Origin: Somniosus microcephalus
Lineage: Eukaryota
Direction of reading: 5' to 3'
NCBI GenBank assembly: GCA_052327205.1
Contig: CM126213.1
Coordinates: 201,810,001 to 201,874,000 of the forward strand
DNA length: 64,000 nt
A program made the position numbers and the translations under genes. How positions within the stretch are numbered: the first letter of the stretch is position 1; every line of letters starts with the position of its first letter. Below the pieces are notes generated by a model. It saw only the letters and a program-made list of their open reading frames with translations. It did no database searches and was not told where the DNA came from. This document shows positions 1 to 64,000 of this stretch, piece by piece.

Positions 1-580
1 CAGGGCCTTGGTGTGACCACACCTTGAGTATTGTGTGCAGTTTTGGTCGCCTTATCTGAGGAAGGATGTTCTTGCCATGGAGGGAGTGCAGCGAAGATTC
101 ACCAGACTGATACCTGGGATGGCAGGAATGACGTATGAAGAGAGATTGGGTCGATTAGGCTTATATTCGCTGGAGTTTAGAAGAATGAGGGGATCTCATT
201 GAAACTTATAAAATTCTAACAGGACTAGACAGACTAGATGCAGGATGTTCCCGATGGCGGGGGAGTCCAGAACCAGGGGTCACAGTCTGAGGATAAGGGG
301 TAAGCCATTTAGGACTGAGATGAGGAGGAATTTCTTCACCCAGAGAGTGGTGAACCTGTGGAATTCTCTACCACAGAAGACAGTTGAGGCCAACTTATTA
401 AATTTATTCAAGAAGGAGTTAGATATATTTCTTAAGGCTAAAGGGATCAAGGGATATGGGGAGAAAGCAGGGACAGGGTACTGAATTTGGATGATAGGCC
501 ATGATCTCATTAAATGGCGGAACAGGCTCGAGGGGCCGAATGGCCTACTCCTGCTCCTATCTTCTATGTTTCTATGTTTT
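1..580 (+). mobile_element. CR1 LINE 3' portion (young family), cut by window edge
   Basis: RT C-terminal peptide (RNFFTQRVVNLWNSLP) and 3' UTR ending in ctatcttctatgtttctatg; near-identical to copies at 12363, 23322 and 59707. Confidence 0.9.
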
Positions 581-925
581 GACAGAGTGGATACAGAGAG
601 AATGTTTCCACTTGTGGGGAAGAGCATAACTAGAGGCCATCAATATAAGATAGTCACCAAGCAATCCAATAGGGAATTCAGAGGAAACGTTTTTACCCAA
701 AGAGTGGTGAGAATATGAAACTCGCTACCACAGGGAGTGGTTGAAGCAAATAGTATGGATGTATTTAAGGGGAGGCTGGACAAAGAAGAGGGAAATGGAA
801 GTGAGGGTTATTCTGGTACATTTAGATGAGGAAAGATAGGAGGAGACTCGAGTGGAGCATAAACACCAGCATGGAGTGGTTGGGCCGAATGGCCTGTTTC
901 TGTGCCGTATATCCTATGTTATAAT
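581..925 (+). mobile_element. CR1 LINE 3' fragment (different subfamily)
   Basis: DRVDTERMFPLVG...FTQRVVRI and a CR1-type tail (gggccgaatggcctgtttctgtg). Confidence 0.8.
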
Positions 926-994
926 GTAGGCAACGGCCACATCCAATTTCTGTATATTAAGATCTCACAAACAGCAATGATATAATTATAAATA

Positions 995-3195
995 CAGAGT
1001 AGTGATAATGGGGAGTTCAATTATCCTAATATAGACTGTGAAAATAACAGTATAATGGACAAAAACGTGGAGGAATTCCTGAAATGTGTACAAGAAAACT
1101 TTACTGATCAGTATGTTTCCAGTCCACTGAGGAAGGAAGCAGTGCTGGGTCTAGTTCTGGGGAATGAAGTGGGGTAAGTGGAGCCTGTTTCAGTAGGAGA
1201 GCATTTGGGAAGCAGTCATCACAATATCATTAGGTTTAGAGTAGTTTTGGAAAAGGCCAAGGAACAATCAAACGTAAATACTCAACTGGAGGAAGGGCTA
1301 ATTTTAGTGAGTTGAAAAGGGACCTGGCCCTGGTATCTGGATTGGAATCCAAGATTGGCAGGTAAAACAGTAAATGAGCAATGGGAGACCTTCAAAGAGG
1401 ATACAGTTCGGGTAGGGACTAGGCACATTCCCATGAGCGGGAAAGGAAGAGCACCCAAAGCTAGAGCTCCCCGGATGACTAAAGATAGAGAGGTTAAAAT
1501 GAAACAGAAAAAGGAGGCTTTTGATAAATGTCAGGTTCAAAATGCAGTAGAGAACCAAGTTGAATACAGAGTGCAGAGGGGAACTGAAAAAGGAAATAAG
1601 AGGGGCAAAGAGAGTGTATGAGAATAGATTAGCAGGTAACATAAAAGGGAACACTAAAGTCTTTTATAAACATATAAATAGTAAAAAGATAGTCAAAGGA
1701 AGGGTGGGACCGATTAGAGACTAAAAAAGGAGGCCTACTTGTGGAGGCAGAGGGCCTGGCTGAGGTGCTAAATGACTATTTTGCAACTGTCTTCACAAAA
1801 GAAGATGCTGCCAATGTTGCGGTAAAAGAGACAGTAGCGATATTGGATCGCAAAAATAGATAAAGAGGAGGTACTTAAAACGTTGGTATCGCTCAAAGTA
1901 GAGACGTCACCCCGTCCAGATGGGATGCACCCTAGTTTGCTGAGGGAAGTAAGGGTGAAAATAGCAATGGCTCTGGCCACAATCTTTCAATCCACCTGGG
2001 ATATGGGTTCAGTGCCAGAGGACTGGAGGGTTGCAAATGTTAAAGCCCTGTTCATAAAAAGGGGAGGGGGATAAACTAGGTAACTACAGGCCAGTCAGCC
2101 TAATGTTGGTGGTTGGGATACTTGTCGAGACAATAATCCAGGACAAAATTAATTGTTACTTGAAAAATCTTGGGTTAATCAATGACAGCAAGCACAGATT
2201 TGTTAAAGGCAAATCGTGTTTGACTAACTTGATCGAGTTCTTTGATGAAGTAATGCAGAGGGTTGACGAGAGTAGCGGTTGGTGTTGGTTATATGGACTT
2301 TCAAAAGGCATTTGATAAAGTACCACATAATAGACTTGTTAGCAAAATTGAAGCCCAAGGGAGTAAAGGGACAGTGGCAGCGTGGATCCGAAATTAGCTA
2401 AGGGACAGGAAGCAGAGAGTAGTGGTGAATGTTTCTTTTTCGGACTGGAGGGAAGTATACTGTGGTGTCCTCCAGGGTCGCTATTAGGACCACTGCTCTT
2501 TTTCTGACCTGGACTTGAGTATACAGGGCATAATTTCAACGTTTGCAGATGACACGAAACTCAGAAACAACGAGGAGGATAGTAGCAGACTTCAAGTGGA
2601 CATAGACTGGCGAAATGGGCAGACATATGGCAGATGAAATTTAACGCAGAGAAGTGTCAGTTGATGCATTTTGGTAGGAAGAATGAGGACAGACAATACA
2701 AACTAAATGGTACCATTTTAATGTGGGGGTGGTGGCAGGAACAGAAAGACCTGGGTGTTTACATACAGAAATATTTGAAGGGGGCAGGACAAGTGGATAA
2801 GGCCGTTAAAAAGGCATACATATTTACAAATAGGCACAGAGTTCAAAAGCAAGGAAGTTATACTACAACTTTAAATCACTGGTTAGGCCTCAACTGGAGT
2901 ATTGTGTCCTATTCTGGGTACCACAGTTTAGGAAGGATGTCAAGGCCTTAGAGAGGTTGCAGAGCAGAATTACTAGAATGGTACCAGGGATGAGGGACTT
3001 CAGTTACGTGGAGAGCCTAGAGAAGTTTATAAGGTAATTGGCAAAAGAACCAGCAGCGAGGAGTAGAATTTTTTTTTTACGCTGCGAATCATGATCTGGA
3101 ACGCACTGCCTGAAAGGGTGGTGGAAGCGCATTCAATAGCAACTTTCAAAAGGGAATTGGATAAATATGGAAGGGGAGAAAATTGCACGTCTATC
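995..3195 (+). mobile_element. Degenerate CR1 LINE ORF2 (endonuclease end through RT)
   Basis: Fragments IMGEFNYPNID, PRPDGMHP, KSCLTNLIEFF, FADDT and MKFNAEKC across frameshifts. Confidence 0.85.
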
Positions 3196-3782
3196 CTATA
3201 GCAGAGATAGCTGTGGGACAGTTGTTAACTGTGTGCACGATGCCACAGCACTCTGCTATTTCCACCCTTTCCTCACCAAACTAGGCTTCTCCATGTTCTC
3301 ATCATGCTCCTCCTCAAAGCACAGGGACAGTGGAATTCCCAGAGAGATATCTATTATTTAACCACACACAGCTCCCTTTAAATTCTCAGCAAGTTTGATA
3401 AAGTATCTTTAAATATTCAGAATCTGTAGCTCCAAAACAATGGAGCAGAGATGACCAAAAAGAAATGTAATAAGTATTTTTAAAATCATTTTGATATTTT
3501 GAGTGTTGATAGCATGTTTAGTGAAAGACAAGGGGACGATAGTGCAATGGTTATGTTACATGACTAGCAATCCAGAGGCCAGGACTAATAGAGAATGTCA
3601 TTTCAAATCCATCGTGGCACTTTAAGAAGTTAACTTCTGTTTTTTTTAAAATCTAGTCTTACAAAGCTGGTACAGACTCCACCACTTAAAATGTACACAT
3701 TTAAAATGAGCAGTTGCTTATATTAGCCAAAAAGCGATAACCATTTTCGAATTCCAGTAAGGTAAATTTCAAGGTTCCCAAT

Positions 3783-4013
3783 TGTAATGTATGTAATATA
3801 ATGTATATATATACCTTAAGGGAGAGAACTACTTTTTACAGCTCCTGTATACTGTAGTACCGGCAGTGACCATACCTGTATATAAACCCTGAGTAGTGAT
3901 CTGTACAGTTAGTTCTAGAGTAACCCTCATTCAGTAAGCACCTGTTGAATCATTCCCTGCAGTCTGTTGTCTGATTATTGAAGGACACAACATTAAGATA
4001 CACGGATATAACA
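3783..4013 (+). repeat. 5' LTR
   Basis: Begins tgtaat; direct repeat of 8695-8885 up to ...ggacacaaca (3992), with 21 extra nt ending in aca just before the PBS; contains tatataaa. Confidence 0.85.
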
Positions 4014-4014
4014 T

Positions 4015-4025
4015 TGGCGACGAGG
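4015..4025 (+). promoter_or_regulatory. Primer-binding site, complementary to tRNA-Ser(GCT) 3' end
   Basis: tggcgacgagg directly after the 5' LTR is the reverse complement of CCUCGUCGCCA. Confidence 0.8.
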
Positions 4026-4680
4026 CAGAATCGAACCTACCTGCAACTCTGCATCACCTCCCAGGGATTCGCTCCTGGAGAACAGTGGAAGAAGGTCGAG
4101 TCCAGAAGCACGGGCGTCGACCACGGGCAACCGCCCAGTCATCCAGCGGAGATTTGAGCATCGCAGGGGAGGCTGTCGAGAGCCAGGCTTGGCTTTCCAG
4201 TCACGGTGGTCCAGCGAAACGGGCTGGCAACAGGTACTGCGCAGACTCTTCCCGGACAGCGGCGGGCTTGAGCCCGACCGAGCGCCACAGAAAAAGGCCG
4301 AGCAGCGTCGATGGGGGAGAGAGAGAGGGCAGAGCGCACAGGGCGCAGCCGGTGTTCAGGACCGAGTGGCGTCAACGGGGGAGAGAGACGAGAGAGAGCA
4401 GAGCGCAGCCGGTGTTCAAGGGCCGAGCAGCGTCAACGGGGGGGGGGAAGAGAGGCGTGCAAGAAAACGCGAGGCACTGCCATTGCCACGAGGACCGCAG
4501 AGAGCGGCGTTGGCAGCAGCGCAGGAGCAGTGCGCGAAACCCACAGGGCGTCGCCATTTGCCACAAGGACCGCCGAGAGCGGCGTTGGCAGCAACGCGGA
4601 AGACGTCATTTTAAGCCGCAGTGGGGAAGAAAGGAAAGCGCGGGAGAAGCCATTTTAAGCCAGTCTAACCACACCCAAAA

Positions 4681-5529
4681 ATGCCGAAGAGTGGCAGTAT
4701 CACAGCGTTCGACAAAAAAGTCAAAGAGTGGATGACATATGTCGAACGCATAGAAGTATACTGCAAGGCAAATGAAGTGCCAGATGACAAGAAAGCGCTG
4801 GTATTGTTGAATTCAAAGGGTGCAAAAACGTATGGCTTACTACGAAACCCAGTAACCCCAGAGAAGCCAGTAGAAAAGGATTTTGAAAACATAGTGTCAA
4901 TCCTACAGGACCACTTAAACCCCACACCGCTGCTGATAGCAGAAAGATTTAAGTTTCACAAAAGGAACCAGCATAAAGATGAAAGTAATGCTGAGTATTT
5001 AACGGAACTGCGCAAGCTATCGAAACACTGCCAGTTTGGAACGGGACTAGCAGATACTTTAAGGGACAAGTTTGTGTGTGGGCTTCAAAGTGAAGGAACC
5101 CAGAAACGGCTTCTATCAGAAAAGGATCTTACGCTGGACAAGGCTTTCAGCATTGCAGTATCACACGAAGCAGCAGCATCGGGCGCTGCAGAGATACAAT
5201 GGAGACCGCAAGAATATGGCACAAATGAAATGTCATACAGAACAGTAAAGTGCTATCGCTGCGGCAGAACAACACACGACCATAATGATTGCTGGTTCAA
5301 GGACAAAGTGTGCAGACAGTGTGGAAAAGTAGGACACATAGCAAGAGTCTGCAGGTCGGGAAAGAAAACCAGCAGCAAGAAATCTCCACAGGAGAAGTAC
5401 AAGAAGGTACATAAGGTGACGGAGAGTAGTTCAGATGAACAGAAGAGTGATACAGACTCCAGAAGCAAGGAGCTGGGTTGTCTGAAACTACATAATGTGA
5501 TCAAAACGGAGGATCACCAAACTATCTAG
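4681..5529 (+). pseudogene. gag: Gypsy gag with two CCHC zinc knuckles
   Basis: W..YVER..., LRDKFVCGL, CYRCGRTTHDHNDC and CRQCGKVGHIARVC. The TAG at 5527 is followed in frame by protease ATLKIAGVQVKMELDTGSA, so it is probably a nonsense mutation in a single gag-pol ORF. Confidence 0.88.
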
Positions 5530-8495
5530 GCCACACTCAAGATAGCAGGAGTCCAAGTGAAAATGGAATTGGACACAGGATCAGCCCTTAGTCATAAACC
5601 GAAGGGACTACAAGCGGCTATTCTCACATATACCCTTGAGAGATACAAAGATTGTCTTGAAGACGTACACGGGGCAAAAAAGTCTACCCCAAAGGAAAAA
5701 TAAGGGTGAACGTTATATATAACGGCAAGGAAACACCAAAAATTGACCTATATGTATTGCCAGATGGAGGACCACCACTACTAGGACGTGAATGGATCCG
5801 GAAGATACAGCTAGATTGGCATTCCATACAAGCACTGACTGTAGATGCCAAAAAGGATGACAACGTCACACCTGGACGACTGTCAAAAATGCTAACTGAT
5901 GCACAAAGGAATGTTCCAGCAGGGACTTGGAACACTAAAAGGCATAACGGCGATGATTAAAATAGAGGAAGATGCAAGCCCAAAGTTTTTTAAGGCCAGA
6001 CCGGTACCTTATGCGGTCCGCCCAGCCGTCGAAGCAGAGCTGGAAGGTTTGGAACGTTCAGGAGTACTGTCCAAAGTGGACTGGAGCGAGTGGGCTACAC
6101 CCATCGTTCCTGTAATGAAGAGGTCGTTGAGTAATACGCCTGGGGAACCAAAGAAGGTTCGCATCTGTGGGGACTTTAAGGTGACAGTGAACCCAGTCCT
6201 TCACACTGTGCAATATCCGCTTCCGCGGATTGAAGATATTTTCGCCTCGCTATCTGGAGGGAAACGCTTCACTAAGATTGATCTGGCCCAGGCGTACCTG
6301 CAAATGGAGGTAGAAGAAGCCTCGAAACAGTACCTCACGATCAACACTCATAAAGGTCTCTACCAATACAACCGGCTGGTGTTCGGGGTAGCATCAGCTC
6401 CGGCTATTTGGCAAAGGGCAATGGAACAAGTCCTGCAAGGGATTCCAGGGACCCAGTGTTATTTGGACGACATCCTGGTCACGGGCGAAAATGACAGTGA
6501 TCACCTCGCCAACCTGGAGCAGGTGCTCACTAGATTGAAGGAATATGGGCTCCGAGCTAATCGCCACAAATGCGAGTTTTTCCAGAAGCATATCTCGTAT
6601 TGTGCCCATAAGTCCCCTGAAAAGACTGAGGCAGTAGTCAAGGCTCCAGCACCGGAAAATGTGTCACAACTGAGGTCGTTCCTCGGGCTGGTGAACTACT
6701 ACCATAAGTTCTTGCCGAATTTGTCCACCGTACTACACCCACTGAACACCCTACTGCAAATGGGGGTACTATGGAAGTGGAGTGACGAATGTAAATGAGC
6801 TTTCCAGAAGAGCAAAGCATTGATCACATCAAAAGAGGTGTTGGCTCATTTCAACCCAGCACTACCAATTCGGTTGGCGTGTGATGCATCACCCTATGGC
6901 ATTGGAGCGGTGCTGTCGCACAAATTCCCGGACGGCTCGGAGAGGCCAGTAGCCTTTGCGTCTTGGTCACTATCCTCAGCCGAGCGTAACTACGCCCAGA
7001 TTGACAGGGAGGCCGTCAGCCTAGTGTGGGGAGTGAAAAAGTTCAATCACTATCTGCACGGGCAGACGTTCACCTTGCTGACTGACCACCAACCACTTGT
7101 CTCCATCTTTAATCATAAGAAGGGCGTTCCGGTGATGACTGCGCAACGGCTACAAAGATGGTCCCTTTTTCTAGGGGCGCACCAATACGAAATCGAGTGT
7201 AAGGGCACAAAACAGCATAGAAACGCTGATGGGCTATCACGCCTGCCTCTGCCTACTGTGGAGGAAGCACCAGCAGTGGACCCTGTCGAAATATTTCATT
7301 CGACTATAATTGAATGCTTGCCAGTAACTAACGCTGGTATAGAGAAGGAGACTCAAAATGACCAGACACTGTCTCGGGTATATGATTTGACGGTGAAGGG
7401 ATGGCCAGCACATGGCGACTCACTGTTGCCAGCATTCTCATCCAGAAGAGAACAGCTGTCAGTATGCCAGGGGACCTTGATGTGTGGATCCCGAGTGGTA
7501 ATTCCACCCAAGTTAAGGGAGAGAGTGCTCAATGAGCTTCACGAAGGTCATCTGGGAGGGGTGAAAATGAAAAGCCTTGCTAGGGCTTATGTGTGGTGGC
7601 CGGGGATCGATCAGCAAATCGAGGACCTGACAAAGAGCTGCTCAGGATGCCAGAAGGTCCAAAATGCACCACCACATGCCCCTCTACACCCATGGGAGTG
7701 GCCCTCATCTCCATGGCAACGGGTGCATATTGATTTTGCTGGTCCATTCATGGACTCAATGTTTTTAATAGCCGTGGATGCGCACTCGAAATGGCCTGAG
7801 GTGATCAAAATGTCCTCCACCGCCACGGAGAAAACTATTGCAGTCCTACGGACCATATTTGCCAGAAACGGCTTGCCAGAGCAGATTTGCTCTGATAACG
7901 GACCACAGTTTGTGTCCGAAGAGTTTCGAAGATTATGGAAAGGAATGGGGTAAGGCATTACACATCCGCCCCGTATCATCCAGCCACAAATGGATTGGCT
8001 GAGAGGTTCGTACAAACCTTTAAAAAATCAGTAAAGGCCATGTGCGATGACGACATTCCACTGCAGCATAAGGTGGACAATTTCCTGTTAGCCTACAGAA
8101 ATGCAACACATGCAGTCACCAACCAGGCCCCGGCCATGATGTTCTTTAACCGAAGGTTGAGATCTCGTCTGGATTTGCTCAGACCAAATGTACGAAGAGA
8201 TGTTGAGAGTAAGCAATTCCAGCACATCAATGAGAAGCTGACAAGGAGCTTCAATGTAAGGCAACCAGTCTTGGCCCGCGACTACCGAACAGAGAAATGG
8301 CAACCAGGAACGATATGCACACGGCAGGGGCCACTAATGTACACAGTGGATGTTGGGGAGAACATTGTGAGACGCCATGCTGACCAGATCCTAGAGTCGC
8401 AGGAACGAGTCAACCCCATGTCTCGGCCATATGTACCTGGTGAGGAACCCGACGTACATGTCGCATCTACCTCAAACAATAGCATTGGAAGCTGA
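5530..8495 (+). pseudogene. pol: Gypsy pol (aspartic protease, RT, RNase H, integrase), broken
   Basis: DTG protease motif; RT WATPIVPV, RICGDFK, YLDD; RNase H LACDASPYG; integrase HH-CC (LHEGH...CSGC), HIDFAG, SDNGPQF, NGLAERFV. Split over ORFs 5899-6798, 6820-7953 and 7935-8495. Confidence 0.9.
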
Positions 8496-8680
8496 TGAAT
8501 CAACTGACGACAGGGTGCTAGAATCGCCTCCGCACCAAGAGCGAGACACTCGGGAAAGGCGTTATCCAGAAAGAATCAGGAAGCCTCCCCAGAGACTGAA
8601 TACATGAATGGACTATTTTCATATAACATTGTATATTAAAAATGTTAATTGTTAAATGAGTATTATGGTACTGTTAATCT

Positions 8681-8693
8681 AAAAGGGGAGGAA
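8681..8693 (+). promoter_or_regulatory. Polypurine tract
   Basis: aaaaggggaggaa immediately upstream of the 3' LTR. Confidence 0.85.
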
Positions 8694-8694
8694 T

Positions 8695-8885
8695 TGTAAT
8701 GTATATACCTTAAGGGAGAGAACAATTTTTTCAGCTCCTGTATACCGCAGTACCGGCAGTGACCACACCTGTATATAAACCCTGAGTAGTGATCTGTATA
8801 GTTAGTTCTAGAGTAACCCTCATTCAGTAAACACCTGTTGAATCGTTCCCTGCAGTCTGTTGTCTGATTATTGAAGGACACAACA
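8695..8885 (+). repeat. 3' LTR
   Basis: tgtaatgtatatacc...ggacacaaca; about 9 differences from the 5' LTR over ~180 bp by eye. Confidence 0.88.
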
Positions 8886-8986
8886 TTCTTAAGTGCTTTG
8901 TTTATTTTGGGCAGCAACAGTTGTGCTTACTCACTAGTTTGCACCTCGCTAAGGTGCCCTGAATGCACAAACAAACAGAAGTAAAT

Positions 8987-9465
8987 AACATAGGGAATAG
9001 GAGTAGGCCATTCAGCCCCTCAAGCCTGTTCCGCCATTCAGTTCGATCACGGATGATCTGTATCTCAACTCCATTTACCCGCCTTGGTTCCATATCCCTT
9101 AATACCCGGACCTAACATAAATCTATCAATCTCAGTTTTGATTTTTTTAATTGACTCCCAGCCTCAACAACTTTTTCAGTGGCGGGGGTGGGGGGGGGCC
9201 GGTGCGGGGAGGGAGTTTGAGATTTTCATATACCCATTGTGTCAAGAAGTGATTCCTGACATCTCCCCTGAACGGCCTAGCTCTAATTTTAAGGTTATTC
9301 TGCTTGTTCTGTGTTCCCCCCAGCAGAGGAAATGATTTATCTCTATCTACCCTATCAAATCCTTTAATTGTCTTAAACACCTCAATTAGGTCACCCCTTA
9401 ATCAATGGAATAAAAGCCTAGTCTATGGAACATGTCCTCGTAATTTAACCCTTTTAGCCCCATTA
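8987..9465 (-). mobile_element. CR1 LINE 3' fragment
   Basis: ORF 9147-9380 (FKTIKGFDRVDRDK...RNHFLTQWV) plus CR1 tail. Confidence 0.8.
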
Positions 9466-9832
9466 ACCTAGTTAAGGTGCACTGAATGAAAGACCAAACA
9501 TAAGTAAGTAACACCTCATGAGTTCAATTACCTTTTGTGTACTTAATCCCTAAACTCCTTAAAAAAAAGTGGTGTGGGGTTACAGTTTGTACTAAGCACT
9601 GACTGCAGTTTAATTAAAGCTGCAGGTCAGAGTGGAGCTGGAAATAAAAGGAACATTTTTGTTATATAGTACAGGTAGAATACTGTAATAGTGCTACCAT
9701 GTTATACTGACCATTGCGTACAGCGGGAGTGGCAGTGATTTTCAGGGGTAGTAAGTGTGTGGAAATGCAGGGAAACCTCGGTCTCTTGGCCGTATGCCTC
9801 CTGTGGAAACATTTTCTCCACGTGTACCCTAT

Positions 9833-10181
9833 TCACAGAATCACAGAAACCCCACAGTGTAGATAGAGGCCATTTCGGCCCATCAAGCCTGCACCGACAC
9901 ATATCCCACCCGATCCCTGTAACCCCTACACCAACACATATCCCACCCTATCCCCGTAACCACGTATTTAATCCCCCTAACACTAAGGGTCAATTTTTTA
10001 TCATAGCCAATCAACCTAACCCGCACATCTTTGGACTGTGGGAGGAAACCGGAGCACCCGGAGGAAACCCACGCAAACACGGGGAGAATGTGCAAACTCC
10101 ACACAGACAGTCACCCAAGGCCGGATTCGAACCCGGGTCTCTGGTGCTGTGAGGCAACAGTGCTAACCACTATGCCACCGT
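9833..10181 (-). mobile_element. HE1-type V-SINE (tRNA head, V core, CR1-derived tail)
   Basis: Minus strand: cggtggcatagtggttagcactgttgcctcacagc...ggttcgaatcc (A/B boxes), V-domain tgtgtggagtttgcacattctccccgtg...tcctccgggtgctccggtttcctcccacag, and tail ctgtgatt repeats. Confidence 0.85.
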
Positions 10182-11108
10182 TTATAAATTTAAAGATCTC
10201 AATTAAGTCACCCTTCAGCCTTCTCTTTTCTAGATGGCAAAAAGTTGAGATAAAAAGTTTGAGGAAAACCATGAGAATAGGTAGACAAATGGGGCAGACA
10301 GGAAGTTTACACAGTAGTGCGATTTAAATGATACGGTACTCCTGTCCTTATAAAACAGCATATCATTTAACCTACCATGAGCAATGCCATGGGATATCTG
10401 CTCATGTGTATAGACTCAGTACACTCCTGCTAATTCAAACAGTTTTTGTGTGCTTAAAAACTTGATTTATCAAGTAATCCAAATTAAATTAAATAACACG
10501 GGAATCCTTTAATGCGCAAAAAATAAAATTAATTCAAATTAAACAACTATAAATTAACAGAATTAGACTTGATCTGAAAATCAGTACATCTATCATACAC
10601 AGAGAAAACAGAGCGGACTCCACACTTTCGTTACACAGCCAAAGCAAACTTAAACACCACTGAACTGCCTGACATTTTCTACTCTGCAAAGTTTTCTGAT
10701 CAAACAGTTAAGTACGGGTTGGCCTAAGCCAGTGCTTACTTAACAATGATGATATTTTCTGGCTTTAAAGAAATATAGATTCACTTTAGCAGAATAATAT
10801 ATTGTGCATTACATGGTATAATAACACTGCATTAAACTAATGTTTGTCATGTGGAAAAAATGTGGGTACAAACCCTTACCCTAATACTATCACTTGTGTT
10901 TATTATACTAATATAATAAAGCAACTCACATTTCAGTAGCATATTGTGTATATTATAAACATGCATGCAATCTTCAAAGGAAACCAAATTAAAAACGTTA
11001 GCAACCCATTTATCTCGGCTTGCTTTCTCATGTCCTAACTTTATCTCTATTTCTTTGATTATACTATGTTACTCTTAAATTTCTGACAGGTCATTGACCT
11101 GAAACGTT

Positions 11109-13121
11109 GACCGCGATTTTGCCGGTGCTCAGCGGACGGGATGGGTGGCGGGTCAGCTGTGAAATTTAAAATGATTGACAGCGAGTCAGGAACCTGCTGT
11201 CAAAACGTGCACACCTGCATTTCCCAATGTCGGGTCTGCCAGTGCTGAGCAGACCCTTCAGACAATGGTGGGGCACCCAATTCAAATTATTAGTGGCTTG
11301 TTTACAGCCACTTAACAATGCTTTTTTCCCAGCTTTTTGAATTTGACAGGTCACCTACCGGTTTCCCACTGTGCCTAGACCTCATCTGTGAAGCTGAGGT
11401 CGGAGGTCACTGGCCATTGAATCAGTTGATGTGTTGACAGCTTCAAATGTCAAGTCAAAGCTCCCAGCTGTTTGAGAAATGTTCCCTTAACCATTAGTTT
11501 CTCTAAACTGCATTTCCACTAGATTCAGAATGCTGCGTCTTTACACAAGTCACCATCCAGTCTGACCTCATTCCATCTCCCACCATTGACAGATCACTTC
11601 CGTCATCTCTACTTCACCTGCCATCTATTCCATCAGCATAGGCACACTTTATACTCTCTCACCTTGGTCCTCAGAATCCCACCATGATCAACCCCAACAC
11701 CAGCCTCACCAAGCACATCAGCACCAACAACCACACCAACCTTCCCCGCAATCATCTGATGCTGCACAGGACAGAGAGCATTAGTATCCGATGACATTGC
11801 TGCCCAGGACGCCAGGCTGGCCTCACCATGGCCACATTTACTTCACTTGACGCTGCACACCCTGGCTGCCATATGATATGCCAGGTTGGCACCACCTCAC
11901 ACCAACAACATAAAGCATCCCTACAATGACCAAGCCATTCCTCTCAAACTCATCAGCATTGCAGGTGGGGGGGGGGGGGGGGGGGTACTGTTATGTCTCA
12001 CCATTCACTGCAACTCATTAAACCACTTCCAAAGGTGCACACAAATCTGTCCAAGAACGCAAAGTGTTGAATATAAAGGATTCAATGTTTGACACCACAT
12101 TAACTGAAACTTTACATGGACATTGCATAAAACAGGCTGCGTTGGTCTCCTGGGGCAGTCTCTTCCACCCATTGGAAGGGAAGAGAACCTCCCTGTGTGC
12201 TGTGACTCCCTCCATAAGCATGGGAGAGCCTTGGTGCAGCCCTGCACAACTGTGCAGTGCTCGTCAGTGTTTGCTGCACCTCAATGCTGTAGAACACTGA
12301 CAGCACAAATGTCGAAGTAAATTTGTGCATGGTCCCTTTAAGGAAATCAAATGATGTCATCAGTCTTGCTGCAGTTGTACAGGGCCTTGGTGAGACCACA
12401 CCTTGAGTATTGTGCGCAGTTTTGGTCGCCTTATCTGAGGAAGGATGTTCTTGCCATGGAGGGAGTGCAGCGAAGATTCACCAGGCTGATACCTGGGATG
12501 GCAGGAATGACGTATGAGGAGAGATTGGGTCGATTGGGCTTATACTCGCTGGAGTTTAGAAGAATGAGAGGGGATCTCATTGAAACTTATAAAATTCTAA
12601 CAGGACTGGACAGACTGGATGCAGGAAGGATGTTCCCGATGGCCGGGGAGTCCAGAACCAGGGGTCACAGTCTAAGGATAAGGGGTAAGCCATTTAGGAC
12701 AGAGATGAGGAGGAATATCTTCACCCAGAGAGTGCTGAACCTGTGGAATTCACTGCCACAGAAGGCAGTGGAGGCCAATTCATTAAATATATTCAAGAAG
12801 GAGTTGGATATATTTCTTAAGGCTAAAGGGATCAAGGGATACGGGGAGAAGGCAGGGACAGGGTACTGAATTTGGATGATCAGCCATGATCTCATTGAAT
12901 GGCGGAGCAGGCTCGAGGGGCCAAATGGCCTACTCTTGCTCCTATCTTCTATATTTCTATTACCTGCTTCCTCCAATTGGCCGGAAAACCCGCTGGGTGG
13001 GCTTAACAAGCCCAATCAGGGGAAAGTCACGTTGGCGGCCAGGATCGAGACAGCAGTGGGGCCGAGACCCGCCACTGACGTCGCCCGCCACAGATCCGCC
13101 GAGGTAGGGAAAATCTCGGCC
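11109..13121 (+). mobile_element. Non-autonomous PIF/Harbinger DNA transposon (internally deleted) containing a CR1 insertion
   Basis: Imperfect TIRs gaccgcgatttt / aaaatctcggcc, 3-bp flanks gtt/att, Myb/SANT remnant on minus strand (RAAPRLS; ORF 12112-12399). It splits a Penelope-type tail (gacctgaaacgtt | aactctgtttctctctccac). Confidence 0.75.
12363..12960 (+). mobile_element. CR1 LINE 3' fragment (young family)
   Basis: ORF 12351-12869 LYRALVRPHLEYCAQFWSP...; the host motif gatgtcatca|acctgcttcc is interrupted. Confidence 0.9.
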
Positions 13122-14023
13122 ATTAACTCTGTTTCTCTCTCCACATATGCTGCCTGACCTGCTGAGTAGTTCCAGCATTTTCTGTTTTTATTCCAGTTTC
13201 TATGTCACTTACATAACAGATTATAGAAGTTAGGCTATTTTGTATCATTCCAGTGACAGGTTAAATTTCTGATTTCACTTTGGGTGATACAGGAAGTGCA
13301 AAACTCTCATTAAATCAGTTGATTAATGAGACAGAAAATGGATCTGCTGAAATAAGTTCCATTGTCAATGATTTGAGAGTTACGTCAAAAGAAACATTTT
13401 ACACTCAACTGCTAAATAGCTAGCATATGTTCAACTTTTATAGGCTGGAGACTTTTTAATCAGAAACTCCAAACCATAAAAAGGGGCTTCGCCAGAAGAA
13501 CGGAAGGGAGCAAGGGAATAATGAGGACAATTTGGGTTTGCAAACATCACCAGTGCCGTGAGCATTAGGATAGGAGTTTGTGGCCACGATTCTCTATTTG
13601 ACAAGCGTGAGATTTCAACAATGCTGTGAGATCTTTCCCCACAGAATGGTTTTGAACAAATTCAACAGTTAGCAACAGCTGCCATTAACTCAGCTTCTAA
13701 TGACAGAATCACATTGGCAGAGGTCACGGAATATGTTGGATTCTTGCCTTTCAGCTAAAGTATGGTTGTAGCAGAAATGTTGGCCAGGGCAACTACCTGC
13801 CTTTTACATCATCTGAACAAGTATATGGGGCTTGGTGTAACATCTGAACAACAATGCTGAAGTATCACACTGGATTGGGTGCTCAAGACTTGGAGTGGTC
13901 TTGAACCTACAGCCATCTTACTCAGACAAAATTGCAACTAGCTGAGCTAAACTGACATGTAAATTCAGAGTAAAGGGAGTAAAATAGAAATATAATTCTT
14001 AAATTTAACCATCACTTTGCTTA

Positions 14024-14913
14024 GGTTTCACATGTCCACCGACGACACCCAGCTCTACCTCCCCATCACCTCTCCTGACCCCTCCTCTGTCTCTAATTTG
14101 TCACACTGCCTGTCCGACATCCAGTACTGAATGAGTAGAAATGCTCCACCGACTCCATCCCTCTCCATTGCAACTGTCTGAGGCTGAACCAGACCATTCG
14201 CAACCTTGGTGTAGTATTTGACCGAAGTTGAGCTTCCGACCAATTATCTGCTCTATCACCAGGACCGCCGACTTCCACCTCTGTAACATCGCCCGACTCC
14301 ACCGACTCCTCAGCTCATCTGCTGTTGAAACTGTGATCCATGCATGCCTTTCTTACCTCTAGACTTGACTATTCCAATGCTCTCCTGGCAAGCTTCCCAT
14401 CTTCCACCCTCCATAAACTTGAGCTCTGCTGACCGTATCCAAAATCGTACCAAGTCCCGTTCACCCATCACCCCTGTACTCGCTGACCTACATTGGCTTC
14501 TGGTCCAGTAACGCCTTAATATTAAAATTCTCATCCTTGTTTTCAAATCCCTCCATGGCATCGTCCCTCCCTATCTCTGTAATCTCCTCCAGCCTTACAA
14601 CCCTCCGAGATCTCTGCGCTCCTCCAATTCTGGCCTCTTGCGCATCCTTGATTTTAATTGCTCCACCATTGGCGGCCGTGCCTTCAGATGCTGAGGCCCT
14701 AAGCTCTGGAATTCCCTGCCTAAACTTCTCCGCCACTCTACCCCTCTCTCCTTTAAGATGCTCCTTAAAACCTACCTCTTTGACCAGGCTTTTGGTCATC
14801 TGTTCTAATATCTCCTTATGTGGCTCGGTGTCAAATTTTGGCTGATAACCCTCCTGTGAAGCGCCTTGGGACATTTTAATATGTTAAAGCCGCTATATAA
14901 ATGCAAGTTGTTG
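14024..14913 (+). mobile_element. L2 LINE 3' fragment
   Basis: DDTQLYL motif, SRLDYSN, and L2-type tail gctatataaatgcaagttgttgt. Confidence 0.8.
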
Positions 14914-14985
14914 TCAGAAAGTAAGCGCGTAGGGAATGTTTAAGAGGGTGACTTTTTAGTATTATGTTCAAGATAGACTGTATTA

Positions 14986-15667
14986 CAACAACAACATGCA
15001 TTTATATAGCGCCTTTCACATAGTAAAACATCCCAAAGTGAGTCACAGGAGTGTAAGCAGGCAAAATTGACACCGAGCCACATAAGGAGGAATTGGGGCA
15101 GATGACCAAATGCCTGGTTAAAGAGGTAGGTTTTAAACAGAATCTTAAAGGAGGAGAGGCGAAAAGGTTTGGGGAGGGAATTCTAGAGCTTAGGGCCTAG
15201 ACAGCTGAAGGCACGACCGCCAATGGTGGTGTGAAGGAAGTAGGGGATACACAAAAGGCCAGAGTTGGAGGAACATAGAGTTCTCGGAGGGTTATCCGCC
15301 TGATTCAGCCTGAGACAGTGGTCAGGGAGGGGAATGGAGTAGGTGACTAGGGAACAGAGACAATGGCTTCGGTTTTCTTAATGTTTAATTGTTGAAAATT
15401 TCTGCTCATCTGGGGCTGGAAGTTGGACAAGGAGTCTGAAAACACAGAGGCAGTGGAGGAGTCGAGAGAGGTGGTGGTGAGGTAGAGCTGGGTGTCATCA
15501 ATGTACATATGGCCTATGATGTTGTGTCTTTGGACGATGTCGCTGAGGGGCAACATGTAGATGGGAAATAGGAGGGGCCAAGGATAGATTCTTGGGAGAC
15601 TCCAGAGATAATGGTGTGGGGTCAAGAAGAGAAGCTATTGGAGAAGATTCTCTGGCTATGACTGGAT
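14986..15667 (-). mobile_element. L2 LINE 3' fragment, inverted relative to its neighbour
   Basis: ORF 15347-15625 (LLFPIYMLPL...HMYIDDTQLYL) and the same tail on the minus strand. Confidence 0.8.
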
Positions 15668-16136
15668 AGGAAAGAAAGACTTGCATTTATATAGCACCTT
15701 TCACAACCACCGGACGCGTCCCAAAGCACTTTACAGCCAATGAAGTACATTTTGAAGTGTAGGCACTGTTGCAATCTAGGAATCACGGCAGCCAATTTGC
15801 ACACAGCAAGCTCCCACAAACAGCAATGTGATAATGACCAGATAATCTGTTTTAGTGATGTTGATTGAGGGATAAATATTGGCTAGGACACCGGGGAGAA
15901 CTTCCCTGGTCTTCTTCAAAATAGTGCCATGGGATCTTTTACGTCCACCTGAGAGTGTAGACGGGGCCTCAGTTTAACGTCTCATCCAAAAGACGGCACC
16001 TCCGACAGTGCAGCGCTCCCTCAGTACTGCACTGGAGGGTCAGCCTAGATTTTTGTGTTCAAGTCTCTGGAGTGGGACTTGAACCACAACCTTCTGACTC
16101 AGAAGCGAGATTGCTACACACTGAACCACGGCTGAC
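15668..16136 (-). mobile_element. SacSINE1-like DeuSINE (tRNA head, Deu core, L2-type tail)
   Basis: Head gtcagccgtggttcagtg...ggttcaagtcccactccagagac; Deu-like core gtgccgtcttttggatgagacgttaaactgaggccccgtc...ggacgtaaaagatcccatggcactattt; tail tataaatgcaagtctttctt. Confidence 0.82.
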
Positions 16137-18349
16137 TACACCAGGTATTGCATGTAGCAAATTAATTTTACACTTTTTATAAATTAATTTTATTTTTCAT
16201 CGTATGAAACCTTATCTGTGGTAGGTAAAGTATTTGCTGCAGCATCCAACATGGTGAAGTTTAATTGAAATTTCCAAAGGTATCAGATTTTGTTAGAATA
16301 GATAAGTGCAACTGAAGGAAATGGGAAACTTCTGTTCCTGTATTTCTTTAGCTTTAGTAAACCAAATAGTTCTGTAAAGTCAATAAAGAACTGAATGTTA
16401 ATATTCTGCGAATCTATTTCTTTTTTGTTTTGTTTCCCATTCTGTCTCGCACCATCTAACAAGGTTAGTCCCATCCCCATCCTCAGTTAAGAGAACAGGA
16501 CAAAGCATAGAGCTGAATGGATGCCAGGAAGTTTGCTTTTGCACTGCAGGGTGGGATGGGCATTTAAAGATTATCTCCACCCCAATAACTCAGACTGGCA
16601 AACACAGATGGGTTAAAGTCCTGAACTGTCATTAGCCTGCAAAGTACTTTATAATTGCGTTCATGTAGCCTCATCATCAGACTGTTTCAAAACACCACAC
16701 ATTCCCACAATGCATTACTTTCAAAGTGTTTACTTTGTCGTTGTAGGAGAGCAGGATTCTTCCATCAATAAAAACATGATTCCTACATAAACCCTTCTGA
16801 CCAAGAACTTGCAACAGTACTGCTTAAAATCAGAATCTATTTAGTAAAAGTTTATTTTATTTTGCTCAACTTGCAAGATCTAGCTTGCGCCTCACACAGC
16901 CCAAGGGTAGTTTCCTACTGCATGGCTTATTTTACAGTATTAGTTCCGAATATGATTTCAATTACAATCAGGATTAACGAGTACATACACAACAACCTAC
17001 AAAATTTGGAAAAGCTGTCAAGCGGCTTCAAAAAACCTAACACAGCCCGCAAACGCTAACAACTCAATAAAAAAATGAAAAACTGAAAAATAGCCTTGAA
17101 TGAAGGCCTATAACCAAGGCCACTCTTTCAAGGTCACAGAATAGGTTACATTTTTTAATACTACTTTGGATTTCAGAATTTTTCTAAGTTATTTGGGATC
17201 ATGTTCTACAATGCATTTTGTTTTTCTCTAACGGATGAAAAGAAGCAGTTCTAATGGGACTGCAGTGGGTCATGAACTTACCATGGCATAAACTGCAGCT
17301 ATCACTAATATTCTGTCAGTTGTGACTTAACGCATGAAATGCTATTTTTGCAGTGTGGGATTTAGAAGAAGTACAAGAATAGGTAGGAGAGCACAACAGT
17401 CACCAAATGATAAGAGGGGTAAGCAATGACGAAGTAGGCTTGCCTATGATGTGGATTATTAGAGACTTAATGGAATATGCAGGAAGGTAGAATTTGAGAA
17501 ATTGGATAGTTTTGAGAAAATTCAGAAGAATGTTCCCTCTATTAAGATTTGACAAGTCTTGGTGCCAGATAGTACTGGCCCAAGTGGTCCTGGCTCCTCA
17601 GCCTTTTTAGGCGTGTCTCCTGCTCATCCTCTGAGAACTTTTGGTGTTGTTCCATATCATGGATCCCTCTCTCAATGGCTATGTTGTGCAGAATGCAGCA
17701 AGCTACAGTAATCCTTGAGACTTTTGCAAGACCCTACTAAATTGACCTACGCAGCAGAAGCTATGCTTCATTATGGTTTGCTCAATGTGCACTCGAGTGG
17801 TGCCATGGGTTGTTATGTTTGTGCTCTACTGATGTTTTGTGCCACATAGGGGTCATGAGCCAAGGCATCATAGAGCATCCCCAGAGATCCCAAGAGCCTG
17901 CATTTCACTCCCTGGTTTTCTGCGAATAACAGGAATACAGTGAGTGGACTACCTCAATGTCCGATTCACAGCAACATTAATTATTCCTCAGGAAAAGGAG
18001 CTTATTTTAAACTATTTAAAATTGTTCGGGAATATTTTGATAAGATTTAACAGTTGCACTGAAATCAGGTCTTTTATCACAGGAATAGATTCTCAGGGTA
18101 GCAGATGTAATTTGGAAAAGACAGATGGTGACATTCTCTCTGCTTCTGGGTTATATTTGGTGAATCAGTACTTGGAAATTACAGCAAAAAGTGTTAATTC
18201 ATCTTTTTAAACAGGCAATAAATATAGGGAATGGGGTGGACCTTGTAGAAAACAAAATCAACGGCTATGTCAGTACAATTTTCCGATATGTGTTCTTGAC
18301 AAACACGGCTTTCTACCAGGAGTGTAAAAGGAGGAAATTTACTCTCATA

Positions 18350-18750
18350 TAACATAGTTAGGTTCAATATATAAATTCAAAAGAAGGAGGAACAGTCAAA
18401 GATAAAGGCACTTGTTTGGGAAAAATAAGCCAGTTTCAATTAGATAAAAGCCCAGATAAATTAGAAAGAAAAGTTAGCAGATAAGACAAATAATAGGAAA
18501 TGTGTAAGCACGAGATGATTAGGACACAGACTGGACAAATTCCCACAAGAAAAGATGGTGCTGCAAAAGCTGGAGTTCATTGGGTTAGAGAAATTACAAT
18601 CAGACTTAAAAAAGAAGCATTTGACAAATCAAGAGTTAATAATACAGAAGAAAATAGAGAGTTTAAGAAGAAAAGATTAGAAAAGCTGAGAGAGGATATG
18701 AAGAAAGACTGGCGGGGAATATAAAGGGAAATTGTAAAGGATTTTCTAAA
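18350..18750 (+). mobile_element. Old CR1 ORF2 remnant
   Basis: Degenerate similarity to the inter-domain region of other CR1 copies (KKEAFDK...). Confidence 0.5.
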
Positions 18751-19049
18751 CACAAAAAATTGTGACATCCTAAATGTGCTTGTGCACAACCTTACTTTTT
18801 TGGAACTTGAGAACATTCCAAATTTCTTTCAAACATTGCACTTGTATATTCATTATTTGTTTTCATACTTGGTAGATTTAGAGCCAAATGTATGTGGTTG
18901 AGATCAAACTTTCTAAATTTCAGTTGTTCTTGGATTTTGGGTTGGGAATCAGGTTCATCACTAATCAAGTCTCCAGTAGGTTAATGCTATGAATTGATAT
19001 CGAAGACAGTGATAAAGATCACATGCCCATAATTGTCACATTTCATAAA

Positions 19050-19790
19050 ATGATAAAAACTTACAGCACACAAGGATGTTATTCGGCCCGTCATGCCTGT
19101 GCTGGTTCTTTGAAAGAGCTATCATGCTTCGTCCCACATCCCCACTTTTTGTCCATAACCCTGTAAGTTCCTCATCCTCAAGTATCCGTCCAACTCTCTT
19201 TTAAAATTATTTATGGAATCAGCTTCCACCACCTTTTCAGGGAGAGCGTACCAGGTCCTGACAACTCTCTGAATGAAAAAAATTCTCCTCGTCTCCCCTC
19301 TAGACCTTTTTCCAATGATTTTGAAACCATGACCTCTGGTTATTGACCCACTCACCAGAGGGAATGTTTTTTCCCTATTTACTCTATCAAAACCTCTCAT
19401 CTTGAAAACCTCAATTAGGTCACCTCTTAACCTGTTCTGTTCCAAGAGAACAGTCCTAACTTTTCCAACCTCTCCTCATAACTGAAGTCCCTCATCCCTA
19501 GTAACATCCTGGTAACCAGTGTCAGCTGTGGCTCAGTGGGTAGCACACTCACTACCCACAATCAACCCTTAATCACCAGAACAAAAACAGTTTATCTGGT
19601 CATTATCACATTGCTGTTTGTGGGAGCTTGCTGTGCACAAATTGGCTGCTGCGTTTCCCACATTACAACAGTGACTACACTCCAAAAGTACCTCATTGGC
19701 TGTAAAGCGCTTTGGGACATCCTGAGGTTGTGAAAGGTGCCATATAAATGCAAGTCTTTTTAAACCTCCTCTGTAACCTTTCTAATGCTT
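19050..19790 (-). mobile_element. CR1 3' fragment interrupted by a SINE
   Basis: ORF 19122-19445 RLRGDLIEVFK...FIQRVVRTW; the element resumes after 19760. Confidence 0.8.
19521..19760 (+). mobile_element. Internally deleted SacSINE1-like SINE
   Basis: Head gtcagctgtggctcagtgggtagc joined almost directly to the 3' half that matches 15668-15860. Confidence 0.7.
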
Positions 19791-19965
19791 TTCTTTTTCC
19801 CCCCCCCAAGGGTATTTTTCCCCTCCTTTCCTACTCTACTAAAATTGTTAATTCTTTGATGGAGATGGTTCCCCAGGTGCCAGGCACCTTGTGGTACCTT
19901 GACCTAACAGCCATTCTTGTGTGCACTTAGGTAGTAACAGCCAACACAACATTAAACCATGGGCT

Positions 19966-20750
19966 GCATAGAATCTACAGCACAGAAATAATGCATTTGG
20001 CCCATCTGAGTTTATACTCCACACAAACCTCCTTCCTCTCATCACCCTGCCCCCATATCCCTCTATTCCCTTCTTTCTCAGATATGCATCAAGCCTCACC
20101 TTAAATGCATCATTACCATCAGTCCACCACATTATTAGCTATCTGCCCACAGTTTGGTATCATCTACAAATTTCAACACCATACCTCCAATTCTGGAGTC
20201 CAAATCAGTTATGTATATGGTAAACAACAATGGTCCCAACACAGATCCCTGTGGGACACCGCTTCCCAATTTCTGCCTGTCTGAGAAACTTTCCTTAATT
20301 CCAATCCTCTGTTTACTGTTTTGTAGCCATCTTTCAATTCATTCTGCAAACTGGTCCCTAACTCTGCATGCTCTGACCTTTGTCATGTGTCTTTTATGTG
20401 ACATGTTAATAAAGGTCTTCTGAGAGTCCATGTATACCATGCACTGCAATGCTCTTGTCTAATCTTTCTGTTACTTCAATGAATTCAATAAGGTTGGTTA
20501 AACATGACCTTCCTTTAACTGTTTTATTATCTGATCTTATAGCAAAGATTCCAGTTAATCTAATTAGTCTATAGTTCCCTTGAAGACCTATCTCCCTTTT
20601 TGAAGATAGGCATTATGCTTGCTGTTCACCAGTCCTCAGGCACTATTTCATTTTTCTATGGTTATTAATGCCTCTCCTATCTCCTCCCCAACATCTTTGA
20701 GTATCCTATCCGCAGGTGCAATCCATCTGGACACGAGGTCTTGTCCTGAT
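19966..20750 (-). mobile_element. Old CR1 tail and RT remnants
   Basis: GVPQGSVLGPLLF-like sequence (cccacagggatctgtgttgggaccattg on minus) and a CR1 tail. Confidence 0.7.
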
Positions 20751-20852
20751 TAAGATCATAGAATCACAGAATGGTTACAGCACAGAAGGAGGCCATTCAG
20801 CCCATTGAGACTATGCCGGCTCTCTGCAAGAGTACTTCAGCCAGTCCTACTC

Positions 20853-23800
20853 AAGGACATAAGAAATAGGAGCAGGAATAAGCCACTTGGCCCCTCGAGC
20901 CTACTCTGCCATTCAATAAGATCATGGCTGATCTTGGGCTCAAAGCCACTTCCCCACCCGCTCCCCATTACCCTTCACTCCCTTATCTTGCAAAAATTTG
21001 TCTATTTATCTCCACCTTAAATGTATTTAATGACCCAGCCTCCACGGCTCTCTGGGGCAGAGAATTCCACGGATTTACGACCCTCTGAGAGAAGAAATTC
21101 CTCCTCATCTCAGTTCTAAAAGGGCGACCCTTTATTCTGAAACTATGCCCCCGAGTTCTAGATTTCCCCACGAGGGGAAACATCCTCTCTGCATCTACCT
21201 TGTTGTGCCCCCTCAGTATCTTACATGTTTCAATAAGATCACTTCTCGTTCTTCTAAATTCCAATGAGTATAGGCCCAGCCTGCTCAACCTTTCCTCATA
21301 AGTCAGCCCCCTCATCTCTGGAATTAACCTAGTGAATCGTCTCTGAACTGCCTCCAATGCAAATATATCCTTCCTTAAATAAGGAGACCAAAACTGTATG
21401 CAGTACTCAAGGTGTGGTCTCACCAATACCCTGTACAGTTGTAGCGGGACATCCCTGCTTTTATACTCCAACCCCTTTGAAATAAAGGCCAACATTCCAT
21501 TTGCCTTTTTGATTACTTGCTGTACCTGCATACTAACTTTTTGTGTTTCATGCACAAGGACCCCCAGGTCCCTCTGAACTGTAACATTTTGTAATCTCTC
21601 TCCATTTAAATAATAATATACTTTTTTATTTTTCCTGCCAAAGTGTACAACCTCATACTTTTCCACATTATACTCCATCTGCCAAATGTTTGCCCACTCA
21701 TTTAGCCTGTCTATATCCCTTTGCAGGTTCTTTGAGTCCTCTGCACAACTTGCTTTCCCACCCATCTTTGTATCATCTGCAAACTTGGCTACATTACACT
21801 TGGTCCCTTCATCCAAGTCATTAATGTAGATTGTAAATAGTTGAAGCCCCAGCACCGATCCCTGTGGCACCCCACTAGTTACCATTTGCCAACCGGAAAA
21901 TGACCCATTTATCCCGACTCTCTGCTTTCTGTTAGTTAGCCAATTCTCTATCCATGCTAATATATTACCCCCAATTCCGTGAGCTCTTATCTTATGCAGT
22001 AACCTTTTATGTGGCACCTTATCGAATGTCTTCTGGAAATCCAAATACACCACATCCACTGATTCACCTTTGTCCATCCTGCTCGTTACCTCCTCAAAGA
22101 ACGCCAGCAAGTTTGTTAAACATGATTTCCCTTTCATAAAACCATGCTGACTCTGCTTGACTGCATTATGATTTTCCAAATGCCCTGCTACTGCTTCCTT
22201 AATGAAGCATTTTCCCAACAACAGATGTTAGGCTAACTGGTCTATAGTTTCCTGCTTTCTGTCTCCCTCCTTTCTTAAATAGGGGTGTTACATTTACGGT
22301 TTTCCAATCTGCTGGGACCTCTCCAGAGTCCAGGGAATTTTGGTATATTGCAACCAATGCATCCACTATCGCTGCAGCCACTTCTTTTAAGACCCTGGGA
22401 TGCCGGCCATCTGGTCCAGGGGACTTGTCATCTTTTAGTCCCATTATTTTACCAAGTACTGTTTCCTTAGTGACAGTGAATGTCTTTAGTTAGACCCCTC
22501 CCTGTGACCCCTTGATTATCCATTATTGGGATGTTGTTAGTGTCTTCTACCGTGAAGACAGATACAAAATATTTGTTCAGAGTCTCTGCCATTTCCCCGG
22601 TCCCCATTATTAATTCCCCAGTCTCATCCTCCAAGGGACCAACATTTACTTTAGCTACCTTCTTCCTTTTTATATACCGGTAGAAGCTCCTGCTATCTGT
22701 TTTAGTGTTTCTTGCCAGTTTACACTCATAATTCATCTTCTCTCTCTCTTATTTTTTTAGTCAGCCTTTGCTGGTTTCTAAAAATTTCCCAATCCTCTGG
22801 TCTCCCACCAATCTTGGCAACATTGTATGCCTTCATTTTCAATTTGATACCATTCCTTCCTTAGTTAGCCACGAATGGTGCTCCCTTTCTTTCTCACTGG
22901 AATATATTTTTGTTGAGAGTTATGAAATATCTCTTTAAATGTCCACCGCTGCATTTCAACTGTCATACCCTTTAATTTATTTTTCCAGACCACTTTAGCC
23001 AATTCTGCCCTCATGCCACTGTAATTGCCTTTGTTTAAGATCAGGACACTGGTTTGAGATACAACTTTCTCACTCTCCAACTGAATTTGAAATTCAACCA
23101 TGCTATGATCACTCTTTCCAAGAGGATTCTCCTTTACTATGAGATCATTTATTAATTCTGTCTCATTAAATAGTACCAGATCCAAGATAGCCTGCTCCCT
23201 GGTTGGTTCCACTACATACTGTTCTGGAAACCATCCCGGATGCACTCTATGAACTTCTCCTCAAGGCTACCATGGCTAATTTGATTTGTCCAGTCAATAT
23301 GGAGATTAAAATCACCCATGAATATAGGGAGTTAGGAGGTAAATTAAAAAATAGAACCTCAAATGGTAGTAATCTCAGGATTGCTACCAGTGCCACGTGC
23401 TAGTCAGAGTAGAAATAGAAGGATATTTCAGATGAATACGTGGCTAGAGGAATGGTGCAAGGGGGAGGGATTCAAATTCCTGGGACATTGGAACCAGTTC
23501 TGGGGGAGGTGGGACCAGTACAAACCGGACGGTTTGCACCTGGGCAGGGCCGGGACTGATGTCCTAGGGGGAGTGTTTGCTAGTGCTCTGGGGGAGGGTT
23601 TAAACTAAAATGGCAGGGGGTTGGGAACCTGAGCGGGGAGACAGAGGAAAGGGAAACAAGGATAAAAACAAAAGACAGGAAGGAGAAAAACAAAAGTGGC
23701 AGACAGAGAAATCAAGGGTTTAAATCAAACATGGCTACAGTAAATAATAATATTAAAAGATCTAAGAGTGTTAAAAAAACAAGCCTAAAGGCTTTGTGTC

Positions 23801-26800
23801 TTAATGCGTGGAGCATTCATAATAAGGTGGATGAATTAGCTGCGCAAATAGATGTAAATGAATATGATATGATTGGGATTATGGAAACATGACTCCAGGG
23901 TGGCCAAGGCTGGGAACTCAACATCCAGGGGTATTCAATATTCAGGAAAGATAGGCAAAAAGGAAAAGGAGGTGGGGTAGCATTGCTGGTTAAAGAGGGG
24001 ATTAACACAATTGTAAGGAAGGATATTAGCTCTGATGATGTGAAATCTGTATGGGTAGAACTGAGAAATACCAAGGGGCAGAAAATTTTAGTGAGTGTGG
24101 TATGTAGACCTCCAAACAGTAATGCGGAGGTCGGGGATGGCATTAAAAGGGAAATTAGAGAAGCGTGCAATAAGGACACGGCAGTTATCATGGGTGACTT
24201 TAATCTACATATAGATTGGGCTAACCAAATTAGTAACAATACTGTGGAGGAGGAATTCCTGGAGTGTATACGGGATGGTTTCCTGGACCAATATGTCGAG
24301 GAACCAACTAGAGATCAGGCTATCTTAGACTGGGTATTATGTAATGAGAAAGGAATAATTAGCAATCTTGTTGTGCAAGGCCCCTTGGGTCGTAGCGATC
24401 ATAATATGATAGATTTCTTCATTAAGATGGAGAGTGAAGTAGTCGACTCAGAGACTAGGGTCCTGAATTTAAATAAAGGAAACTACGATGGTATGAGGTG
24501 TGAGTTGGGTAGGATTGATTGGGGAATGTCACTCAAAGGGTTGACGGTGGATAGGCAATGGCAAACATTCAAAGATTGCATGGATGAACTACAGAATTTG
24601 TTCATCCCAGTTTGGCATAAAAATAAAACAAAAAAGGTGACTCAACCGTGGCTAACAAGGGAAATTGGGGATCCAAGGAGAGGACATATAAATTGGCCAG
24701 AAAAAGCAGTAAACCTGAGGATTGGGAGCAGTTTAGGATTCAACAAAGGAGGACAAAGGGATTAATTAAGAGGGGGAAAATAGGGTATGAGAGTAAGCTT
24801 GCAGGGAACATAAAAAACTGACTGTAAAAGCTTTTATAGATATGTGAAGAGAAAAAGATTGGCGAAGTCAAGTGTAGGTCCCTTGCAGTCAGAATCAGGG
24901 GAATTTATAATGGGGAACAAAGAAATAGCAGACCAATTAAATACATACTTTGGTTCTGTCTTCACAAAGGAGGACACAAATAACCTCCCAGAGATGTCGG
25001 GGAACATAGGGTCTAATGAAAGTGAGGAACTGATAGAAATCAGTATTTGTAGGGAAATGGTGTTAGAGAAATTGACAGGATTGAAGACCGATAAATCCCC
25101 AGGGCCTGATAATCTACATCCTAGGGTACTTAAGGAAGTGGCCTTAGAAATAGTAGATGCATTGCTGGTCATCTTCCAAAATTCGATAGACTCTAGAACA
25201 GTACCCATGGATTGGAGGGTAGCTAATGTTACCCCACTATTCAAAAAGGTGGTAGAGAGAAAATGGGGAACTACAGACCGGTAAGCCTGACATCGGTCGT
25301 GGGGAAAATGCTAGAGTCCATTACAAAAGATGTAATAGCAGAGCACTTGGAAAACAGTGACAGGATTGGACAAAGTCAACTTGGATTTACAAAAGGTAAA
25401 CCGTGCTTGACTAATCTACTAGAATTTTTTGAGGATGTAACTGGTAAAATAGATAAGGGAGAACCAGTGGATGTGGTGTATTTGGATTTTCAGAAGGCTT
25501 TTGATAAGGTCTCACATAAGAGATTAGCATGTAAAGTTAAGGCACATGGGATTGGGGGCAAGGTATTGACTTGGATAGAGAATTGGTTGGCAGACAGAAA
25601 GCAAAGAATTGGAATAAACGGCTCTTTTTCTGAGTGGCAGGCAGTGACTAGTGGGGTACTGCAGGGATCAGTCCTTGCACCCCAGCTATTCACTATATAT
25701 ATTAATGATCTGGACGAGGGAACTAGATGTAATATCTCCAAGTTTGCAGACGACACAAAGCTGGGTGGGCGTGTGTGCTGTGAAGAGGATGCCGAGAAAC
25801 TCCAGTATGATTTGGACAGGTTGGGTGATTGGGCAGAAGCATGGCAGATGCAATATAATGTGGATAAATGTGAGGTTATCCACTTTGGTGTCAAAAACAG
25901 GAAGGCAGATTATCTGAATGGCAATAGATTGGGAGAAGGGGAAGTGCAACGAGACCTGGGCGTCCTTGTGCACAAGTCGCTGAAGGTAAGCATGCAGGTG
26001 CAGCAGGCGGTTAAGAAGGCAAATGGTATGCTGGCCTTCGTAGCGAGAGGATTTGAGTACAGGAACAAGGATGTCTTGCTGCAGTTGTACAGGGCCTTGG
26101 TGAGACCACATCTGGAGTATTTTGTGCAGTTTTGGTCGCCTTATCTGAGGAAGGATGTTCTTGCCATGGAAGGAGTGCAGCGAAGATTCACCAGACTGAT
26201 ACCTGGGATGGCAGGAATGACGTATGAGGAGAGATTGGGTCGATTGGGCTTGTACTCGCTGGAGTTTAGAAGAATGAGAGGGGATCTCATTGAAACTTAT
26301 AAAATTCTAACAGGACTAGACAGACTAGATGCAGGAAGGATGTTCCCGATGGCGGGGGAGTCCAGAACCAGGGGTCACAGTCTAAGGATAAGGGGATAAG
26401 CCATTTAGGACAGCGATGAGGAGGAATTTCTTCACCCAGAGAGTTGGGAACCTGTAGAATTCTCTACCAAAGAAGACAGTTGAGGCCAATTCATTAAATA
26501 TATTCAAGAAGGAGTTAGATATATTTCTTAAGGCTAAAGGGTTCAAGGGATATGGGGAGAAAGCAGGGATAGGGTACTGAGTTTGGATGATCAGCCATGA
26601 TCGCATTGAATGGCGGAGCAGGCTCGAGGGGCCAAATGGCCTACTCCTGCTCCTATCTTCTATGTTTCTATGATTATAACCGTACCTTTTTTACAGGCCT
26701 CCATTATTTGTTGATTTATACTCTGTCCAACAGTATTGCTACTGTTCAGGGGGCCTGTAGACTATGCCCACTAGAGACATTTTACCTTTATTATTTTTTA

Positions 26801-26805
26801 TCTCC
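20853..26805 (-). mobile_element. CR1 element B (middle), split into 20853-23321 and 26674-26805
   Basis: RT ORF 20983-22221 (FADD). The endonuclease reading VGIVYRPP...ACKKGTVII | MGDFNLHIDW continues across element C. Confidence 0.85.
23322..26670 (+). mobile_element. CR1 element C (inner, young): ORF1 C-terminus, ORF2 APE-RT, 3' tail
   Basis: ORF1 SGNH-esterase-like end (VVISGLLPVP...DGLHL); APE (ORF 23983-24765, MGDFN, SDH); RT (ORF 25263-26399, FADD); a few stops/frameshifts; flanked by atga...atga. Confidence 0.92.
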
Positions 26806-27587
26806 ACCCTCTTTCCCTGTAGCCCTGCAATTTTTTTTCCTTCAGGTACTTATCCAATTTTCCTTTGGGAAAACCACAATTGAGTCTGCCTCCACCACCC
26901 TCTCAGGCAGTGCATTCCAGATCCTGACCACTCGCTGCGTAAAAAAGATTTTCCTCCTGTCGCCTTTGATTCTTCTGCCAATCACCTTAAATCTGTGTCC
27001 TCTGGTTCTCAACCCTTCCACCAATGGGAATAGTTTCTCTCTATCTACTCTGTCTAGACCCCTCATGATTTTGAACACCTCTATCAGATCGCCTCTCAAC
27101 CTTCTCTGCTCCAAGGAGAACAACCCCAGCTTCTCCAGTCTATTCATGTAACTGAAGTCCCTCATCCCTGGAACCATTCTTGTAAATCTTTTTTGCACCC
27201 TCTCTAAGGCCTTCACATCCTTCCTAAAGTGCGGTGCCCAGAATTGGACACAATACTCCAGTTGTGGCTGAACCAGTGTTTTATAAAGGTTCATCATAAC
27301 TTCCTTGCTTTTGTACTCTCTGCCTCTATTTATGAAGCCCAGGATCCTGTATGCTTTTTTAACCGCTTTCTCAACCTGCCCTGCCACCTTGTGCAATTAC
27401 ACCCCCAGGTCTCTCTGGTCATGCACCCCCTTTAGAGTTGTACCCTATAGTTTATATTGCCTTTCCTCGTTCTTCCGACCAAAATGTATCACTTTGGTAG
27501 ACTGAATATTGGCGACTTTGTTTAGTATCTCCTTTCTTTCTACCTTAATTAAAACATCACAGCAGAACCAGATCCTGCCCTCACTTG

Positions 27588-27736
27588 GGATGGTAATTTT
27601 AACTTTGGGTGATAATGTATAACGGGTGATAATGAATTAGCCACCCACTATACAGGAAAATCGGGAGTGTTGTATAATGGACAGCCAATTCAATATTGTC
27701 CATTTTACACTATCGCCGAAAGTTAAGATTACCACC
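27588..27736. mobile_element. Hairpin-like MITE
   Basis: The ~65-bp arms are imperfect reverse complements (ggtaattttaactttgggtgataatgta / tacactatcgccgaaagttaagattacc). Confidence 0.65.
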
Positions 27737-27757
27737 TTAGTGTCCGCAGACACATGA

Positions 27758-27915
27758 GGAGTATTTTTACTTTCAGAAAACTAAACGGTTGTGGCTCGGC
27801 TGCCCATTAAAAACCCTGCCCATTTTTCCTTTCCAGGAAAATTAGGCGGGGTGTAGAACGGGCAGCCGATCCGCAACCTGCATCTTTTGCCCACTCTGAA
27901 AGTTAAAATCACCCC
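27758..27915. mobile_element. Second hairpin-like MITE with related termini
   Basis: tttactttcaga...tcggctgccc...gggcagccga...tctgaaagttaaaatcacccc; the whole unit is an imperfect palindrome. Confidence 0.6.
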
Positions 27916-28270
27916 TCTAGTATCTAGCAAGATAGTTAGCAAGAATGGGAATATTGACTAATTTTTCTCTACCTAACCCAGAAGCACTGAAGCCAATTGC
28001 AGTGACCATAACACCACTTCAGCTGTCATCAGCTAATTCAGCACAGACCAGGGGTCAAACCCTGAACTTTCCTGGTATGTATGATCCAGCTATTAACTGC
28101 TTTAACTTGGTGAATTATCAGGGGAGCCATATGGAGCTCTGTCCTGTTTATTGTTGTCTATTAGTTCATAAATACGGTTAAAACATTACATCATTGTCCT
28201 TCATTAAGTTGCCAAAACGCTAAATAAATTAACAATACAGCTTCAAAAATGAACAGTAATTTCTTTTTAC

Positions 28271-28314
28271 CTCTGTGCTTTCTGGAATGGTCCCATTGCT
28301 AGACGGCACTGGTG
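28271..28314 (-). CDS. CEACAM-like receptor, cytoplasmic exon 3
   Basis: ttttgtctttacag|...|gtaaaa, 44 bp, phase 1-0. Translates (T)PVPSSNGTIPESTE. A downstream terminal exon was not identified. Confidence 0.6.
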
Positions 28315-30546
28315 CTGTAAAGACAAAATGCACATATATTATTAGTCATAATATCACCTGAAGAAATTTGAGGTTTCAGTGATGCTGTGCTCTTGTTGGC
28401 CAAGCTTCCTATTTCCCCTCCAAAAATGTTCACACATTAGGGCTTAATCTGCTTAATATGTAGATTAATAGGAAAATAATAGGATTTTAAAGCTAAGCTG
28501 TCAAGATTTCTCCATGACTATTGCCAACAGCGTTCTGCTCAGCTGGCAGGAGGTATAATTAAACCACTGCAAACTGCTCTTTAGCAGATCTTCCATTGCT
28601 GCTTTCAAATTTTGTGTAAATCTCTCACTAGTTCATTCTCCCAAACTAAGGGGAACCACCTTTGAACTAGAGACACCCCTATGGCTCAAGTTGGAGCTGC
28701 AGGTGAGGAGTTAAGAGGTGTTGATGAGCCTAGCATTGTTAATTTAGTATGAATAAATACAACAGTATATATGTAGAGTGACCACTCAAAATCGGCTCAA
28801 ACGGTTAAAAGAGAACATACTTAACAATCCTCCGAACACCATTATCCTTCTTAAGTTACATTGCTTTGATCATTTCTCATAAGTGTTTAACTAAAGATGG
28901 CAGCCATACTTTCCCATTTTGCGGAAGGCATGTACTTCAATTAGTTTTATAAAATTGTACGCCATTTGTAAGTTGGCTGCTTTACACAAGATGCTTTTGT
29001 TGTTGGTTGGCATTTCCTGTGAAGAAAAATCTGGAGAAAAAATTCTAAAAAATCAAATTCAAGTTATGTCGTATCAAGTCTTGTTCCATTTTCATATGAC
29101 GTTATATGGAAAACGAACAGTGAAATAATTTATCTGCATATTATTTTATGTCATGGCTGGGAAATATAATATTTCAAATATAAAATAATGTAATATTACC
29201 AAACTAGCAGGAGAGGTAACACTATCCTTGTCAACTAACACATTTCTCCCAGGGGTGCACTTTTGTTAGGATGAACTGCCTCCAACCAGTGTATTTGCAG
29301 CTTATGGCTGGTTATTAGGGATCCAGTGTCTGGAACTTAGTCAATAGAGGCATACTTCCGAGTCAAGGTGAGCACTTAGTCTATAGCCTCGACAAAATCC
29401 TTAGGTGGGATCCCTATGGCCCAGTTGACTGCTGCCTATAAGTATGCTAGGAGCCCACCTCTGTCACACAGATACTAGTGGCTGTCATAGTGGGTATTAT
29501 ACAAATACAGTTACAAGCTGCATGATATGCCATATTGAAGGCTTTATGGAGATGCATCCAAGCAGTGCAACTGTTTTTCCCTAGTAACACCAAAAACTGG
29601 CAAATAATCCGTGATCATCAGTAGATCAGGCCATCCTGGCATGTAGATCAGAATTGTTGGCGATCCTTGATGCACTCAGGAATGCATATGGCTTTGTACA
29701 AGATTGTACAATGTTGTATAGCTAATATAAAACCTACTTATATTGCTTTAATTTATCCTCTTAACTATATCTGACTGCCCTACCTTTGCCAATGGCTGGG
29801 GAAGGTCCTTAAAAACAAATGAGTGCATTGCTATTCAAAAATCGTAGCTGGCTCCAATGGCACATTGGTTCAGGAGCAGAGATTATCCATGGGTATCAGA
29901 AAGCAGCACCACTTTATTTCATTTCCTATATGATCAAGCTACAATTGTAGCACTGGCATGATTCGCCAGTTTGTACACCCCTGTGATAAGCTTCCATAGC
30001 CCTTAGTCAATCTGTTCTAAAGTGGGAAGCATTACACATTGAATAAAGAATTAACATACTTTCACTGATCCTTTTGAAATGCAAGTCGCCCATTTCACAC
30101 TAGACCAGTTTTAGCCACATCATCTCCTAACCCATCTCTATTGAAACACAAATTTATTGGTAAAAAGGACTAGGGTAGTAAGAGACCAAACCAAACAATA
30201 ATAAAGAATCCTACAAAACAATGAATCATAATACAGATGCAACCTTATTAGAGATGACCAACATTGCAACTGTGAATAGGTCATAATGATACAACCATAA
30301 ATAATAGTTGATCCATAAAAATGTACACTTCTTGCTTCAGTAAGAATTCCACACCCTTGCCTGCTGAATGCCTGCAGTAGAAATATATTAGCTCTTCAAC
30401 TGAACAATCATGATGTCTTTTCGCTACTCTGAGTTGGTAGAAGGAATGCAAAATCTGTGCATAATGGGAGCCATCAAATTGACCTTTTATAAAGAAGCAG
30501 GAAATATAAATTAGGAAAATAAAGACATTGATGCAAATGTACTTAC

Positions 30547-30603
30547 TTTGATTGTAGGGCGGTTTTCTTTCAACTGTTGCATACTCTGTTTGTGATGAAG
30601 GGG
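30547..30603 (-). CDS. CEACAM-like receptor, cytoplasmic exon 2 with ITSM (TEYATV)
   Basis: tctttcaacacag|...|gtaagt, 57 bp, phase 1-1. Translates (T)PSSQTEYATVERKPPYNQ, containing TxYxxV. Confidence 0.75.
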
Positions 30604-30848
30604 CTGTGTTGAAAGATATAATACAGCTTTGAGCTAAACATGTGCCGTTGTCAAATATTTGCAAGCTGGCATCAACCTTTGTTGTCTACTGATAGTGGTA
30701 TGCGAGTAGTTTATTTGCAAAGCATGATATTGTTAATGCATTAGTTTCTGTTATTCAGGCGCAGAAATAAGGGTTAAAAAAATTAATAAGAATTGCTGAA
30801 ATTTGCACTGGCATAGCGGCATGGATAATGCGGAACTATTTTACTTAC

Positions 30849-30901
30849 TGTTTCCTGGTGAAGCCATTTTGATATCATTTTGTTGTGATCCACCTTTCGC
30901 C
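30849..30901 (-). CDS. CEACAM-like receptor, cytoplasmic exon 1 (53 bp)
   Basis: cattttag-type acceptor (attcatttag|) and |gtaagt donor; phase 2-1, matching the TM exon and the next exon. Translates (R)AKGGSQQNDIKMASPGN. Confidence 0.7.
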
Positions 30902-31447
30902 CTAAATGAATATTACATAATAGATGGGCTTGTAGGTTTCTCAGCAGAATTTACATTCACTAAATATATGATTCACAGCCAAGGTATATGTTATATTTAT
31001 TAATAGCCTCACAATATTAATGAGAACTGTTAGATTTTACTGATGGGCACCAAAAGTTCATGAATACAGAAGCAGATGTTTCTAATATATGTGTTGATAT
31101 GTATAAACAGAGTCCAGCAAAAATATTATTGGAGCGAAGTACTTCAAATGACGGTGACAGGTAACGGAGGACTGTATAATCATTATCTACAACTCAGTGC
31201 TAGTACTGCAGATGTTTCTGGTTATCAACGAATGACGAACATGCTCACCACCACTTCAGGGTGTTATAATGTAGAGTCAAGGTCAAGCAACTACTGTTAA
31301 AGAGCCAATGTAAAGTAATATACATCTTCCATTTCTTACCATCTCATCATTTCTTGAACCCAATAGAGTTGTTCAGAAAAATGGCAATGGTATTTGTTAA
31401 ATATCCAATTCAACACTGGCTGCATGCAAGATTCTGTTTATTTAAAT

Positions 31448-32121
31448 GGGCTGTTTATTCCGAGCATATTCTACGTGCTGTGTACACACCCGTAGGGACA
31501 TCGGAAATGCCGGTTTCTGTCAAGATCGGACGCCTGCCCTGGAGAATGGCCAGCGGACAGAGAGTTCCGCTTTGTGGAGAACCTTCGCCCACAGAAAACC
31601 CCGAAAATTCTTACGCTTGGTAAAAGCAGCATAAGAGTTGAAAAAAGTCAACAAAAATTTTTTTTTCCCCCACTCATTTATCATTTAAAAATACTTTTTA
31701 AAAAGGTAAGTTTATTTATAGTCCCGTAAAAAACTTTATTTTTTTCAAAAAATTAAATTTTGTTTAAAATATTTAATTTATTGTAATTTCAACTCATTAA
31801 AAAAATTTGATTAAAAAAAATATTTAATGTTTTACAGTACTATGTTTTTGGGGTGATCTCCATTCATATATTTGACAGGTCTATCTGTCCAGTGTATGAA
31901 GGGAGATTCCCTTCTCCTATTGGCTCCCCATGGCCCACGTGATCCCCGGGATGCTTGCGAACCACATGCGCCTCTCGGATACGTCGGCCCTGCGTATTTC
32001 GAGTTTGGAGAGGCCCAGGAGCGGAAGTATATGCGCCTTGGGAGCCCTCAGGTAAGTCCGTAGATTTTTCCTGATCGGAGGCCTCCGCATGCAGGAAGCC
32101 TCCGATCGGAAAATATGGGCC
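31448..32121. mobile_element. Non-autonomous Harbinger-like DNA transposon
   Basis: gggc...ggcc ends, AAT 3-bp TSD; its right end is homologous (inverted) to 58571-58850. Confidence 0.65.
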
Positions 32122-32667
32122 AATATCTAAATCTGTAAAAACCTAGGGCAATATTTATTACACCCATTTTATTCCAATCACTTGTGTACAATTTAGAATA
32201 GAATTAATATATTTTATTTGAAATAAATCAATATAAAATGTTCCCACAGAATGAAGGATATGCATTACATATTCGTAAGTGGGTAACAAAAAAATGAAAA
32301 TAACAAGAACAAGTGTCTGACAAATAATGATAACCCTAATTCAGAGAAATAGAAAGGCAGTGGAATATGGAACCAAATGGAAAGGAAGTATCGGATTTCT
32401 AGCACTTTACCAGTTTTCCTGTTTGTGCTATTTCCAAATGCCTCACTTTACATAATATTTGTGCCAGCTTTAAGGCTGTACAATAGAAAAGTGATTCAGT
32501 ATTGTATTTACCTGCAGAAGTAAGTAAATAAGGTATAAAAGCTGAGGAACTGATTTAATTTTAAAATACTAAATTAAATTTTAGTTGATATCCCCAAGTT
32601 ACTTTAGTGACCATATTTTTTTTAAAGTAATAACTCAAATGCCACATGGGTAATTTCCTGAGTGTTT

Positions 32668-35600
32668 CTCTCTTCCCCCCCAGTCGCTCTCTCTTCCCCC
32701 CCACTCGCTCTCTCTCTTTCCCCCCACTCGCTCTCTCTCTTTCCCCCCACTCGCTCTCTCTCTTTCCCCCCACTCGCTCTCTCTCTTCCCCCCCACTCGC
32801 TCTCTCTCTTCCCCCCCAGTCGCTCTCTCTTCCCCCCCACTCGCTCTCTCTCTTCCCCCCCACTCGCTCTCTCTCTTCCCCCCCACTCGCTCGCTCTCTT
32901 CCCCCCCACTCGCGCTCTCTCTTCCCCCCCCACTCGCTCTCTCTCTTCCCCCCACTCGCTCTCTCTCTTCCCCCCCCACTCGCTCTCTCTCTTCCCCCCA
33001 CTCGCTCTCTCTCTCCCCCCCCACTCGCTCTCTCTCTCCCCCCCACTCGCTCTCTCTCTCCCCCCCACTCGCTCTCTCTCTTCCCCCCCACTCGCTCTCT
33101 CTCNNNNNNNNNNNNNNNNNNNNNNNNNNNNNNNNNNNNNNNNNNNNNNNNNNNNNNNNNNNNNNNNNNNNNNNNNNNNNNNNNNNNNNNNNNNNNNNNN
33201 NNNNNNNNNNNNNNNNNNNNNNNNNNNNNNNNNNNNNNNNNTCTTCCCCCCCCGCTCTCTCTCTCTTTCCCCCCCCCCGCTCTCTCTCTCTTTCCCCCCC
33301 CCGCTCTCTCTCTCTTCCCCCCCCCCGCTCTCTCTTCCCCCCCCCCGCTCTCTCTCTCTTCCCCCCCCCGCTCTCTCTCTCTTCCCCCCCCGCTCTCTCT
33401 CTCTTCCCCCCCCCGCTCTCTCTCTCTTCCCCCCCCGCTCTCTCTCTCTTCCCCCCCCGCTCTCTCTCTCTTCCCCCCCCGCTCTCTCTCTCTTCCCCCC
33501 CCGCTCTCTCTCTCTTCCCCCCCACTCGCTCTCTCTCTTTCCCCCCCCACTCGCTCGCTCTCTTCCCCCCCACTCGCGCTCTCTCTTCCCCCCCCACTCG
33601 CGCTCTCTCTTCCCCCCCCCACTCGCTCTCTCTTCCCCCCCACTCGCTCTCTCTCTTCCCCCCCACTCGCTCTCTCTCTTCCCCCCCACTCGCTCTCTCT
33701 CTTCCCCCCCACTCGCTCTCTCTCTTCCCCCCACTCGCTCTCTCTCTTCCCCCCCCACTCGCTCTCTCTCTTCCCCCCACTCGCTCTCTCTCTCCCCCCC
33801 ACTCGCTCTCTCTCTCCCCCCCACTCGCTCTCTCTCTCCCCCCCACTCGCTCTCTCTCTCCCCCCCACTCGCTCTCTCTCTTCCCCCCCACTCGCTCTCT
33901 CTCTTCCCCCCCACTCGCTCTCTCTCTCTTCCCCCCCCCGCTCTCTCTCTCTCTCTCTTCCCCCCCCGCTCTCTCTCTCTCTCTTCCCCCCCCGCTCTCT
34001 CTCTCTCTCTCTCTTCCCCCGCCGCTCTCTCTCTCTCTTCCCCCCCCGCTCTCTCTCTCTTTCCCCCCCCCGCTCTCTCTCTCTTCCCCCCCCCGCTCTC
34101 TCTTCCCCCCCCCGCTCTCTCTTCCCCCCCCCGCTCTCTCTCTCTTCCCCCCCCCGCTCTCTCTCTCTTCCCCCCCCGCTCTCTCTCTCTCTTCCCCCCC
34201 CCGCTCTCTCTCTCTTCCCCCCCCGCTCTCTCTCTCTTCCCCCCCCGCTCTCTCTCTCTTCCCCCCCCGCTCTCTCTCTCTTCCCCCCCCGCTCTCTCTC
34301 TCTTCCCCCCCCGCTCTCTCTCTCTTCCCCCCCCGCTCTCTCTCTCTTCCCCCCCCCGCTCTCTCTCTCTTCCCCCCCCCGCTCTCTCTCTCTTCCCCCC
34401 CCCGCTCTCTCTCTCTTCCCCCCCCCGCTCTCTCTCTCTTCCCCCCCCCGCTCTCTCTCTCTTCCCCCCCCGCTCTCTCTCTCTTTCCCCCCCCGCTCTC
34501 TCTCTCTTTCCCCCCCCGCTCTCTCTCTCTTTCCCCCCCCGCTCTCTCTCTCTTCCCCCCCCCCGCTCTCTCTCTCTTCCCCCCCCGCTCTCTCTCTCTT
34601 CCCCCCCCCCGCTCTCTCTCTCTTCCCCCCCCCGCTCTCTCTCTCTTCCCCCCCCGCTCTCTCTCTCTTCCCCCCCCGCTCTCTCTCNNNNNNNNNNNNN
34701 NNNNNNNNNNNNNNNNNNNNNNNNNNNNNNNNNNNNNNNNNNNNNNNNNNNNNNNNNNNNNNNNNNNNNNNNNNNNNNNNNNNNNNNNNNNNNNNNNNNN
34801 NNNNNNNNNNNNNNNNNNNNNNNNNNNNNNNNNNNNNNNNNNNNNNNNNNNNNNNNNNNNNNNNNNNNNNNNNNNNNNNNNNNNNNNNNNNNNNNNNNNN
34901 NNNNNNNNNNNNNNNNNNNCCCCCCCGCTCTCTCTCTCTCTCCCCCCCCGCTCTCTCTCTCGCCCCCCCCCCGCTCTCTCTCTCTCTCTCTCTTCCCCCG
35001 CCGCTCTCTCTCTNNNNNNNNNNNNNNNNNNNNNNNNNNNNNNNNNNNNNNNNNNNNNNNNNNNNNNNNNNNNNNNNNNNNNNNNNNNNNNNNNNNNNNN
35101 NNNNNNNNNNNNNNNNNNNNNNNNNNNNNNNNNNNNNNNNNNNNNNNNNNNNNNNNNNNNNNNNNNNNNNNNNNNNNNNNNNNNNNNNNNNNNNNNNNNN
35201 NNNNNNNNNNNNNNNNNNNNNNNNNNNNNNNNNNNNNNNNNNNNNNNNNNNNNNNNNNNNNNNNNNNCCCCCCCGCTCTCTCTCTCTCTCCCCCCCCGCT
35301 CTCTCTCTCGCCCCCCCCCCGCTCTCTCTCTCTCTCTCTCTTCCCCCGCCGCTCTCTCTCTNNNNNNNNNNNNNNNNNNNNNNNNNNNNNNNNNNNNNNN
35401 NNNNNNNNNNNNNNNNNNNNNNNNNNNNNNNNNNNNNNNNNNNNNNNNNNNNNNNNNNNNNNNNNNNNNNNNNNNNNNNNNNNNNNNNNNNNNTCTTCCC
35501 CCCCCGCTCTCTCTCTCTTTCCCCCCCCCGCTCTCTCTCTCTTCCCCCCCCCCGCTCTCTCTTCCCCCCCCCGCTCTCTCTCTCTTCCCCCCCCCGCTCT

Positions 35601-36941
35601 CTCTCTCTTCCCCCCCCCGCTCTCTCTCTCTTCCCCCCCCCGCTCTCTCTCTCTCTTCCCCCCCCCGCTCTCTCTCTCTTCCCCCCCCGCTCTCTCTCTC
35701 TTCCCCCCCCGCTCTCTCTCTCTTCCCCCCCCGCTCTCTCTCTCTTCCCCCCCCGCTCTCTCTCTCTTCCCCCCCCGCTCTCTCTCTCTTCCCCCCCCGC
35801 TCTCTCTCTCTTCCCCCCCCCGCTCTCTCTCTCTTCCCCCCCCCGCTCTCTCTCTCTTCCCCCCCCCGCTCTCTCTCTCTTCCCCCCCCCGCTCTCTCTC
35901 TCTTCCCCCCCCCGCTCTCTCTCTCTTCCCCCCCCGCTCTCTCTCTCTTTCCCCCCCCGCTCTCTCTCTCTTTCCCCCCCCGCTCTCTCTCTCTTTCCCC
36001 CCCGCTCTCTCTCTCTTCCCCCCCCCGCTCTCTCTCTCTTCCCCCCCCGCTCTCTCTCTCTTCCCCCCCCCCGCTCTCTCTCTCTTCCCCCCCCCGCTCT
36101 CTCTCTCTTCCCCCCCCGCTCTCTCTCTCTTCCCCCCCCGCTCTCTCTNNNNNNNNNNNNNNNNNNNNNNNNNNNNNNNNNNNNNNNNNNNNNNNNNNNN
36201 NNNNNNNNNNNNNNNNNNNNNNNNNNNNNNNNNNNNNNNNNNNNNNNNNNNNNNNNNNNNNNNNNNNNNNNNNNNNNNNNNNNNNNNNNNNNNNNNNNNN
36301 NNNNNNNNNNNNNNNNNNNNNNNNNNNNNNNNNNNNNNNNNNNNNNNNNNNNNNNNNNNNNNNNNNNNNNNNNNNNNNNNNNNNNNNNNNNNNNNNNNNN
36401 NNNCCCCCCGCTCTCTCTCTCCCCCCCCGCTCTCTCTCTCTCTCTCCCCCCCCCGCTCTCTCTCTCTCTCCCCCCCCGCTCTCTCTCTCNNNNNNNNNNN
36501 NNNNNNNNNNNNNNNNNNNNNNNNNNNNNNNNNNNNNNNNNNNNNNNNNNNNNNNNNNNNNNNNNNNNNNNNNNNNNNNNNNNNNNNNNNNNNNNNNNNN
36601 NNNNNNNNNNNNNNNNNNNNNNNNNNNNNNNNNNNNNNNNNNNNNNNNNNNNNNNNNNNNNNNTTCCCCCCCCGCTCTCTCTCTCTCTCTCTCCCCCCCC
36701 GCTCTCTCTCTCTCCCCCCCCGCTCTCTCTCTCTCTCTCCCCCCCCGCTCTCTCTNNNNNNNNNNNNNNNNNNNNNNNNNNNNNNNNNNNNNNNNNNNNN
36801 NNNNNNNNNNNNNNNNNNNNNNNNNNNNNNNNNNNNNNNNNNNNNNNNNNNNNNNNNNNNNNNNNNNNNNNNNNNNNNNNNNNNNNNNNNNNNNNNNNNN
36901 NNNNNNNNNNNNNNNNNNNNNNNNNNNNNNNTCTCTCTCTT
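32668..36941. repeat. Polypyrimidine/polypurine minisatellite (~20-23 bp units), with seven N gaps
   Basis: Units tt(c)6-9actcg(ct)n and tt(c)7-10g(ct)n; gaps indicate that the true length is unresolved. Confidence 0.95.
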
Positions 36942-36966
36942 CCAACAACAACATGCCCTCGAAAAA

Positions 36967-36996
36967 GCCTCGGCACTGCCGGGCACCCCCTGCTAG
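36967..36996 (+). mobile_element. Helitron-like 3' terminus (hairpin + CTAG)
   Basis: gcctcggcactgccgggc hairpin, 8 nt spacer, then CTAG followed by T; CR1 sequence starts immediately after. Confidence 0.55.
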
Positions 36997-38100
36997 TACT
37001 TTTATATATTGTACGTCTTGCCATAAAACCCAGTGTTCCATTGGCTTTTTTATGGCCTTATCCATTGGAGGCACTGCTTTTAATGTCTTGTGAACGTTAA
37101 CACCCAAATCCTTCTGCTCATCCACATCACCCAGCCTTCCCCCATTCAAAGTATAAAATTTTACTTATTTTGTACAAAAATGTACTGCCTCACATTTACT
37201 GACATTGAATTCCATCTGCCATTTTTTTCCCCATCCCACCATCTTATAACTATCGTCTTGCAGATTTATTTGGTCCTCAATGATTTACTATGGTTGGTAT
37301 TTTAGTATTGTATAAAAATTGGACACTGCTTTATAGTGCTATAGCGAAATCATTTAACAGTGAACAAAAGCGATCCCAGAACACCACTTGTGTCACCATT
37401 ACCCACTTCCAATCACTTTCAGAAATTGCCCTTCACTCCTACTCTCTTTCTCCCTTCTAACCTGTTTTAATCCAATTTGCTATCCTCTCCCCTAATTTCA
37501 TATCCCTTAATCTGTAATAGTCTGCTGTGTGGTGCCTTGTCAGAGGCTTTCTGAAAGTCCACGTATACCACACCCACTGCATTTCCTCTGCACTCTTTTC
37601 ACTTTTACTTTTTTCAATCAGCAAATTTAGAGATTGTGTTCCTTATACTACAGTCTATATATACCGAGAACAAAAGTGGACCCAGCACTGACCCCAAGGG
37701 TGTGCAACCTATCTCCAGTTCAAGCAACATATATTTATTTATCTTTGTTTCATGCTGCTAAATTCCCTTTTATACCATAAGCCTTAAATTTTTCAGAAGT
37801 CTCTTATTGAAAAGCTTCTGAAAACTCAAACACTACATCTACTGTATTCTTTTTAGGTCTACATCTACTGCATTCTTTTTAGGTCTCCAATCAGTCAAAA
37901 TCTATTCATGTTTATTAATTTCATCTTGAATTATAGATTCTTAGAGTTTGCCCACAGCTGATGATCAACTAACTGGTCTATAGTTATTCTTCTCCCTTTT
38001 CTTGAACAAGGGTGCAAGTGACTATATTCCAGTCCTGTGGTACAATTTGCAAATTCAAAAGTTGCGATTGGAGCCTCCATATCCTCTCTGACTATTTTCA
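36997..38100 (-). mobile_element. Old CR1 RT remnants
   Basis: EQKDLGVNVH, ANGTLGFMAR and DFQKASDK-like fragments on the minus strand. Confidence 0.65.
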
Positions 38101-39239
38101 TCTGTAATTGATTCAGGCAGAGAATTCCACAACCTAGATATTTACATTAATGTAAACATATGCAAATGACAGAATTATATCATCTGATGTATTTTCTGAC
38201 ATTGGTGCTGTAGCAACAATAGATACAGGGGATATGCGATCGTCCCTAGTGTCCAACATATGCCATAGTCGTGCAGGAGGGATTTTAATTTTTAATTTTC
38301 CTAAAGCCAGCGTGGAAGAAGCAAACACCATCAATAAGATCATGGCTGATCTTAGACCTCAACTCCACTTTCCCGCCCAATCCCCATAACACTTGATTCC
38401 CCCAAGAGTCAAAACATCTATCGATCTCAGCCTTGAATATACTCAGACTCAGCATCCACAGCCCTCTGGGGCAGAGAATTCCAAAGATTCACCACCCTCT
38501 GAGTGAAGAAATTCCTCCTCATCTCAGTCTTAAATGGCTGACCCCATATCCTGAGACTATGCTCCCTAATTCTGGACTCTCCAGCCAGGAGGAAAACAAC
38601 CTCTCAGCATCTACCCTTTCAATCCCCCTCAGAATTTTATATGTTTCAATGAGATCACCTCTCATTCTTCTAAACTCCAGAGATTATAGGGCCAATCTAC
38701 TCAATCGCTCCTCATAGGACAGCCCTCTCATCCAGAGATCAATCAAGTGAACCTTCATTGCGCTGCCTGTAAGGCATGTATGTCCTTTCTCAGATAAGGA
38801 GACCAAAACTGTGCACAGTACTCCAGGTGTGGTCTCACTTAAGGAGTAAGACTTCCTTACTCTTATACTCCAACCCCCTTGCAATAAAGGCCAACATGCC
38901 ATTTGCCTTCCTAATTGCTTGCTGTAGGTACACGCTAACTTTATGTGTTTCCTGTACGAGGACATGTAAATCTCTCTGAACACCAACGTTTAATGGTTTC
39001 TCACCATTTGAAAAATATTCTGTTTTTCTATTCTTCCTACCAATGTGAATAACTTCACATTTCCTTTCATTATCCTCCATCTGCCACCTTATTGCCCTTT
39101 TACTTAACCTGCCTAAATCCCTTTGCAGGCTCTTGGTGGCCTCCTCACAGCTTACTTTCCCACCTAGTTTTGTATCATCAGCAAACTTGGATACATTGCA
39201 CTCGGTCCCTTCATCTAAGTCATTAATATATATTGTAAA

Positions 39240-40134
39240 TTGCTGAGGGGGAGCCCGGCGTTGCCAGGGCTGTTTTGGGGCGGGCGGTTTAAATCGAGTG
39301 CCAGGCTTTGGGGCCCTGTCTGTGTCCCTTTGTGAATCTGGTGCTGGGCAACATTTTAAATCGAGTCCCAGGCTTTAGGGCCCTGTCTGTGTCCCTTTGT
39401 GAATCTGCTGCCGGGCAACATTTCTACCTTTTAATACCTTGAAAGATGAAAGTGAAAGTACTTATAAAACATTTTTGGTAAATCTTATGTTATTTTTAAA
39501 AGAGAAACTAACTTTTTGAAAGCTGGATAAGGAGAGTAGTTTGAGCTGCAACCAGTGAAAGAATGGCTGGCAGATCCCTGAGATGAAAACGATTAGTCCC
39601 GCCCACACACACACTTAATACCTTGAAAGATGAAAGTGAAAGTACTTATAAAACGTTTTTGGTAAATCTTATATTATTTTTAAAAGAGATACTAACTTTC
39701 AAAGTAGTTTTAGCTGGAAGCTGAAGTCATGGCACTGAAACAATGGCTGCCACATCCCCGAGATGAAAACGATTAGTCCCGCCCACACACACACACACAC
39801 ACCAATTGGCCAACCATCAGGGGACCGTACTGTAGGATTGGTCAATCGTGACGGCACAGGATTGGTCGAACCTTGACGTGAGTCAATCAATGCTAGCAGA
39901 TAATGAGTTTAATTTTGAAGGTTTTTCGCATAAGGCGCGAACAATTTTCGTCCGACCGAAAAGTAAATACGCTTACCAGCGTCCCGGAAGCGTAAGCTTT
40001 CTTCAGAGGTAACGCGCGCGTAGGTACGCGGTATAACTTTCGAGCGCATAGCCGGACAGACGCACACCCGAGGACAGACAGACAGAAGGACAGACAGACA
40101 GATCGGCCGCTTTATATATATATAGATAGATAGA
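39240..40134 (-). mobile_element. Non-autonomous Helitron-like element with microsatellites and internal tandem repeats
   Basis: Minus strand starts TC(TA)n, has (CTGT)n, and ends with hairpin agccctggcaacgccgggct. It sits at an A^T site of the CR1, with ~70-bp and ~185-bp internal direct repeats. Confidence 0.6.
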
Positions 40135-40413
40135 TAGCTGAGGCCCAAGCACTGATCCTTGCGGCACCCTACTATTTACAGCCTGCCAACTGGAAAATGA
40201 CCCGTTTAACACTACTCTCTGTTTTCTGTCCGTTAACCAATCCTCTATCTGTGCTAATATACTACCCCTGACCCCTTATCTTGTGTAGCAACCTTTTATG
40301 TGGCACCTTATCGAATGCCTTTTGGAAATCGAAATATACTACGTCTACTGGTTCCCCTTTATCTACCCTGCTAGTTACATCCTCAAAAAACTAATAAATT
40401 TGTTAAACACTAT

Positions 40414-41110
40414 GGGCTAGATTTTCAGTTGCTTGCGCCAGCAGTTAGCGCCTTAAGAGAAGTGATTTTCGGGTGCTATTCGTGTAGCGCCCGGGCGCAG
40501 CGCAGTTTGCACCCCGCCCCAAATTAAGTTGCCCGTTAGCGCCGGCGCAAAGTTTAGCGGCCGCCCGGATGCGCGCGCAGAAAATGACGTCACATCCTCG
40601 TGCAACGCCCTTTGGCCGCCCCGAATCCAAACTTCAGTCGGACCGCCCCATTCTGCGGCTGGCGTCCAGAGCGTTTGTAAAATGGAACGCAACACACCCT
40701 GGGGAGCGCAAATTAAAGGGCACTCCTCCTGCACTATAAACGGCAGTCTGCATGTGTTGTGTGGAAGGATCCAGTGTGTTGTTGTGAACGGTGTATTTAT
40801 GTTTCCGGCCACCACCACCACCTCCTCCTCCTCCTCCTCCTCCTCAAAAAACACATGCACCCTTCCCCTTTAAGAGCTCACTGGCACCAGAGTGTCTGCC
40901 GTGCACTGCGCCCGAGCTCGGGCGCTGCGCTCTGCACCGCCGGCTTAGCGCCTAAAGATAGTAGTGGAACGCCCCTTTTAGCGCTCCACCAACCTCTTAG
41001 GGCGAAGCCACTGAATTTCCGGCAACGGGGCGCTACTTTGGGGCGGGCGCTAACTTCGGGCGGGCGCTAAGGTTAGCGCGCCAAAACTGTCTATACTGAA
41101 AATCTAGCCC
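40414..41110. mobile_element. GC-rich Harbinger-type MITE
   Basis: Perfect TIR gggctagattttcagt / actgaaaatctagccc; interrupts the CR1. Confidence 0.8.
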
Positions 41111-41955
41111 TCATTCCCTTTCATAAAATCATGCTGACTCTGCCTAATCATATTATGATTTTCAAAGTGCCCTGTTACCACTTCCTTAATAATGGATTCT
41201 AGCATTTTCCCTACTACTGATGTCAAGCTAACTGGCCTACAGTTCCCTGTTTTCTCTCTCCCTCCTTTCTTTGTGTTCCCTTGCTCTAATTTCAAATTTA
41301 ATTTAAGGTAGTGTTGCAGATTTACCTTTTCCATTACCTTAATTATTTTGTATACCTCTATAAGATCACACCTTGCTGATGTCTCCTTTCAAGTCCAAAA
41401 AAACATTTCTCCACCCTTTCCTCATATCAAAGATACCAGGGAACACCTTCCAATGCTTGAACTATTTCTGGTTTCTTGGTGACCAGAACTTTATTTGTTC
41501 TTAATCTGTGTGATGCTGGCAAGGCTGCACTTATTGCCCATCCCTAGTTGCCTGCAAAGGCAATGGGCCTTCTCCTTGAACTGCTGCAGTCCTTGCACTG
41601 ATGTTACCCCACAATGACGTTCGGTAGGGAACTACAGGATAGCGACTCAGTGACAGTGATATGACCAAGTCAGGATATTGTATCATTTGGAGGTGATGGA
41701 ATTCGCACATTATTTCTGTTCTTGTGCTCCTGTACAGTGGTCTGGTCAGTCTGCACATTGAGTACTGGAGAGAGTGGGATAAATCTGCAAAAGGGCTGAT
41801 AAAAATTACCTTTATGGCTACAAAAATGTGGATAAAATCTTTTGAGCCTTTTTCAAGGCTTGAAATGGCACATCAGTTTTCAGCCTTTGAAAAGGCTGTA
41901 TGACGAGTTGGGGGTGAGAACTAATGTGCAAGATTGACATGACAGAAAACATAAT

Positions 41956-42839
41956 GGCCCGGATTTTGCATTAGGAATAATGGTGAAGCCATCAGCGCTC
42001 ACCGTTATTATGGAGTAAATCGGACAGCAACTTCCAGCGTTAGCACGTGTGGTAAAACACAGAAATCAGGCAGTTGCTGTCCGATTTACCCTGCTCCTCC
42101 ACAAGCTTCGCTACGCTGGTACCTCACCGATCATTTCAGCATTAAAACACATGAAGGTCATGAAGTTGCGGTACTTACCCACTAGATACCCACTAACCAC
42201 GCCAGAAAAAGTTAGAGTTTGTCCATTTTCCCACAGTACAACAGTGACTACACTCCAAAAGTACTTAATTGGCTGTAAAGTGCTTTGAGACGTCCGGTGG
42301 TCATGAAAGGTGCTATATAAATGTAAGTCTTTCTTTCTTTCAAGTGTAAGTGAATTTTTAACGGCATGATAAATCTTAATTACTACCAAACATCTCTGGC
42401 ACTAAAAATTTACTTTTACAAGTGTGGAGTCTCATTCTTTCAGATTTTAATTATTGTTGGAGATTTAAAACAACATTTTAAATTAAAAAAAAAAACTTTT
42501 TCTTTCTATCTCTTTTATCTGTCTCTCTTAATTTCATCTTTATTTCCATCTCTTTATTTTGCTTTCTGTACATGATTTTACATTGAATTACTTATTTTAA
42601 CTGATACTTCCTGGTTGAGACTCTGCGTGCCTCAGTGAGGCTTCTTCAATCTGATTGGTTGAAGAGACACGCTGTTACTTGTCCTGCTCACACAAGTCCC
42701 AGATCCCCTGTAGAAGGCACTGCATTGAAATGGATTTCTAATTACTGTAAGTTGCAAGCCCACTAAATGTCTGTGGGTAGCTGTAAGCGTAATGAACGGA
42801 GAGTGCCGTTTGTTCGCCGCTGATTGCAAAATCCGGGCC
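41956..42839. mobile_element. Harbinger-type MITE containing a SINE tail (~42224-42340)
   Basis: Perfect 15-bp TIR ggcccggattttgca / tgcaaaatccgggcc and AAT TSD. Confidence 0.82.
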
Positions 42840-43323
42840 AATATGGAAGTATAAAACAGAGACTGTGGTAAAATAGCAGAGTGGATTGTGGTTTACTAGG
42901 AGTTTGCCCTGTTTAGCACTCCAGGGTACTCTCCACTGAGAATTGCAGTACACACTTTCTACAGTATAGCAGGTCCTGGAAACAGATGTGGGAGAAGGCA
43001 GATGCTTACGGAATTTTACACAGCAAGGAGAACCAACAGTACAATCTACCAGGTACTTGGCACATATCAGAAATATCAACCTCTTCCACTCTTATTCCTT
43101 CCTCCTGCAAAACACTTGCTTCTCATAGATACCTATACTTTATCTTTTGCTGGTCAGTCTTCTGATTGTGAATGGCTCTAGGCTTGATGCGAGTTTCCCC
43201 TTGCTAGGCCAAGCTTTGTTCTCAAACCTAACTTGCTGACTGCCTGTCTATGTGTCACTTTGTCCAAATCTCACCACCCCCCCATATTCCCAGCAAGTCC
43301 TTTTGACTTTTTACCCACTCGGC

Positions 43324-45080
43324 AGCTGCGATTTCACCTATCAAGGCGGGTCCGTTGCGGCCAGGGTTGGTGGCGGGTTGTGACACCGGTGCTGGCTCCA
43401 GCCCGCTCTGTGAAATGAATTTTACGATGATTGGGTTTGTTAAGCCTGCCCAGCGCATTTCTTGGCCAATTGAAGGAAGCGGATCTGATGACGTCACTTG
43501 ATGACGCGTCATCAACCAGGTTCCTCAAAGGGACCATGCGTAAATTGATTTTGACAGTTCTGCTGTCAGTGTTTTACAGCATTGAGGTGCTGCAAACACT
43601 AACAAGCACTGCACAGAGGTGCACGGCTGCACCCAGGCCCTCCCATGACTCAAATGCTCTCCCATAAGCATATGGAGGGAGTCACAGCATGCTAGGGAGG
43701 TCTCTTTCCATCCCATGGGTGGAAGAGACCTCCCTAGGAGATCAACACAGCCTGGTTGCACATTGCACAGGCGGACACGAGCAGGGATGTGGTCAGGAGG
43801 ACCAGGCTGCAGTGGCGCAAACCTTTCAATGATCTCAGTAGATCACGAAACATTACTGCAAAGCTACACTCAACCTCACCCTGCTGTGCCACCCATCACA
43901 TCCCCATCACTCTGCCTTCCCTACCCTAGTCCTGCACATCCTTACTCACACCAACTTACCTTGCACTTCCACCCATCCCTCTCTATCTACATTATCACTT
44001 CTCCATCTCACTAGCCACCCCTCACACTCACCCTCATCCTAGTCCAATCATACCAACTAACAACACCCAAGGGGAGGCACTTGGGTGTTTTAGCCATTGT
44101 TCATGTGAAGTTTCTGTTAATGTGCTGTCAAAGATTTAAATCTTTATTTTCAACACTTGTCTTCTTGTACAAATTTGTGTGCACCTTTGGAAGTGGCTTG
44201 GTGAGTTGTAGTGAATGGTGAGACATAACGTTCCCCACCGCCCCCACAATGGTGAGGAGCATAAAAGGAATGGCTTGGACATTGTAGGGATGCTTTATGG
44301 TGCTGGTGTGGAGTGGTGCCAACTTGGTGCATCATGTGGCAGCCAGGGTGTACAGTGTTAAGTGAAGCTAATCTGGACATGGTGAGTCCATCACTGGTGT
44401 CCCGAGCAACAATGTGCATGGGTGATGATGCCCCGTGTCCAGTGCAGCATCAGTTGAATGAGAAGGTTGGTGTTGATGCTCTGGTGCACCCGGTGATGCT
44501 GGTGTTGGGGCTGATCGTTTTGGGACTCTGAGGACCAAGGTGAGATGTTCTCAAGGGCACCGATGCTGATGGAATAGATGGCAGATGAGGTTGAGATAAC
44601 AGAAGTAATGTCAATGTTGAGATAGGTTGATCCAAGGAGGTGACAGTGGATAGAGAGATTACTCCAAACACTTCAAAAGTGCATAAAGCTCAAAAGTGGG
44701 TTCTAAACACTGAAGGGTGAAGCTTCCGAGATTGGAAACTGACCAGCTGTAAAATGGCAGGTTTTAAACCACTTTTGCAGCTGTCACCTACTGAAAGAAA
44801 TGAAGAGTTGTTCAGAACCCGACATACTTATCTGGCGTGATCCCCAAGCAACGGGAACCTTGTGGAAAACTTGGCAAAATGCTTTGAACTGGAAAAATGG
44901 GGATTTAATTACTTTAAACACCCTCCTAACAAGCACAATTGAATAACCTGCCGCTTCATGCCGTGTCTGCAAAGTGCAGATATAAAAGGCACTTGGGAAA
45001 CTGAGAAGGAGGCGGGATCTTTTTGATCGACAGCAGACCCGCCTCCAAACCCACCCTCTGAACACCGGCAAAATCAGCCC
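43324..45080 (-). mobile_element. Non-autonomous Harbinger (same family as 11109, opposite orientation) with Myb/SANT remnant
   Basis: Plus strand reads AAPRPSHDS ... AWLHIAQADTSRDVVRRTRLQWRKPFNDL, a Harbinger Myb/SANT-like helix-3 motif; ends aaaatcagccc. Confidence 0.75.
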
Positions 45081-45359
45081 AGTGATTCACCAGCAGGTCC
45101 GTCAGTAAAGCCAGCTACCTCCTTCCCCTTTTGGTTGTGGGTTTAAAGAAACCATCTCCTGCTACTCAAAATAAATAGGGACCATTTTGGCTTAATGGGC
45201 CTGCGATGAAACAATCAACACTCATTGTCTCAGTTTGAAATAGATTATAATCTGTAACATTCCACAAACCAGATCACCTGGCAGCTTTAATGCATATTTT
45301 CAATGCCTGGTCCATTAACAAATGAACCTTTTCTCTAAATGGCTTCACAGAATTACATA

Positions 45360-47664
45360 GGGCTTGATTTGAATAGCCCCGAGGCGGCAGGTTTGGAGGC
45401 GGGTTGGCAGCGAAAATCGGAAAAAATGGTTTGAGACTGCCAACCCGTCTCCATCCCGCCCCCACGTGATTTTTGTCAGTGTCGGGTTAGCCGCTCCTAT
45501 ACTGACCCGACGGGAACTGGTGGGACAGGTAGTTAAGGCAGTTGAGAGCCTGTTAACTGCCTTGCTAATCCTATTTTTAGAGTGGTTTCCCAATTTTCGT
45601 GCTTCTGGCTCCTGTTTCCCGTCTTGTCAGAAACAGGCCAGCTGCAAGGAGAGGAGTTTCTCGAGGATATGATTTGTAGTCATTGGTGCAGCACTTTAAA
45701 AGCACTCCTGTAACATGGCTGACATTCAAATTCAACAACTTTGTTGTTGGAGGTTTAGGATAAGATTTTGCAAATCTGCTGACCTTGTGACTGTTCAAGC
45801 TGACACCCATCTGCAGTGTTACCTGATTGGAATAATTTTTGGTCACTTTTGAGTGTGCGCTTGCAAACTTCTTGCTTCAACTGAAATCTATAGCAATGGG
45901 ATGGGAACCATTTACATCCTCCGAACCTGATGACCAGGATGAGAGGAAGAACAGCCGCGGCATCAACACAACCAGCCACAACAGCAGCACCAACATGCCA
46001 ACCTCCTCCTCACCCACCTGATGCTGCACTGGACACAGGGGGCTGGATTTTACCAGCCCCGAGGAGGCGGGTTTGGAGGCAGGTCTGCTGGGAAAATGGG
46101 AAGCGGGTCCCAGCCCATCTGCTGGCAGCGGGAAGGGGATTAGAGCCAATTAACAGGTAGTTAAGAGGCAGTTAAGAGGCTTTGCCCCATTTGCCGCCTG
46201 CTGATGTGGCCTTCCTGATGGCGGGAAACCCCGCCAGGGTCAGCGAGGCGATCTGTTTGTCCTGCTGCAGTGTAAGTGTGCAAATGACAGCTGCAGAGGT
46301 AGTGTGATGGGCATGATGGTGCACAGGCAAGTATGACAGGTGAGAGAATGTAGTGAGAAATATTTTTATTCTGTTTAAATGTATCTGCAGGTGACAAGAT
46401 TTGATGTTTCTGTGAAGCCTCACCTGATTGGGAGAATTGACAGATGGCTTTTGCAATCTCACATGCAGCTGCCATCTGTTTTCTCCGAAGGAGAGAGTCG
46501 TTGGTGAGCCTGGGTGCAAGGGCTCACCTTTGGACAGTGATTGTCAGTGTTTCACAGCACCTCAATGCTGTCAAACACAATTCATCTTAAAATTTATGGG
46601 GCCTGTCCCTTTAACAAAACAGTTAGATGAAGCGTCATGCACTGACATCATCTGACACCGACTTTCCCTTAATAGGGTGGGCTTAACAAGGCCAATCAGG
46701 GGAAAATAGTGTTTGTTCGTCAGACGTCGCTGGAGGCGGGACTAGAACCCGGAAACCAGCAGTCCCGCTCCCAATGTGCCTCCTCAGGTAAGATCGCGGC
46801 CAGCGCATCAGCCCCTGATAAAATTGCTTGCCGGGAGGCCAGCGATGGCATCACCGTGGCCAGATTTTCTTCGCTTGATGCTGTAAACCCTGGCTGCCAC
46901 ATGATGCACCAGGTTGACACCGTGAAGCATCCCTTTAATGTCCAAGCCATTCTATACATACACATCACTATAGCGGGGGGGAGGGGGGATGGAGCTATGA
47001 CTGAACAATCACTGGAACTAAGTAAGACACTTCTCAATGTGTGCTCAGATCTATCCAATAAGGGGCATTTTTGGAAAAAGATATTACACTGTATGACAAC
47101 ACATTACCAGGAACTTCACATGGACATTGGCTAAACCTCTCAATTGCCTACCCTTGTGTGTTGTTAGTTGGTATGCTTGCAGTAGGATGAGGATGAGTGC
47201 GAGGGGTGGCTAGTGAGATGGAGAAGTGATAAAGTAGATAGAGAGAGTTGGGTGGAGGTTCAAGGTAAGTTGGTGTCCTGGGGAGGTCTCTTCTGCACTG
47301 GAAGGGAAGAGAACCTCCCTGCGTGCTGTGACTCCCTCCATAAGCCTATGGAGGGAGTCATTGGAGAGCCTGGGTGCACGTATTCACATTTGTGCAGTGA
47401 TCGTCAGTGTTTGCAGCACCTCAATGCTGTCAAACACTGACAGATCAACTGTCAAAATAAAATTGTGCATGGTCCCTTTAAGGAAACCGGAAGATGACGC
47501 CTCAGCAAATGACGTCATCAGACCCGCTTCCTGTTAATTGGCCGGGCAGGGCGGGCTTAACAAGGCCAATCAAGGGTAAATCACATCTGCAGTGCGGAGG
47601 CAGCTGGGGGCGGGACCAGACCCCAGAAACCAGCTGACCCGCCACCATAATTAAATTTGCAGCC
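45360..47664 (+). mobile_element. Non-autonomous Harbinger with a related copy nested inside
   Basis: gggcttgattt...aaatttgcagcc with flanks ata/gta; internal sequence collinear with 11109-13121 apart from the insert. Confidence 0.7.
46040..46801 (+). mobile_element. Nested Harbinger-type element
   Basis: gggctggatttt...aagatcgcggcc; repeats the host's own 5' end (agccccgagg.ggc.ggtttggaggc); host sequence ggacacag|..gcatc resumes afterwards. Confidence 0.68.
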
Positions 47665-47860
47665 GTAGAATTTACAGCACAAAAAAACAGGCCATTTGGC
47701 CCAACAGGTTTATACCGGTGTTTGTACTCCACACGAGCCACTTCCCACCGTACTTCATTTCACCCTATCAACATATCCTTCTATTCCTTTCTCCCTCATG
47801 TACTTATCTAGCTTTCCCTTAAATACATATATGCTGTTCACCTCAACCACTCCCTGTGGT
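47665..47860 (-). mobile_element. CR1 3' tail fragment
   Basis: tagaatttacagcac...aggccatttggcccaac, typical CR1 tail on the minus strand. Confidence 0.7.
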
Positions 47861-49199
47861 AGGTTTCAGCTTTTGGTTAAACCTGTACTAAATCATTGTT
47901 TAAAATACAAACAGGGAAAGATAATTAATTCCTAGATCCTTTCTGTGATAGTCAAATATGGAAAAATGTCTATCACAAACACTGCAGTATAAAAGGTATT
48001 ATAAACATCACACCAATTCCTCCAAAGGCCATATTAGAACTCTTTCAGCCACTGAGGAGGTTCCTTTGTTTCCATTTTAAATAGGCTCACCAAAAAGCAA
48101 ACCAACACAAATACTGCTGATCTATATATACTGTGTGTGTATTTAAATAGCTTTCTTTTAAATCTGGGGCTTTAATAAGGGTTGTTTAGGAAATGGGCAT
48201 GTTTAACAATAAAATATGAGTATGAAATTTCAGGACAAAAAGACACTGGTGCTTCCTCTGCATTAGGAGTGGTGTTTTAACATGCAAGGTTTTTGTTGTG
48301 TATGACACATACACAATTAATAGATTGGAAGCCTTGTTGCTAGATATAGGCCATTGGACTAATTAGCTTTATTTTTAGTGTTATGCATCCCTAGTACTGC
48401 CAGTCAGGTAAGGCAATTATTTATTTTGCAATGATCTACATGTGTGCAGTCAATGGTATCTCAGATCTTGCGAAATGCTTGTAATGGTGCAACATTGTCT
48501 CCATCTCTGCAATTGTTGATGAGCTCCTTTGATGAAATAGTCCAGTGGCTAAAAAGGCAGGACAGCTGTGGACAGAGGCAGAGCGCTTCTGGTAACAGAG
48601 GAGATCGTTAAAAGACCTCTGCTAGTATTTAACACAGTTCAGTATTTGTCTCCCTTGAACCTCTTGCATCAGTCCAATATAAAAGACACTCTGGCCTCGA
48701 AGAACATTCTCTTTGGGATATTGTCATTGCTAGAGAGTTCTATGACAACAGAAATTTGTAATTTCAGTCTCCAGCACACAGGTTAGCATTATTGTTTTGA
48801 CTGTTGCTCACAGGCAGGTAAATGGAATTGAGATACAGATCAGCCACAATCTCATTGAATGGTGGAACAGGCTCCTTCTGTTTATATGTTCCTATTTACA
48901 TCTCGAAGTCCTTGTTTCTTTAGATTTGGGAAAGAGGTACAGTAAAACTCCCAGCTACATTTTTATTATGTGATCGCTACGTATATTTTTACTGGGTTTT
49001 GAGCATCCTAATTCCTGACCAGTTCTAACAGTGAGCAAACATAATAAGAAACCATTTGGCATAAACTAGTGGCCATTTATGGCATGGTAGATGAGAAATA
49101 TATTTCCAATTCAGAGGACTTATCCGCAAGTCTAAAATGATCAATGGTGCGAATTGAGCACCACAATCAAGCATGAGTGCTCTATTAAGAAAGGGTGCA

Positions 49200-49772
49200 A
49201 TGTCATGTATAGAGACTTGACCAGACCCCATCTGGAGAACTGTGATCAGTTTTGGCACCACACCTCAGGAAGGATATATTGGCCTTGGAAGGGGTGCAGC
49301 GCAGATTCGTCAGAATGATACCAGGGCTTAGAGGGTTAAATTACGAGGACAGGTTGCATAAACTTAATCTTCTATACTCAAGAGAATACAAGCTAAGGGG
49401 GTGGTTTGATTGAGGTGTTTAAAATATTGGAAGGATTCGATAGGTTAGATACAGAAAAACTATTTCCTATCATGGAGGTATCAAGAATGAGGGGACATCA
49501 TCTTAAAATTAGAGCTATGCCATTTAGGAGGGAAATCAGGAAGCACTATTTTTACACATAGGAGTAGAAATCTGGAATTGTCTCTCCCAAAAGGCTGTGG
49601 ATGCTGGGAAAAGTGGATATTTCAGGACTGAGATTAATAGATTTTTGTTGAGTAAGGGTATCAAGGAATATGGAGGGTAAATGGAGTTAAGGTATAGATC
49701 AGCCATTATCTAATTGAATGGTGGCACAAGCTCAAGGGGCTGAATGGCCTCCTGTGTTCCTATGTTCTTATG
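49200..49772 (+). mobile_element. CR1 3' fragment
   Basis: RPHLENC, RKDILALEGVQRRF and tail ctatgttcttatg. Confidence 0.8.
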
Positions 49773-50031
49773 GGGTTAAAGTCATCAGAAAGAAATATTT
49801 CTATTTTTATGGTGCTGTAATTTTTTCTCTAACAACTTCTATTAAGATAAAGAAATATATATTTTGCCTCATATTAGTGATGGCCACAGCCTGCACATGT
49901 AGCTACTAGGGATTTGGCATATTGAGTGCTAGGGTAAAATAACGATTGAATTAAACAAAAATTAAAAGTAATCATAAGTGGGAAACCAAACATAAACTTG
50001 TAGCTTCAAAGTACAGGTGTGAAATCATATA

Positions 50032-50655
50032 GGCCGCGATTTTGCTGACCTCAGCAGATTCGTGGTGGGCAAAGTCGGTGGCAGGTCCCGACCCCGCTGC
50101 TGGCTCCAACCCACTGTCTGAAATGAATTTACCTTGATTGGGCTTGTTAATCCCGCCCAGCGCGTTTCTCAGCCAATTAGAGGAAGCGGATCAGGTGACG
50201 TCATTTGATAATGCGTCAGCCGGTTTTCTTAAAGGGACCATGGTCAAATTTATTTTGACATTTGTGCTGTTGGTGTTCTACAGCATTGAGTTGCTACAAA
50301 CACTGACAATCACTGCACAAAGGCACAGGGCTGCACCCAGGCTCTCCCATGACTCCCTGCTTATGCTTTTGGAGGGAGTCACAGCACGCAGGGAGGTCCT
50401 CTTCCCTTCCCATGGGCAGAAGAGGCCTCCCCAGGAAATCAACACAGCCTGGTTGCACATAGCAATGATCTCTAAACAAGGTCATAATTTCCTGAATTGG
50501 GTCACCTGCCGCTGTGTGTCGTGTCTGCTTAGTGCTGATAGACCCAACATCGGGGAAAGGCACGTGGCAGCGGGGTCCCGACCCGCTGGGGGGGGAAAAA
50601 AACACCCAACCCACCACCAATCGTGCCCGCTGACCCCCCCCGGAAAATCTCATCC
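50032..50655 (-). mobile_element. Short non-autonomous Harbinger retaining Myb/SANT N-terminal coding sequence
   Basis: ggccgcgatttt...aaaatctcatcc with flanks ata/aca; ORF 50138-50719 contains RAAPRLSHDSLLMLLEGVTARREVLFP...AWLHIA. Confidence 0.75.
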
Positions 50656-51117
50656 ACAAATTCTACTGAACAAGAATCATTTAAACTCTCTCTTGCGAGA
50701 CTTATTCAGATCAAAGTAGAAACATGTTTTTAATGGAACTATAATCATAGAAAGCATAATAACCCTAATACAACCTTAGTGCCAGCACAAATTGACCTGA
50801 ACATAGCTCAGAAGGTTCAATTGGGCACAAATTCCACCACTGAATTTGGTTTGGAAATAAAGGCAGGGAGATGGGGGAAGTGATTCTGTGGGGAGCAATT
50901 GATAATGAATAAATGCAGACAGTAGGTTAAGTGGTGTTTAAAACACGAACCATAAATTAAGAATTGAACAAATAACTGGAAACATACTCTACAAATTCTG
51001 ACATTTGGAAAGCGAAACAGAAATGAATTGTATAATGAATCTATTTAATTTCAGGTTGCCATGTCTATAGGGAAAAATAATAAAGATGTCTGTAAAATTT
51101 GAATGTAATGTATTCAC

Positions 51118-51244
51118 CTGTATGTTTTCTTCTTGATCACCCATACAATTATCCCAATGATGATCGCAAGAATAGCAAGAACTGCAATCACTATGCCTGC
51201 TATGGCACCACCAGATAATTTGTTTTTATCAGGTTTAGGTTGTT
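51118..51244 (-). CDS. CEACAM-like receptor, transmembrane exon
   Basis: Strong acceptor ttttttttccag|, donor |gtgaat, 127 bp, phase 1-2. Translates (E)QPKPDKNKLSGGAIAGIVIAVLAILAIIIGIIVWVIKKKTY. LSxGAIAGIVI matches the CEACAM1 TM start; basic stop-transfer KKK follows. Confidence 0.9.
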
Positions 51245-52106
51245 CTGGAAAAAAAAGAAAATAATGAACATAATGACCATACAGTAGAGTATCAAAATGT
51301 AATGCAAAATATATTGAATTTTGTTCTTCAATTTTATTGCTTCCATTTCAAGAGATATAAAGAATGATTGATTGAATCCTACATAGCTAAATGATGGGAT
51401 CAACTCATTATTAAATAACTTTGCAAAACAGAATCAATATGAGTAGGCTCTGCAGCTTTTATTTGCACCATTGAGGCAGACACACATGACCCAACAGCAG
51501 AAGTCACATCTAACTGATTTGGGGATTCATATAAGGTAAGTGTCACAACATATGGCACCAAAAGGGGACATGATAGGAAATACTGTAAAGTGAAAATCAC
51601 CACAAAGAAAAAATATGAAGAATGGGGGAGGGGAGCACACATCAATTATCTTACTGCTCTTTTTTTAAAAAAAGTATGGCTGGCTATTGCTGTGCCTTTT
51701 GATTGGACAATCATGAATGAAGAGCATCTAGGAGAGTTTTTGCTGTTCAAAATACTCCCATTTCTGTACAAGGAGGAATGTTGATGAAGATCTCCCTTGC
51801 TGAGGCTGCGATATTAATGTCCCTGACTGCCTAGAGTGAAAATAGTGGAAAGCAGTATTTCAAAGCTGCCCGGGAAACCATGATGCATGTTAAGAAATTT
51901 GCATTTTTTTGGCTGGAATTATTGAGTTCCTGGTTGCCTGGTCTCTAACAGTCCTCTAGCTGGTTTGATGTTGTTCTCTGCTGTTTTTAAATTGAGCTGT
52001 TCCAGTGTGAGGACACTTCCCATGAGTGACCACCAGAATACTTAACAATGGAAATTAAAAAAAATTAAAAAAATCGGGTAATTTTGTTTAACAGGCGACT
52101 GATCCA

Positions 52107-52620
52107 GGATGACCCCGAGCTCCCAGTCGCCTGTCATTTTAATTCACCGCCCAATTCCCACTCAGACCTCACTGTACTCAGACTCTTGCATTGTTCCACG
52201 TAAGCTTGAGGAACAGCACCTCATCTTTCGATTGGGCACTATACAGCCTTCCGGACTCAATATCGAGTTCAACAATTTCAGATCATAACCTCGGCCCCCA
52301 TTACATTTTTACTTATTTTTTATCCACACCTTTGTTTTGGCCCTTTTTTCCCCCCCCCTTTTTTTCTCTCCCACATGGCAGCTGTCTCCCATTCTGCCAG
52401 CGCATTTCACACCTAATCTAGAGCCGTCTTTTGTCTCCACTAGTCCTATCACCATCTCGTCTCGTTTTGAATACCTCTTAATGTCACTTCACTTCTCTTT
52501 TGTTCTCTCCCAGCCTGGCCTTCAGTCTTGACAAAGGGTTTGACCCGAAACGTTGACTCTATTTTCTCTCCATGGATGTTGCCTGGCCTGCTGAGTTTTT
52601 CCAGCATTTGCTGTTGTTAT
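52107..52620 (+). mobile_element. Penelope-like retroelement 3' fragment (GIY-YIG C-terminus + pLTR)
   Basis: ELPVACHFNSPP.SHSDL...RKLEEQHLIFRLGTIQPSGLNIEFNNFRS*; flanked by a 10-bp direct repeat gactgatcca (52097-52106, 52621-52630). Confidence 0.85.
52524..52558 (+). ncRNA. Minimal hammerhead-ribozyme-like motif (degenerate core)
   Basis: agtc-ttgacaa-a-gggt ttg accc-gaaa-cgtt-gact. Confidence 0.5.
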
Positions 52621-52929
52621 GACTGATCCACTATGTCATTTTTATGCCTGAGCGGCAAGTTGAAAATCTTACCCCCATGTCTTGTTTAATCATATAAGAG
52701 AAAAGAATAAGATATGTTGATTGGGTTAGGTGAAGAAGGGTGGGAGGAGGCTCATGTGGAGCCTAAGTACCGGCAGGGACCAGTTGGGCCGAATGGCCTG
52801 TTACTGAGCTGTAAATACAATGTCATATAGTTCAGGAAATTGAGCTATGATTGATAGTCATTGTCCATCTATGTGGTGCAGTGTATTAAGTATTACATAT
52901 TATGCCACTATTATATTATCATTACAATT

Positions 52930-54050
52930 GCAGCTGTCAGGAGGGATGATATGCTGGAAGGATCATCATATGGGTTGAACTAAGGAACAAAAAAGGGTAG
53001 ACCGCCAAACAGTCCGAGGGAGATAGAAGTGCAAATATGTCGGCAAATTTCTGAGAAGTGCAAAAACAATAGGGCAGTAATAGTTGAGGATTTCAACAAC
53101 CCAAATATTAACTGGGATAAAAATCAGTGTAAAAGGTATAGAAGGCACAGAATTCTTAAAATGAATTCAGGAGAACTTATTTTAGCCAATATGTAGCAAG
53201 CCCAACAAGAGAGAGGGAGTAGTTCTGGACTTAGTTTTAGGAAATGAAGCTGGGCAGGTGGAAGGAGTATCAGTGGGAGAGCATTTTGGTGGTAATTCAG
53301 TTAGATTTAGCGCAGTTATGGAAAAGGACAAAGATAGACCAGGAGTAAAAGCTCTCAATTGGGGAAAGGCCAATTTTACTAAGCTGAGATGTGATTTAGC
53401 AAAAGTGGACTAGAAACAGCTACTTGAAAGCAAATCAGTGTCAGAGCAGTGGGAGGCATTCATTCAAGGAGGAAATGGTGAGGGTTCAGTGCAAATATAC
53501 AAAGAAAAAGGGTGAGTCTCCCAAATCTGGAGCCCTCTGGATGCCAAGGAGCATATAGGGTAGGATAAGGCCAAAAAGGGAAGTTTATGTCAGATACCGA
53601 GAGTTCAATACTGCAGAAACCCTAGAGGAGTATAGAAAGTACAGGGGTGAAATTATAAAAGGAAATTAGGAAAGTAAAGAGAGGGCATGAAAAGATATTG
53701 GCAAATAAAATCAAAGAAAACAAAATATGTTTTATAAATACCTAAAGCGGCTAACTAAGGAAAGATTAGGGCCTATTAGAGAGCAAAAAGGTAACCTGTG
53801 TGTGGAGGCGGAGGATGTTGGTATAGTTCTTAATGAATACTTTGCATCTGTCTTCACAAGAGAGGGGGATGATGCAGGAATTTTAGTTAAGAAGGATGAG
53901 TCTGAAATATTGGATGGGGTAAAATAGTGAGAGAGGAAATATTAAGGGGTTTAGCACCTTTGAAAGTAGATAAATCTCCAGACCCAGATGAAATGTATCC
54001 CAGGCTGTTAAGAGAAGCAAGGGAGGAAATAGTGGAGGCTCTGACCATCA
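52930..54050 (+). mobile_element. CR1 ORF2 fragment (APE to pre-RT)
   Basis: VLDLVLGNE, LNEYFASVFTRE and KVDKSPDPDEMYPRLL. Confidence 0.8.
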
Positions 54051-54355
54051 TAACATGATTAGTGTGCAAATTTTCAAGGGATTAAAATTATTTTTATCTT
54101 TAACCAGCAAGGATGGACAATGGGGAAACCATTTCTGGGATCAGTTTTTTTGAATCCTCCTTAAACCTGATGAATTTTGCCCTTTGGGACCCGAGCTGCT
54201 GAAGGATATCTTTACATTACTATCCGAGATCTGCATTTGGGTCTAAAACCATTGGATGCTGTGGTTACACAGACGAGTTTGGAAGATTAAATGACAGTGC
54301 CCATCTTTAGTGTCTCTGGGAAGTGGGAACCAATTGGCAGCAATTGCTAAAAATG

Positions 54356-54947
54356 GGTGCCTAGAAATTGGATTGTGTTGTGCCCATTTTACAGATGTAA
54401 AATAAGTGCCCAAGGATCCAATATGGCGGGCAATGTGTGCATGCACATTCCACGCCATAAGTGTGCCGCTCGCCATATTGGCACATGCCTGAAACAGGCG
54501 CTAAGCCCCCTATTTGCATCTGCAAAAGGATTAACACCTGTTGGAAACCTCCTTTGCTAATTTCAACTGTGATTGCTGTGGTCAATTTCTTTACGCGCTT
54601 GGCAGCCAAACCAAATTAAAGGAACCGCTGGTGGCTGCCACCTAAAAGTTAAGTTTGAACTTTTTAAATTACCTTATTGTGGAACCTGGAGGAGCAAGAG
54701 TGCTCTTCCCTGCCCCACATTAAATCAGCTCCGCTCCTGCTGACTCTCCGAAGGACCTCAGCCGGGGTCCAAGCTAGTTCATTTAGCTTCCCCAACGCCG
54801 CCCCACCCACAACTGCCTCTGGGGCCGCCACTGCCACCTGCAGCTGGCTGGTGGACCAATTTTGCCGTGGTCCTGCTGCTGGCCTCATGTAGCTTGCGCC
54901 GCACCAGAACTGCGCCCCAATTTAGGTGCGATCCAATTTCTAGGCCC
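54356..54947. mobile_element. Harbinger-type MITE
   Basis: TIR gcctagaaattggat / atccaatttctaggc; atg on both flanks. Confidence 0.72.
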
Positions 54948-55676
54948 ATGTATGGCTGCAGCCTTAATTATCAATTTCTTTGCACTGGTAAGTCCTCAAT
55001 GTTGGATAATGAGGTTCTTTACTTCAAAGTGATGTATTTCCTTGCTGGTTCTCAGAGCATTTGAATAAAGGCAAGCATCAGTGCTAGTTATACAGGTTAG
55101 TTTTAGCATTTTTCCCTTTAAAACACACAAAATAGTTCAACCGAGCCTAGTATAAATCAGGCAGGAAAGGTAAATCAGATATTTTTGCGAAAAATTCATT
55201 TTGCTGGTCTGCCCCAGGATTACACAAAACTGAGATTCTCCTTTAGGCATACTTACTGGAGGAAATGTAAACTAAAACATTGAGGTCAACTTGTTATGCA
55301 TAGATTGCTTTTGTAAAAATTTACTTCCAGAAATATGTGTTTTTTTTTTAATTACGAGATTATCCCCGACAAATTTGAGATTGTGAGACTTACAGACAAG
55401 CCAGAAGCTGGTTTTAATCACGAAATAAGTATCATTGTTACAAGATAATGCCATAAAAATACCCTAAATGTGACCAGCTAGGCGATTGTTTACATGCTCA
55501 TAAGCGCATTCTTTCTATTACAATCCGATGATCTTACCCATAGTGTAAACTATTAATTTTTTTATATTAAAATACAAAATTCACACAACTTTCAATTTTA
55601 AGAGTTATTTTTGCAAACAAAATAGGAATGCAAAAGATGTCTGTTTAAGATCTTTAGAACACAGATCAGTCACAAT

Positions 55677-55885
55677 TATAGAATCATAGAATGGTTACAG
55701 CAGAGGAGGCCATTCAGCCCATCGAGCCCGTGCCAGCTCTCTGCAAGAGCACTTCAGCTAGTCCCACTCCCCTGCCCTTTCCCTGTAGCCCTGCAATTTT
55801 TTCCCTTCAGGTACTTATCCAATTCCCTTTTGAAAGCCACTATTGAATCTGCCTCCACCACCCTTTCAGGCAGTGCATTCCAGAT
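55677..55885 (-). mobile_element. CR1 3' tail (same subfamily as element A)
   Basis: Uninterrupted version of 20755-20852 joined to 26806-26920. Confidence 0.8.
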
Positions 55886-56644
55886 TAATTGCTACTATTT
55901 AAATAAAAGCATAGCTAATGCAAGAAATCTGAAATAACAAAGAGCATCTTTAAAATCCACAGGAAGTCCATCAGCGTTTATAACGAACAGAGCTATTTTC
56001 TCTACTTTTTCTCTTTACAGGTGTTATTTTTATTTCAGGTTGCCAGAATTTTCTGTTTTTACTTAAATTGTTGTAATTGACTACAAAATCGGCTCGGTGT
56101 GTATTCTCAGCATCAGGTTTCTAACTGCAAGGATTTATCTAGACTTGCTGAAATAATCAAGTTTGTGATTTCCAAGGATGCAGATCAAGTTAAAGCCGCT
56201 TTGGGCTCACAGAAGTCCAGAAGATAGTCTACAAGCATGAATTAAAGTGCAACTTGCAGTAAATTACTGAGTTTCTGAGGCAATAGAACAGAAACCGTAG
56301 TAAAACAGCATTCTGGTATAGCCGATGGCCAGTATAGCCTGTTCTTGAAAGCAGGTTACCAAAGGTTTTCTCAAAACTGAAATGAAACTTTATCTATTGC
56401 TATAGATGTAGATGGAGAAACGAAATGAACAGGTATGTGTCTAAGAAGTAAATTCCTCAGGTTATGTGTAATGTCTTTAGGACTTATCCAACCTCAATAG
56501 TCAAACACTTGAATCATATATCATTATGAAAATCTTAAATGCAATTTTTTTATTACTAAGTTACAAAGAACAATATAAATCCGTAAAATAAAACCCATGC
56601 AGTTACAATTCTGTTAAAATGATCTTAGTGAATTATTTACTTAC

Positions 56645-56902
56645 CTTGTACAGTTACCTGTACAGTAGCATTACTTCCTTTTTTGGTTATGATGTTTTTA
56701 ACCTGACAAGTATAGTTCCCACCATGATTTGAGCTTACTGAGTCAATGCTGTAAGTTTGTTCTGTCTTTAACAGATTGGTTCCATTGTACCATTCATAGG
56801 CACCAGCTGGGACTGATAGAGCAGAACAATGAAATGTAAGAGCTTTCCCCAGTTCTGCCAAAACTGACCCTGAAGGTTCAATAATGACGTTCTCTGGTCC
56901 AT
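56645..56902 (-). CDS. CEACAM-like receptor, IgC2 (B-type) domain exon
   Basis: tttttgtag|...|gtaagt, 258 bp, phase 1-1, after a 94-bp intron. Translates (Y)GPENVIIEPSGSVLAELGKALTFHCSALSVPAGAYEWYNGTNLLKTEQTYSIDSVSSNHGGNYTCQVKNIITKKGSNATVQVTVQ (inside ORF 56637-57086). The YGP junction is typical of CEACAM A-B pairs. Confidence 0.9.
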
Positions 56903-56996
56903 CTACAAAAAATTCAAGAAAATGTGGTTTTTGTATAACTAAAATAATCATTAATATTAAATACAAACTAATGCTTTGAGCTCCCTGCATACTTAC

Positions 56997-57272
56997 AATT
57001 AATTTGCAGGATGGTGTCTCCAGAATCGCTGCTAAAATCATTGCTTGCATTACATTTATATGTTCCTGAATCATTTCTGTTAACACTGATTATAGTCAGT
57101 GTAACATTGTCCGGAGAAGTTATTATTCTGTCATTATCCTGGGCAGCTCGGTCATTCTTAAACCAAATCCGTGACTGTACAAAGCCCGAGGCGTGACAAG
57201 TCAGTAAAATAGTATCGATGTTTTCTACTGGTTTTGAATTGTTGGCCGATACAGTGACATTAGAAACCGGTT
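56997..57272 (-). CDS. CEACAM-like receptor, IgC2 (A-type) domain exon
   Basis: Minus-strand exon tttacag|...|gtaagt, 276 bp, phase 1-1. Translates (E)PVSNVTVSANNSKPVENIDTILLTCHASGFVQSRIWFKNDRAAQDNDRIITSPDNVTLTIISVNRNDSGTYKCNASNDFSSDSGDTILQIN. Has Ig Cys/Trp/DxGxYxC and the CEACAM A-domain-like NNSKPVE and N.TLT...V.RND motifs. Confidence 0.9.
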
Positions 57273-57692
57273 CTGTAAATACAATTAAAAAGGAAACGGG
57301 GTTACATCATTTTCTACAACCCGTTCAGTGGTTGTTTGGGTATTAAACTCGCCATGTTAAATTCATCACCTTTCTTCTTTTATGACTTTAAATTCCACCT
57401 CGATCTGATATTCAATCAGAAACCAGACAAACTAGATCTGATTTAATGTCAAGGTAAAATCTGACATATGGATAACTATAGAATCAGCAGTTATGAGTGC
57501 TACTGATGCTTTCAAATAGTCTTTTTGGTTAAAAAGACATAAATAACACTTGTGAAATGGTGGTAAATTAGTGAGGTTCATGAATACACAGGAAAACATA
57601 GTTTATTGAAGAAAAGGAAGAATGCTGTAGAAGGCAAAAAAATACTACTACACTTCAGGAGGAAGTTGTTTTTTTAGAGACACCTTTGTTTA

Positions 57693-57895
57693 TATAAGAA
57701 TATAAGAACAGGAGGAGGCCATTGAGCCCCTCGAGCCTCTCGAGCCTGTTCTGCCATTCAATGAGATCACGGCTGATCTGCGACCTAACTCCATATACTT
57801 GCCTTTGGCCCATATCCCTTAATACCTTTGGTTAACAATAAGCTATCAATCACCGATTTCAAATTAACAATTGATCTAGCATCTATCGCCCTTTG
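57693..57895 (-). mobile_element. CR1 3' tail fragment
   Basis: ataagaa repeats and aggccattgagcccctcgagcctgttctgccattc. Confidence 0.75.
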
Positions 57896-58857
57896 TGTAA
57901 GGTTGACGTACATTTTTAATCGAGAAACATTTTATTACAATTAATTTTATTTTTGGGATTCGTTTGGGAGCAATTCACGTTACTTTGCCATATCCTTGTG
58001 TACTGTGTTTTTCTGGGCCATTGACCCCCTAAGTGACCCCCTCACCCAGAATTAGGGCACCACCAATACAGAACAACCTCCACACAAACTAAAAATGCAT
58101 GGCAGTAAGGTGGAATCACTGTTGCCAGAATTGAGTTCCAAGAAACTATATATTACACTATTGTGATGATTGGTTCTTTCTATTTAATGTGTTAGAGAGG
58201 GGCAGGCCATAGGTGTGGCCTGGATTTCAGTTCTTGTCTATTCTATATTTCAGATCCAGTAATCTCACAAATAGCAGGTCAAGCATAGTGAACTGCTTAT
58301 TGAATGCCTTTTACGAAGCTATAAAAATCTACACAAAACAAAGCCGGGGGTGAGGAGGGGGGGGGGCGGTGCTGGGAGGGAGGGAGAAAACATTCTAGTA
58401 ATAATTAAAAATATAATCAGTTTTAATACTTGAGCAGTTAAACATGTAAAATCAGTGCATTCCTTTTTAACTAATTGTAATTTCAGGGGAAATATTTGTC
58501 TAAGCATGTCAGTAATCTTAAAAAAATAGCACTGCTGCATAAAATCAGGGAATTGTATAGCAGAAGCAATGGGCTGGAAATTGTGGTCAGAGGTTTCCCG
58601 TAGGCGAATGCCTCTGAACCGCAAGTAAATTCCGCATCTACCTGGTGCCTCCGGAGCTTCAGACTCTTGTGGCCCTGGGCTTGCAGGCATAGGCCTGCAT
58701 AAAGGCCCATGTATCTCAGGAGTGCATACAGTTTGCAAGCGTCCCTGGGATCACGTGGGCCAGCCCAACCAATGACGAAGGGGGATTCCCATTATGCTTT
58801 TGGGGATTCTATTTATGGGCAGAATCCCCTTAAACATAACAGGAATCCCCCTAAAAA

Positions 58858-59379
58858 ATAACAACAGAAAATGCTGGAAAAACTCAGCAGGTCAGGCAAC
58901 ATCCGTGGAGAGAAATTTGAGTTGACGTTTCGGGTCGAAACCCTTCTTCAAAACTGGAAAGAAAATAAAATAGATCGAAGGCAGGGCTGCGATCGAACAA
59001 AAGAAGTAAAAGAGACAATAAAAGGTATTCGAAACCAGACGAGATGGTAATAGGCCAGTGGAGACAAAAGACAGCTGAGATTAGGTGTGAAGCGTATTGG
59101 CAGGATAGGAGATAGCTGCCAGGTGGGAGAGAGAAACAAAAGGAAAGGGGGGGGGGGGGGAGGGGGGGAAAGGAAGACCCAAAACAAAGGGGTGGAAAAA
59201 TTATAAGTAAAAAAGTAATAGGGGCCGAGGTTATGATCTGAAATTGTTGAACTCGATATTGAGTCCGGAAGGCTGCAAAGTGCCTAATTGGAAGATGAAC
59301 ACCTCACCTTCCGGACTCAATATCAAGTTCAACAATTTCAGATCATAACCTCGGCCCCTATTACATTTTTTACTTATAA
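58858..59379 (-). mobile_element. Penelope-like fragment with inverted terminal duplication
   Basis: Reverse complement of the 52220-52620 region; 59201-59272 is repeated inverted at 59307-59379. Confidence 0.8.
58920..58955 (-). ncRNA. Minimal type I hammerhead-ribozyme-like motif
   Basis: Minus strand agtt-ttgaaga-a-gggt ttcg accc-gaaa-cgtc-aact: stem I, UUGANGA core, UUCG-capped stem II, GAAA, palindromic ACGU and a GUC site. Confidence 0.62.
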
Positions 59380-59706
59380 AAAAAATACTTTTTAACAACA
59401 CTGAATTAAAAATAAATCATCAAATGGTCAAAATTAATTAAAATACAATTTAATTAAACCTTTAAAACAAATATGTAATTTTTTGAAAAATAAATGTAAA
59501 TGTTTTTCAGGGGCCAAAAGTAACAAAATTTTTTAAAGGATATTATGGTTAAATCATTTAAAAAATGTTATGATAATATTTATTTAAACCCTTATGCTGG
59601 TAAAAAAATGTCTTACGCCTACTTCTACCAGGCGTAAGGGTTTCATGGGCATTCGCTGGGCAGCAATAGCCCAACCCTGTGCCAGCGAATGTCCATTTTT
59701 TGTGGA

Positions 59707-60670
59707 TTCATAGAAACATAGGAGCAGGAGTAGGCCATTCGGCCCCTCGAGCCTGTTCCGCCATTTAATGAGACCATGGCTGATCATCCAAATTCAGTAC
59801 CCTGTCCCTGCTTTCTCCCCATATCCCTTGATCCCTTTAGCCTTAAGAAACATATCTAACTCCTTCTTGAATATATTTAATGAATTGGCCTCCACTGCCT
59901 TCTGTGGTAGAGAATTCCACAGGTTCACCACTCTCTGGGTGAAGAAATTTATCTTCATCTCTGTCCTAAATGGCTTACCCCTTATCCTTAGACTGTGACC
60001 CCTGGTTCTGGACTCCCCCGCCATTGGGAACATCCTTCCTGCATCTAGTCTGTCCAGTCCTGTCAGAATTTTAAAAGTTTCAATGAGATCCCCTTCATTC
60101 TTCTAAACTCTAGCGAATATAAGCCTAATCGACCCAATCTCTCCTCATAAGTCATTCCTGCCATCCCAGGTATCAGTCTGGTGAATCTTCGCTGCACTCT
60201 CTCCATGGCAAGAACATCCTTCCTCAGATAAGGCGACCAAAACTGCACACAATACTCAAGGTGTGGTCTCACCAAGGCCCTGTACAACTGCAGCAAGACA
60301 TCCTTGCTCCTGTACTCGAATCCTCTCGCTACGAAGGCCAACATACCATTTGCCTTCTTAACCACCTGCTGCACCTACATGCTTACCTTCAGCGACTGGT
60401 GCACAAGGACACCCAGGTCTCGTTGCACTTCCCCTTTTCCCAATCTATTGCCGTTCAGATAATAATCTGCCTTCCTGTTTTTGCCACCGAAGTGGATAAC
60501 CTCGCATTTATCCACATTATACTGCATTTGCCATGCATCTGACCAATCACCCAACCTGTCCAAATCATACTGGACTTTCTCTGCATCCTCCTCACAGCAC
60601 ACATGCCCACCCAGCTTTGTGTCGTCTGCAAACTTGGAGATATTACATCTAGTTCCCTTGTCTAGATCAT
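59707..60670 (-). mobile_element. CR1 3' fragment (young family)
   Basis: ORFs 60375-60707 (FADD), 60063-60374 and 59794-60033; near-identical to element C. Confidence 0.9.
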
Positions 60671-61449
60671 GTGCATCACATGCGGAAACCCGGAACTTGC
60701 GGAGCACTTACCACTGGTAAGCCGTGTGTACGCGGCCATAGGCCCTGGAAAATCTGGGCCATTATTTATTTGTATCTATGCATTTGGAATTTGTAAACTG
60801 AGCCAGTCACTGGGCAAATATTAACAAGTTATGCCTTTCGGTAAGTACAGTAACAAATTGATAATCGCAAAACCTCTGCAAGAACTTGTAACCTGATTAC
60901 TGAGTCCTTGCTCATTCTAACAAGGTTTATCTATGGAAATATTAATATCCAAAATACTATTGAAGATGCCGCATGATTTTTAGAAAACATTTCAGTTTGG
61001 AGAAGTTTAATAGCTCTGCTGGGTTGTCCCAAAAAGGCAATTAAGTAATTTCATTTCTAAGCATCAAGAGGGTGAATTTCAAGTTGGGCGGGCTGCAAAA
61101 CGGGCGGTATCACATCTGTCGCCACTTAGACGCCTCGTCCGAAATTCAGTTCCACCGAAGTCGAATTTCACCGCCAGATGTTTGTAAACTAATATTTCAG
61201 CATAATTTGATGTCTGACTGTTAAATTTCTGAAATCTTAATGGATGTGAAGTATACTTGTAATTTTATCAATGTCTGTATGTATTCTGCTTGTGGTTTAC
61301 TTGAAAAAATACAACATAAATTTAACAATCTGTACTCAACTTGGTGGCTGTCAGAAGCAGTTCACAGAAAGTGAAAAGTCTTCCTTCAGCACCATGTACA
61401 AAATTGAATTATCAGAAAAAAAAATTCATTATTTGTAAATAATAAACGC

Positions 61450-62195
61450 ACAAACAACAGTCAACATGAATTCAGAAGGGGGAAAATCCTGCCTGACCAA
61501 ATTCCTCAACATTATTGAGGAAGCTGCATGTGAAGTTGACTGTGAAAAGGCAAAACACGTTGTGTTACGAGGCTTCCAAATGGCATTTGGTAAAGTTCCA
61601 CACAAAAGACTATTAGCTAAGCTCAAGGATGTGAGATTCCAGGGCAAGTTTGTGGATAGACTAAGAAACTGGCTGAAACTTAGAAAAATGGCAGATGACA
61701 TTTATAGAATCTTACAGCACAGGAGGCGGCTATTCGGCCCATCATGCATGTGCCGGCTCTTTGAAAGAGCTATCCAGTTAGACTCATTCCCCTGCTCTTT
61801 CACCATAGCCCTACAATTCTTTCCTTTTCAAGTATATATTGAGTTGCCTTTTTATTATTACTGTTGAATCTGTATCCACCACCCCTTAAGACAATCCATT
61901 CCAGATCATAACAACTCACTGCATAAAAAACATTCTCATCTCGCCCTGGTTCTTTTGCCAATGATCTTAAATCTGTGTCCTCTGGTTACCACCCCTCCTG
62001 CCTCCTGCTACTCTATCAAAACCCCATTTAATTTTGAAACCTCTGTTAAACCTCATCTTAACCTTCTCTGCCCTAAGGAGAACAATCCTAACTTCATTTA
62101 TGTGGAAAGACTAGAGAAGTCCCTCATCCTAGGTATCGTTCTGGTAAATCTTCTCTGCAACCTCTCCAAGGTCTTCTCATTCTTACTAAAGTGCA
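61450..62195. mobile_element. Old CR1 RT remnant (+, ~61450-61695) and CR1 3' fragment (-, ~61700-62195)
   Basis: KSCLTKFL...FQMAFGKVPHKRLL on plus; LERLQRRFTRTIP and a CR1 tail on minus. Confidence 0.7.
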
Positions 62196-62269
62196 TTGCA
62201 TTTAATGGAGATATAAAAGTAAAGTATAAAGTACTGAACGTAAGAAGGAAGAAAATGGCTGATGTATGC

Positions 62270-64000
62270 ACTGTGTGAATGTGGCTGAAAATTGCTGGAG
62301 GTGAAGTTAAATCCTTTTCATGGGACACTGGCACCAGTTCTGGGACAGGAAGGAGCTGTACTGATGGGACAGGAAGGAGCTGTAATGATGGGACGGGCTC
62401 CACCTGAACCAGGATGGGACCAGTGTCCTAGTGGAAAGAGTAAACAGGGAGGTGGGAAAGGCTTTAAACTAGTAAGAAGGGGGAAGGGATCTACAAGAAA
62501 CGTAAGCAGCCTAAATATAAAGAAAAGCAGGAAAAGTGTGCATAGGAAAGAATAAAGTAAGGGAGGACATTGACGCCAAGGGAGCAAATAGAATTATAGA
62601 ACAGGAGTCTAAAAAGAGAGGAAATCCTATTAAAAATGAGTTAAACGGTCTGTACAGCAATGCACAGTGTCTGTAATAAAACAGGGGAGCTGGAGGCAAA
62701 CATGCGTTGGGAGGAACCAGACATAGTAGGGATTACTGAGACATGGCTGCAGAAAAATCAGGACTGGGAATTAAACATTGCAGGATATAACATATTTAGA
62801 AAAAATAGAGGGAAAAAGGGCAGATGGAGTAGCTGTACTTATTAGGGATAACATAATGGAAGTAGAAAAAAGGGACGTAGATATCAGTAAGACAAGAATA
62901 GAATTCGGATTTCCAGCATCTGCAGTATTTTGCTATCGCAAAAATAGAATCCATATGGATAGAGATAAAAGATAATAAAGGATCAATCACATGAATAGGC
63001 ATAGTCTACAGACCACCTAATAGTGGAAGGGAGTTAGAGGAAGAAATATACAGACAAATTAGAGAAATGAGTAAAAATATAATAATGGGGGATTTCAACT
63101 ACCCTGATATTAATTGGACAGAAGAGGTAGGTAAAGGGGATAAGGGAATGGAGTTCCTACAATGTCTAGAGGACTCCTTTCTAACCCAATATGTAAAAAG
63201 CCCAAGAAGGAAGGATTCACTATTGGATCTAGTTATGGGGAATGAGCCAGAGAAGTAAAAGTAGGGGAACATATAGGCGATAGTGACCATAATATAATAC
63301 GCTTGAAGATGATAATAGAGGACATAAGTATGACAAAAACCAGGGTAATAAATTGGAGAAAAGCTGATTTTGAGGGGCTGAGAATAGAACTTGGGAAGAT
63401 AAACTGGGCAACAATATTGGCAAACAACAATGTAGAATGACAATGGGAAACATTTAAAACGGTGTTCAACAGAGTGCAGGAAAAATATTTTCCACTAAAA
63501 GTAAAGAACAAACTAAACACTAATAAGACTCCATGGATGAATAAAGACATAATGGAACAATTGAGGGTAAGGAAAGAGGCATGCATTAAGTACATAGACA
63601 GCAGAGGAGTGCATGCTAAGAGAGAATATGAAGGGATTAGGAGAGAAGTAAAAAAAAAAACAATTAGGAAGGCAAAGAGGAACTATGAAATGAAATTATC
63701 AAGGAACATAAAACAAAATAGTAAAATATTTTACAGGCACATCAATAAAAAAAAAGGAAGGTTGGGATGGGAAATGGGGCCATTAAGGGTCAGACAGGTA
63801 ACAATAGGGAGATGGCAGAAATATTAAATAATTATTTTGCTTTGGTATTTACCAGGGAGATAGAACAGGTGGACATGACATTGGATGATGAGATGAGTAA
63901 TGAGATAAGTGCATTTAAAATAAAAAGGGGATATATTAAATAAACTAATCAAACTCGAAGAGGATAAAACCCCTGGTCCAGATGGATTGCAACCATGCAT
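62270..64000 (+). mobile_element. Degenerate CR1 (ORF1 end, ORF2 APE and linker), runs off the window
   Basis: MGHWHQFWDR...DGLHLN; DIVGITETW, VYRPP, IMGDFNYPDINW, GPDGLQP. Confidence 0.85.

Follow-up and report, generated by a model that had tools for sequence, protein, structure and literature searches.

The window analysed here, a 64,000-nt stretch of contig CM126213.1 from Somniosus microcephalus (GCA_052327205.1; 201,810,001-201,874,000 of the forward strand), holds on its minus strand the rear part of a 16-exon shark CEACAM gene of ~1060 residues. Six of the exons lie in the window. The foremost two encode the membrane-proximal pair of IgC-like domains: an A-type exon (57272-56997, 276 nt, phase 1-1; Pfam Ig_3, E 9e-14), whose PDB matches are headed by CEA, with CEACAM1 third and fourth, and a B-type exon (56902-56645, 258 nt, phase 1-1; Pfam Ig_2, E 5e-12). 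The transmembrane exon follows (51244-51118, 127 nt, phase 1-2) and has 15 further matches in the genome, which are merely 47-57% identical to it. The cytoplasmic tail then begins with a 53-nt exon (30901-30849, phase 2-1) and continues with an extra 57-nt exon that carries the ITSM TEYATV (30603-30547, phase 1-1) and a 44-nt exon (28314-28271, phase 1-0). An earlier note on this DNA had chained these six exons in phase between canonical splice sites and had read out the tail. AG/GT ends are present at all six, and all the ends and phases, as well as the tail sequence as originally written, were confirmed. The exon set itself was incomplete, as the six exons are real, while nine more lie upstream and one downstream, all outside the window.

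The joining of the tail exons was observed in spliced contigs from three organisms, two of which reach the membrane exon. In run X13, a contig of depth 55 lacks two GT-AG introns, 30604-30848 and 28315-30546. Its loose end past 30903 is, on comparison by eye, the reverse complement of the membrane-exon end, and the transmembrane exon is thereby joined to the 53-nt exon. X13 is not recorded as an RNA run, and it may derive from the very sample that was assembled. The same two joints were found in run X1, from a different organism. In run X8, from a third organism, 57 letters connect 28314 with 30849, and the loose end is membrane-exon-like. Seven reads of the RNA run X17 span 28314/30547, all sharing one start. 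The spliced link of the 51118 exon to the 30901 and 30603 exons, on which the earlier note had staked its gene model, is seen in the contigs, through the joints of X13 and X1 and the membrane-exon end of X13. The X13 contig is 802 nt long, consistent with the 801 nt expected if the Ig-Ig and Ig-membrane exons are also joined. In-frame skipping of the 57-nt exon is possible.

The remaining exons were located on both sides. Acceptors below 28271 gave weak candidates (27709 and others) for a last exon within the window; these were set aside, as the loose end of the spliced contig pointed ~53 kb downstream, where the last coding exon was traced (C12:201785241-201785357, minus strand, one genome match). 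It is of phase 0, as had been predicted for a terminal exon below 28271, and its 38 codons and stop include the motifs VVYAQP and TDYAEL. The last intron is therefore ~53 kb in total, positions 1..28270 being its part in the window. Upstream, seven further IgC exons (C12:201880462-201904926) and a leader with a cysteine-free N exon (C12:201911286-201911839) were found on the minus strand, where leader and IgV exons had been expected beyond 64000. All nine IgC-like A/B exons are open and of phase 1-1. In order, the gene encodes a leader, a single IgV N domain free of cysteine, nine domains of IgC-like type, a membrane-spanning segment and a tail spread over four exons. Each tail exon has one match in the fetched cluster. 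A second gene with this tail was found neither across 1.46 Mb nor genome-wide, a result that leaves aside divergent CEACAM-like genes past extended position 960 kb. Judged by its sequence, this gene is the sole one in the cluster with such an inhibitory-type tail.

The N domain of CEACAMs characteristically lacks the Ig disulfide. The N exon of this gene has no cysteine, and a lone cysteine occurs in just one of the 16 N exons aligned. Its best PDB matches are CEACAM1 and CEACAM6. The Pfam V-set score of 22.6 bits lies below the cut-off of 26. The E-values of the PDB matches are modest (1e-5 in the single search, 3.5e-9 in the profile search), and JAM-A and CD2 are among the weaker ones, which might suggest a protein of another Ig family, such as JAM, CD2/SLAM, HEPACAM or CD22. 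However, CEACAMs fill the top 14 PDB ranks in one search and the top three in another, and the cysteine-free N domain, the A/B alternation, the 53-nt exon and the split ITAM of the neighbouring genes fit a CEACAM. The database names of the relatives also agree: with E<=1e-10 as the limit, the A exon of the window matches 26 proteins, every one of them chondrichthyan, and by name 24 of these are CEACAM-like, one is PSG-like and one hypothetical. Membership of another Ig family is, hence, very improbable. The earlier proposal of a chondrichthyan CEACAM1-like signalling receptor with an ITSM is supported. As for synteny, which in the family includes LIPE, TMEM145, TOMM40 and neighbours, LIPE and a TMEM145-type match share this contig with the cluster at a distance of 25-27 Mb, and none of the 11 Porin_3 matches (a check for TOMM40) is on this contig.

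Of the three tyrosine motifs in the tail, TEYATV has an exon to itself, and VVYAQP and TDYAEL share the last one. TEYATV satisfies the strict ITSM consensus TxYxxV/I, whereas TDYAEL counts as an ITSM only if the definition is widened to TxYxxV/I/L (PMC3958483). With Pro at +3, VVYAQP does not conform to the ITIM consensus, and this residue is the same in all the long-tail relatives compared. Thus, the strict ITIM and ITSM pair of CEACAM1 is not present. When the 96-residue tail is shuffled 100,000 times, TxYxx[VI] turns up in 4.3% of the results. The hexamer by itself is weak evidence, and it is the conservation of the motif that gives real support. A 24-nt degenerate pattern for the 57-nt exon has a single exact match in the genome. 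Four elasmobranch genera, one of them a ray, have the exon, and it is missing from all 16 long-tail gene models of six galeomorph genera; the last-exon tyrosines are conserved more widely.

Of the six ITSM positions, TEYATV shares five with the TE(pY)ATI of PD-1 (PMC7078208), and in both proteins QTEYAT is followed by an aliphatic residue (PMC7078208 and a passage of PMC12151841). The two differ in that their ectodomains are unrelated and that the shark motif lacks the aromatic residue which, in the same passage of PMC12151841, is described as conserved after the motif in PD-1. The likeness is probably convergent for SHP-2. The residue at pY-1 is Glu in TEYATV and Asp in TDYAEL, neither of which is hydrophobic. 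The earlier note had also foreseen binding of SAP/EAT-2-type proteins, and a SLAM-type switch can be envisaged, where binding of SAP or EAT-2 to TEYATV would convert the receptor from an inhibitory into an activating one. The motif fits the strict consensus and is retained in four genera including a ray, and ITSM signalling can proceed via SAP, as a section of PMC2832619 has it. Nevertheless, the motif follows PD-1 in having Glu (pY-1), Ala (+1) and Thr (+2) around the tyrosine. Parts of PMC12151841 state that the phosphorylation-independent binding of SAP requires a hydrophobic residue at pY-1, argue that a SAP switch is unlikely for PD-1, and describe SHP-2 binding residues as conserved across jawed vertebrates. 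The exon is also missing from all the long-tail models of the six genera mentioned above. Such a switch is, hence, improbable, and with a PD-1-like Glu at pY-1, SHP-2 is the likelier partner of TEYATV.

A long/short switch may also exist. The 53-nt exon has the length of the frame-switch exon 7 of mammalian CEACAM1 (as given in a portion of PMC11646291). In silico, skipping it terminates the reading frame, as the alternative frame of the 44-nt exon contains a stop that would end a short-tail isoform. The membrane exon spliced directly to the 44-nt exon would give a short form free of tyrosine motifs, like CEACAM1-S. A matching short tail is found in the gene models of six relatives, from which alone the form is known, none being seen in the sequencing runs aligned at the locus.

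The CEACAM1-type gene faces 16 membrane exons of a second, ITAM type, and 14 of these are on the plus strand, the opposite orientation of the kind that permits conversion between CEACAM pairs. Four open tail exons accompany eight of the 16, and in all eight the first YxxL of the ITAM is split by a phase-0 intron, a hallmark of CEACAM ITAM partners (PMC5112662 and an excerpt of PMC2832619). These tails are conserved in other sharks and one ray. As the four ITAM exons follow in frame, splicing is preferred over a turtle-type read-through of the paralogue membrane exons into a stop, read-through forms being possible besides it. Only four of the eight open-tailed genes also have open ectodomain exons, and the other eight tails are broken or incomplete, so that much of the cluster may be pseudogenes. 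N domains 91-95% identical to that of the CEACAM1-type gene occur on genes with an ITAM tail.

A 696-bp leader-to-N block of the CEACAM1-type gene is 98.6% and 98.1% identical to the blocks of two ITAM genes, and just 87-90% like those of sibling ITAM genes. Its 1-kb flanks have no homology to the flanks of the two genes except for a repeat, whereas the flanks of the two ITAM-gene blocks align to the siblings at 78-90%. Such identity amid unrelated flanks is a signature of gene conversion, and the tract goes no further than the N donor site. In the ITAM gene that matches best, the A donor is broken and the B exon frameshifted, and the gene would be functional only with both exons skipped. In each of the four species that have both types in the tree, inhibitory N domains fall with the ITAM N domains of their own species, at 93-98% identity, while the N domain of this gene is 60-64% identical to those of three orthologues. 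The pN/pS is 1.46 for the N exons (120 non-independent pairs of 16 exons, all paralogues of this genome) against 0.53 for six A exons. It rises to 1.83 at positions 29-58 and 2.19 at 88-98 of the N exons, values not counted as evidence because these ranges were chosen after the variation was seen.

Alternatively, the gene could serve chiefly as a receptor in epithelial adhesion or metabolism, and the ITAM cluster could for the most part be debris of neutral duplication, kept alike by ordinary ectopic recombination, with no pathogen-driven decoys. Many paralogue exons are indeed broken, non-immune roles of mammalian CEACAM1 are described in part of PMC13278318, and a 15-kb tract of the CEACAM1-type gene, introns included, is 95-97% identical to a neighbour, so exchange is not confined to N. 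However, neutral homogenisation does not account well for the excess amino-acid change in the N exons, the halt of the 696-bp tract at the N donor site, the ITAM tails kept in other sharks and a ray, or a pairing by species that was found again in all four species having both types in the tree. This reading is unlikely.

The spliced CEACAM1-type gene is, with good probability, the inhibitory half of a paired-receptor system with ITAM decoys. By analogy with the family, its N domain would engage itself, other CEACAMs or a microbial adhesin, after which the tail would be phosphorylated and SHP-2 or SHP-1 would dock through both SH2 domains, damping activation; the PD-1-like TEYATV would likely occupy the C-terminal SH2 domain of SHP-2. 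Gene conversion would keep the N domains of the brake and of its ITAM neighbours matched, so that a microbe binding the brake would also trigger an activating, CEACAM3-like decoy. A broader history can be offered tentatively, though we lean slightly against it. The whole CEACAM1 toolkit, comprising one inhibitory receptor, the long/short switch with the 53-nt exon, and ITAM decoys whose N exons are renewed by gene conversion, may have existed before cartilaginous and bony fishes diverged. In ancestral elasmobranchs the receptor may also have had an exon for PD-1-like docking of SHP-2, later lost in three galeomorph orders, with the decoys here forming an expanding and diversifying germline repertoire in which many have decayed in their IgC exons and approach the N-membrane-ITAM form of CEACAM3. 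From the locus and the pairing by species in other sharks, the brake-and-decoy design would date to the root of jawed vertebrates, as probably would the long/short switch. A natural test of an added ITSM is offered by sharks that are related to one another and differ in the presence of this 57-nt exon.

The gene had been called hidden and easily missed by annotation, which, judged by the models of relatives, does not hold. Models of Heptranchias (XP_067831361), Pristiophorus, Heterodontus and Pristis in RefSeq/UniRef already hold the tail and its small exons and are its orthologues; the tail region of Heptranchias is near-identical, and the last exon is identical at 30-33 of 38 positions in the three sharks among them. 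Their automatic name, 'CEACAM5-like', suggests the GPI-anchored CEACAM5, and the records describe neither motif nor pairing. The gene itself is therefore already in the databases, and much of the above is what specialists would expect. Pathogen-pressured CEACAM pairs are described in mammals, frogs and reptiles; in the literature searched, no description of shark pairs was found, and for cartilaginous fishes only skate ESTs were reported. The locus unites an inhibitory gene, ITAM partners, an inverted layout and a conversion tract in a shark, and the species-wise pairing is likewise seen in three other sharks.

Several features recur in known systems. In passages of PMC2832619 and PMC11646291, mammalian CEACAM1, with CEACAM3 as its paired decoy, has the same order of leader, N, IgC, membrane and tail, and CEACAM1 is a single inhibitory gene in its cluster with two tyrosines on the last exon. 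The same passages give a YxN motif in marsupials, found here on tail exon 2 of the ITAM genes, and a conversion in dog CEACAM1/28 that centres on the N exon and takes in the leader and intron 1. Four tail exons with the split YxxL are likewise those of mammalian ITAM partners (part of PMC2832619). Unlike mammalian CEACAM1, the shark gene has four tail exons instead of three, with the ITSM exon added, a Pro at +3 in the first last-exon motif, no TEHKxS motif in the 53-nt exon, nine IgC domains instead of three or four, and relatives whose modelled short forms go directly to the 44-nt exon. Among the group 1 and 2 ceacam paired receptors of Xenopus (PMC5112662), an ITIM/ITSM gene is also opposite in orientation to ITAM genes, N exons undergo gene conversion, and paired N domains share 80-93% identity; those of group 1 reportedly lie closest to the N domains of fish. 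Xenopus tails may hold an extra ITSM exon as well. The shark cluster differs in not adjoining lipe.

A 6.4-Gb genome was searched, in which the window (G000:C12:201810001-201874000) holds the rear part of a shark CEACAM gene. As the earlier note had read, six exons with canonical splice sites follow one another on the minus strand, and their AG/GT ends and phases agree with that reading. These are two IgC exons (57272-56997, A-type, and 56902-56645, B-type), both of which pass the Pfam Ig cut-offs, the membrane exon (51244-51118) and three small cytoplasmic exons of 53 nt (30901-30849), 57 nt (30603-30547, with the ITSM TEYATV) and 44 nt (28314-28271). The phase-0 terminal exon expected below 28271 and the leader and IgV exons expected beyond 64000 are also present. 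A loose contig end below 28271 led to the last coding exon, 53 kb downstream on the minus strand (C12:201785241-201785357; phase 0, 38 codons, with VVYAQP and TDYAEL), which has one match in the whole genome. Upstream of the window, the same strand carries seven further IgC exons (C12:201880462-201904926) and a cysteine-free IgV (N) exon with a 52-nt leader (C12:201911286-201911839). Together, the 16 exons span 126 kb and encode about 1060 residues in a single open frame.

For splicing, four sequencing runs were mapped to 28120-31150, of which X17 is the only one recorded as RNA, while X13 is possibly the assembly's own sample. An X13 contig (802 nt, depth 55) jumps both GT-AG introns separating the three small exons, and the exon order is matched in contigs from two other organisms (X1 and X8). 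In the X8 contig, 57 unaligned letters stand at the place of the ITSM exon. Seven X17 reads, all from a single start, cross one exon joint. Of the five junctions predicted earlier, the two between the small exons are spliced in X13, X1 and X8, and the membrane exon is reached by the loose end of the X13 contig past 30903, as compared by eye. A contig with the two upstream junctions (Ig-Ig and Ig-membrane) joined should measure 801 nt, which the 802 nt of X13 fits.

Contigs of X13 also cover nearly all of the intron between the ITSM and 44-nt exons (28285-30410) at a depth of 3-10, and X1, X8 and X17 each cover patches of it; the intron between the 53-nt and ITSM exons has no coverage in the mapped runs. 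The covered intron may be retained or mark an alternative 3' end, and parts of it are about 90-95% conserved in the other organisms.

The sequence places the gene in the CEACAM family, as was earlier proposed. The top 14 PDB matches of the N exon are all CEACAM1 or CEACAM6, and a profile of 16 N exons finds CEACAM1 at E 3.5e-9, with JAM-A ranking fourth. All 26 protein matches of the A exon are from sharks or rays, the closest (Pristiophorus) being 89-91% identical; this points to a shark, probably a squalomorph, as the source of the genome. As regards synteny, LIPE and TMEM145-type matches lie on the same contig but 25-27 Mb off, and no Porin_3 match was found on that contig. The gene is not classed as a strict CEACAM1 because the three-exon tail, the consensus ITIM and the TEHKxS motif have no match; it is probably the shark counterpart of CEACAM1. 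It can hardly be called hidden, as the earlier note had it, since orthologues with the same tail are already in RefSeq/UniRef under the label 'CEACAM5-like'. The available text of earlier papers reports only skate ESTs for CEACAM in cartilaginous fishes (PMC3628338, PMC4079198) and cites ITIM/ITSM CEACAMs in 'fishes' as unpublished (PMC2832619). The shark cluster, its pairing and the ITSM exon were found undescribed among the literature matches listed, a coverage mostly outside subscription papers.

By analogy with its family, the gene is predicted to work like CEACAM1. Engagement of the N domain would lead to tail phosphorylation, and the phosphorylated tail would then recruit SHP-1/SHP-2. 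TEYATV matches QTE(pY)ATI of PD-1, as given in the part of PMC7078208 available. According to the accessible portion of PMC12151841, Thr at -2 together with Ala at +1 and Thr at +2 favours the C-terminal SH2 domain of SHP-2, and the residues with which SHP-2 binds are conserved throughout jawed vertebrates. From the same source, Glu at -1 makes a switch to SAP unlikely, so the SAP-type binding suggested earlier for the ITSM appears improbable from its sequence. All three tail motifs have Ala at +1, which is tied to SHP-1 recruitment by ITIMs (PMC8631942, in part). Against the predicted mechanism, TEYATV lacks the downstream aromatic residue of PD-1, and VVYAQP is no consensus ITIM. TDYAEL is an ITSM only under the wider definition in the available text of PMC3958483.

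The ITSM hexamer alone is weak evidence: when the 96-residue tail was shuffled 100,000 times, TxYxx[VI] turned up in 4.3% of cases. The tails of 39 relatives' proteins were surveyed, leaving out five rows that form an ITAM cluster, one protein that lacks a membrane span and one that is unrelated. QTEYA[T/A]VERK is present in 10 of 26 long-tail models, from four genera (Heptranchias, Pristiophorus, Heterodontus and the ray Pristis); the other 16, from the six genera Scyliorhinus, Mustelus, Carcharodon, Cetorhinus, Chiloscyllium and Hemiscyllium, are without it. The simplest reading of these sequences is that the ITSM exon would be ancestral in elasmobranchs and lost in three galeomorph orders. 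Exon skipping or missed annotation in the six genera is a possible explanation instead of loss. Models with and without the segment never occur within one genus, and no exon-skipped or short form was seen in the four runs over 28120-31150, where contigs drop rare variants. Six other models, from six genera, stop four residues past the membrane-exon junction (RTGAI, RTSAI, RASAI and similar), which is what the gene itself would produce if its membrane exon were spliced to the 44-nt exon. The mammalian CEACAM1 short form arises by skipping of the 53-bp exon 7 (PMC11646291, in the part available), and the shark exon at this place is also 53 nt. A short-tail form of the gene is predicted.

In the 1.46 Mb examined around the window, 16 second-type membrane exons lie at about C12:202.01-202.73 Mb, 14 of them on the plus strand. 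Behind eight of them come four tail exons that are all open and have GT or GC as donor; these tails end in YxxL-x7-YxxL, a phase-0 intron splits the first YxxL, and most carry YEN on tail exon 2. A four-exon tail with a phase-0-split YxxL is the CEACAM ITAM layout in the accessible text of PMC2832619 and PMC5112662. Judged by sequence, three genomic features of CEACAM paired receptors appear in the shark cluster. Four of the eight genes have open ectodomain exons too; in the other four, A or B exons are broken and in-frame skipping would be needed. Among the latter is the ITAM gene whose N exons match best; with such skipping it would be an N-membrane-ITAM receptor like CEACAM3, or else it is a pseudogene.

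Signs of gene conversion are seen in a 696-bp block of the gene that begins some 130 nt ahead of the start codon and ends shortly beyond the N donor. Two blocks in an inverted ITAM gene match it at 98.6% and 98.1% identity, and intron 1 within it matches at 183 of 184 positions. The 1-kb flanks of the ITAM-gene blocks find nothing alike in the gene save a repeat. These flanks are 78-90% identical to four sibling genes, to which the 696-bp block is only 87-90% identical. A separate 15-kb tract, introns included, shares 95-97% identity with the nearest neighbour gene. A tree built from 29 N domains groups inhibitory with ITAM forms by species in all four species having both, with identities of 98/103 here, 103/105 in Pristiophorus, 98/105 in Carcharodon and 99/104 in Mustelus. 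The gene's N domain is 60-64% identical to those of three orthologues, and the last exon matches at 28-33 of 38 residues in five sharks, 18/33 in Chiloscyllium and 16/37 in a ray. The relatives' gene models could be chimeric; the case for gene conversion within this genome rests on DNA. The pN/pS ratio is 1.46 for the N exons (120 non-independent pairs from 16 exons) versus 0.53 for six A exons. Of the four signs of pathogen pressure set out in the available part of PMC13278318, three are seen here; for the fourth, which is dN/dS between close species, there is only a proxy.

Several other features of the contig were observed. Leader-N cassettes repeated in tandem every 4 kb (L040 and L061, C12:202.26-202.28 Mb; L071-L074, C12:202.38-202.41 Mb) sit in an apparent 120-130-kb duplication. 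The leaders inside these arrays measure 51 nt and do not keep the frame, so that 5-7 N domains may follow one another in each gene. Divergent CEACAM-like genes (L111-L138, C12:202.78-203.05 Mb; N 37-52% identical), one of which, on the minus strand near C12:202.87 Mb, has both a membrane exon and a split ITAM of its own, possibly form a second subgroup, as in Xenopus. The nearest ITAM gene has a SINE-like repeat (L008:3900-4130) right in front of its leader, where a shorter open leader of 46 nt is left. More Ig exons, 34-38% identical to the A exon, lie at G000:C12:201.07-201.12 Mb, 205.09 Mb and 206.32 Mb.

The introns also hold repeats. A 35-bp tandem array (L002:1600-4700), common to the inverted neighbour, falls within the near-identical 15-kb tract. 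The 20-kb intron following the membrane exon contains a C/T-rich minisatellite of more than 4 kb (window 32667-36931; 22-23-bp unit, several N runs). Inside the 53-kb last intron, plus-strand Gag-pol-like frames with stops (4669-8027) belong to an LTR retrotransposon of Ty3/Gypsy type, the family being judged by eye. A degenerate minus-strand frame at 17530-17910 resembles a Harbinger-type transposase, and X17 has a few stranded reads in its bin.

Follow-up and report, generated by a model that had tools for sequence, protein, structure and literature searches.

A 53-nt exon follows the transmembrane exon of a CEACAM-like gene in Somniosus microcephalus. The feature is real, and it is a variant of the known CEACAM1 system, whose isoforms from cartilaginous fish are already in RefSeq without comment. 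The best explanation is that the locus represents the one gene of inhibitory (CEACAM1-like) type in a shark CEACAM cluster, that the 53-nt exon shares its ancestry with exon 7 of CEACAM1, and that a conserved long/short switch is also used in this species. A probability of roughly 65% is given to this reading. In humans, the ratio of long to short CEACAM1 controls inhibitory signalling in immunity, liver metabolism and cancer, and few vertebrate genes evolve as fast as the CEACAMs. Descriptions of the switch have so far come from mammals and, through a 2026 preprint, from a snake. Should sharks and rays share its exon logic, the switch would be older than the split between cartilaginous and bony vertebrates.

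The window, that is, the whole stretch of 64,000 nucleotides that was analysed (G000:C12:201810001-201874000), belongs to a genome of 6.4 Gb. The features of the gene are collected in Table 1, where TM denotes the transmembrane exon and c1 to c4 the cytoplasmic exons. A check of the sequence found the exon coordinates, the length of 53 bp and the phase 2-1 given in an earlier note on this DNA all correct. Within the 64-kb window, the search for the last exon gave repeat-derived candidates only, and c4 was found outside it.

Table 1. Features of the CEACAM-like gene (window positions, except for c4)
Feature	Position	Strand	Remarks
A-type IgC2 exon	56997..57272	-	276 nt; Pfam Ig_3/I-set; ag/gt ends
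B-type IgC2 exon	56645..56902	-	258 nt; Pfam Ig_2/Ig_3; ag/gt ends
TM exon	51118..51244	-	127 nt; GxxxG motif; ends ...TAC AG|gt, phase 2
TM-c1 intron	30902..51117	-	20.2 kb; contigs join TM directly to c1
c1	30849..30901	-	53 nt, phase 2-1, ag/gt; spliced on both sides in contigs
c2	30547..30603	-	57 nt, phase 1-1 (symmetric); encodes the ITSM TEYATV
c3	28271..28314	-	44 nt, phase 1-0; penultimate exon
c4	starts G000:C12:201785357, running downward	-	last exon, ~53 kb below c3, beyond the 64-kb window

The membership of the gene in the CEACAM family, as the earlier note had it, is supported. The A domains of CEA, CEACAM1 and CEACAM6 were among the best solved-structure matches of the A exon, with titin second by summed score, and the B exon shares 75% identity with the corresponding domain of the shark model P0036. 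All 26 database matches of the A exon are chondrichthyan and 25 of them are named CEACAM or PSG; in this protein search Pristiophorus was the closest by IgA identity (89-91%). Besides an N exon without cysteine and seven more IgC exons, the upstream flank contains a start codon with its leader near 201,911,839. By translation and tblastn, the window and the fetched flanks hold nine IgC exons in all, and the gene spans about 126 kb. From the exon order and the similarity to P0036, we infer that one transcript would hold all of the upstream exons. The architecture is that of the CEACAM family, in which an IgV-like N domain at the N-terminus precedes A- and B-type IgC2 exons, and the paralogues are clustered: 26 of the 27 genome matches to the A exon lie at 201.87-202.98 Mb of C12, 12 of them being paralogous copies with 80-87% identity. 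The c1-c2 DNA and the c4 peptide have one genome match each, and the gene appears to be the only one in the genome with the c1-c4 type of tail. LIPE (PF06350), which like BCL3 is a syntenic marker of the CEACAM family, does lie on this contig, but at 175.0 Mb, 27 Mb distant and not flanking.

On the minus strand the exons form the phase series TM|2, c1 2-1, c2 1-1 and c3 1-0; c2 and c3, like c1, are bounded by ag/gt. The long tail is composed of 95 residues with three tyrosine motifs, TEYATV, VVYAQP and TDYAEL. TEYATV satisfies the consensus TxYxxV/I given in the examined part of PMC2832619. The last exon of CEACAM1 carries one ITIM plus one ITSM, or two ITIMs. Neither motif of c4 fits the strict ITIM/ITSM consensus: VVYAQP has no aliphatic residue at +3 and TDYAEL has L, not V/I. 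As in CEACAM1, a transmembrane protein carries an ITIM/ITSM motif in its spliced tail, and the first cytoplasmic exon has 53 nt, the loss of which shifts the frame; its length and position match those of the mammalian counterpart, as had been claimed. The tail is built from four exons, not from the three of CEACAM1. The frame shift by itself is unremarkable, as a length of 2 mod 3 is expected in a third of exons. The weight rests on a joint match: the gene family, the place directly behind the TM exon, the two phases and the exact length all agree.

The possible joins were translated. Joining TM to c2, with c1 alone skipped, gives a tail of 16 residues with its stop inside the ITSM exon c2, exactly as the earlier note had described. 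Joining TM to c3 skips c1 and c2, together 110 nt, which is 2 mod 3 as 53 is; in the shifted frame c3 reaches a stop (TAG) after five codons and the tail has 10 residues, ending in STSAV. The skipping of c2 alone keeps the frame, removes one ITSM and leaves a tail of 76 residues. Read-through from the TM exon hits a stop immediately, and retention of the intron would therefore likewise yield a tailless protein. The donors of c1 and c2 are consensus GTAAGT, and the acceptor of c1 has the lowest pyrimidine count among those scored (10/17 against 11-16 for the others). A motif scan found no TAGG, TGCATG or ACTAAC in or near c1-c2. S-x-V/I at the C-terminus is a PDZ-binding motif. Such an end of the short tail is predicted here and in 3 of the 8 other species with short models, but it was given little weight, because a serine codon of the long frame dictates the hydrophobic residue at the end.

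Four runs (X13, X14, X17 and X18), two of them raw-read RNA runs, were aligned to positions 28100-31100 of the window. The kind of run is not on record for X13 and X14, which are from the same sample, but their joints are spliced. Because TM and c1 lie 20.2 kb apart, the TM junctions were readable only as loose contig ends, which were compared by eye. Contig record 8 of X14 (980 nt, depth 33.6) contains c1, c2 and c3 consecutively, and the loose ends of the contig read as the last part of the TM exon and the first part of c4. X13 has the same joints at a depth of 55, and the c2-c3 joint (28314-30547) is present in all four runs. The contigs of both X14 and X13 show that the 53-nt exon is genuinely spliced, and the long mRNA TM-c1-c2-c3-c4 is made. 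No contig joining TM to c2 or c3 occurs in X13 or X14, whose contigs run unbroken through TM-c1, although rare forms drop from contigs.

Raw reads were sampled from 24% and 31% of the X17 and X18 runs, which is too sparse for a splice ratio. For X17, 7 of the 13 aligned reads cross from c2 to c3, all with one start, and the other 6 are intronic. For X18, 14 of the 17 aligned reads are intronic and three touch tail exons. By depth-bin arithmetic, one of these three is a c2-c3 read, one lies over c1 and retains the c1-c2 intron, and one is ambiguous: 49 of its letters fall in the c2 bin, and 52 fit nowhere in the stretch. The ambiguous read could be a join of TM to c2 or of c2 to an exon downstream. 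At a coverage of a handful of reads from at most three samples, neither a read nor a contig of the short form was identified in Somniosus microcephalus. The c2-c3 intron (window:28315-30546) has sense-strand RNA coverage in all four runs, which most of the c1-c2 intron lacks; slow splicing, retention and an alternative 3' end are possible readings of this coverage. Read-through from c2 is open for about 88 codons, and the bin 30423-30523 is without coverage. An alternative last exon near 29017 was considered and set aside, as the RNA-derived sequences of the four runs contain no supporting joint.

The same type of tail was found in 17 other species: Heptranchias, Heterodontus, Pristiophorus, Carcharodon, Cetorhinus, Mustelus, two Scyliorhinus, two Chiloscyllium, Hemiscyllium, two Mobula, Hemitrygon, Leucoraja, Narcine and Callorhinchus. 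The set comes from protein searches and cluster look-ups, in which the RefSeq/UniRef entries are automatic gene models; isoform models of the RefSeq type usually rest on aligned RNA-seq. A five-member Hemitrygon cluster was left out of the isoform survey. A search with the tail region gave no additional species. The profile search reached rays and one chimaera and no named bony vertebrate; 10 of its 22 matches were looked up by name, and about half of the 22 were unrelated TM hits. Judged from the protein alignment, the c1 segment comprises 17 full codons in each of the 16 elasmobranch species and 18, or about 56 nt, in Callorhinchus. The conserved length on which the earlier note had made its proposal depend was thus found throughout the elasmobranchs and was exceeded by one codon in the chimaera. 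Exon c2 is present in the models of 9 of the 17 species, including rays and the chimaera, and is therefore taken as ancestral. It is absent from the models of 8 galeomorph species, which have a three-segment tail. In Callorhinchus, P0099 has the same four-segment inhibitory tail. A second Callorhinchus protein, P0070, has c1- and c3-like segments joined to an ITAM-like end.

Short models exist in 8 of the 17 species, each ending five residues past the junction; none was present among the examined proteins of the other nine. The long/short pairs of all eight join TM to c3, the short tails mapping to the first base of c3, and in the six sharks checked the two members of a pair are identical up to the TM junction. 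To determine the skip, all junction positions and skip lengths compatible with both proteins were searched without constraint. It gave 53 nt in the five species without c2 (with a second solution of 116 in Cetorhinus) and 110 nt (c1 and c2) in the three species with c2, a sawshark and two devil rays. A phase-2 junction is compatible with all 13 pairs tested (8 chondrichthyan, 2 lizard and 3 marsupial), and about 1% of the possible tails of five residues plus stop would match by chance anywhere within one long tail. Both Mobula species have a further model that lacks c2 alone. Examples of such isoform sets, named 'CEACAM5-like', are XP_041032665/666, XP_078092389/390 and XP_072122193-196. The long/short switch proposed in the earlier note is accordingly represented by short-tail models in eight other species, while no skipping was observed in Somniosus microcephalus itself.

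The two frame-shifting joins differ in the geometry of their stops. The stop of the TM-c3 join lies 28 nt upstream of the c3/c4 junction, and that of the TM-c2 join lies 67 nt upstream of the same junction, which is the last one. According to the examined part of PMC12668785, a stop escapes nonsense-mediated decay (NMD) when it lies less than 50-55 nt from the last junction, and the distances presuppose an intronless 3' UTR and a rule valid in sharks. Therefore, the TM-c3 product should escape NMD and the TM-c2 product should be degraded. Exons c3 and c4, which were absent from the earlier note, both alter the interpretation. The note had taken the junction 51118>30603 as that of the short isoform and the ITSM exon as the counterpart of mammalian exon 8. 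The counterpart is c3, the informative junction is 51118>28314, and all three c2-bearing species with a short model skip c1 and c2 together and have their stop in c3. On the sequence evidence, the product of skipping c1 alone is probably the wrong short isoform, and the note's own caveat about NMD probably applies to it.

Could c1 nevertheless be skipped alone, with a functional short tail of 16 residues, ending in the ITSM exon, as the product? The join of TM to c2 is feasible and shifts the frame as described, and the ambiguous X18 read would suit it, but this read is equally explained by c2 joined to a downstream exon. A model of this join exists in none of the 9 other c2-bearing species, compared with three that have the TM-c3 join; an NMD target would tend to be unlisted as protein, and the form would be under-reported in protein databases. 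Together with the position of its stop, 67 nt ahead of the last junction, these points make a functional TM-c2 form improbable. The opposite reading is that c1 and c2 are constitutive in Somniosus microcephalus and the short form is absent. It agrees with their inclusion in all contigs and nearly all informative reads, with the GTAAGT donors on both exons and with the nine species that have no short model among the proteins examined. However, it rests on a handful of reads from no more than three samples and on contigs that lose rare variants. Pristiophorus, with its IgA identity of 89-91%, has a short model, and the shifted-frame TAG of c3 is intact here; constitutive splicing is regarded as very improbable. 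The preferred reading remains a long/short switch in which TM is joined either to c1 or to c3.

The comparison with bony vertebrates bears on the origin of this switch. In the examined parts of the sources, rat CEACAM1 exon 7 is 53 bp (PMC11646291), dog CEACAM1-S lacks the 53-bp first cytoplasmic exon and has its stop in the second (PMC2110893), human short tails have 12-14 residues (PMC2490704), and the long and short variants of a rattlesnake differ by a 53-bp exon (PMC13278318, a 2026 preprint). Two cross-species lizard pairs gave a skip of 53 nt with the stop 4-5 codons past the junction. Three marsupial pairs, two of them within one species, gave 50 nt, allowed a phase-2 junction and also had the stop 4-5 codons on. 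The spacing between the two tyrosine motifs of the last exon is 24 residues here and 24-29 in six amniote tails, and their tyrosines align in register in the profiles. The HHalign comparison of shark and amniote tail profiles is weak (probability 7.5%, E 0.005, score 18.8); the maximum of 40 column shuffles was 14.5, and shark ITAM-type tails also scored 14.5. No alignment between the shark and amniote profiles was obtained for c1 and c3. The teleost, gar, bowfin and frog proteins gave no mappable long/short pair, and their tails look different. In Rana temporaria, the tail of P0140 has three tyrosine motifs, the first of which, VTYATVQKK, resembles the motif of shark c2; the ITSM cassette may have survived in amphibians.

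The published systems can be set beside that of the shark. Mammalian CEACAM1-L/-S is like it in the CEACAM ectodomain, the TM exon, the 53-nt first cytoplasmic exon, the frame shift, the stop in the penultimate exon, the short tail of about 10-14 residues and the two tyrosine motifs of the last exon (PMC2110893, PMC2490704, PMC11646291 and PMC2832619, in the parts examined). In contrast, the shark gene has four cytoplasmic exons, not three, with an extra ITSM cassette, c2, to be skipped along with c1; it has no TEHKxS, its last-exon motifs are VVYAQP and TDYAEL, and it has nine IgC exons over about 126 kb. Reptile CEACAM1 shares the many IgC exons and, in the rattlesnake, the first cytoplasmic exon of 53 bp that is in or out, whereas a c2-type exon is absent from the lizard and other amniote tails examined; the examined part of the preprint on reptiles and birds (PMC13278318) does not describe splicing in cartilaginous fish. 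The 'CEACAM5-like' sets of sharks and rays are direct orthologues by tail sequence, with long, c2-skipped and short models predicted, but they are named after CEACAM5 or PSG and have not been read as a CEACAM1-type switch. Shared intron phasing and ITIM/ITSM motifs of fish CEACAMs are given as unpublished results in a part of PMC2832619, and a part of PMC4079198 traces the family to cartilaginous fish through one skate EST. No published account of chondrichthyan CEACAM long/short splicing was found in a literature scope that left out most subscription journals and supplements.

The exon layout is, with good confidence, homologous to that of CEACAM1. In favour of homology are the same family, the same exon order and phases, a length within one codon, the stop in the penultimate exon and the aligned tyrosines of the last exon. 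The exact length of the first exon varies, being 50 nt in marsupials and about 56 in Callorhinchus, and the changes (50, 53, 56) are whole codons. Convergence, or a structural by-product, would mean that the 2-1-0 series of phases goes back to inheritance or to coincidence and that elasmobranchs and amniotes each acquired the skipping on their own, or show it as splicing noise. Whenever an exon of 2-mod-3 length stands behind a TM exon, its skipping gives a short tail. The similarity between shark and amniote tails is weak and in c1 there is none, the bony fish and frog proteins gave no mappable pair, and the pyrimidine-poor acceptor of c1 (10/17) after a 20 kb intron favours chance skipping. 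Exon skipping of independent origin has also been reported for other genes (PMC12198306). On the other hand, the shifted-frame stop is at the same place in 8 of 8 elasmobranch short models and 4-5 codons past the junction in lizards and marsupials. The differences in length are whole codons, and the skip of the c2-bearing species lands on c3, which is the choice that escapes decay. We consider convergence rather unlikely; common ancestry is the likelier, though unproven, explanation, and the switch most likely dates to the jawed-vertebrate ancestor.

A mechanism can be proposed on this basis. Exon c1 would be the inherited counterpart of CEACAM1 exon 7 (Cyt1), and c3 that of exon 8 (Cyt2). The TM donor would be common to both forms and, as in other sharks and rays, could join straight to c3, skipping c1 and c2. 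Read in the shifted frame, c3 would then give the 10-residue tail, with a stop near enough to the last junction to escape NMD. Skipping of c2 alone would drop one ITSM, and the product of skipping c1 alone would probably be degraded. By analogy with mammalian CEACAM1, the long form may be tyrosine-phosphorylated, recruit phosphatases of the SHP-1/2 type and damp signalling. The short form may have the same ectodomain and support adhesion without the motifs, diluting or modulating the long form, and the splice ratio could set the inhibitory strength tissue by tissue. If this is true, a short form was worth keeping despite its unconserved sequence, which would place its function in the removal of the tail and not in the short peptide. 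The coupled skip of c1 and c2 would be a simple and testable case of decay shaping the survival of isoforms. A further scenario is tentative, and we rate it at somewhat less than even. The switch may have been retained for about 450 million years from an ancestral dial with three positions, namely three motifs, two (c2 skipped) and none (c1 and c2 skipped), with NMD removing the fourth combination. Amniotes and most galeomorphs might each have lost the ITSM cassette and so arrived at the same two-state 53-nt switch.

Several side observations were made at the locus. The N exon (G000:C12:201911603-201911285, minus strand) is 95% identical to that of a neighbour near 201948312-201948630 on the plus strand, in the opposite orientation; the flanks of the pair share 93% identity in the 100 nt upstream and 44% downstream. 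The pair resembles the gene-conversion signature of the paired receptors of Xenopus. The group 1 paired Ceacam receptors of Xenopus (PMC5112662) are also like the shark locus in having one inhibitory gene beside relatives in opposite orientation with near-identical N exons; unlike for the shark models, no long/short splicing appears in the examined parts of that source, and the examined parts of PMC8274849 likewise contain nothing on it. Shark paralogues in the database have ITAM-like tails with YEN motifs. Near-identical, consecutive B exons lie at 201,885,093 (L015) and 201,880,723 (L014) of G000:C12 with no A exon between them, which suggests a recent tandem exon duplication. The TM-c1 intron contains a G/A-rich satellite of about 4.3 kb (window:32680-36950) with units of about 20 nt, inside which all seven N stretches are located. 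The c3-c4 intron carries at window:3900-8600, on the plus strand, stop-interrupted frames that we take to be gag, reverse transcriptase, RNase H and integrase of an LTR-retrotransposon-like element. Many fragments elsewhere in the window are presumably of LINE (CR1-like) origin.
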